Origin: Haloferax volcanii DS2
GTDB lineage: Archaea > Halobacteriota > Halobacteria > Halobacteriales > Haloferacaceae
Direction of reading: 5' to 3'
DNA: 32,000 bases
NCBI RefSeq assembly: GCF_000025685.1
Contig: NC_013966.1
Location: forward strand, 570,001-602,000
The position numbers and the translations under genes are program-made. Shown one piece after another: positions 1-32,000 of this stretch (its first letter is position 1; the number at the start of each line of letters is the position of its first letter). The notes beneath the pieces are model-generated. The model worked only from the letters and a program-made list of their open reading frames with translations. It was not told the origin of the DNA and did no database searches.

Positions 1-803
1 CGCTCCTCTCTGACCTGTTCGTCGAACGCCGCGGCCGGGCGCTCGGCCTCTACGCCGCCGGTACCGACCTCGGCGGCCTCGTCTCCTCGGGGCTCGCCAT
101 CCTCGCGTTGACCTACGCGACGTGGCGGACGCCGTTCCTGCCGGTCGCCGTCGTCCTCGCGGGACTCACCGTCCTCTACGCGCTCTGGTCGAGAGACGGC
201 TACGCCGTGGGGTCGCCCGAACTCCACGTTTCGGGGACGCTCCGACGCCTCTTCGCCAGCGCGGAACAGCGCCGGACGCTCCTCGCGTTCGGGCTGTTTT
301 ACTTCATGGTCGGCGGCTTCATCAACTTCTTTCCGACCTACCTCATCGAGGCGAAGGGGTTCGACCAGCAGTTGGCGAGCGCGACGTTCGCCATCGTCTT
401 CGCCGTCGGCATCACCATCAAACCCGTCGCCGGCGGCCTGAGCGACCGGTTCCGACGCGAATCAATCGCCGTCGTCGGGATGCTCGCGGCCGCGGGTGCA
501 CTCGCCGTCCTCTCGGCCGTGGAGGCTCGCCCGCTCATCTACGTCTCCGTCGTCGCGCTCGCGGCCGGCTACAAGACGGAGTTCCCGCTCGCGGACGCCA
601 TCATCATGGACAACGCGCCCGACGCCGACCGCGGGGCCGACCTCGGGGCCGCGCGGGCGCTGTTCCTCGGCGCGAACGCGCTGGGGCCGGCCTACGTCGG
701 CATCGTCGCCACCTACGCGAGCTACGTCGCCGCGTTCGCGGGACTCGCGGTCTGTCTCGTCGTCTCCGCCGGGCTGCTCTACTGGGACGCGCGCAAGCGG
801 TGA
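1..803 (+). CDS. MFS-type transporter, C-terminal part (5' end lies outside the window)
   Basis: The reading frame is open to the window edge: frame 3 reads ...LLSDLFVERRGRALGLYAAGTDLGG... ahead of the tracked TTG at 108. There are several hydrophobic helices and an MFS-like loop motif (D-x-x-x-E-R-R-G-R). The stop is at 801-803. Confidence 0.7.
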   Translation, partial: LLSDLFVERRGRALGLYAAGTDLGGLVSSGLAILALTYATWRTPFLPVAVVLAGLTVLYALWSRDGYAVGSPELHVSGTLRRLFASAEQRRTLLAFGLFYFMVGGFINFFPTYLIEAKGFDQQLASATFAIVFAVGITIKPVAGGLSDRFRRESIAVVGMLAAAGALAVLSAVEARPLIYVSVVALAAGYKTEFPLADAIIMDNAPDADRGADLGAARALFLGANALGPAYVGIVATYASYVAAFAGLAVCLVVSAGLLYWDARKR

Positions 804-869
804 GCGGTCGTTCGGTGCGTCGAGTGCTTCGGGTGCGCGGAAGCCGTACAACGTGAGCCGAGTGCCCGC

Positions 870-1400
870 TCAGCCGTCGAGTTTCGCCTTCGTGTAGGCT
901 TTCAGTCCTCCCTGTTCGACGAGCGACTGGAGGAACTCGGGGAGCGCCTCCGCCTCGTAGGTTTCGTCTCGCGTGTGGTTCGTCACGACGCCCGCGTCGA
1001 GGTCGACGTGAATCTCGTCGTCGTCCTCGATGACGTCCGCGCCGGGGCAGATGAGCACCGGCAGGCCGAGGTTGATGGCGTTGCGGAAGAAGATGCGCGC
1101 GAACGACTGCGCGACGACCGCCGAGACGCCCGCGCCGACGAGCGACAGCGGCGAGTGCTCCCGCGACGACCCGCTGCCGAAGTTCTCGCCGGCGACGACG
1201 AAGTCACCGGGTTCGACCGACTCGGAGAACTCGGGTCTGAGGTCCTCGAAGGCGTGGGTGGCGAGTTCGTCGGGGTCCGACGAGACGATGAATCGCGACG
1301 GCGTTATCTGGTCGGTGTCGATGTTGTCGCCGAAGACCCACGCGCGACCGGGTTCGGCGGGGTCCGGGCGGCCGCCGTCGCCGGCGAACGCGTCCGTCAT
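870..1400 (-). CDS. Aconitase-family hydro-lyase small subunit (LeuD-like, archaeal short type)
   Basis: 176 aa. It has the swivel-domain motif GENFGSGSSREHSP and a 4-nt ATGA overlap (1397-1400) with the upstream large subunit. The substrate is not inferable. Confidence 0.85.
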   Translation of the reverse strand: MTDAFAGDGGRPDPAEPGRAWVFGDNIDTDQITPSRFIVSSDPDELATHAFEDLRPEFSESVEPGDFVVAGENFGSGSSREHSPLSLVGAGVSAVVAQSFARIFFRNAINLGLPVLICPGADVIEDDDEIHVDLDAGVVTNHTRDETYEAEALPEFLQSLVEQGGLKAYTKAKLDG

Positions 1401-2710
1401 GGCAGCACCTCCGCGAAGACCGTGTCGTCGTAGCGTTTCGTCTCGACCTCGCGGGGGTCCGTGATTTCGCCGTACAGCGCGCTCGCGCCGACGGTCGCCG
1501 GACTCGACAGGTAGACCGACGACTCCATCGACCCCTCGCGGCCGGGGAAGTTCCGGTTCGCCGTGGCGAGACAGACGTCGCCGTCGCCGAGGACGCCCTG
1601 ATGGTAGCCCGCACAGGGGCCACAGCCGGCGCTCTGGATGACCGCGCCGGCGTCGGTGAGCGTCTGGAAGACGCCCGTCTGGAGCATGTGCTGGTAGACG
1701 GACTTCGAGGCGGGGACGACGACCAGCCGGACGTTCGGGGCGATGGTCTCGCCTTCGAGGATGTCAGCGACGACCTTGATGTCCTCGTACCGGCCGTTCG
1801 TGCAGGTGCCGACGAACAGCTGGTCGATTTCGGTGCCCGCGACCTCGGTCACGTCGACCGCGTTCTCGGGGTTCGACGGCTTCGAGACCTGCGGGGCGAG
1901 GGCGGCCGCGTCGTAGCTGTGGACCGCCTCGTAGTCGGCGTCGTCGTCGGAGACGAACGCGTCCCCGAGGTCGATTTCGTTCCCGGTCTGGCGTTCGAGG
2001 TACGACTCGGTGCGCTCGTCGGGCGCGACGAGGCCCGTCTTGCCGCCCATCTCGATTGCCATGTTCGACAGGACGAGGCGCTCGTGAATCGGGAGCGACT
2101 CGATGGTACTCCCGGCGTACTCGGCGGCCATGTAGGTACAGCCGTCGAAGCCCACGTCACCGATGAACCGAAGGATGAGGTCCTTCGCGTAGACGCCGTC
2201 TCCGAGGTCGCCGTCGACCTCGAAGCGGAGCGTCTTCGGGACGCGGAACCAGAGTTCGCCCGTCGCGAGCGCGGTCCCGAGGTCGGTCGAGCCGACGCCG
2301 GTCCCGAACGCGCCGATGCCGCCGTAGGTCGTCGAGTGGGAGTCCGCGCCGATGACGAGGTCGCCGGGGCCGACGAAGCCCTCCTCGACGAGGACGGCGT
2401 GGCAGATGCCGTCGCCCACGTCGAACTGGTGTGCGCCGTGTTTCGCCGCGAACTCGCGGACGGCGTTGTGGTTGTTCGCGGCCTGCACCCCGTCTGCGGG
2501 GGCGTGGTGGTCGATGGTGAAGACGGTGCGGTCGGGCGCGAACAGCTCGCCGTCGTCGCCCGTCACCTCGTCGAACGTCTGGAACGCGAGCGGCCCGGTG
2601 ATGTCGTGGGCCATCGCCACGTCCACGTCGGCCTCGACGTAGTCGCCGGCGCGGGCGTCGGTGCCCGATTTCTCCGACAGCAGCTTCTCCGCGAGGGTCT
2701 TGCCGGCCAT
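1397..2710 (-). CDS. Aconitase-family hydro-lyase large subunit (LeuC-like, 4Fe-4S)
   Basis: 437 aa. Motifs seen are GADSHSTTYG, VGTCTNGR and SAGCGPCAG, which supply the three Cys cluster ligands. It lies 1 nt downstream of the HMGL-like gene. Confidence 0.85.
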   Translation of the reverse strand: MAGKTLAEKLLSEKSGTDARAGDYVEADVDVAMAHDITGPLAFQTFDEVTGDDGELFAPDRTVFTIDHHAPADGVQAANNHNAVREFAAKHGAHQFDVGDGICHAVLVEEGFVGPGDLVIGADSHSTTYGGIGAFGTGVGSTDLGTALATGELWFRVPKTLRFEVDGDLGDGVYAKDLILRFIGDVGFDGCTYMAAEYAGSTIESLPIHERLVLSNMAIEMGGKTGLVAPDERTESYLERQTGNEIDLGDAFVSDDDADYEAVHSYDAAALAPQVSKPSNPENAVDVTEVAGTEIDQLFVGTCTNGRYEDIKVVADILEGETIAPNVRLVVVPASKSVYQHMLQTGVFQTLTDAGAVIQSAGCGPCAGYHQGVLGDGDVCLATANRNFPGREGSMESSVYLSSPATVGASALYGEITDPREVETKRYDDTVFAEVLP

Positions 2711-2711
2711 C

Positions 2712-3671
2712 TCAGTCCGCCTCCCCGTCGGCCGCGACGGTGTCGAGGACGCCCTCGACGGTGCCGCCCGCGAGGACGTGACTCGTCAGGCCGAGGCCCA
2801 GTCGGTCGGACACGTCGTGGGCGGCCGCCTCGATGCGGCCGAAATCGACCCCGTGACCGACGCCCATGCGTTCGAGCATCTGGACGAGGTCCTCGGTCGG
2901 CGTGTTGCCGACGCCGGACATGTCGCCGGGGAGGACGACGCCGCCGCCGAGGCCGCAGACCGAGGCGTCGAAGCGGTCGACGCCGACGGCCATCGCGGCC
3001 AGCGTGTTGGCGAGGCTCATCCCGTTCGTGTCGTGGAGATGCAGGCCCATGTCGAGGCCGGGGTGGGCTTCGAACGCGGCGGTGAACCGCTCCGTGATTT
3101 CGACGGGGTTGGCGAGGCCCATCGTCGTCGCCAGCGTCACCTCGTCGACGCCGGAGTCGACGACGCTGTCGACGACCGCGAGCGTCTCCGCGGGGTCGAT
3201 TGCGCCCTCGTAGGGGCAGTAGAAGCTCGTTCCCATCCCGGCTTCGACCTCGATGCCGTGGTCGTGGGCGAGGTCGACGATGTCGTCCATCTCCGCGAGC
3301 ACCTCCTCGCGGGTGCGGTTCTGGTTTTTGCTCGTGTAGGTCTCGCTCACCGTGACGAGCGCGTTCACCTTGTCCACCTCGGCCTCGACGGCGCGCTCCA
3401 TGCCCCGGAGGTTGGGGACGAGCGCCCGGTAGGTCACGCCGTCGCGGCGGGTGATTCGCGTCGCCACCTCGTCGGCGTCCCGCAGGGTCGGGACGGCCTT
3501 CGGGTGGGTGAACGACGAGAGCTCGATTTCGTCCACGCCGGTGTCCGAGAGGGCGTCGATTATCTCGACTTTCTCGTCGGTCGGGACGAACTCGTCGAGG
3601 CGCTGGAACCCGTCGCGAGGCAGCATCTCGACGACGTGGACGCGCTCCGGAAGCGAGTCGAGGAGGCTCAT
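2712..3671 (-). CDS. HMG-CoA-lyase-like (DRE-TIM metallolyase) acyl-CoA lyase
   Basis: 319 aa. The N-terminus reads VEMLPRDGFQ (compare the RDG(L/F)Q motif of HMG-CoA lyases), and a metal-binding GLHLHDTNG motif is present. An ATGA overlap (3668-3671) links it to the CoA-transferase gene. Confidence 0.8.
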   Translation of the reverse strand: MSLLDSLPERVHVVEMLPRDGFQRLDEFVPTDEKVEIIDALSDTGVDEIELSSFTHPKAVPTLRDADEVATRITRRDGVTYRALVPNLRGMERAVEAEVDKVNALVTVSETYTSKNQNRTREEVLAEMDDIVDLAHDHGIEVEAGMGTSFYCPYEGAIDPAETLAVVDSVVDSGVDEVTLATTMGLANPVEITERFTAAFEAHPGLDMGLHLHDTNGMSLANTLAAMAVGVDRFDASVCGLGGGVVLPGDMSGVGNTPTEDLVQMLERMGVGHGVDFGRIEAAAHDVSDRLGLGLTSHVLAGGTVEGVLDTVAADGEAD

Positions 3672-4873
3672 ATCACGTCCTCCGCTTCGAGGTCCGAAAG
3701 CACCGACTCGTCGTAGCCGAGTCGGTCGCGGTAGACCGCGTCGTTGTGTTCACCGAGCGACGGCCCGAGGTGGTCGACCCGCCCCGGCGTCTCCGAGAAC
3801 TTCGGGAAGGCGTTCTGGACGACCGCCTCGCCGAGGTCCGGGTCGTCGACCGTCAGGAACGCCTCGCGCGCCGCGTAGTGTTCGTCGTTGAGGATGTCCT
3901 CGACGTTGTAGACGGGCGCGAGCGTCGCGTCGGCCGCCTCGAACGCGTCGAGCACCTCCTCGCGGCTGTGGTCGTCCATCCAGTCTTGGATGATGGCGTC
4001 GAGTTCGTCGACGTGTTCCAGTCGGTCCTCGTTGGTCTCGAACCGCGGGTCGTCCTTCAGGTCGGGGCGGCCGATGGCGTCGAAGGTCCGTTCTGCGAGC
4101 GGTTGGGCGCTCGCGGAGATGGCGACCCAGCGGTCGTCGCCCGTCCGGTAGACGTTCCGCGGAGCCGACGAGGTCGAGCGGTTGCCCGACCGCGACTCGA
4201 TTGCACCGAGTTGGTCGTAGCGGAGCGGTTGCGGCCCGAGCAGGCCGAAGATGGGTTCGATGAGGCTCGTGTCGATGTACTGGCCGCCGCCGCCGTGGAC
4301 GTCGCGGTGGTAGAGCGCGAACATCACCGCGAACGTCGAGAACAGCGCCGCGATGTTGTCTGCGAGGCCGGTCGGCGGGAGCAACGGGGGCGAGTCGGGG
4401 AAGCCGTTGAGGTAGGCGAAGCCGGACATGGCCTCCGCGAGCGTCCCGAATCCGGGGCGCTCGGAATACGGGCCGGTCTGGCCGAAGCCGGACAGCCGGA
4501 GCATCACGAGGTCGTCGTTGACCTCGGAGAGGCGCTCCCAGCCGACGTTCCAGCGTTCGAGCGTGCCGGGTCGGAAGTTCTCGATGAGGAGGTCGGCCTC
4601 GCCCACGAGGTCCTCGAACACCGCCGCGCCCTCGTCGGTGGAGATGTTCAGGGTGATAGACTGCTTGTTCCGCGAGAGGTACTTGTGCCAGAGGCCGACG
4701 CCGTCTTTCTGTGGACCGAAGCGGCGGATGTGGTCACCGAACGCCGGGTGTTCGATTTTGATGACCGTCGCCCCGAAGTCGGCCATGAAGCGGCCGACGG
4801 TCGGGCCGGATATCATCGACCCGGCTTCGAGGACGACGAGGCCGTCGAGTGGTCCGTTCGTGTCGTTCGTCAT
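3668..4873 (-). CDS. Class III (CaiB/BaiF family) CoA-transferase
   Basis: 401 aa. The N-terminus LDGLVVLEAGSMISGPTVGRFMADFGATVIKIEHP is typical of the family, and the length fits. Confidence 0.85.
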   Translation of the reverse strand: MTNDTNGPLDGLVVLEAGSMISGPTVGRFMADFGATVIKIEHPAFGDHIRRFGPQKDGVGLWHKYLSRNKQSITLNISTDEGAAVFEDLVGEADLLIENFRPGTLERWNVGWERLSEVNDDLVMLRLSGFGQTGPYSERPGFGTLAEAMSGFAYLNGFPDSPPLLPPTGLADNIAALFSTFAVMFALYHRDVHGGGGQYIDTSLIEPIFGLLGPQPLRYDQLGAIESRSGNRSTSSAPRNVYRTGDDRWVAISASAQPLAERTFDAIGRPDLKDDPRFETNEDRLEHVDELDAIIQDWMDDHSREEVLDAFEAADATLAPVYNVEDILNDEHYAAREAFLTVDDPDLGEAVVQNAFPKFSETPGRVDHLGPSLGEHNDAVYRDRLGYDESVLSDLEAEDVI

Positions 4874-4982
4874 GTCGTGTGTGTCTTCTCGTTCTGTGTC
4901 GCGTGTGGTGGTCGTCTGGTGGTGCGTGTTCGCGTCCGCGTGCCCGGTCGCGTGTGGTGGTCGTCGGTGTGCCCGGTTCCGC
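4863..4982. other. 120-nt stretch with no A on the + strand (no U in the minus-strand mRNA), immediately upstream of the CoA-transferase start codon
   Basis: Reading base by base, the last A is at 4862 (the cAt of the start codon complement) and the next A is at 4983. Confidence 0.9.
4889..4955. repeat. Perfect 18-nt direct repeat TCGCGTGTGGTGGTCGTC (4889-4906 and 4938-4955)
   Basis: Read directly. A 9-nt repeat GTGCCCGGT also occurs at 4930-4938 and 4959-4967, and tandem units GGTCGAGTC/GGTCGAGCC occur at 5009-5026. Confidence 0.9.
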
Positions 4983-5068
4983 GTGGCCGGTCAGTCCGGG
5001 TCGTCGGTGGGGTAGGTCGGTCGAGTCGGTCGAGCCGGTCGGATGGTGGCTCCGGCCGTCCGACGGGG

Positions 5069-6469
5069 TCACACCGGCCGGTCGATGTGGGTTCCGTACC
5101 CTTTCGTGCCGACGATGTCGCCGTCGTCGTAGGCGAGTTCGCCCTTCACGACGGTCTGAGTCGGCCAGCCGGTGACTGCTCGGCCCTCGTAGGGGGAGTA
5201 GCCGCTGACGCTGTGTAACAGTTCCGGCGTGACCGTCTTCGTCTCGTCGAGGTCGACGACGGCGAGGTCGGCGTCGCTGCCGACCCTGACGGTTCCCTTC
5301 CTCGGGTAGAGATTGAACGCCTTCGCCGCGTTGGTGCTCGTCACCTCGACGGCGCGTTCGAGCGAGATGCGGCCCTCGTTGACGCCCTCCGAGAGGATGA
5401 GCGGGAGCATCACGGGCGTCGAGGGGAACCCGAGCAGGCTGTCGCGGATGCCCTCGCCGAACTTGTTCTCCGCGAGGTTGGCGCAGTGGTCGGTGCCGAT
5501 AGTCGAGACGGTGCCGTCGGCGAGGCGCTCCCAGAGCGTCTCTTGGTCGGCTTTCGACCGAACCGGCGGGTTGACTTTCATGCGCTCGTCGCACTCCTCG
5601 GTGGTGAGCGCGAGGTAGTGGATACACGTCTCGCCCCACGCCCGGTAGCCCGCGTCGTGGAGCGCGGCGAGTTCGTCGGCCGTCTCCCCGGCGGAGATAT
5701 GGACCGCGTAGAAGCGGTCGTCGTAGCCGTGGACCTTGGCGAGCGCGGCCCCGGCGACCATGCTCTGGGTCTCGGCGTAGCCGGGGAACTCCTCGACCAT
5801 CACCTCGTAGCCCTCGTCGGCGTCGGCGTCGGTGTCGTCGGACTCGGAGGTGACGTAGACGTTGCCGCCGGCGAGCGCGTTCGTGATTTCGACGTTCTCG
5901 GAGTGGTAGCCGAGCGTCGTCGGCACGTCCTGTTCGGCGAGTTTCCGCACGAAGGCGTCGCCGAAGTCGTCGTGCATGTCGCAGTCGACGCCGAACTTCT
6001 CGCGGGCGGCGTCCTTATAGTTCATGTACCACTTGAACGTCGTGATGCCGAACTCCTCGATGATGGCGGGAATCTCCTCGACGTGTTCCATCGAGAGCAG
6101 GCCGAGCGAGAAGAAGTAATCGTGGTAGTAGTTCGGCTCCGCCTCGTCGAAGTAGCCCGGCATGATGTCCTCGTAGGCCCCCGCCCGGCGGAAGTAGTTC
6201 CCGATGGTGGTCACGCCGCCGACGAGGTCGGACTTGGACTCGGACTCGGCGTCCGCCTCCAGTCCGCGGTAGATGCCGTGGTGGGTGTGCGGGTCGATCG
6301 CGCCCGGCAGCACGTGCTTGCCCGTCGCGTCGATTTCCGTCTCGCCCGAGAGCGTGCCGGGCGCGGCGACGGCGGAGATTGTCTCGCCGTCGGCCGCCAC
6401 GTCGGCCGCGAAGCTGCCGTGTTCGGGCGTGACGACGGTGCCGTTCGAGATGACGAGGTCGTGGGTCAT
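5069..6469 (-). CDS. Cyclic amidohydrolase (dihydropyrimidinase/hydantoinase family)
   Basis: I chose the internal ATG at 6469 (MTHDLVISNGTVV...). The 189-aa Arg/Pro-rich N-terminal extension in the track overlaps the upstream gene and looks non-coding. Motifs seen are AIDPHTHHG (HxH), FKWYMNY (candidate carbamylated Lys), YHSEN, VHISAGE and IGTDHCA. An ATGA overlap (6466-6469) links it to the isochorismatase-like gene. Confidence 0.85.
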   Translation of the reverse strand: MTHDLVISNGTVVTPEHGSFAADVAADGETISAVAAPGTLSGETEIDATGKHVLPGAIDPHTHHGIYRGLEADAESESKSDLVGGVTTIGNYFRRAGAYEDIMPGYFDEAEPNYYHDYFFSLGLLSMEHVEEIPAIIEEFGITTFKWYMNYKDAAREKFGVDCDMHDDFGDAFVRKLAEQDVPTTLGYHSENVEITNALAGGNVYVTSESDDTDADADEGYEVMVEEFPGYAETQSMVAGAALAKVHGYDDRFYAVHISAGETADELAALHDAGYRAWGETCIHYLALTTEECDERMKVNPPVRSKADQETLWERLADGTVSTIGTDHCANLAENKFGEGIRDSLLGFPSTPVMLPLILSEGVNEGRISLERAVEVTSTNAAKAFNLYPRKGTVRVGSDADLAVVDLDETKTVTPELLHSVSGYSPYEGRAVTGWPTQTVVKGELAYDDGDIVGTKGYGTHIDRPV

Positions 6470-7125
6470 AGCGTCTCGACCCACTCTTCGACCGCCTCGG
6501 TCTCGAGCACCTCGGCGTACTTCATCCACAGGTCGAGGAGGCCAATCTTGTGCGACGCCTCGATGCGGTCGAAGATGCACTCCTGCGGCAGGACGACGCT
6601 GAAGCCGTTCTGCTTGGCGTCGACCGCGGTGGCCCGGACGCACCCGCTCGTGGAGTTGCCGACGATGATGACCGAGTCGTGGCCGCCGCGGACGAGCCGC
6701 GAGAGCAGGTCGGTCCCGTAGAACGCCGACGCGTAGGATTTGTCGACGACGGCGTCGCCCTCCTCGGGCGCGACCGGGTCGACGATGTCGAGGTCGGGGT
6801 GGTCGGGGTCGTCGTAGCTCGACGGGACGACCCGCGTGTACGTCACCGGAAGCCCCTGCTCCCGCGCGAAGTCGAGGAACGGGTCGATGTGCTCGATGGC
6901 GTCCCACGCGATGTCGCCCATCGCGGTGCGATACTCCTCGACGGCGTCGAGGATGGGGGCGTTCTCGCCGACGATGAGCCGCTGCATGTCGATGACGAGA
7001 ACCATCGGGTTCTCGCCCATGCCGCGGGACTCCCACGACGAGGCGCCCTCCTTGTCGTAACCAGCCTTCGTGATGACCTGTTTATCCTGTTCGGATAGCA
7101 GGTCCTCCCAGATACGGTCTGTCAT
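6466..7125 (-). CDS. Isochorismatase-like cysteine hydrolase (amidase type)
   Basis: Catalytic Asp-Lys-Cys candidates are VLVIDMQ, VVDKSYASAF and VGNSTSGCVRATA. The ATG at 7125 is preferred over 7161, because 7161 sits inside the TATA-like box. Confidence 0.85.
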   Translation of the reverse strand: MTDRIWEDLLSEQDKQVITKAGYDKEGASSWESRGMGENPMVLVIDMQRLIVGENAPILDAVEEYRTAMGDIAWDAIEHIDPFLDFAREQGLPVTYTRVVPSSYDDPDHPDLDIVDPVAPEEGDAVVDKSYASAFYGTDLLSRLVRGGHDSVIIVGNSTSGCVRATAVDAKQNGFSVVLPQECIFDRIEASHKIGLLDLWMKYAEVLETEAVEEWVETL

Positions 7126-7158
7126 GACTCGCTTCGCCTGAGATGCGGTGGCATCCAG

Positions 7159-7166
7159 CATAAAAG
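7159..7166 (-). promoter_or_regulatory. TATA-like box (CTTTTATG read on the minus strand), about 35-40 nt upstream of ATG 7125
   Basis: This is the only AT-rich element in the 66-nt gap between the LLM gene stop (7192) and the isochorismatase-like start. Its position implies a transcript with a short leader. Confidence 0.4.
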
Positions 7167-7191
7167 TACGGCACGGTCCGCCGGCGTCATG

Positions 7192-8169
7192 TTACGGGGC
7201 GAACACCTCCAGCGTCCGCGCCACCCACTCGCGGTCGACGCCGGCGGGCGCGCGGACGACCGGGAGGTCGACGCCCATCTCGCGGAGTTCGACGAGTCGC
7301 CCCCGCACGTCGTCGGGCGTGCCGACCAGCGCCACGAGGTCGAGGAACTCCGCCGAGAGTTCGCGCGCCCCGGCCTCGGTCGTCGGCGCGGCGCGGACCG
7401 CCTCGACCTCGTCGGCAAAGCCGGCCTGCTCGGCCGCGCGGTCGTAGTAGCCCGGCACGTCCCGCAGGTAGTAGGCGACGTGTTCGGCCGCCGCCCGCCG
7501 CGCCTCGTCGGGGTCGTCGTGGACGGCCGTGAGGACGTACATCGCCACGTCCACGTCGCTCGGGTCGCGCCCGGCGCGGGCGGCCCCGGTGTCGAGCCAT
7601 TCCAGCGCCGCCTCGAACTGCGGTCGGGGATAGAGGTTCGGGAGCCAGCCGTCGGCGACCTGCCCGGTGAGTCGGACGTTCGCCGGGCCGAGCGCGCCGT
7701 TGTAGACGGGTATCTCCTCGCGGACGGGGTCGAAGGCGTCCCAGAAGCTCGTGCGCTCGGGCGAGAAGAACTCCCCGTCGAAGGAGTCGGCGTTGCCGCG
7801 GAGGTAGCGCCGGACGAGTTCGACGTACTCGTGGAGGCGCGACAGCGGGCGGTCGAAGGGGACACCGTGGAACGCCTCGACGACGCCGGGGTGGGCGACG
7901 CCGAGGCCGAGAATCGCGCGCCCGTCGGAGTGGTCGTCGAGCGTCGCCGCGGCCGCCGCGAGCGCCGCGGGCGTCCGCGAGAACACGTTGACGATGCCCG
8001 TCGCAAGGCCGATTTCCTCGGTGTGGACGGCCCAGCGTTCGAGTTTTCCGAAGGCGGTCTTGCCCTGTCCCTCGGCGGCCCACGCCGACTCGTAGCCGAG
8101 TTCCTCGGCGCGCACGACGAGCGAGGGGTCGTCGCGAAGCGCGAACAGAACCGCGGTTCGGTCGCTCAT
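7192..8169 (-). CDS. Luciferase-like (LLM class) flavin/F420-dependent oxidoreductase
   Basis: I chose the ATG at 8169 (MSDRTAVLFALRDDPSLVVRAEELGYESAWAAEGQG...), giving about 325 aa, typical for the LLM family. The track's upstream extension is Arg-rich and overlaps the neighbouring gene. An ATGA overlap (8166-8169) links it to the NTF2-like gene. Confidence 0.8.
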   Translation of the reverse strand: MSDRTAVLFALRDDPSLVVRAEELGYESAWAAEGQGKTAFGKLERWAVHTEEIGLATGIVNVFSRTPAALAAAAATLDDHSDGRAILGLGVAHPGVVEAFHGVPFDRPLSRLHEYVELVRRYLRGNADSFDGEFFSPERTSFWDAFDPVREEIPVYNGALGPANVRLTGQVADGWLPNLYPRPQFEAALEWLDTGAARAGRDPSDVDVAMYVLTAVHDDPDEARRAAAEHVAYYLRDVPGYYDRAAEQAGFADEVEAVRAAPTTEAGARELSAEFLDLVALVGTPDDVRGRLVELREMGVDLPVVRAPAGVDREWVARTLEVFAP

Positions 8170-8594
8170 TCCTCCGCCGAGTTCGCGGGCGCGTCCGCGA
8201 CCGGAACGACGCCGTCGACCGCGAGGTCGTTCCAGATGTCGAGGCGCTCGATGAGACCCCGGCGGACGACGTAGATATCGACGTAGCGAACGTCGGAGAA
8301 CTCCGAACCGTCGTTGGCGACGCCGTAGAGCGACCCGACGCTCACGACGGTGTCCCCCGCCTCTATCCAGCGGTCGAACTCCTTTGCCGCCCACTCGTAG
8401 CGCGGTTCGAGGTGCGCGAGGAAGTCGTAGGCCGCGGTCGGTCCCTCGAACGTCGCACCCGGCAGGGAGATGACGGCGTCCTCGGCGAACAGGTCGCCGA
8501 CGGTGTTCCGGCGGTCGTCTCCCATGCGGTCGAAGAACTCCTCGACGATGTCTCGTAGCGAGTCCATGCGGTATGGGGTGTTCTCGACACACAT
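8166..8594 (-). CDS. NTF2/SnoaL-like small protein
   Basis: 142 aa. The pattern IVEEFFDRMGDDRRNTVGDLFAEDAVISLPG...IWNDL resembles SnoaL/ketosteroid-isomerase-like folds. The start could instead be the ATG at 8567 (MDSLRD...). Confidence 0.55.
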   Translation of the reverse strand: MCVENTPYRMDSLRDIVEEFFDRMGDDRRNTVGDLFAEDAVISLPGATFEGPTAAYDFLAHLEPRYEWAAKEFDRWIEAGDTVVSVGSLYGVANDGSEFSDVRYVDIYVVRRGLIERLDIWNDLAVDGVVPVADAPANSAEE

Positions 8595-8607
8595 AGTTTT
8601 TCACTCC

Positions 8608-8634
8608 GATATTCCTGACTATCTGTTATTCCTG
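8608..8634 (-). promoter_or_regulatory. Two direct copies of CAGGAATA(T/A)C (minus-strand reading) upstream of the NTF2-like/LLM operon
   Basis: The + strand reads GATATTCCTG at 8608-8617 and GTTATTCCTG at 8625-8634. The same 10-mer, CAGGAATATC, recurs at 10339-10348 upstream of the transporter operon. Confidence 0.4.
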
Positions 8635-8679
8635 AACGTCCGAGACGGAGCGACAGCGGACGACGCAACGGCGAACGAT

Positions 8680-8707
8680 ATGCAACAGCAAGCGATGATG
8701 CAACAGC
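8680..8707. repeat. 10-nt direct repeat ATGCAACAGC (8680-8689 and 8698-8707) in the divergent control region
   Basis: Read directly. The copies are spaced 18 nt start to start. Confidence 0.85.
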
Positions 8708-8788
8708 GAGGGATTCTACTCACGCACGCACCGCTGAGACCGGCGGAATCGGGAGGTTCGTTGGGACCGCCACCGCCGGAGGCGGTAG

Positions 8789-8798
8789 TTTTACGATA
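8789..8798 (+). promoter_or_regulatory. TATA-like box TTTTACGATA, about 26 nt upstream of ATG 8819 (implies a leaderless flavoprotein mRNA)
   Basis: It is an AT-rich element at the canonical archaeal distance from the start codon, and no Shine-Dalgarno sequence is present. Confidence 0.5.
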
Positions 8799-8818
8799 GA
8801 GTCTACCTAGCAGAGTGC

Positions 8819-10252
8819 ATGGACGAACTAGCCCGGCGGACGCCGAGCGACGGCGTCGCCGAAGTCGTCTCGGTCGACGACATCGAGTGGGACATCGACA
8901 CGGACGTACTCGTCGCAGGCGGCGGGGGAACCGGCCTCGTCGCCGCGCTCGCGGCCAGCGAGAACCCCGACGTTCGCGTGACGGTGCTGGAGAAAGCGCC
9001 CGAGTGCGGCGGCAACACGTCGCTGTCGACGGGGATGGTCCCCGCGGCGGGGACGCGCCTCCAGCGCGAGGTCGGCATCGAGGAGACGCCCGCGGACATG
9101 GCCCGAGACATCTTGGAGAAAAACGACTACGAGGCCGACGAGGAGCGCGTCCAGTACCTCTGCGAGGAGAGCGCGAACCTCATCCACTGGCTCGTCGACG
9201 ACTGGGACATCACGCTCCACATCGTGGACGACTTCAAGTATCCCAAGCACTCCGAGTACCGGATGCACGCCCCGGAGGGCCGAAACGGCGAGAACCTCGT
9301 CGCCGAACTGGTCGAGCGCGTCGAGTCGACGCCGAACATCGAACTCCTGACGAACGCGCCCGTGAAGCGACTGGTCGCGGAGGACGGCGCGGTTCGGGGC
9401 GTCGTCGCCGGCCTCGGCCACGACGAGGCCATCGAAGCCGAGAAGGTCATCCTCGCCACCGACGGCTTCGCCGGCAACCGCGAGATGGTCACCGACTACT
9501 GCGAGGAGGACGTCGAGCGGGCGCTGTACTTCGGCGCGGACGGCAACACCGGCGACGGCGTCCGCTTCGGCGCGGAGTTCGGCGGCGAACTCGCCTGCAT
9601 GGACGCCTATCAGGGCCACGCGACGGTGGCGAGCCAGACGGGCGTGCTGTCGACCTACGCGGTCACGATGAACGGGGGCATCCTCGTGAACCGAGACGGC
9701 GAGCGCTTCGGCGACGAGTCCGCGGGGTACAGCGAGTTCGCCATCTCGGTGCTCAAACAGCCCGGCGAGCAGGCGATTCAGTTGTTCGACGAACGCATCT
9801 TCGAGAAGCTCCGCGGGCAGTTCGAGGACTTCGACGACGCCATCGAGCGGGGGACCTACCACACCGCCGACTCGGTCGCGGCCCTCGCGGAGCGACTCGG
9901 TGCCGACGGCGAGGCCGCCGCGGAGACGGTCGCCGCCTACAACGAGGCGGCCGCGGCGGGCGAGCCGGACGAAGTCGGTCGCGTCGACGGCGCGAGCCCG
10001 CTGGAAGCGCCCTTCTACGGGGCCAAAGTCACCGGCGCGCTCTTCCACACGCAGGGCGGCCTCGTCGTCGACGAACACGGGCGCGTCCTCCGAACCGACG
10101 GGAGCACGGTGGAGAACCTCTACGCCGGGGGCGGCACCGCCTGCGGCATCAGCGGCCACGGAGCGGGCGGCTATCTCTCCGGCAACGGGCTGACGACCGC
10201 GCTCGGCTACGGCCGCCTCGCCGGCATTCACGCCCGCGAATCGCTCGACTGA
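8819..10252 (+). CDS. FAD-dependent oxidoreductase, FAD_binding_2 type (fumarate reductase / KstD / TcuA-like flavoprotein)
   Basis: 477 aa. It has the dinucleotide fold DVLVAGGGGTGLVAALAAS...LEKAPECGGNTSLSTG and the C-terminal ENLYAGGGTACGISGHGAGGYLSGNGL typical of this family. Confidence 0.8.
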   Translation: MDELARRTPSDGVAEVVSVDDIEWDIDTDVLVAGGGGTGLVAALAASENPDVRVTVLEKAPECGGNTSLSTGMVPAAGTRLQREVGIEETPADMARDILEKNDYEADEERVQYLCEESANLIHWLVDDWDITLHIVDDFKYPKHSEYRMHAPEGRNGENLVAELVERVESTPNIELLTNAPVKRLVAEDGAVRGVVAGLGHDEAIEAEKVILATDGFAGNREMVTDYCEEDVERALYFGADGNTGDGVRFGAEFGGELACMDAYQGHATVASQTGVLSTYAVTMNGGILVNRDGERFGDESAGYSEFAISVLKQPGEQAIQLFDERIFEKLRGQFEDFDDAIERGTYHTADSVAALAERLGADGEAAAETVAAYNEAAAAGEPDEVGRVDGASPLEAPFYGAKVTGALFHTQGGLVVDEHGRVLRTDGSTVENLYAGGGTACGISGHGAGGYLSGNGLTTALGYGRLAGIHARESLD

Positions 10253-10287
10253 CGCCGCGGCGGGGTCACGGCCCCGGAGTAGAACAA

Positions 10288-10307
10288 TCGAAACGACTCG
10301 TTTTCGA
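10288..10307. promoter_or_regulatory. Imperfect palindrome TCGAAACGACTCGTTTTCGA (candidate operator, or terminator of the flavoprotein gene)
   Basis: The arms TCGAAA/TTTCGA flank a CGACTCGT core. It shares the pattern GAAC-ACTCGTT with 18094-18106. A T4 run lies within it. Confidence 0.35.
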
Positions 10308-10338
10308 CTCAATTTGCCGACCCGTACTTGATTCGTTG

Positions 10339-10348
10339 CAGGAATATC
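10339..10348 (+). promoter_or_regulatory. CAGGAATATC motif upstream of the transporter operon
   Basis: It is identical as a 10-mer to the reverse complement of 8608-8617. It lies inside an 8-bp inverted repeat, CCCGTACT (10321-10328) / AGTACGGG (10368-10375). Confidence 0.4.
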
Positions 10349-10379
10349 CACAGAACGTGACAACACGAGTACGGGAGGA

Positions 10380-10386
10380 TTTATTA
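10380..10386 (+). promoter_or_regulatory. TATA-like box TTTATTA, about 34 nt upstream of ATG 10417
   Basis: It is an AT-rich element in otherwise GC-rich sequence. Confidence 0.5.
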
Positions 10387-10416
10387 CAGTAGGCACTAAC
10401 CTCGATACCGATTGCC

Positions 10417-11724
10417 ATGGGTAAGACTCTCAAGTCTTCGACGAGCAACAGGCGACGCTTCCTCAAAGCAACGGGCGCGAGCGTCGCGGCACTGACACTG
10501 GCCGGCTGTGCGAGCGACGACGCCGGAAACGGCGGCGGGTCGGGCGGCGACTCGGGCGAGTCCGGCGGCGAGACGGGCACCGCGACGGGGACGCCCGAAC
10601 AGTCCGTCGACGAGGTCGTCATCGGGTCGAACCACCCGCTTTCGGGCAGTCTCGCCGCGACGGGCGTCGGGATGAGCAACGCCATCAAACTCGCCGCGAT
10701 GCGGAAAAACGAGGAGGGCGGCATCGAGTCGCTCGACGGCGCGGAAGTGACCGTCATCGAGGGCGACAACCAGGGCGCACAGGAGCTCGGCGGACAGGTC
10801 AGCGAGGAACTGCTCAGCGAGGGCGCGGACGTCCTCACCGGCTGTTACTCCTCGCCGGTGACGACGGCGGCGACGCAGGTCGCGGAGCGACAGGGTGTCC
10901 CGTTCGTCATCTCAATCGCGGCGGCGGACAACATCCTGCAAGGCCGCGACTTCAACTACGTCTACCGGCCCCAACCCCCGGCGCGCCGATTGGCGAGCGA
11001 CTACGCGGACCTCGTGCCGTCGGTCATCCGCGACGACGGCGGCACCATCGACACGGCGGGGCTGTTCTACATCAACAACAGCTACGGGCAGGCGATTCGC
11101 GACAGCCTCCGCGAGTTCCTCCCCGAGCAGAACGTCGAAATCGTCGAGGAGACGGCCATCGAGTTCGGCGCGTCGAACGCCAACACGCAGGTGTCGCGGC
11201 TCCGGAGCGCCGACCCCGACACCATCATCGCCACGACGTACGTCGCCGGCGGCGTCCTGCTCGCACAGGCGTTACAGGACCAGGACTACCGGCCGCCGTA
11301 CCTGACCGCCTCGGCGTCCGCGACGTTCACCGACGACGACGCCGTCAGCGACATCGGTGAGTTCGCGAACGGCGTGCTGGACAACAACTACGCGCTGAAC
11401 CCGACGGTCGACAAGACCGCCGAGGTGCGCTCGCAGTTCCTCGACAACTACGACCAGGAGTTCTCGGCGTCGGTCGGGATGTCCTACACCGCGGCCGAGG
11501 TCATCATTCAGGCGGTCGAAGAGGCCGGCAGCGTCGACCCCGACGACATCAACGAGGCGCTCATGGGGCTCAGCTACGAGGACCACATCTCCGCGATGGG
11601 CGCAATCGAGTTCGACGACCAAGGCGAGAACGTCAACGCGCTCGGGCCGGTGAACCAGGTCCAGGACCTCTCGGTCAGAGTGGTCTACCCCGAGGAGTAC
11701 GCGGAGGCCGAACCGCAGGTCTAA
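10417..11724 (+). CDS. ABC transporter substrate-binding lipoprotein (LivJ/AmiC/UrtA-type, Peripla_BP_6-like) with a Tat signal
   Basis: The twin-arginine signal plus lipobox reads SNRRRFLKATGASVAALTLAGC. A Gly/Ser/Asp-rich linker follows, then about 370 aa of type I periplasmic-binding-fold-like sequence. Confidence 0.85.
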   Translation: MGKTLKSSTSNRRRFLKATGASVAALTLAGCASDDAGNGGGSGGDSGESGGETGTATGTPEQSVDEVVIGSNHPLSGSLAATGVGMSNAIKLAAMRKNEEGGIESLDGAEVTVIEGDNQGAQELGGQVSEELLSEGADVLTGCYSSPVTTAATQVAERQGVPFVISIAAADNILQGRDFNYVYRPQPPARRLASDYADLVPSVIRDDGGTIDTAGLFYINNSYGQAIRDSLREFLPEQNVEIVEETAIEFGASNANTQVSRLRSADPDTIIATTYVAGGVLLAQALQDQDYRPPYLTASASATFTDDDAVSDIGEFANGVLDNNYALNPTVDKTAEVRSQFLDNYDQEFSASVGMSYTAAEVIIQAVEEAGSVDPDDINEALMGLSYEDHISAMGAIEFDDQGENVNALGPVNQVQDLSVRVVYPEEYAEAEPQV

Positions 11725-11818
11725 CCGCGACCCGCGACCGCCGTCACGTCAACGAACCGTCTCGAAAGATAGCCACCTTTTATGGGGGTTGCCAACAATT
11801 CCCGAGCGTAGAAACCGC

Positions 11819-12784
11819 ATGGGACACCTAGTCACATCGGTCGCGCCGCTGCCGCTCCAGGGCGGTGGCCTCGGCCGATTCATCGACCCGTTCGCACAGT
11901 TCCTGACCGACATCACCAATCTGGAGCCCGTCCTCCTGCAGCTGATCGCGTTCGGCCTCCTGCTCGGGGGCGTCTACGCGCTGACGGCGCTGGGGCTGAC
12001 GATGATATTCGGCGTGATGGACGTCATCAACTTCGCCCACGGCATCTTCCTCGTCGTCGGGATGTATTCGGTGTGGTTGGTCTCCGAGACGGCCGGCATC
12101 AGCCCGTTTCTCGGCATACCCATCGCCGCCGCGGTGCTGTTCGCCCTCGGGGTGGTCGTCCACATACTCACGGTCGAACCCATCATCGAGGCCCCCCAGC
12201 AGAACCAGCTCATCGCCACGCTGGGCGTCCTTTTCATCATCCAGTCGGCCATCGAAATCGTGTTCACGCCCGACCCCCAGCAGGTCGAACTGTCGCTCGG
12301 GTCGGTGCAGGTCGGCGACGTGTTCATCCCGCTCGGACAGTTCTACGCGCTCGTCATCGCGCTCGGGACGATGCTCGCCGTGCGGGCGTTCCTGAACCGG
12401 ACCGACCTCGGCCGGAAGATTCGCGGCACGGCCGACAACCGCGACGGCGCGCGCTACGTCGGCATCAACGTCCGCCGAATCAACTACCTCACCTTCGGCA
12501 TCGGCGCGGCGTTGGCCGGCGTGGCCGGCGGCTCCATCGCGCTGTTCCAGCGGTTCGACCCCTTCACGGGCGAGACGTACCTCATCAACGCCTTCGTCAT
12601 CGTCATCCTCGGCGGCCTCGGGTCGTTCCCCGGCGCGTTCGTCGGCGGCCTCATCGTCGGGATGATTCAGGTGTTCGGGGGCTACTACCTCCCCGGGACC
12701 ACCGCGCAGGTGCTCATCTTCCTGCTTTTCATCGGGACGCTCCTCGTCAAGCCCGAGGGCCTCTTCGGAGGTGCTGAGGCGTGA
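11819..12784 (+). CDS. Branched-chain-amino-acid-type ABC permease (LivH-like)
   Basis: It contains LLQLIAFGLLLGGVYALTALGLTMIFGVMDVINFAHG and multiple TM helices. The ATG at 11819 is preferred over the tracked TTG at 11789. A TATA-like CTTTTATG lies at 11777-11784. Confidence 0.85.
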   Translation: MGHLVTSVAPLPLQGGGLGRFIDPFAQFLTDITNLEPVLLQLIAFGLLLGGVYALTALGLTMIFGVMDVINFAHGIFLVVGMYSVWLVSETAGISPFLGIPIAAAVLFALGVVVHILTVEPIIEAPQQNQLIATLGVLFIIQSAIEIVFTPDPQQVELSLGSVQVGDVFIPLGQFYALVIALGTMLAVRAFLNRTDLGRKIRGTADNRDGARYVGINVRRINYLTFGIGAALAGVAGGSIALFQRFDPFTGETYLINAFVIVILGGLGSFPGAFVGGLIVGMIQVFGGYYLPGTTAQVLIFLLFIGTLLVKPEGLFGGAEA

Positions 12785-13857
12785 GCGCAATCGAGTCCGT
12801 CCGCGACCGCTACCGGACGTTCGACGACCAGCGGTACGCCCCGCTGGTGAAGGGCGTCGGGCTGTTCGGCCTGCTCGCGGCGCTCCCGACGATTATCGAA
12901 ATCGACGTCGCCGGGATGGAACTCGCGGCGCTGTTGAGCCTGAAAGTGCTCATCCTCACGGTCATCTACGCCTACACGGCGCAGGCGTGGAACATCATGT
13001 CCGGCTACACCGGGCAGTTCTCGTTCGGGCACGCGGCGTTCTTCGGCGTCGGCGCGTACGCCACGCAGGCGCTCGTCGTCGATTTCGCGGTGAACCCGTG
13101 GGTCGGCATGCTCGTCGGCGGCGTGATCGCGGCGGGGTACGGCCTCGTCATCGGCGCGCTGTCGTTCCGCTTCAACCTACAAGGCCACTACTTCGCGCTG
13201 GCGACGCTGGCGTTCGCGGAACTGCTCCGCTTCGTCGTCACCAACATGTCGGAGCTCCGCGGGGCCAACGGCTACTTCAAGCCGTTCCCGCGCGACTACG
13301 GCGCGGAGTACGGCCTCGTCGCCTTCCAGTTCCAGAACGACCTGCCGTACTACTACCTCATCGTCGGCTTCCTGCTCGTCGTGACGCTCGTCTCGTGGGT
13401 CATCAAGAACTCGTGGGTCGGGCTGTACTTCTTCGCCATCCGCGAGGACGAGCGGGCCGCCGCCAGCGTCGGCGTGCCGAGCTTCCGGTACAAGCTCATC
13501 GGCGTCGCCGTCAGCGCCTTCTTCACCGCCCTCGGCGGTGCCTACTGGTCGATGTACTTCAACACCATCCGCCCCGACACCGTGTTCGCGCTGTTCAAGA
13601 ACGTCGAACTGCTCCTCCCCGCCGTCGTCGGCGGCCCGGGAACGCTTTTGGGCCCCATCGTCGGCTCGTTCATCGTCACGCCGGTCAGCGAAATCGCGCG
13701 GACGACGTTCTCCGACATCAACGGCCTCGACCGCATCATCTACGGCGCGTTCCTCGTGGCCATCGTCATCTACTCGCCGCGCGGCGTCGTCAGTTGGCCG
13801 AGTCAGGCGCGCGCCCTCTGGACCCGCGTCCGCGGCGACGAGGAGGTGAGCGAGTGA
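12781..13857 (+). CDS. Branched-chain-amino-acid-type ABC permease (LivM-like)
   Basis: The GTG start overlaps the LivH-like stop (GTGA, 12781-12784). It contains AQAWNIMSGYTGQFSFGHAAFFGVGAY and multiple TM helices. Confidence 0.85.
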   Translation: MSAIESVRDRYRTFDDQRYAPLVKGVGLFGLLAALPTIIEIDVAGMELAALLSLKVLILTVIYAYTAQAWNIMSGYTGQFSFGHAAFFGVGAYATQALVVDFAVNPWVGMLVGGVIAAGYGLVIGALSFRFNLQGHYFALATLAFAELLRFVVTNMSELRGANGYFKPFPRDYGAEYGLVAFQFQNDLPYYYLIVGFLLVVTLVSWVIKNSWVGLYFFAIREDERAAASVGVPSFRYKLIGVAVSAFFTALGGAYWSMYFNTIRPDTVFALFKNVELLLPAVVGGPGTLLGPIVGSFIVTPVSEIARTTFSDINGLDRIIYGAFLVAIVIYSPRGVVSWPSQARALWTRVRGDEEVSE

Positions 13858-14648
13858 TGTCGGCAGACGAGACGAACGCGCAGAGCGTCGACGACCCGGA
13901 CGCCGACATTGACCGCGACGGCGAGCGGATTCTGTCGGTCGAGGGCGTCGGCAAGCGCTTCTCCGGCCTGCAAGCGCTCGACGACGTGGACATGACCGTC
14001 AACCGCGGCGAGATTATCGGCCTCATCGGGCCGAACGGCGCGGGCAAGACCACGCTGTTCAACTGCATCAGCGGGGCGTTCCCGCCGACGAGCGGGACCG
14101 TCAGACTCGACGGCGAGGTCATCTCCGGCCTCCCGGCGCACAAAATCGCGCGGGCGGGGCTGGCGCGGACGTTCCAAATCACGCGTCCGCTGGAGGAGCT
14201 GACCGTCGTCGAAAACGCGATGGTCGGCGCGCACATCCACACGCGCCGCCGGAGCGAGGCGCGCGAAATCGCCATGGAGAACCTCGAATTCGTCGGGCTC
14301 GCGGACAAGGCCGAGGAGGAGGCGGGCGAACTCACCGTGGGCGCACAGAAGCGCCTCGAACTCGCCCGCGCCGTCTCGACGCGGCCGGAAATCCTGCTTC
14401 TCGACGAGATTATGGCGGGTCTCACCCCGTCGGAGTCGAACCAGATGCTCGACCTGTTCCGCCAACTCCGCGAGCGCGGGACGAGCCTCCTCATCATCGA
14501 ACACGACATGAAAGCCATCATGAACATCTCGGACTACGTGAAAGTGCTTGACCAGGGGAAGGGCATCGCCTTCGGCGCGCCCGAGACGGTGGTCGAAGAC
14601 GACCGCGTCATCGAGGCCTACATCGGGGGGTTCGACGTCGATGCTTGA
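13857..14648 (+). CDS. ABC transporter ATP-binding protein (LivG-like)
   Basis: The ATG at 13857 overlaps the LivM-like stop by 1 nt (TGATG). Walker A is GPNGAGKTT and Walker B is ILLLDE. The long upstream part of tracked ORF 12771-14648 is an out-of-gene artefact. Confidence 0.9.
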   Translation: MSADETNAQSVDDPDADIDRDGERILSVEGVGKRFSGLQALDDVDMTVNRGEIIGLIGPNGAGKTTLFNCISGAFPPTSGTVRLDGEVISGLPAHKIARAGLARTFQITRPLEELTVVENAMVGAHIHTRRRSEAREIAMENLEFVGLADKAEEEAGELTVGAQKRLELARAVSTRPEILLLDEIMAGLTPSESNQMLDLFRQLRERGTSLLIIEHDMKAIMNISDYVKVLDQGKGIAFGAPETVVEDDRVIEAYIGGFDVDA

Positions 14649-15345
14649 ACTGCGCGGCGTCCGCGCCGGCTACGACGACATCGAGGTGCTCCACGGCGTC
14701 GACATGCACGTCGACGAGGGCGAAATCGTCGCGCTCATCGGCTCGAACGGCGCGGGCAAGACCACGACGATGCGCACCATCTGCGGCATCCTCTCACCGA
14801 GTCACGGCGAGATAACCTACCGCGACGAGGCGATTCACTCGAAGGCGTCCCACGAAATCGTCGAGCGCGGCATCGTGCAGGTCCCGGAGAACCGCGACCT
14901 GTTCACCAACATGACCGTCATCGACAACCTGCTTCTCGGCGCGCAGACCGAGGAGGCGAAGGCGCACCGCGAGGAGAACCTCGACGAGATGCTGGAGCTG
15001 TTCCCCCGGCTCGCGGAGCGCAAAAACCAGCGCGCCGGCACCATGTCCGGCGGAGAACAGCAGATGCTGACCCTCGCTCGTGCGCTCATGGGCGAACCCG
15101 ACCTGCTCATCCTCGACGAGCCGTCTATCGGTCTCGCGCCGCACCTCGTCCAAGAGGTGTTCGACGTCATCGAGGACATCCACGCGCAGGGCATGACGGT
15201 GCTCATGGTCGAACAGAACGTCCAGCAGACGCTCAAGCTGGCCGACCGCGGCTACGTCATGGAGAACGGCCGTATCAGCATGACCGCCGACGGCGACCAA
15301 CTCCTCGAAGACGAGGGCGTCGTCGAGGCGTACCTCGGGGTGTGA
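14641..15345 (+). CDS. ABC transporter ATP-binding protein (LivF-like)
   Basis: The ATG at 14641 gives an 8-nt overlap with the upstream gene. Walker A is GSNGAGKTT, the signature is MSGGEQQM and Walker B is LILDEPS. Confidence 0.9.
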   Translation: MLELRGVRAGYDDIEVLHGVDMHVDEGEIVALIGSNGAGKTTTMRTICGILSPSHGEITYRDEAIHSKASHEIVERGIVQVPENRDLFTNMTVIDNLLLGAQTEEAKAHREENLDEMLELFPRLAERKNQRAGTMSGGEQQMLTLARALMGEPDLLILDEPSIGLAPHLVQEVFDVIEDIHAQGMTVLMVEQNVQQTLKLADRGYVMENGRISMTADGDQLLEDEGVVEAYLGV

Positions 15346-15346
15346 G

Positions 15347-16675
15347 ATGGCCGACGAAGCGCTCGCGTCGTTCGTTTCCGACCTCGACCGGGCCGACCTT
15401 CCCGGGTCGGTCGCAAACCGCGCGTCCCTCGTCGTCGCCGACACCATCGGGGCGGTGCTGGGCGGCGCGTCGGACCCCGCGGTCGCCGCGTTAGCGCGCC
15501 GCTGGGCCGACGAGAACGGCGGCGAATCGACCGTCATGGGAACCGCGGGCGAGCGGACCACCGCGTACCGCGCCGCGTTCGTCAACGCGGCCGCCGGGAG
15601 CGTCCTCGAACTCGACGAGGGCCACCGCTTCGCGGCCGGTCACCCGGCGATTCACGTCCTGCCCGCGCTCCTCGCGGACGGCGAGTCAGCCTACCGCAGC
15701 GGCGACGAGTTCCTGACGGCGTTCGTCGCCGGCTACGAGGCGGCGGTCCGCGCCGCCGAGACGGTGGTCCCGCTCGCGGACGGTCTCCACCCGCACGGCG
15801 TGTGGGGCGGCGTCGGGACCGCCGCGGCCGTCGCCCGACTCCGCGGCCTCGACGCCGAGACGACGCTCGACGCGATGCGAATCGCGGCGAACTACGCCCA
15901 ACACACCCGGTTCGAGGCGGCCACCGAGGGCGCGACCGTCAGAAACGGCTACGTCGGGATGAGCAACCTCTCGGGGCTGCTCGCGGTCGACCAAGCCGAA
16001 TCGGGGTTCACCGGCCTCGACGACGGCGTGGCCCGACACCTCGAACCCGTCGCCGCGGACGGCCCCGACCGGAGCGCCCTCGCGGACGGCCTCGGCGAGC
16101 GCTGGGAAATCGAGCGCGGCTACTTCAAGGTCCACGCGGCCTGCCGCTACACCCACGCCGCCCTCGACGCCGCGGCGCTCCTCGTCGAGGAGACGGGCGT
16201 CGGCGCGGCCGACATCGACGCCGTCACCGTCGAGACGTACCCCGCCGCGGCGGCGCTGTCGGAGCCGGCACCACAGAACGCCTTGCAGGCGAAGTTCTCG
16301 GTTCCCTTCGCCGTCGCCTCGGCGCTGACGACCGGCGAGACCGGCAAGGAGGCGTTCACCGACGAGGCGCTGACGAAGACCGCGCTCGGGTTCGCCCGGC
16401 GCGTGGACGTGGTCGCCACCGAGGAGTTCGCGGCCCGCGCACCAGACGAGCGCGGCGCGCGCGTCACCGTCGAGACGGCCGATGGCGAGCGGTACGCCCG
16501 CGAGGTGCGCGCCGCCCGGGGCGGCGAACACGACCCCGTCACCGAATCGGAACTCCGAGCGAAGTTCGACCGACTCGTCGCGCCCGTCATCGGTGACGGC
16601 GGCGTCGACGGCCTCTGGACCGCGGCGACCGAGCCCGCCGCACCCCGCGTGCTCTGCGCCCTCACTCGGGCCTGA
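15347..16675 (+). CDS. MmgE/PrpD family protein (2-methylcitrate-dehydratase superfamily), paralogue 1
   Basis: 442 aa. The N-terminus ALASFVSDLDRADLPGSVANRASLVVADTIGAVLGGAS is typical of the family. It starts 1 nt after the LivF-like stop. Confidence 0.8.
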   Translation: MADEALASFVSDLDRADLPGSVANRASLVVADTIGAVLGGASDPAVAALARRWADENGGESTVMGTAGERTTAYRAAFVNAAAGSVLELDEGHRFAAGHPAIHVLPALLADGESAYRSGDEFLTAFVAGYEAAVRAAETVVPLADGLHPHGVWGGVGTAAAVARLRGLDAETTLDAMRIAANYAQHTRFEAATEGATVRNGYVGMSNLSGLLAVDQAESGFTGLDDGVARHLEPVAADGPDRSALADGLGERWEIERGYFKVHAACRYTHAALDAAALLVEETGVGAADIDAVTVETYPAAAALSEPAPQNALQAKFSVPFAVASALTTGETGKEAFTDEALTKTALGFARRVDVVATEEFAARAPDERGARVTVETADGERYAREVRAARGGEHDPVTESELRAKFDRLVAPVIGDGGVDGLWTAATEPAAPRVLCALTRA

Positions 16676-16688
16676 GCACCCCGACACT

Positions 16689-16715
16689 CACTGAGACCAC
16701 TGAGACCACTGAAAC
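16689..16715 (+). repeat. 9-nt tandem repeat x3 (CACTGAGAC, CACTGAGAC, CACTGAAAC), ending 1 nt before ATG 16717
   Basis: Read directly in the 41-nt spacer between the two PrpD-like genes. Confidence 0.9.
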
Positions 16716-16716
16716 C

Positions 16717-18090
16717 ATGATTTCACACGAGCCAGTCAGAGACTGGGAACGACAACTGTACGGCTTTCTGACCGACGAATTCCCCGACGACGTGCGCGCG
16801 GACGGCGAGCGAATCGTCGCGGACGTACTCGCGGCGACCGTCGCGGGAGCGGCCGCGCCCCAACACGCGGGCGTCTTCCGCGACGCGAAACTGGCCGACG
16901 GCCCGGCGTCCGTCCTCGGGACCGACCGCCGGGTCGACCCGTCGCAGGCGGCGCTGTTGAACGCGACGGCGGCGATAACACAGGAGATAGAGGAGGGCCA
17001 CAACCGCGGCGGCCACGTGGGCGCGAGCATCGTCGCGGGCGCGGTCGGCGTCGCCGAGGCCAACGACGTCGACGGCGAGACGTTCGTCGAGGCCTGCGTC
17101 CGCTCGTACGAACTCTGCGCGCGCTTCGAGTACGCCATCTTCGCCATGAAGGCGCGGATGAACGAGGCGATACCGTGGCTCGTCCGCGACCCGCACTCGA
17201 CGTGGACGACGCTCGGCCCGGCGCTGACCGCCGCCGTCTGCGCGGGGCAGTCGCCCGACGAGGTGCGCGAGACGGTTCGCACCGCGCTGAACCTCGCGGT
17301 CGTCTCCATGCACGACCCCTTCGCGGAGGGCGCGCCGTCGCGGAACGTCACCGCCGGCTTCTCCGCGCAGGCCGGCGTGAGCGCCGCGACGCTGACCGCC
17401 GTCGGCCTCCGCGGGTCGCCCGCGGCGATGGAGGCCGTCTACGACCCGTTCGAGACGCTCCTCGCGGACGGCGAGTTCGCCGCGCTGTTCGACTCGCTCG
17501 GCGACGACTGGTGGCTCACCGAGGCCTACCAGAAGCCGTACCCGTCGTGTCGCTACACCCACACCCCGCTCGACGCGCTTCGGGACGCCGGCGCGGACGA
17601 CCTCGCGCCCGACGACGTGGACCGAATCGACGTGTACACCTACCGAAACGGCGTCGATATGAGCCACGCGCGGCCCGAGACGCTCACCGCGGCGAAGTTC
17701 TCGACGCCGTACGTCCTCGCCCGCTGGGTCGCGGACGGGCGCGTCGAACTCGACGACTTCCTCGACGACGCGCTCGACGACGAGGCCGTACAGGCGCTCT
17801 CGGAGCGCGTCCACCTCCACGCCGACGAGGCGTTCGAGCGGGCCTTCCCCGACGACTGGGGCGCGCGCGTCGAAGTGACCGCCCGCGACGGGAGCCGCTA
17901 CGTCGGCGAGCGCGAGTACCCCCGCGGCGACTCCCGCGACCCGCTGTCGGAGTCCGACCTCACCGCGCGCAACCGCGCGTTGCTCGCGTTCGGTCTCGGT
18001 GAGGACGCCGCGGATGCGGCGCTCGACGCGCTCTCGTCGGTCGGGGCGAACCCGGTCCGCGAGACCGTCGCCGCGCTGACGCGGCGATAA
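16717..18090 (+). CDS. MmgE/PrpD family protein, paralogue 2
   Basis: 457 aa. It has the same overall architecture as paralogue 1 (DVRADGERIVADVLAATVAGAAAP..., C-terminal Y-P-x-G-D-x-x-D-P-L). The antisense ORF 16723-18099 is a GC artefact. Confidence 0.8.
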   Translation: MISHEPVRDWERQLYGFLTDEFPDDVRADGERIVADVLAATVAGAAAPQHAGVFRDAKLADGPASVLGTDRRVDPSQAALLNATAAITQEIEEGHNRGGHVGASIVAGAVGVAEANDVDGETFVEACVRSYELCARFEYAIFAMKARMNEAIPWLVRDPHSTWTTLGPALTAAVCAGQSPDEVRETVRTALNLAVVSMHDPFAEGAPSRNVTAGFSAQAGVSAATLTAVGLRGSPAAMEAVYDPFETLLADGEFAALFDSLGDDWWLTEAYQKPYPSCRYTHTPLDALRDAGADDLAPDDVDRIDVYTYRNGVDMSHARPETLTAAKFSTPYVLARWVADGRVELDDFLDDALDDEAVQALSERVHLHADEAFERAFPDDWGARVEVTARDGSRYVGEREYPRGDSRDPLSESDLTARNRALLAFGLGEDAADAALDALSSVGANPVRETVAALTRR

Positions 18091-18091
18091 A

Positions 18092-18119
18092 CCGAACACT
18101 CGTTCGTTCAGTCCGAACG
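18092..18119. promoter_or_regulatory. Cluster of CGAAC/GTTCG half-sites (CCGAACACTCGTTCGTTCAGTCCGAACG) between the PrpD-2 stop and the iclR TATA box
   Basis: CGAAC (18093-18097) pairs with GTTCG (18102-18106). CGTTCG (18101-18106) pairs with CGAACG (18114-18119). This is a candidate operator and/or terminator hairpin. Confidence 0.4.
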
Positions 18120-18122
18120 AGA

Positions 18123-18140
18123 CGGTAACAATTATTACCG
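18123..18140 (+). promoter_or_regulatory. AT-rich TATA-like core inside the inverted repeat CGGTAA-CAATTA-TTACCG, about 28 nt upstream of ATG 18160
   Basis: Read directly. Its geometry fits a leaderless iclR transcript. Confidence 0.5.
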
Positions 18141-18159
18141 CACTCGATTAGTGATAACT

Positions 18160-18930
18160 ATGAACACGGACGGAAACGACGCGGCGGGAACAATCGGCGC
18201 TACGAAAACCTCGTTCGGCATCGTCGAACACATCAGAGACCACGACGCGAGCGGGGTGTCGGAGATTGCGAACGGCCTCGGCATCTCGAAGAGCACGGCT
18301 CACAACCACCTCAAGACGCTCGCGGAACTCGGGTACGTCGTCAGGCAGGGCGACGAGTACGCGCTGGGCCTGAAGTTCCTCGACCTCGGCGACCACGCCC
18401 GGACGCGACACGCGCTGTACCACGCCTCTATCGGCGAGATGGACGACCTCGTCGAGGCCGTCGGCGAGCGCGGACAGGTGATGGTCGAGGAGAACGGCCG
18501 CGGCGTCTACATCTATCAGGTGAAATCCGAGCAGGGCCTCCAGACCGACTCGCACATCGGGACGACCGTCGACCTCCACACCACGTCGGTCGGCAAGTCC
18601 TACCTCGCGTTCTGCGACGAGGAGCGTCGAAACGAGATACTCGACGGCGAACTGACGCGCCTGACGACGAAGACGATAGACGACCGCGACGCCCTCGAAG
18701 CCGAGTTGGCGACGATTCGCGAGCGCGGCTACGCCTTCAACGACGAAGAGCGCATCACCGGCATGCGGGCGGTCGGCGCGCCGATTCTCTCCGACGACGA
18801 AACCATCCTCGGCGCGATTAGCGTCTCCGGCCCGACCACCCGGATGAAAGGCGAGTGGTACCACACGGAGGTCCCGGAAATGGTGACGCAGGCCGCCCGC
18901 GTCATCGGCATCCGCGCGACGTACTCGTAA
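18160..18930 (+). CDS. IclR-family transcriptional regulator
   Basis: The N-terminal wHTH reads TSFGIVEHIRDHDASGVSEIANGLGISKSTAHNHLKTLAELGYVVRQGDEYALGLKFLDLG. The C-terminal effector domain contains AFNDEERITGMRAVGAPI and ISVSGP. The start may instead be the GTG at 18151. Confidence 0.85.
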   Translation: MNTDGNDAAGTIGATKTSFGIVEHIRDHDASGVSEIANGLGISKSTAHNHLKTLAELGYVVRQGDEYALGLKFLDLGDHARTRHALYHASIGEMDDLVEAVGERGQVMVEENGRGVYIYQVKSEQGLQTDSHIGTTVDLHTTSVGKSYLAFCDEERRNEILDGELTRLTTKTIDDRDALEAELATIRERGYAFNDEERITGMRAVGAPILSDDETILGAISVSGPTTRMKGEWYHTEVPEMVTQAARVIGIRATYS

Positions 18931-18945
18931 TCGTCTCGCAGTGGC

Positions 18946-19392
18946 GAACGTCCGTTCGGCTGTGCTGTATTTCGTGCGATATTTGACGGTTGACGTGCTC
19001 GACATCCGGTGTCCGGAGACCGAGTCGACCGAGCGCGGAATCAAATTACACACATACGCTTGTAACGCACTTCCGAGAGAGCCGGCTCCGACATTCGTAA
19101 TACGGGGCGACTATCTCGCGAGGCGGTGGCTTCGAGGCGAGTCACTTCCGGCAGACATATAAGAAAAACGAGTACAGCATAAACGTTGATAATTCTTCTC
19201 ACCGCGGGCATCAAAAACGCGAGAAGAGCGGGCCAGTCAACCGTAGCAACACGACTGAGACCGACGGAAGAATCATGTTCGTTAACCTGAGATAATCGCC
19301 ACAGACGACCTTCAAACGGCGTTATTGTGGCATTGAGTCCACGACAGCATCACTGGTTCATCCCCGTATATTAGACGCTGAACGTCCGTTCG
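18946..19392. repeat. 13-nt perfect direct repeat GAACGTCCGTTCG (18946-18958 and 19380-19392), itself near-palindromic
   Basis: Read directly. The two copies bracket most of the AT-rich spacer. Confidence 0.9.
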
Positions 19393-19439
19393 ATTCGCTT
19401 CGCCACGCGGCCAGTCATGGGTAGACGGATGAATAAGTG

Positions 19440-19452
19440 AATAAATATATAT
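19440..19452 (-). promoter_or_regulatory. Strong TATA-like element (minus strand ATATATATTTATT), 22-34 nt upstream of an orphan ATG at 19418
   Basis: This is the most AT-rich stretch of the window. No ORF of 60 aa or more lies downstream on either strand apart from GC-artefact ORFs. Confidence 0.3.
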
Positions 19453-19596
19453 GCAGATATATCGGGGGAAATTGTTGTGTCCGGTTCGGCTCCGGCGACT
19501 GCCGAGAGTGGACGCCGCGGGGTCGAGAGCGCCGCCGCTCGAAGCGGTCGGCTGGGCGGGGACCGCGCGTGTCCCGGTCGCCGGCCGTGGAGCGAG

Positions 19597-20685
19597 TCAG
19601 TCGGCCATCGGGGCCTGCAACTCGCGTTCGGCCTCCTCGTCGACCTCGACGGGACCCTCGGCGAAGACGACGCCGTGTGCGCCCTCGCGCTCCTTCGCGC
19701 TCGCCGCGACGCGGACGAAGGAGGCCTTCTCGCGAGCGTCCGCGAGCGTGTGACCGCCGCAGTAGCTCACGCCGGAGCGAATCCCGCCGAGGAACTCCTC
19801 GACGAGCGGTTCGACCGGTCCCTTGTAGGGCGTGAGCGCCTCGACGCCCTCGCCGGCGTCCACGTCGCTCTGTTTGTCCTCGCGGTCGTCTGCGGCCTCC
19901 GTGGAGGCCATCCCGCGGGAGCGCTTGTACGTCTTGCCGTCGACCTCGACGACCCGGCCCGGTGCCTCGTCGGTCCCGGCGAAGAAACTGCCCATCATGA
20001 CGGTGTCCGCGCCGGCCATGAGCGCCTTCGCGGCGTCGCCGGAGGTCCGAATCCCCCCGTCTGCCATGACGTGGATACCGAGGTCGTGCGCCCGCTCGGC
20101 GCACTCCGAGACGGCCGTGAGCTGCGGGTAGCCCGCGCCCGCGACCTCGCGGGTCGTGCAGTGCGACCCAGGCCCGACGCCGACTTTCACGCAGCCCGCG
20201 CCGGCCTCCCAGAGGTCCTCGACCGCCGCCGGCGTGACGACGTTGCCCGCGACGATTTCGGGGTCGAACTCGTCTCGAATCCGTTCGACGGCGTCGAGAC
20301 ACAGCTCCATGTGGCCGTGGGCGATGTCCATCACAATCGCGTCCGCGCCGGCGTCGAGGAGCGCCTCGGTCCGGTCGAGGTAGTCCTCGTTGATGCCGAC
20401 CGCGCCCGCGACGGTCCCGCCCGCCTCGGCGACGCGGCGGACCTGTTCGGCCTGCTCGTCCACGTCGAGGAAGCGGTGGACGACGCCGAGGCCGCCGAGA
20501 CCAGAGAGCGTCCCCGCGAGTTCAGCTTCGGTGACGGTGTCCATGGCCGCGCTGACGAGCGGCGTGTCGAGGCGCAAGTCGGGCGTCACGTTGGTCGAGA
20601 GGTCCACGTCGCTCCGGCTGTCGACCGGGGAGCGCTGCGGAACCAGCAATACGTCTCCGTAAGAGAGTCCTGTGCGAATCTCCAT
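19597..20685 (-). CDS. IMP dehydrogenase/GMP reductase family protein lacking the CBS (Bateman) subdomain
   Basis: 362 aa. It begins [13 protein letters not shown], has the catalytic-loop Cys in [11 protein letters not shown], and contains [19 protein letters not shown] sequence lies 6 nt upstream of the ATG. Confidence 0.8.
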
Positions 20686-20850
20686 CGTAACCCTCCACAG
20701 CCGAAGGGTGCGAGGGTCATAACGCCGACGAACGCGGTTCGCGTCGCCGCGGAACGAAACTATTACACGCTGGCGTTCGTCCGTTTACTAACACACGGCG
20801 CCGCGTCTCGTGCGAATCTCCGACCCATCGTAACCCCAACACAGTCGCCG
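20671..20850. repeat. Imperfect direct repeat of the guaB-like translation-initiation region (20671-20703 and 20809-20850)
   Basis: GTGCGAATCTCC matches 12/12. The upstream copy then has a 5-nt insertion, and ATCGTAACCC matches 10/10. Read directly. Confidence 0.85.
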
Positions 20851-21103
20851 TTCGCGGGCCGTGTGGTTCGAACCGTCCGCGAGCGACCGCACCGCGCGAG
20901 AGCGAGCTACCGGACTCGAATCCGGCGCGGAGTTCGCAAGCGTTTTGGTAGGCTGATATTGACGGATAGTTGCCGTGCCGGCCGTGCCACCTCGAGTCGG
21001 TATCGGTAGGTGGATCAGAGGCAACCCACAACGTCGCGATTGGTCCCCGCCTCAGTACTTCTCCGACCGAAGACATTTCTTCCGCGCAGTCCCTTAGGAG
21101 GGT

Positions 21104-22339
21104 ATGCAGACAGTCATTCTCGCCGCCGGCCGCGGCACCCGGATGCGTCCGCTCACGGACCGCCGACCCAAGCCCATGCTCCCCGTGGCCGACCGGCCGC
21201 TGGTCGCGCACACCGCCGACGCCGCCGTCGCGGCCGGCGCGACGGACATCACGCTCGTCGTCGGCTACGAGGCCGCAGACGTGCGCGACTACTTCGGTGA
21301 CGAGCGCGGGGGCGTCCCCGTCGAGTTCGCCGTCCAGTCGGAACAGCGCGGGACGGCCGACGCGGTCCGCGCCGCGGCCCCCCATCTCGACCCCGACGAG
21401 CCGTTCGTCGTGCTCAACGGCGACGCGCTGTACGACGTGCCGTCGCTTTCGACGCTGTACGAGGGGACGCCCGCGGTCGGGTCGTTCCGCGTCGACGACC
21501 CGAGTTCCTACGGTGTCCTCGACACCGACGACGAGGGCTTCGTCACCGGCGTCGTCGAGAAGCCCGCCGACCCGCCGTCGGACCTCGTCAACGCCGGCGC
21601 GTACGTCTTCCCCGCCGAAGCCCACGACTGGCTCGACGTGGCCGAGAGCGACCGGGGCGAACTCGAACTGACCGACGTACTCGCGGCGACCTGCGAGGCT
21701 TACGACGTGCGCGGCGTCGCCTTCGACCGCTGGCTCGACGTGGGGCGGCCGTGGGAACTCCTCGAAGCCAACGAGTGGAAACTCGACGAACTCGACCCGC
21801 GACTCGATGGCGACGTGTCCGAGCGCGCCGAACTCGACGGGCCGGTCGTCGTCGAGGAGGGCGCGACGGTCCGCTCGGGCGTGGTCATCGAGGGACCCGT
21901 CCTCGTCCGCAGCGGGGCCACGGTCGGCCCGAACGCCTACGTCCGTGGGCACACGCTCGTCGGCGAACACGCCAAGGTCGGCCACGCCGTCGAAGTGAAA
22001 AACAGCGTTCTGATGGCGGGCGTGACGGTCGGCCACCTCTCGTACGTCGGTGACAGCCTCCTCGGCCGCGACGTGAACTTCGGCGCGGGGACGAAGGTGG
22101 CGAACCTCCGCCACGACGGCGAAGCCGTCCGGCAGATGCTCAAGGGCGAACTCGTCTCCTCGGGTCGCCGGAAGTACGGCGTCGTCCTCGGCGACGAGGT
22201 GAAAACCGGCATCAACGCCTCGCTGAACGCGGGCGTCAGAATCCCGACCGGCGGCACGGTCAAACCCGGCGAGTCCGTCCTCTACGACCGCATCGACGAG
22301 CGAGAGACTGTGGACGAGACGAACGGGAGAGACGAGTGA
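21104..22339 (+). CDS. Bifunctional-type sugar-1-phosphate nucleotidyltransferase with a C-terminal left-handed beta-helix (archaeal GlmU-like), paralogue 1
   Basis: The N-terminus reads ILAAGRGTRMRPLTDRRPKPMLPVADRP. The C-terminus carries hexapeptide repeats (VGPNAYVRGHTLVGEHAKVGHAVEVKNSVLMAGVTVGHLSYVGDSLLG...). A GGAGGG sequence lies just upstream of the ATG. Confidence 0.75.
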   Translation: MQTVILAAGRGTRMRPLTDRRPKPMLPVADRPLVAHTADAAVAAGATDITLVVGYEAADVRDYFGDERGGVPVEFAVQSEQRGTADAVRAAAPHLDPDEPFVVLNGDALYDVPSLSTLYEGTPAVGSFRVDDPSSYGVLDTDDEGFVTGVVEKPADPPSDLVNAGAYVFPAEAHDWLDVAESDRGELELTDVLAATCEAYDVRGVAFDRWLDVGRPWELLEANEWKLDELDPRLDGDVSERAELDGPVVVEEGATVRSGVVIEGPVLVRSGATVGPNAYVRGHTLVGEHAKVGHAVEVKNSVLMAGVTVGHLSYVGDSLLGRDVNFGAGTKVANLRHDGEAVRQMLKGELVSSGRRKYGVVLGDEVKTGINASLNAGVRIPTGGTVKPGESVLYDRIDERETVDETNGRDE

Positions 22340-22344
22340 GCGAG

Positions 22345-22372
22345 GCGTGAACGAACACGCGTCGGATTTTTT
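22345..22372 (+). terminator. Hairpin GCGTG-AACGAA-CACGC followed by a T6 run
   Basis: Read directly, 6 nt after the stop at 22339. Oligo-T tracts are the known archaeal termination signal. Confidence 0.5.
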
Positions 22373-22439
22373 GACAATTGAATGACAGTTAATCTGCCAA
22401 ACAGTTATCAGACAGACCGTCGAACAACAGCCACAACGC

Positions 22440-23825
22440 ATGGACGTAATCGAGGGGGAGTTGTCGGCGATACGCGTGCTCTACGTCGATGACGACGAGG
22501 GGCTGTTGGCGCTGACGAAGCGGTTTCTCGAATCGGCGGACGACGGTATCGAGGTCGAGACGACCGACTCGCCGCGGCGGGCGCGGCGACTCCTTGAATC
22601 GGAGTCGTTCGACGCGGTCGTCTCCGACTATCAGATGCCCGAGATGTCTGGACTCGAACTGCTGTTGGAGCTCCGCGACGGGCGCGACTCCGGCATTCCC
22701 TTCGTCATCTTCACCGGACGGAGCCGCGAGGAGGTCGCCATCGAGGCGCTGAACCTCGGGGCGGACAGCTACCTCCAGAAGGGCGGCGACCCGACGGCGC
22801 AGTACGGCGTCCTCCGGCAGACGCTCGTCCGCATCACGGAACACCGGCGCGCGGAACGGCGACTCCGCGAGCGCGAGGCGTATCTCCGCGTCACCCTCGA
22901 CTCCATCGCCGAGGGCGTCGTCGCCACCGACGCCGACGGGACGGTCGTCCAACTGAACCGGACCGCCGAGGAGATAACCGGCTACGACGCCGAGGCCGCC
23001 GTCGGCGAGCAGCTTTCGGACGTGCTCCACCTCGTCGACGGCGCGACCGGCGAGCGCATCGACCCGGTGCGACGCGTCTCCGACGCGGACGGGGCGGTCG
23101 AACTCGCCGCGGGAACGAAACTCGTGACGAGCGACGGCGACGAGCGCTACATCGAAGACAGCATGTCGCCCATCAGGACCGACGACGGGCCGGTCGAGGG
23201 CGTCGTCGCCGTGTTCCGCGACGTGACCGAGGCCTACCGCGAGCGGGAGCGACGGGAGCGCCAACAGCGGGCGCTCATCGACCTCGCGACCGACGAGACG
23301 GTCATCGCGGGCTCGTTCGAGGACGCGCTGCCGCGAATCACCGAGACGATGGCGACGGTGTTGGACGTCGAGCGCGCGAGCGTCTGGCTGTTCGACGACG
23401 CCGAGACGCTCCGCTGTGTCGACCAGTACGACCGGTCGTCGGGCGAGCACAACGCCGGGACGACGCTGACAGCCTCGAACTACCCGTCGTACTTCGCGGC
23501 GCTGGAGACGAATCGGTCGCTCGGCGTCGACGACGTTCGGACCGACCCCGCGACCGCAGAGCTTCGGGGCGGCTACCTCGAACAGAGGGGCATCACGTCG
23601 CTGCTCGACGCGACGGTCAGGTCGGGCGGCGAAGTCGTCGGCGTCGTCTGTCACGAACACGTCGGCGAGCCGCGACGGTGGCGGAGCGACGAGCGGCGGT
23701 TCGCCGCTGAGGTCGCTGACAACGTGGTCATCGCGCTCATGCGAGCGACCGACGTCGACGCGCTCCCGACGAGCGCCGACGAGGACGGCACAGACGAGAC
23801 GCGACCGGGACGAGACGAGGGCTGA
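22440..23825 (+). CDS. Response-regulator receiver-PAS-GAF protein without a recognisable output domain
   Basis: The REC domain has the phospho-acceptor context VVSDYQMPEMSG and later YLQKG. A PAS-like segment reads LDSIAEGVVATDADGTVVQLNRTAEEITGY...VAVFRDVTE. A GAF-like segment covers about aa 285-440 (SVWLFDD...VVGVVCHEHVGEPRRW). A TATA-like CAGTTATC lies about 20-28 nt upstream of the ATG. Confidence 0.75.
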   Translation: MDVIEGELSAIRVLYVDDDEGLLALTKRFLESADDGIEVETTDSPRRARRLLESESFDAVVSDYQMPEMSGLELLLELRDGRDSGIPFVIFTGRSREEVAIEALNLGADSYLQKGGDPTAQYGVLRQTLVRITEHRRAERRLREREAYLRVTLDSIAEGVVATDADGTVVQLNRTAEEITGYDAEAAVGEQLSDVLHLVDGATGERIDPVRRVSDADGAVELAAGTKLVTSDGDERYIEDSMSPIRTDDGPVEGVVAVFRDVTEAYRERERRERQQRALIDLATDETVIAGSFEDALPRITETMATVLDVERASVWLFDDAETLRCVDQYDRSSGEHNAGTTLTASNYPSYFAALETNRSLGVDDVRTDPATAELRGGYLEQRGITSLLDATVRSGGEVVGVVCHEHVGEPRRWRSDERRFAAEVADNVVIALMRATDVDALPTSADEDGTDETRPGRDEG

Positions 23826-24040
23826 ATCGGCCGTCGCGCTGAGCGACCGGCCGACAGCACCACCCCGAGTCTCCGCTTCGACGATTCGAAGCTTCCATTC
23901 GGTCAGTTCTCGTCGTCGAAGTCGAATATCGGGTCCCCGAGTCGAGACGGGGAGTTGAAAAACGTCGGTTCCGCGACGAACCCGGCGAAATCGGCGCAGC
24001 ACCGTGAAATCTAAAATGCCCGTAGCTCCAAAGAACGTGT

Positions 24041-24484
24041 ATGTCGAACAGCAGCCGATTCGTCGTCGCGACGCACGTGCTGACTAACTTGGCGGTGCGG
24101 AGCGACGAGCGGCTGTCTTCCGACCGTCTCGCGTGGAGCGTCAACACGAATCCGGTGGTCATCCGGCAGCTCCTGTGTTCGCTTCGGGAGGCGGACCTCG
24201 TCGATTCCAAGCGCGGCCCGACCGGCGGCTTCACGCTGGCCCACGAGCCGGACGCCATCACGCTTCGCGACATCTACGAGGCGGTGGAGGACGCCGAGCC
24301 GTTCTGTTTCCACACGAACGAACCGAACGACGAGTGCACCGTCGGCGAACACATCCAGCCGGTGCTCGGCGAACTGCTCGAACCGGCGATTCAGGCGATG
24401 CTCGACGAACTCGACTCGGTCACCGTCGCGGACGTCCACGCGGAAATCGTCGAGACGGCGGACGGCGACCCGCTCGAAGCGTAG
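24041..24484 (+). CDS. Rrf2-family transcriptional regulator
   Basis: 147 aa. It reads SSRFVVATHVLTNLAVR...LAWSVNTNPVVIRQLLCSLREADLVDSKRGPTGGFTLA. Only two Cys (CFHTNEPNDEC) plus one His occupy the position where Fe-S Rrf2 proteins carry three Cys. Confidence 0.75.
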   Translation: MSNSSRFVVATHVLTNLAVRSDERLSSDRLAWSVNTNPVVIRQLLCSLREADLVDSKRGPTGGFTLAHEPDAITLRDIYEAVEDAEPFCFHTNEPNDECTVGEHIQPVLGELLEPAIQAMLDELDSVTVADVHAEIVETADGDPLEA

Positions 24485-24502
24485 CGCGGCGTGGAGCGCG
24501 GT

Positions 24503-24871
24503 TCAGGCCGTCGACTGCACCGTCTCACCCTCGGCCGACTCCTCGCGCTCGGCGTCGAGCCACTCGGTGGCCCACTCCTGTATCTCGTCGAACACCGGGC
24601 ACAGCGAGACGCCCTTGTCGGTCAGCGAGTAGTACGTCGCCACCGGCGCGTCCTCTTCCATCCGGCGGTCAACGAAGCCGTGTTCCTGCAAGTCGTCGAG
24701 GACGCGAGAGAGCGTCCGCGAGCTCGCGCCGGTCGAACGCTTCAGCTCGTTGAACCGCTTTTCACCGTCTTGGAGGTCGTGGAGGACGATGAGACGCCAC
24801 TGCGACCCGATTTGTTTCAGCGAGTCGATGATGGGGCAGGGGGCGTCGTCGAGGGTCATATCCGTGGCCAT
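24503..24871 (-). CDS. HxlR-family transcriptional regulator
   Basis: 122 aa. It reads CPIIDSLKQIGSQWRLIVLHDLQDGEKRFNELKRSTGASSRTLSRVLDDLQEHGFVDR. It is convergent with the Rrf2 gene, with an 18-nt gap. Confidence 0.85.
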   Translation of the reverse strand: MATDMTLDDAPCPIIDSLKQIGSQWRLIVLHDLQDGEKRFNELKRSTGASSRTLSRVLDDLQEHGFVDRRMEEDAPVATYYSLTDKGVSLCPVFDEIQEWATEWLDAEREESAEGETVQSTA

Positions 24872-25032
24872 ATCCCCACATCGACTTCGACCCTCTTTAG
24901 CAGTTCGATTAGTACACCTGCTTTCGAAACGTTACCTGATTCGGCTCCGGACCGACAGACCGGCCGGCTGGCTTCCGACTGACCCATCACCGACCGACGA
25001 CCGGTTGGCTGCCGACCAGCCGACCGGGTCGC

Positions 25033-25389
25033 TCAGGCGAGCAGCCGCGAGAGGAGGAGAAACACGCGCTTGAGGTTCTTCGAGAGGCTCGATTGATTCT
25101 CCGAGTAGAGCGTCACGCCGTCGTCCGGCCCGTGAATCTGTACGCAGCGGCCCCGGTCCGACAGGTCCTTCAACTCGATTCCCCGGACCGAATCGAGCGG
25201 GATGACGAGGTAGCGGTACTCCTCGTCTTGGATATCGGCGTTACAGTGGTCGCCGTAGACGTGGATGCTCCGCTCCGTGACCGCGAGTTCGTAGCCGACG
25301 TAGCTCATCCCGGCGATTTCGGCCCCGGCGCGACCGCCCTTGACTTTGCCTTTCAGGTGCGAGGCGTCGAGGAGAATTCCGTCAACCAT
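25033..25389 (-). CDS. Hypothetical protein (118 aa); no family recognised
   Basis: The frame is GC3-rich and codon-like. A TATA-like AATACTTA lies 26-33 nt upstream of the ATG. The N-terminus is Lys-rich and the C-terminus is amphipathic (KNLKRVFLLLSRLLA), which is atypically non-acidic for this genome. Confidence 0.55.
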   Translation of the reverse strand: MVDGILLDASHLKGKVKGGRAGAEIAGMSYVGYELAVTERSIHVYGDHCNADIQDEEYRYLVIPLDSVRGIELKDLSDRGRCVQIHGPDDGVTLYSENQSSLSKNLKRVFLLLSRLLA

Positions 25390-25390
25390 A

Positions 25391-25410
25391 CGCCCGATTC
25401 CGAGCGGGCG
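25391..25410 (-). promoter_or_regulatory. Inverted repeat CGCCCG-N8-CGGGCG between the TATA-like box and ATG 25389
   Basis: Read directly. The position is operator-like. Confidence 0.35.
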
Positions 25411-25488
25411 CTCCTAAGTATTCGCGTCCGGTTCTCCGAATTGATTTTCGGGGTTCCGTGGAGCACTCGGCTACCGACGGGAACTCAG

Positions 25489-26250
25489 TCAAGCGGTCAG
25501 CTGGTAGCCGTCGTCCGCGTCGTCGCCAGAGCCATCGGATTCGATAATCGAGTACGACGAGACGAGGTGGTTGACGATGTAGTCGACCGTCGGGGGGTCG
25601 TACGTCCAGAAGCCGGTAAAGCCGAATCCCGGTTCGGTCTCCTCGGCGACGAGCGCGCATTTGTAGTCTCCGACGCCGTTGCCGTCGTAGGCGACGAACC
25701 AGGAGCGCCGAATTTCGTCGGAGCGCGCGAGATGGAGTTGGAACTGGTCGGCCTGCGGGACCTCGCCGTTCGGGTAGATGTACGCGTGGACCGAGAGGTC
25801 GTCGCGGCCGCCGAGGCGGCGGTACGTTTCGAGTTGCGGGCGGAGGTTCCCGCCCGACTGGAAGCCCGAGTGGAGTTCGCCCGCGCCGACGCGCCACGCG
25901 CGGTCCTCGATTTCGCGGGTGGCGTTGAGCATCTGCTGCCGGTCGTAGGAGGTAAACAGCGTCTCGTCGAGGTGGTCGAGAATCGGCGCGTACGAGTCGC
26001 GTTCGAACCCCGGTTCGACGTCCTCGGGGTGCGCGAGGAGGTCGTCGACCGAGACGGCCGTGTGGAACTCGTCGCCGGTACCCAGCACCGCGTAGTTCGA
26101 CGGACCCTCGTCGGAACTCGCAGACACCACCGAGACGTTTCGATCCGCGAAATGCTCGGCGAGTCGCCCGACGACGCCTGGCGTCGGATTGAACACCGTC
26201 AGCGTTCGTTCCGAGGCGGCGACGCCGGAGATGAGTTCGCTGAGAGACAT
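25489..26250 (-). CDS. Hypothetical protein, possibly a DICT-like sensory-domain protein
   Basis: I chose the ATG at 26250 (MSLSELISGVAASERTLTVFNP...). This N-terminal pattern resembles haloarchaeal proteins I recall being annotated as DICT-domain proteins, but that is from memory only. The C-terminal tail is acidic. The tracked start at 26289 is an alternative. Confidence 0.6.
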   Translation of the reverse strand: MSLSELISGVAASERTLTVFNPTPGVVGRLAEHFADRNVSVVSASSDEGPSNYAVLGTGDEFHTAVSVDDLLAHPEDVEPGFERDSYAPILDHLDETLFTSYDRQQMLNATREIEDRAWRVGAGELHSGFQSGGNLRPQLETYRRLGGRDDLSVHAYIYPNGEVPQADQFQLHLARSDEIRRSWFVAYDGNGVGDYKCALVAEETEPGFGFTGFWTYDPPTVDYIVNHLVSSYSIIESDGSGDDADDGYQLTA

Positions 26251-26308
26251 TACCGGGAGAACGCTACAACGGGTTATCATTCTTTGCAATAATATGGTAT
26301 GCGAGACC

Positions 26309-26341
26309 GGCGAGTCGGGACGCGAAACCGGTCGACTCGCC
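26309..26341. promoter_or_regulatory. Perfect 9-bp inverted repeat GGCGAGTCG-N15-CGACTCGCC in the divergent region
   Basis: Read directly. An 11-nt direct repeat TTACCGGGAGA also occurs at 26251-26261 and 26356-26366. Confidence 0.35.
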
Positions 26342-26407
26342 CGGAAGGAAGTCGTTACCGGGAGAGAACAGCGTCCTAACTATGCCCCACAAGCGTGTAC
26401 GTTCAGT

Positions 26408-26641
26408 ATGATTTCCGACGCGCCCCGTTCTCGGACCCCCGCGGAAGTCGACGACGAACGCGGGACGGGCGACGGCCCGTGGTTCGCCGCCGAGGTCCCC
26501 GACATCGTCGCCGGACTCGAAGCCTCGCAGTCCATCGGTCCGGTCACCGCGGCGGCCGCCCGCCAACTCATCGCGGTCGGCCGCGCGAGGGACGCGCTCG
26601 CGCTCGTCCTCGGCGAGGTCGACGGGTCGTGGCGGCGATAG
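26408..26641 (+). CDS. Small hypothetical protein (77 aa)
   Basis: It is the internal ATG of tracked ORF 26189-26641. The codons are GC3-rich, and a TATA-like TAACTATG lies 24-33 nt upstream. No family was recognised. Confidence 0.4.
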   Translation: MISDAPRSRTPAEVDDERGTGDGPWFAAEVPDIVAGLEASQSIGPVTAAAARQLIAVGRARDALALVLGEVDGSWRR

Positions 26642-26685
26642 GGTCGCTCGTCGCGGCGAGCGACGCGGACTCGGCGGCCGGCGGA

Positions 26686-27246
26686 CTACTTCTCGCGCGA
26701 ATCCGTGTCTCTGACGTACAGTTCGACCAGCGAGTCGAGCAGGGTCGGAACCAGTCGAAACCGAACGTCAACGCTGTTTTGCTCGCGGTCGTACGCGAGC
26801 TGCTGGACGTCGATGGCGGCCAGAAGCGTGCGCATCGCGTCGACGACGTAGTTGCTCGACCCCGCCTCGACGCGGAGACCGTCGCCGAGGTGAATCGAGA
26901 GGCCGTCGACGGCCGTCTCGTAACACGTCTTGCTCGGCGCGTCGACTCGCTGAGTCCGTTCGACCAAGCCGAGGCTCGAAAGCGTCTCCAGCCGGCGGTA
27001 GATTGTCGATTCGGAGACCTCGCAGCTCTCGGCCAGCTCCTCGGCGGTCATCGGCGCGCGGTTGCACGCCAACAGCACGCTCCGGGAAACGTCGTCTCCG
27101 AGCGCGTCGAGGAGGTCGTCGTCGGACGACTCCGGGGTGATATCGGTCTCGTCGGCCGCCGCCGCGGCGTCGCTCTCGTCGGTCAGTGGGCCGGGAGGCT
27201 CGTCAGAAGCCGACAGAACGTCGTCCACGAGGTCGCGTCGGGTCAT
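26686..27246 (-). CDS. Winged helix-turn-helix regulator (ArsR/TrmB-like) with an acidic disordered N-terminus
   Basis: 186 aa. The HTH segment reads SRSVLLACNRAPMTAEELAESCEVSESTIYRRLETLSSLGLVERT. Confidence 0.7.
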   Translation of the reverse strand: MTRRDLVDDVLSASDEPPGPLTDESDAAAAADETDITPESSDDDLLDALGDDVSRSVLLACNRAPMTAEELAESCEVSESTIYRRLETLSSLGLVERTQRVDAPSKTCYETAVDGLSIHLGDGLRVEAGSSNYVVDAMRTLLAAIDVQQLAYDREQNSVDVRFRLVPTLLDSLVELYVRDTDSREK

Positions 27247-27252
27247 CGCATG

Positions 27253-27273
27253 TTACCTGACGCGGGCAGGTAA
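27253..27273 (-). promoter_or_regulatory. Perfect 7-bp inverted repeat TTACCTG-N7-CAGGTAA abutting the TATA-like box of the wHTH gene
   Basis: Read directly. It lies 7-27 nt upstream of ATG 27246 and overlaps the AT-rich TTACATATTA (minus strand). Confidence 0.45.
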
Positions 27274-27453
27274 TATGTAATCAGTGCCTACAATCGAGAT
27301 AACCTTCGCTTATCCACGAACGGTCTCGAATCTCTGAAAACAGCGGTCGAGGACCGAAACCGAACGACTGCGGCGAATTAATGGGTTCGAAACGTCGGAA
27401 CGCGGCGGTGAGACCCGCCACGACCGCACACCTCCTCACCGCTCGCTCACGGC

Positions 27454-29271
27454 TCACTCGACGGTGACGCACTTGGCGAGGTTACGCGGCTTGTCGATGG
27501 GCCGTTCGAGCAGGTCAGCCGCGTGGTACGCGACGAGTTGGAGTTGGACGTTGGCGAGGACGCCGGCGATGTCGGGGTGCGTGTCCGGAATCCGGAGCAC
27601 GTGGTCGGCGAACTCGGTCACCTCGCCCGACCGGTCGCTCGTGATGGCGATGACGGGCGCGCCGCGGGCCTGGACCTCCTTGACGTTGCTCAGCGTCGCC
27701 TCGTCCTCGTGGCCCGTGAAGATAGCGAACACCGGCGACAGCGGCGTGACGAGCGCCAGCGGGCCGTGTTTGAGTTCGGAGGCGGCGAACCCCTCGGCGT
27801 GTTCGTAGGATATCTCCTTGAACTTCAGCGCGCCTTCGAGGGCGACGGGGTGGGCGGCCCCGCGGCCGATGAAGAAGTACGCGTCGCTGCCCTCGTACTC
27901 GATGGCGATTTCGCGGGCCATCGAGGTGTCGAGCACCTCCTGTACGTCCCCGGGGAGCCGCGACAGCGCCTCCATCAGGTCGCGCGCTTCGGGCGACTTC
28001 GCGCCGGTCACGTCCTCGACGATGCGCTCGGTGAGGAGCGTCAGCGCCGTCACCTGCGACGAGAACGTCTTGGTGGCCGCGACGCCGATTTCGGGACCCG
28101 CGCGGATGAGCAGTTCGTCGTCGCACTCGCGGGTTATCGACGAGCCGACGACGTTCGTGACCGCGAGGGTCCGCGCGCCGGCGGCGCGGGCGCGGCGCAC
28201 GGCGTCGAGGGTATCGGCGGTCTCACCGGACTGGCTGACCGCGACGACGAGCGTGTCGGGCGTCACCGGCGGCTTGATGACCGAGTACTCGCCCGCCATG
28301 AACGCGTACGCGGGGATGCCGCGGGAGTTGAGGAGCGACGCCGCGTACATTCCGGCGTGGTGCGAGGTGCCCATCGCGAGGAGGTGGACCTGCTTCACGT
28401 CGGCGAACGACTCCGGCGGGAACTCCTCGAGTTCGACGCCGCCGGCGTGGGTGTTCAGCCGGCTCTGGGTGGTCCGCCGGAGCGCGCCGGGCTGCTCGTG
28501 AATCTCCTTGTACATGTAGTGCTCGTAACCGCCCTTCGTCGCCGTCTCGGGGTCCCACTCGACGTGTTCGACGGGGCGGTCGACCGCGCGGCCGGCCGAG
28601 TCCGTGATTTCGTAGCCGCCCGAGCGAGTGACGACGAAGTCGCCGTCGTGGAGGTAGACGACGCGCGCCGTGTGCTGGATGAACGCGGGCACGTCGCTGG
28701 CGAGGTAGTACTCGCCGTCGCCGACGCCGAGGACGAGCGGCGACCCCGAGCGAGTCGCGAAGATGGCCTCCTCGTCGCCGATGATGGCCGCGATGGCGTA
28801 GCTACCCGAGAGGCTGCCGACCGCGGCACGGAACGCCTCCTCGGGAGTCGCGCCGTCGCGGAGGTTCTCCTCGATGAGGTGCGGGATGACCTCGGTGTCG
28901 GTCTCGCTGCTGAAGACGTGGCCGCGGGCTTCGAGGTCGCTCCGGAGCGATTGGAAGTTCGAGATGATACCGTTGTGGACGACGGCGATACCGCCCGACT
29001 CGTCGGTGTGCGGGTGAGCGTTGCCGTCGGTGACGCCACCGTGGGTCGCCCAGCGGGTGTGGCCGATGCCGTAGTCGCCGGCGATTGGGTTCTGCTCGAC
29101 GGCCGCGACGAGCTCGGAGACCTCGCCGACGCGTTTCGTCAGCGAGATGCCCGAGCCGTTTTTCACGGCGATGCCGGCCGAGTCGTAGCCGCGGTACTCC
29201 AGCCGCTGGAGCCCGTCGACGAGCGAGTCCACGGAGTTGTCCGCGCCGATGCAGGCGGTGATTCCGCACAT
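27454..29271 (-). CDS. glmS: Glutamine--fructose-6-phosphate aminotransferase (isomerising)
   Basis: 605 aa. It starts MCGI (Cys nucleophile) followed by LEYRGYDSAGIAV, has two SIS-domain regions, and ends LAKCVTVE. Confidence 0.95.
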   Translation of the reverse strand: MCGITACIGADNSVDSLVDGLQRLEYRGYDSAGIAVKNGSGISLTKRVGEVSELVAAVEQNPIAGDYGIGHTRWATHGGVTDGNAHPHTDESGGIAVVHNGIISNFQSLRSDLEARGHVFSSETDTEVIPHLIEENLRDGATPEEAFRAAVGSLSGSYAIAAIIGDEEAIFATRSGSPLVLGVGDGEYYLASDVPAFIQHTARVVYLHDGDFVVTRSGGYEITDSAGRAVDRPVEHVEWDPETATKGGYEHYMYKEIHEQPGALRRTTQSRLNTHAGGVELEEFPPESFADVKQVHLLAMGTSHHAGMYAASLLNSRGIPAYAFMAGEYSVIKPPVTPDTLVVAVSQSGETADTLDAVRRARAAGARTLAVTNVVGSSITRECDDELLIRAGPEIGVAATKTFSSQVTALTLLTERIVEDVTGAKSPEARDLMEALSRLPGDVQEVLDTSMAREIAIEYEGSDAYFFIGRGAAHPVALEGALKFKEISYEHAEGFAASELKHGPLALVTPLSPVFAIFTGHEDEATLSNVKEVQARGAPVIAITSDRSGEVTEFADHVLRIPDTHPDIAGVLANVQLQLVAYHAADLLERPIDKPRNLAKCVTVE

Positions 29272-30440
29272 CAGTGAGTCACCTCCACACGCTCGCGAAC
29301 GTCACCGTGTAAGACCGTTCCGGGGCCGACGACGGCCTCCGCGCCGACGCGACTGCCCGCCGTGAGCGTCACGTTCGCGCCGACCTCGGCGCGGTCGCCG
29401 ATGATGCTGCCGAGACGGCGGTCGGTGTAGAGCCTGCCTTCGAGGATGACATCGGCGCGGCCGCCGGGCGAGACGACGCCGTCGCCGACGGTCGCGCCGG
29501 GGCCGACGACGGAGTCGCGGAGGACGACGCCCGCGCCGACCCGCGCGTCGGTCGAGAGAATGGAGCGCTCGATGACGCTGTTCGCGCCGACGGAGACGTT
29601 GTTCTGGAGGCACGAGCCACCGCTGACGACCGCGCCCGGCCCCACGTCGCAGTCGTCGCCGACGACGACGTGGTCGCCGAGGAGCGCGCGCTCGTGGACC
29701 CGCGCCGACGCGGCGACCGCGTCGTCGTGTCTGCGCGCGAGGAGCGTCTCGGTCACGGAGAGGAGCCCCCACGGGTGGGAGGGGTCGAGCCAGCCGCCGT
29801 TGACGAGGACGGACGTGACGTGCCCGTCGAGGTAGTGAATCACGTCGGGAAGCCGCGTCTCGCCGTCGTGCGGCGGGGTGCGCCGGAGCGCCTCGAAGAC
29901 GGCGTCGTCGAAGACGTAGACGCCCGCGTTGACGAGATAGCCCTCGCTGTCGACGGCGTGTTCGTCGATGTCAGCGATGCGACCGTTGTCCTCGACGACG
30001 ACGCCGTACTCCTCGGGCGTGTCGGACTCGGCGACCGCGATGGTCGCCACCGAGTCGGTCGTCGAGAAGCGTTCGAGCGCCTTCAAGACGATGTCGGCGT
30101 CGACGACGTTGTCGCCGTTGCAGACGACGAACGGGCCGGTGACGAGCTCCTCGGCGAGGAGGAGCGCATGCCCGCTTCCGAGCCGGGTGTCCTGGTGGAC
30201 GAACTCGATGTCCGCGTCGGGGTACGTCGCAGAGAGGTGCGACTGGATGCGGTCGGCGCGGTGGCCGACGACGACGACGACGCGCTCGATGCCCGACTCG
30301 AACAGCGCGTCGAGGACGTACTCGACGACCGGCCGGTTTGCGACCGGGAGCATCGGCTTCGGCTGGAAGGTGGTGAGCGGACGGAGCCGCCGCCCCTCGC
30401 CGGCCGCGAGGACGACCGCCTCGGTGAGACGGCCGTTCAT
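29271..30440 (-). CDS. Sugar-1-phosphate nucleotidyltransferase with a left-handed beta-helix acyltransferase domain (archaeal GlmU-like), paralogue 2
   Basis: The N-terminus reads VLAAGEGRRLRPLTTFQPKPMLPVANRP, and the C-terminus carries hexapeptide repeats. Its stop overlaps the glmS start by 1 nt (TGATG at 29269-29273). Confidence 0.8.
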   Translation of the reverse strand: MNGRLTEAVVLAAGEGRRLRPLTTFQPKPMLPVANRPVVEYVLDALFESGIERVVVVVGHRADRIQSHLSATYPDADIEFVHQDTRLGSGHALLLAEELVTGPFVVCNGDNVVDADIVLKALERFSTTDSVATIAVAESDTPEEYGVVVEDNGRIADIDEHAVDSEGYLVNAGVYVFDDAVFEALRRTPPHDGETRLPDVIHYLDGHVTSVLVNGGWLDPSHPWGLLSVTETLLARRHDDAVAASARVHERALLGDHVVVGDDCDVGPGAVVSGGSCLQNNVSVGANSVIERSILSTDARVGAGVVLRDSVVGPGATVGDGVVSPGGRADVILEGRLYTDRRLGSIIGDRAEVGANVTLTAGSRVGAEAVVGPGTVLHGDVRERVEVTH

Positions 30441-30760
30441 GCGTGACCTCCCGCGAGCGACGGGCGTTCAGAACGTGACCGTGACGGTGTGCGAGTCATG
30501 AAAGCAACAGGGACCGCGACGGGGATTGTTATACAGCGAGTTCCCCGAACCGGTCTCGCGTTAGGGTCGCGTGTGAGACTGTTGCAAGCGGAGGCCACAG
30601 TCCGAAATCGGCAGGGCAGACGGTTCGGACGCGCCTAATCGGAGGGTGTCCCACCGACAGTGTCGCGTCGCGACGAAGCCGCCGCGTCGGTCGCATGGAC
30701 TGCGAATCGCACCCGCGGAGTGAGAGCTGACAGCGGTGGGGGAGCCGGGGAGAGCTGATT

Positions 30761-30831
30761 CGGCGGGAGGAGGAAAAAGGAGGGCAGACAGCGGGGAGGG
30801 AAACGGAAAGAGGCGGGCCGAGCGCCGCGGC
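30761..30831. other. 71-nt T-free, purine-rich tract on the + strand (GGGAGGAGGAAAAAGGAGGGCAGACAGCGGGGAGGGAAACGGAAAGAGG...)
   Basis: Reading base by base, there is no T from 30761 to 30831. The tract lies within a broader G/A-rich region from about 30716 to 30830. GAGAGCTGA is repeated at 30722-30730 and 30751-30759. Confidence 0.9.
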
Positions 30832-30913
30832 TGTTCGAAAGCGGAGCGAAGTAAAATCCGGGTGCAGTCGTTCGAAATCGGTATCGTCGCGGACGCGATG
30901 AGGACTGACCCAC

Positions 30914-31564
30914 TCAGAGGTCGAGGCGGTCCTTGTACGACTCCATCGCGGTGACGGCCATGAGCGTCGCGGTGCTCAACACGGCCCAGCCGGCGGCCGG
31001 GACCTGTTCGAGTCCGGGGACGCCGAGCAGTCCGCCGGAGACGGTCGCGGCCACGCCGGCGGCGATAGCGAGGTTCCGCTTGGGCGACGCGGCGAGCGAC
31101 GCCGACTGCTCGTCGTCGGCGTCGGTGCTGACGATGTCGCCGTCGAGGTACTGGTCGAGCTGTTTCGCGGTGTCGAGAAGCGTGATGTCACCGCGGTTCT
31201 TCTCGAAGTCGACGATGCCCGCCGAGTCCATCTTCGGCAGGTGACACTGGTACAGACCGATGTACACGCGCTTGCGTTGGCTCGACGACAGCGCCTTTAT
31301 CTCGATGCCGTTTTCCTTCGCGGCGATGAACTCGGCCATGTCGCCGAGCTTCGCTTCGCCGTCGTTTTCCTTGAGGTACCGGAGCGCGTCGCGCCGGCGC
31401 TGGTTCTTCAGAATCTCGAAGACGATATCCTTCGAGAGCGCTTCGATTTCGGGTTGTTGCTGCTGTGCTGCGGCCGCGTGAGACCCACCAGTCGTCTCCG
31501 CGAGTCGTTCGTTCGCCGTCTGGTCAACAACGTCGGTGTCGGCTTGCAGTGAATCGGTAACCAT
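30914..31564 (-). CDS. Membrane-anchored winged-helix protein (haloarchaeal DUF7344-like HTH, recalled from memory)
   Basis: I chose the ATG at 31564 (MVTDSLQ...), which is preceded by GGAGGAAGGAACA (Shine-Dalgarno-like). It contains IVFEILKNQRRRDALRYL...RKRVYIGLYQCHLPKMDSAGIVDF and two C-terminal hydrophobic helices. Confidence 0.7.
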   Translation of the reverse strand: MVTDSLQADTDVVDQTANERLAETTGGSHAAAAQQQQPEIEALSKDIVFEILKNQRRRDALRYLKENDGEAKLGDMAEFIAAKENGIEIKALSSSQRKRVYIGLYQCHLPKMDSAGIVDFEKNRGDITLLDTAKQLDQYLDGDIVSTDADDEQSASLAASPKRNLAIAAGVAATVSGGLLGVPGLEQVPAAGWAVLSTATLMAVTAMESYKDRLDL

Positions 31565-31689
31565 TGTTCCTTCCTCCCCCACTGTGTAGTCGGGTGCTAC
31601 CGTGTGTCGTGGTCGGTCGAGAGGGGGTGACCACGAGACGTTAGCACAGACCACAACCTTTGGATGCGCCCCACCAAGCGCGCCCCAGA

Positions 31690-32000
31690 TACAGAGGGTC
31701 AGTGAACTAATAGGTTAAACGAGCATATATACTTGTCTGACAATCCCACACTCTGATTTCTCCGACTGTTAGGGTTCAAAATCTGCAAGTAAAGTGGTTG
31801 TAACAATCTATACCAACTCAGACTTTCAATACATCCAACAGTAATAGAATCCGACCAGAAGACGACCGCGTATCCCGTTTTTGGATGGCGAGCGTCGTTT
31901 CTAGATGAGGAAATAGATTCGTACTGTCAGTTAGTCACACGAGCACGACGGTTCGGCAGTAGCATCGACTGAGAATACGTGTGCGGTTGGCGACGGCCCT
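31690..32000. other. AT-rich segment of about 300 bp with no tracked ORF, at the window edge
   Basis: It is visibly AT-rich relative to the rest of the window and has no ORF of 60 aa or more in the track. It contains TATA-like AAGTATATATGC (minus strand, about 31722-31733). Confidence 0.8.

Follow-up and report, generated by a model that had tools for sequence, protein, structure and literature searches.

A conserved 17-gene catabolic cluster on Haloferax volcanii megaplasmid pHV4, with a cyclic imide as the tentative substrate

Divergently arranged genes for hydrolases, a flavoprotein, carboxylate-handling enzymes and an importer lie together on megaplasmid pHV4 of Haloferax volcanii DS2, raising the question of whether these 17 genes form a single pathway and, if so, what that pathway degrades. 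ORF listing and translation of the window (the entire 32,000-nucleotide stretch analysed) recovered 17 intact ORFs with the number, order and positions given in a first-pass annotation (Table 1), and a profile search of all 17 proteins placed each Pfam family named there above its gathering score. The start/stop overlaps it described were all recovered: TCAT, the minus-strand form of ATGA, at 1397, 3668, 6466 and 8166, a GTGA junction at 12781, and overlaps of 1 nt at 13857 and 8 nt at 14641-14648. The length of the divergent spacer between the arms was likewise confirmed. The starts used for the isochorismatase, NTF2, LivH and IclR genes lie a few codons off those called by RefSeq in a 98%-identical H. 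alexandrinus plasmid.

Table 1. Features of the cluster and its borders (positions within the window).
Feature	Position	Strand	Basis
MFS transporter gene, 3' part	1-803	+	annotated MFS in 98%-identical H. alexandrinus plasmid
LeuD-like	870-1400	-	Pfam Aconitase_C
LeuC-like	1397-2710	-	Pfam Aconitase
HMGL-like acyl-CoA lyase	2712-3671	-	Pfam HMGL-like
Class III CoA-transferase	3668-4873	-	Pfam CoA_transf_3, full length
Non-coding spacer, 195 bp	4874-5068		measured gap
Hydantoinase/dihydropyrimidinase-type cyclic amidohydrolase	5069-6469	-	Pfam Amidohydro_1/3
Isochorismatase-family cysteine amidase	6466-7161	-	Pfam Isochorismatase
Luciferase-like (LLM, F420-type) oxidoreductase	7192-8169	-	Pfam Bac_luciferase
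SnoaL/NTF2-like protein	8166-8594	-	Pfam SnoaL_2
Divergent control region, 224 bp	8595-8818		between NTF2 and flavoprotein genes
FAD_binding_2 flavoprotein	8819-10252	+	Pfam
SBP, Tat-lipoprotein	10417-11724	+	Pfam Peripla_BP_6
LivH-type gene	11789-12784	+	Pfam BPD_transp_2
LivM-type gene	12781-13857	+	Pfam BPD_transp_2
LivG-type gene	13857-14648	+	Pfam ABC_tran
LivF-type gene	14641-15345	+	Pfam ABC_tran
MmgE/PrpD-family protein 1	15347-16675	+	Pfam N + C domains
MmgE/PrpD-family protein 2, divergent paralogue	16717-18090	+	Pfam
IclR-family regulator	18151-18930	+	Pfam HTH_IclR + IclR_C

A genome scan seeded with the flavoprotein alone yielded 80 loci, and partner genes within 10 kb of the seed were counted for 35 archaeal and 23 bacterial loci. 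The amidase was found beside the flavoprotein in 34/35 archaeal and 22/23 bacterial loci, the amidohydrolase in 33/35 and 21/23, and PrpD in 33/35 and 20/23, with two PrpD genes present in 25 and 13 loci, respectively. Genes for NTF2, LLM, CoA-transferase, HMGL and LeuCD each occurred in 31-34 of the 35 archaeal loci, the LeuD-like gene in 31. The neighbourhood comparison across Halobacteria suggested in the first-pass annotation showed the set recurring in at least 15 genera with differing flanks and gene orders; Natrinema-type loci are rearranged and retain the set, and Halovivax carries a six-gene core (ISO-AMH-CoAT-HMGL-LeuC-LeuD) on its own. A partial set is also present in Alpha- and Betaproteobacteria and Deinococcota. 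Deep conservation is confined to a core of flavoprotein, amidase, amidohydrolase and PrpD; LeuCD/CoA-transferase/HMGL and NTF2/LLM were added for the most part in archaea.

Co-conservation through rearrangement and between domains indicates that the genes form one functional unit, as had been claimed, and that the cluster is a single co-inherited breakdown pathway. These counts contradict a chance juxtaposition, in which the arms or sub-blocks would be unrelated neighbouring operons on the megaplasmid. Such a reading could draw upon the 195-bp gap that breaks the minus arm in two, upon a 164-bp gap in the plus arm that has a TATA-like element of its own, and upon a transporter type and regulator family that differ between lineages; given the persistence of the families across genera, flanks and domains, it is considered very improbable.

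Within the divergent control region, the promoter element CGGTAGTTTTACG occupies 8783-8795, its TTTA approximately 29 nt ahead of the flavoprotein ATG. Both this motif and the ATG contain invariant C/G/T/A columns in an alignment of 11 genera, and the layout appears to be of the leaderless type. The repeats at 8605-8635 and 8663-8714 were lineage-specific in the same alignment. The spacer at 4874-5068 contains direct repeats of 25 and 11 nt and has a strongly strand-asymmetric composition; it is a possible internal promoter. The description of the SBP as a Tat-lipoprotein was borne out by RRRFLK followed by the lipobox LAGC, and the protein reached none of the NCBIfam models searched. The LivHMGF-type importer comprises four genes with overlapping junctions. 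In 26/35 archaeal loci an IclR gene was present within 10 kb, and the IclR regulator probably controls the cluster.

The combination had been said to match no pathway that could be named. This view stands: none of the cluster enzymes reached an NCBIfam equivalog cut-off, and a literature search returned no paper describing this cluster or its pathway. The preferred reading, held tentatively and with somewhat less than even confidence, is that the 17 genes constitute one inducible catabolic system for an imported small N-heterocycle, likely a five-membered cyclic imide. The substrate would most likely be a substituted succinimide or maleimide, probably bearing a carboxyl side chain.

The amidohydrolase is proposed as the ring opener. 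Its closest solved structures are D-hydantoinases, its best NCBIfam matches are likewise D-hydantoinase/DHPase models, and its solved relatives at E<=1e-20 are exclusively hydantoinases, DHPases, allantoinases and DHOases. HTH at 61-63, FK146, the His of YHSE, VHIS and TDH are present, which we take to be the DHPase metal ligands. Counting against the reading, the archaeal enzyme shares 32-35% identity with those of the bacterial clusters, barely above its identity to canonical hydA, so that the two are at most putative orthologues across domains. The gene of a paralogue with 60% identity shows translational coupling to a bona fide hutU, suggestive of five-membered rings that carry a propionate side chain; this context and the TRAP or TctC transporters found instead of the ABC system in some bacterial loci together argue for a carboxylated substrate.

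The amidase, whose gene overlaps that of the amidohydrolase by 4 nt (stop/start), is proposed as the deamidase releasing NH3. Across 82 orthologues its Asp-Lys-Cys triad (D58, K141, C174) shows no or almost no variation. Among solved structures the best matches are 4l07/4l08 and 3ot4/3uao (76-80 bits), presumably maleamate amidohydrolases, and N-carbamoylsarcosine amidases (75 bits); as the enzyme is equally near both groups, its sequence alone does not distinguish imide chemistry from hydantoin chemistry. A D-R motif aligns with its counterpart in the closest solved relatives; in CSHase and NicF this Arg is assumed to bind the carboxylate of the substrate.

These same similarities would suit a ureide pathway, in which the amidohydrolase acts as a hydantoinase/DHPase on a 5-substituted hydantoin or dihydropyrimidine, the isochorismatase-like enzyme is an N-carbamoyl-amino-acid amidohydrolase, and the skeleton of the resulting unusual amino acid is degraded by the remaining cluster. 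The hutU/ammonia-lyase context of the paralogue could suggest imidazolone- or hydantoin-propionate chemistry, and in Haloferax a hut operon lies approximately 3 kb from the cluster; however, among the loci compared the hut neighbourhood was not conserved beyond Haloferax. The DHPase and ErtD equivalog cut-offs were missed widely (247 against 393 and 169 against 600, respectively). No aminotransferase, deaminase or amine oxidase occurred among the Pfam-annotated recurrent neighbour families of the archaeal loci, nor was an ammonia-lyase co-conserved to deal with the leftover amino group; the conserved set contains no nitrogen-handling enzyme besides the amidase and amidohydrolase. With Glu or Asp as the product, the other ten enzymes would be superfluous, yet the LeuCD-CoAT-HMGL genes lie directly downstream of the two hydrolase genes on the same strand, and all enzymes beyond these hydrolases belong to carboxylate-handling families. 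Since the conserved set offers no other means of stripping an amino group, an imide fits better, and of the cyclic amide or ureide originally suggested the ureide half is regarded as unlikely.

No partner is linked to the flavoprotein more tightly than the two hydrolases. The flavoprotein is 45% identical to its bacterial cluster members. Alignment with Shewanella Fcc3 placed Y304, F409 and Y452 at the positions of Arg402, His504 and Arg544; across 88 orthologues Y304 never varies, and F409 and Y452 hardly do. With Tyr in place of each substrate arginine and Phe in place of His504, a succinate/fumarate-type enzyme was rejected. By analogy, the tyrosine-lined active site is proposed to be that of a C-C dehydrogenase or ene-reductase. 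KstD employs tyrosine catalysis. The outline of the first-pass annotation, in which ring hydrolysis and loss of the amide precede desaturation, hydration, activation and cleavage, fits, with the refinement that the flavoprotein is not of the succinate/fumarate type. Against the imide reading itself, the flavoprotein, the most conserved gene, would have no obvious job if the ring were already unsaturated.

An improbable alternative is the breakdown of a tricarballylate-, aconitate- or itaconate-type acid, which might enter the cell in amide or imide form, with a TcuA-like flavoprotein, PrpDs acting as aconitate dehydratase or decarboxylase, and an itaconate/citramalate-type exit through CoA-transferase and lyase. 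The flavoprotein scored 180 bits with the TcuA model, short of the cut-off of 369, lacks the Arg/His set by which succinate/fumarate enzymes bind carboxylates, and has no TcuB-like partner among the 17 genes. PrpD1 resembles cis-aconitate decarboxylase/IRG1, variant clusters carry a RipC-like lyase with a CoA-transferase, and bacterial versions include TctC and TRAP transporters, AcnA and PrpB-like genes. This scheme overlaps the imide reading rather than excluding it, and leaves the tight linkage of the hydrolases to the flavoprotein unexplained.

IDS epimerase and B. subtilis IRG1 are the solved structures closest to PrpD1, which shares 34-36% identity with the bacterial PrpD encoded ahead of the flavoprotein gene and matched none of the NCBIfam models searched. 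PrpD2 matched solved structures weakly. The best NCBIfam matches of the LLM protein were F420-dependent LLM families, every one under its cut-off. LLM and NTF2 are paired in 32-33 of the 35 archaeal loci, the NTF2 gene always directly upstream, and the NTF2/SnoaL fold is predicted to be of an isomerase or hydratase type. Roles for these four proteins are suggested by analogy alone.

The LeuC-like protein possesses the three cluster cysteines of a [4Fe-4S] hydro-lyase (C303, C363, C366) and passed the IPMI/homoaconitase subfamily models, missing the equivalogs; the LeuD-like protein scored 187.7 with the LeuD/DmdB subfamily TIGR02087 (cut-off 109) and missed the leuD equivalog. The HMGL-like protein passed the NCBIfam HMG-CoA lyase subfamily (282 against 246), its closest solved structures are HMG-CoA lyases, and it contains PRDG and HLH motifs. 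The CoA-transferase is closest to YfdE, succinate-hydroxymethylglutarate CoA-transferase and benzylsuccinate CoA-transferase, suggesting a dicarboxylic acid substrate. The CoA-transferase and HMGL pair previously put forward for cleavage is the one encoded in the Haloferax window; elsewhere the C-C cleavage module is interchangeable, with a PrpB-like lyase (282-304 bits, KxCGH loop) or a CoA-transferase and RipC/CitE-like lyase in its place. Some bacteria have AcnA in place of LeuCD.

Membership of LeuD in the LeuD/DmdB subfamily and the PrpB/Dml-like lyases of many cluster versions recall reductive nicotinate-type degradation, as in Eubacterium barkeri and Azorhizobium. Here the pyridone carboxylate 6-hydroxynicotinate would be reduced by the flavoprotein or LLM, opened by an enamidase-like hydrolase and processed by a dimethylmaleate-hydratase-like LeuCD and a dimethylmalate-lyase-like enzyme; PMC9304392 gives a summary of the reductive opening of 6-hydroxynicotinate. 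The 17 genes include none for a molybdenum hydroxylase, B12 mutase or hydroxymethylglutarate dehydrogenase/dehydratase, the solved relatives of the amidohydrolase at E<=1e-20 belong to other classes, and the amidase would be left without a role, so that this route appears decidedly improbable.

Under the imide reading, observation extends to the family assignments, from which we infer the steps. The substrate would enter through the SBP and LivHMGF-type importer, the amidohydrolase would open the imide to a half-amide, and the translationally coupled amidase would hydrolyse the primary amide to NH3 and a substituted succinate- or maleate-type di- or tricarboxylate. The flavoprotein would add or remove a C=C beside a carbonyl, the PrpD paralogues may hydrate, dehydrate or isomerise a substituted maleate, and NTF2 and LLM may serve as archaeal accessories adjusting the side chain or double bond. 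Hydration by the Fe-S hydro-lyase would give a substituted, citramalate-type malate, which the CoA-transferase would activate and the HMGL-type lyase split into acetyl- or acyl-CoA and a 2-oxo acid; in bacteria a PrpB-like lyase acting on the free acid would replace these last three steps. If correct, a ring acid is opened, its ammonia freed and its carbon skeleton cut into central metabolites.

The MFS gene at the edge of the window is convergent with the LeuD-like gene. In 18 archaeal loci, among them those of Salinibaculum, Halogranum and Halorarius, an MFS-homologous ORF adjoins LeuD or sits within the cluster, making it a possible eighteenth member.

The 17 open reading frames (ORFs) of the cluster were intact on translation, and the families named for them in the first-pass annotation all passed the Pfam gathering score. 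The start/stop overlaps and the 224-bp divergent spacer that it had described match the sequence exactly. The cluster lies on the H. volcanii DS2 megaplasmid pHV4, where the amidohydrolase is ADE01688.1 (D4GRN1) and the first PrpD paralogue is ADE01759.1; plasmids of other Haloferax species carry near-identical copies (98% in H. alexandrinus and H. lucentense, 95% in H. gibbonsii). The SBP has the sequence RRRFLK followed by the lipobox LAGC. A gap of 195 bp separates the amidohydrolase and CoA-transferase genes and one of 164 bp the flavoprotein and SBP genes; each arm may therefore comprise more than one transcription unit. The 195-bp gap exhibits an extreme strand asymmetry, the plus strand being G/T-rich, with direct repeats of 25 nt and 11 nt, and the gap at the equivalent position is 177 bp in Halorubrum and 86 bp in Natrinema. 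Rfam yielded no RNA families in the window, and a sigma-70/terminator scan is uninformative for an archaeon.

Features of the cluster and its margins: window positions, Pfam families, and number of comparison loci with the family within 10 kb of the flavoprotein gene (35 archaeal loci, not independent of one another; 23 bacterial loci)
Feature	Position	Strand	Pfam family	Archaeal loci	Bacterial loci
Truncated MFS transporter gene	1-803	+			
LeuD-like	870-1400	-	Aconitase_C	31/35 (LeuCD)	3/23 (LeuCD)
LeuC-like	1397-2710	-	Aconitase	31/35 (LeuCD)	3/23 (LeuCD)
HMGL-like lyase	2712-3671	-	HMGL-like	31/35	1/23
Class III CoA-transferase	3668-4873	-	CoA_transf_3	32/35	4/23
195-bp gap	4874-5068				
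Amidohydrolase	5069-6469	-	Amidohydro_1/3	33/35 (family level)	21/23 (family level)
Isochorismatase-like amidase	6466-7161	-	Isochorismatase	34/35	22/23
LLM oxidoreductase	7192-8169	-	Bac_luciferase	32/35	
NTF2-like protein	8166-8594	-	SnoaL_2	33/35	
Divergent spacer	8595-8818				
Two 14-nt repeats	8605-8635				
Three tandem repeats	8663-8714				
Conserved spacer element	8783-8795				
Flavoprotein	8819-10252	+	FAD_binding_2		
SBP	10417-11724	+	Peripla_BP_6		
LivHMGF importer	11789-15345	+	BPD_transp_2 (two), ABC_tran (two)		
PrpD1	15347-16675	+	MmgE/PrpD	33/35 (PrpD)	20/23 (PrpD)
PrpD2	16717-18090	+	MmgE/PrpD	33/35 (PrpD)	20/23 (PrpD)
IclR	18151-18930	+	IclR		

Conservation of the cluster as a unit was assessed using the flavoprotein alignment alone as query against one genome per GTDB species, six-frame ORFs of the returned loci being searched with the window proteins. 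The scan yielded 80 loci, approximately 45 haloarchaeal and 35 bacterial, and co-occurrence was counted for those in which the flavoprotein gene had 6 kb or more of sequence to either side. Gene-neighbourhood conservation had been proposed as a check in the first-pass annotation; the set co-occurs in at least 15 haloarchaeal genera and partly in bacteria, comprising Alpha- and Betaproteobacteria, Deinococcota and others. The archaeal counts are not independent, since about ten Haloferax species are among them, but with at least 15 genera sharing the set a chance juxtaposition of unrelated operons can be excluded.

Gene order and content vary among the loci. Halorubrum ezzemoulense carries the same 17 families and an SDR, flanked by IS elements and unrelated genes. 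In Natrinema versiforme the same families are found in another order, IclR being divergent from genes for the flavoprotein (FAD), the isochorismatase-like amidase (ISO), the amidohydrolase (AMH) and the CoA-transferase (CoAT) in the series FAD-ISO-AMH-CoAT-HMGL-LeuC-LeuD, followed by a PrpB-like gene and PrpD and then by NTF2-LLM-ABC-PrpD. Halovivax possesses ISO-AMH-CoAT-HMGL-LeuC-LeuD only. The chromosomes of Salinirubellus and Halorarius (loci L004 and L005) carry two to three ISO-AMH pairs per locus together with NTF2-LLM-AtuA-DUF4387, and a CoA-transferase with an HpcH-type lyase instead of HMGL; the presence of several pairs in one locus suggests a family of related substrates. The AtuA/DUF4387 pair was also found beside an amidohydrolase in Thalassobaculaceae (L060, L061, L071 and L083). 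Both proteins are without an NCBIfam match, and nothing on the pair emerged from a literature search. The usual bacterial layout is PrpB-like lyase-ISO-LivHMGF-PrpD-FAD-PrpD-AMH, as in Methylobacterium nodulans, with an added CobW GTPase in Variovorax. In Haloferax massiliensis (NZ_CSTE01000007.1), from which two overlapping loci were returned (L016/L025), PrpD2-IclR is replaced after the first PrpD by opposite-strand PrpD, LivF and LivG, an arrangement that reflects an inverted duplication or else a faulty assembly.

The amidohydrolase is closest to D-hydantoinases and DHPases (200 bits to 1yny). A motif search located DPHTH (61-63), FK146WYMNY, YHSE, VHIS and TDH, which from general knowledge of the family we take to provide the ligands of a binuclear metal centre (HxH, carbamylated Lys, two His and Asp); a Tyr five residues after the Lys is also present. 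The protein scored 246.8 bits against the DHPase equivalog TIGR02033, below the cut-off of 393, and its RefSeq name is merely 'amidohydrolase/dihydroorotase family protein'. When archaeal and bacterial amidohydrolases were compared by tblastn, those of cluster type scored 200-243 bits, only modestly above the 140-197 bits of canonical hydA; any orthology between the two domains is putative.

The stop/start of the isochorismatase-like amidase gene overlaps the amidohydrolase gene by 4 nt. The amidase aligned best, at 76-80 bits, with 4l07/4l08 and 3ot4/3uao, presumably the maleamate amidohydrolases Ami and NicF; N-carbamoylsarcosine amidases scored 64-75 bits, equal within noise. Residues D58, K141 and C174 align with the Asp-Lys-Cys triad of 4l07, 3ot4, 26st and 1nba, and D58 and K141 occur in all of 82 orthologues, C174 in 81 of them. 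An FDR motif of the amidase corresponds to ADR/GDR in each of the four structures, D198 being found in 81 of the 82 orthologues. The Arg of this D-R motif is assumed to bind the substrate carboxylate (Arg202 of Arthrobacter CSHase). The triad, the D-R motif and the nearest relatives argue for a substrate that would be a primary amide or ureide with a carboxylate approximately three atoms distant, as given by an opened five-membered imide or hydantoin.

In the proposed scheme the amidohydrolase would open the ring and the isochorismatase-like amidase would then deamidate the half-amide with release of ammonia. A DHPase/hydantoinase-type ring opener followed by an ammonia-liberating amidase is likewise the logic of the reductive pyrimidine and hydantoinase-carbamoylase routes, which would make the substrate a ureide. 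The cluster differs from these routes in having neither PydA/PydC nor the usual carbamoylase, in its lack of amino-group removal and in the position of the hydrolase pair amid carboxylate-processing enzymes. Dihydropyrimidine dehydrogenase, beta-ureidopropionase and carbamoylase were absent from the 17 genes and from the recurrent neighbour families. An imide is favoured over a ureide because all imide nitrogen is lost after two hydrolyses, whereas a hydantoin or dihydropyrimidine keeps an amino group. No aminotransferase, deaminase, ammonia-lyase or amine oxidase was found among the recurrent neighbour families of the archaeal loci, and all other cluster enzymes belong to families acting on carboxylates or their CoA esters. 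We infer that the substrate is more likely an imide than a hydantoin or dihydropyrimidine, the main argument being that these neighbour families include no enzyme for removal of an amino group.

Amidohydrolase and isochorismatase genes were also found together in other settings. On Aminobacter pMDW1 (L094:8029-13215) they form a cassette with octopine/nopaline-dehydrogenase-family, DpsA-like, 4-oxalocrotonate-tautomerase-family, RidA, cytosine deaminase and CobW genes, which probably represents a different pathway sharing the same two-step hydrolysis. On Shinella plasmid pcSHIWSC3 (L011:7902-21334) an AcnA-amidohydrolase-isochorismatase operon precedes aldehyde dehydrogenase, ABC transporter and class III aminotransferase genes as well as hemC, the gene of hydroxymethylbilane synthase, here carried on a plasmid.

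Further indications of the substrate were obtained from the comparison loci. Several bacterial versions carry TRAP (DctPQM) or TctC in place of the ABC importer. Since TRAP and TctC transporters are known as carboxylate carriers, the substrate is probably an acid. On a plasmid of Halomicrococcus gelatinilyticus (L093:12283-15392) a bona fide hutU (817 bits) overlaps by 4 nt the gene of a DHPase-like paralogue 60% identical to the window amidohydrolase; histidine-ammonia-lyase-like, trimethylamine-methyltransferase-family and corrinoid-protein genes lie nearby. This locus may encode a variant histidine/hercynine-type pathway with the hydrolase in place of HutI. The coupling to hutU indicates that this amidohydrolase branch probably acts on five-membered rings with a propionate substituent, for example imidazolone-propionate or hydantoin-propionate.

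In Haloferax, approximately 3 kb with HTH, VOC and MFS genes separates the LeuD-like gene from a hutHIGU histidine-utilisation operon (L001:1-5238, H. alexandrinus), which in H. volcanii is situated upstream of the left end of the window. A functional link to this operon was rejected, as the neighbourhood is Haloferax-specific and absent in Halorubrum. The truncated MFS transporter gene at the start of the window is convergent with the LeuD-like gene, and in 18 archaeal loci its homologues either adjoin the cluster or lie within it; a second transporter, outside the coordinates of the cluster, may therefore belong to the system.

The best matches of the flavoprotein were, in order, the flavin domain of the Shewanella flavocytochrome c3 fumarate reductase (Fcc3), urocanate reductase and ketosteroid dehydrogenases. 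It shares the fold and FAD-binding motifs of fumarate reductase, urocanate reductase, TcuA and 3-ketosteroid dehydrogenases, but has no haem, FMN or TcuB partner. In Fcc3, Arg402 is catalytic, Glu378 and Arg381 form the proton relay, and His365, His504 and Arg544/545 bind the substrate. Alignment with Fcc3 revealed the replacements Arg402 to Tyr304, His504 to Phe409, R544 to Tyr452 and Glu378/Arg381 to Ala/Met; of the Fcc3 substrate residues only His365 is retained (His267), and in bacteria this position is Tyr. Tyr304 occurs in every one of 88 orthologues, and Tyr452 and Phe409 in 87 each. The top-scoring PDB entry, which we take to be the R402Y mutant of Fcc3, has Tyr at position 402. The window protein shares 45% identity with the flavoproteins of the bacterial clusters, far more than with any characterised relative. 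The score of 180.5 bits against the TcuA equivalog is below the cut-off of 369, and Pfam found no TcuB-like partner among the 17 genes. Identity as a fumarate reductase, TcuA or urocanate reductase was rejected on the active-site residues; with Tyr304, Tyr452 and Phe409 conserved among orthologues, the flavoprotein is not a fumarate, succinate or urocanate enzyme. The 3-ketosteroid Δ1-dehydrogenases (KstD) have a tyrosine-lined site and catalyse desaturation next to a neutral carbonyl. By analogy with this site, the flavoprotein is predicted to be a C-C dehydrogenase or ene-reductase acting beside an imide, amide or keto carbonyl.

In the lower pathway the cleavage module is interchangeable among loci. 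A PrpB-like lyase is encoded beside the cluster core in bacteria and some haloarchaea; these proteins scored 236-304 bits, below the methylisocitrate lyase equivalog cut-off of 354, and possess the loops KQCGH, KKCGH or KRCGH. Most haloarchaea have a class III CoA-transferase, nearest to dicarboxylate transferases, with a protein of the HMG-CoA-lyase subfamily, and Salinirubellus and Halorarius a CoA-transferase with a RipC/CitE-like lyase. The window lyase passed NF004283 (282 against a cut-off of 246) and retains the PRDG18 and HLH211 motifs. Characterised HMG-CoA lyases have the cysteine motif GLGGCP, for which the window protein reads CGLGGGV. The hydratase is LeuCD-like in haloarchaea and AcnA in some bacteria. 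The LeuCD-like proteins passed the LeuD/DmdB and IPMI/homoaconitase subfamily models and retain the Fe-S cysteines. The equivalogs of 3-isopropylmalate isomerase were not reached (LEU2, 442 against 611; leud, 192 against 246), there is no leuA/leuB context, and the neighbours are catabolic in all loci. PrpD1 and PrpD2 matched no NCBIfam model at E≤1e-5, those for 2-methylcitrate dehydratase included, and have Pfam MmgE/PrpD domains only; their closest matches are IDS epimerase and IRG1-type decarboxylases. As LeuCD/AcnA, PrpD and the lyase are paralogues of 2-methyl-cis-aconitate/dimethylmaleate enzymes, they imply a putative sequence from a substituted maleate to a substituted malate and thence to C-C cleavage.

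None of the enzymes reached an NCBIfam equivalog, no description of the cluster was found in the published literature, and the cluster belongs to none of the closest known pathways. It resembles the methylcitrate cycle in that PrpD-family, LeuCD/AcnA and PrpB-like (KxCGH loop) paralogues accompany its core, but haloarchaeal cleavage would proceed via a CoA ester; a true methylcitrate cycle was rejected, as the PrpD proteins match none of the curated models and the recurrent neighbours include no methylcitrate synthase. In the nicotinate fermentation of Eubacterium barkeri, dimethylmaleate hydratase (DmdAB) is followed by 2,3-dimethylmalate lyase. The cluster shares with this pathway a LeuCD-type hydratase for a substituted maleate, its LeuD falling in the NCBI 'LeuD/DmdB' subfamily, and then a PrpB-related lyase, but lacks the upstream nicotinate enzymes and has, in archaea, a CoA-transferase and HMGL-type lyase as its exit. 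With no Mo-hydroxylase, B12-dependent mutase or enamidase-like hydrolase detected by Pfam in the 17 proteins, a Barkeri-type nicotinate pathway was rejected. A citramalyl-type CoA ester is cleaved to acetyl-CoA and pyruvate by the (R)-citramalyl-CoA lyase and CoA-transferase of Chloroflexus and in itaconate degradation (Ict/Ich/Ccl-RipC). The cluster resembles these systems in pairing a class III CoA-transferase with an HMGL- or HpcH-family lyase, RipC-like in variant clusters, and differs in that its LeuCD-type hydratase would act on the free acid, as opposed to a MaoC-type hydratase on the CoA ester.

In pathway logic, the imidase systems and the reaction of NicF in aerobic nicotinate degradation also count among the closest parallels. 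The cyclic-imide pathway of Blastobacter sp. A17p-4 reportedly comprises an imidase, a half-amidase and a maleate hydratase. Fungal nicotinate catabolism includes steps of a cyclic imidase, HxnM, and an amidase, HxnN, of the families Polysacc_deac_1 and Amidase respectively (PMC9304392). As in both, the proposal for the cluster is that an imide is opened hydrolytically, the half-amide deamidated with release of ammonia and the dicarboxylate processed further. Some bacterial versions carry the same two families as HxnM/HxnN: in Thalassobaculaceae-type loci (L071:5367-7781, L059-L064 and L083), Amidase (PF01425) and weak Polysacc_deac_1 genes are conserved beside ISO-PrpD-FAD, together with a nitroreductase-methyltransferase fusion and a TRAP transporter. 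The cluster differs from the imidase systems in having a DHPase-type amidohydrolase and an isochorismatase-type amidase rather than a PuuE-like imidase and an amidase-signature enzyme, and goes beyond them with the flavoprotein, the PrpD paralogues and a dedicated C-C cleavage module. We rate the cluster as a hydrolytic N-heterocycle catabolic system assembled from known families, whose combination and active-site variants are undescribed. For all of its genes, functions beyond family membership are predictions from sequence.

Tight co-inheritance across archaea and bacteria leads us to expect an abundant natural compound as the substrate, which no curated model or paper names. A speculative and, in our estimate, improbable reading is that the cluster is a microbial mineralisation route for the monopyrroles left as end products when chlorophyll, bacteriochlorophyll, haem and bilins are broken down. 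Candidates under it would be 3-methyl-4-substituted maleimides or succinimides, among them hematinic acid, dihydro-hematinic acid and methyl-ethyl-maleimide; the first and the last of these have reportedly been found in plants. The tyrosine-lined flavoprotein would bring succinimide-type rings of reduced pyrroles to the maleimide level, and the NTF2-like protein and LLM oxidoreductase would adjust vinyl or ethylidene side chains. Opening and deamidation of the imide would yield a 2-methyl-3-substituted maleate, which for hematinic acid would be a one-carbon homologue of 2-methyl-cis-aconitate, to be processed by PrpD, aconitase/LeuCD and the PrpB-like or CoA-dependent lyase, all paralogues of 2-methyl-cis-aconitate/dimethylmaleate enzymes. 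This tetrapyrrole reading fits the carboxylate transporters of some versions, the probable propionate-ring substrate of the paralogue and the occurrence of the hosts with phototrophs. If true, this reading would supply a missing end to the global degradation of chlorophyll and haem.

Solving the cluster would in any case provide functions for large unannotated branches of the PrpD, FAD_binding_2, DHPase-like, isochorismatase-like and LeuCD-like families, correct widespread misannotations ('dihydroorotase', '3-isopropylmalate dehydratase' and 'hydroxymethylglutaryl-CoA lyase') and describe an N- and C-yielding route for N-heterocycles in hypersaline, marine and soil habitats. H. volcanii DS2 is the main archaeal genetic model, and tests are directly feasible in the host.

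Alignment of the NTF2-flavoprotein spacer from 11 genera yielded one strongly conserved element, CGGTAGnTTTACG, with TTTA 29 nt upstream of the flavoprotein ATG, presumably the layout of a haloarchaeal BRE/TATA promoter with a leaderless mRNA. The middle of the spacer has three tandem repeats of 17-18 nt, ATGCAACAGCRAGSGAT, and two 14-nt repeats, TCYGWTATTCCTGA, lie over the expected minus-arm promoter. A role for the 17-nt tandem repeats as conserved operators was rejected, as in the 11-genera alignment they, like the 14-nt repeats, were found in H. volcanii and H. gibbonsii and not in other genera; the spacer repeats may be lineage-specific operator sites or recent duplications. An IclR gene is linked to the cluster in 26 of the 35 archaeal loci, and bacterial loci mostly have GntR.
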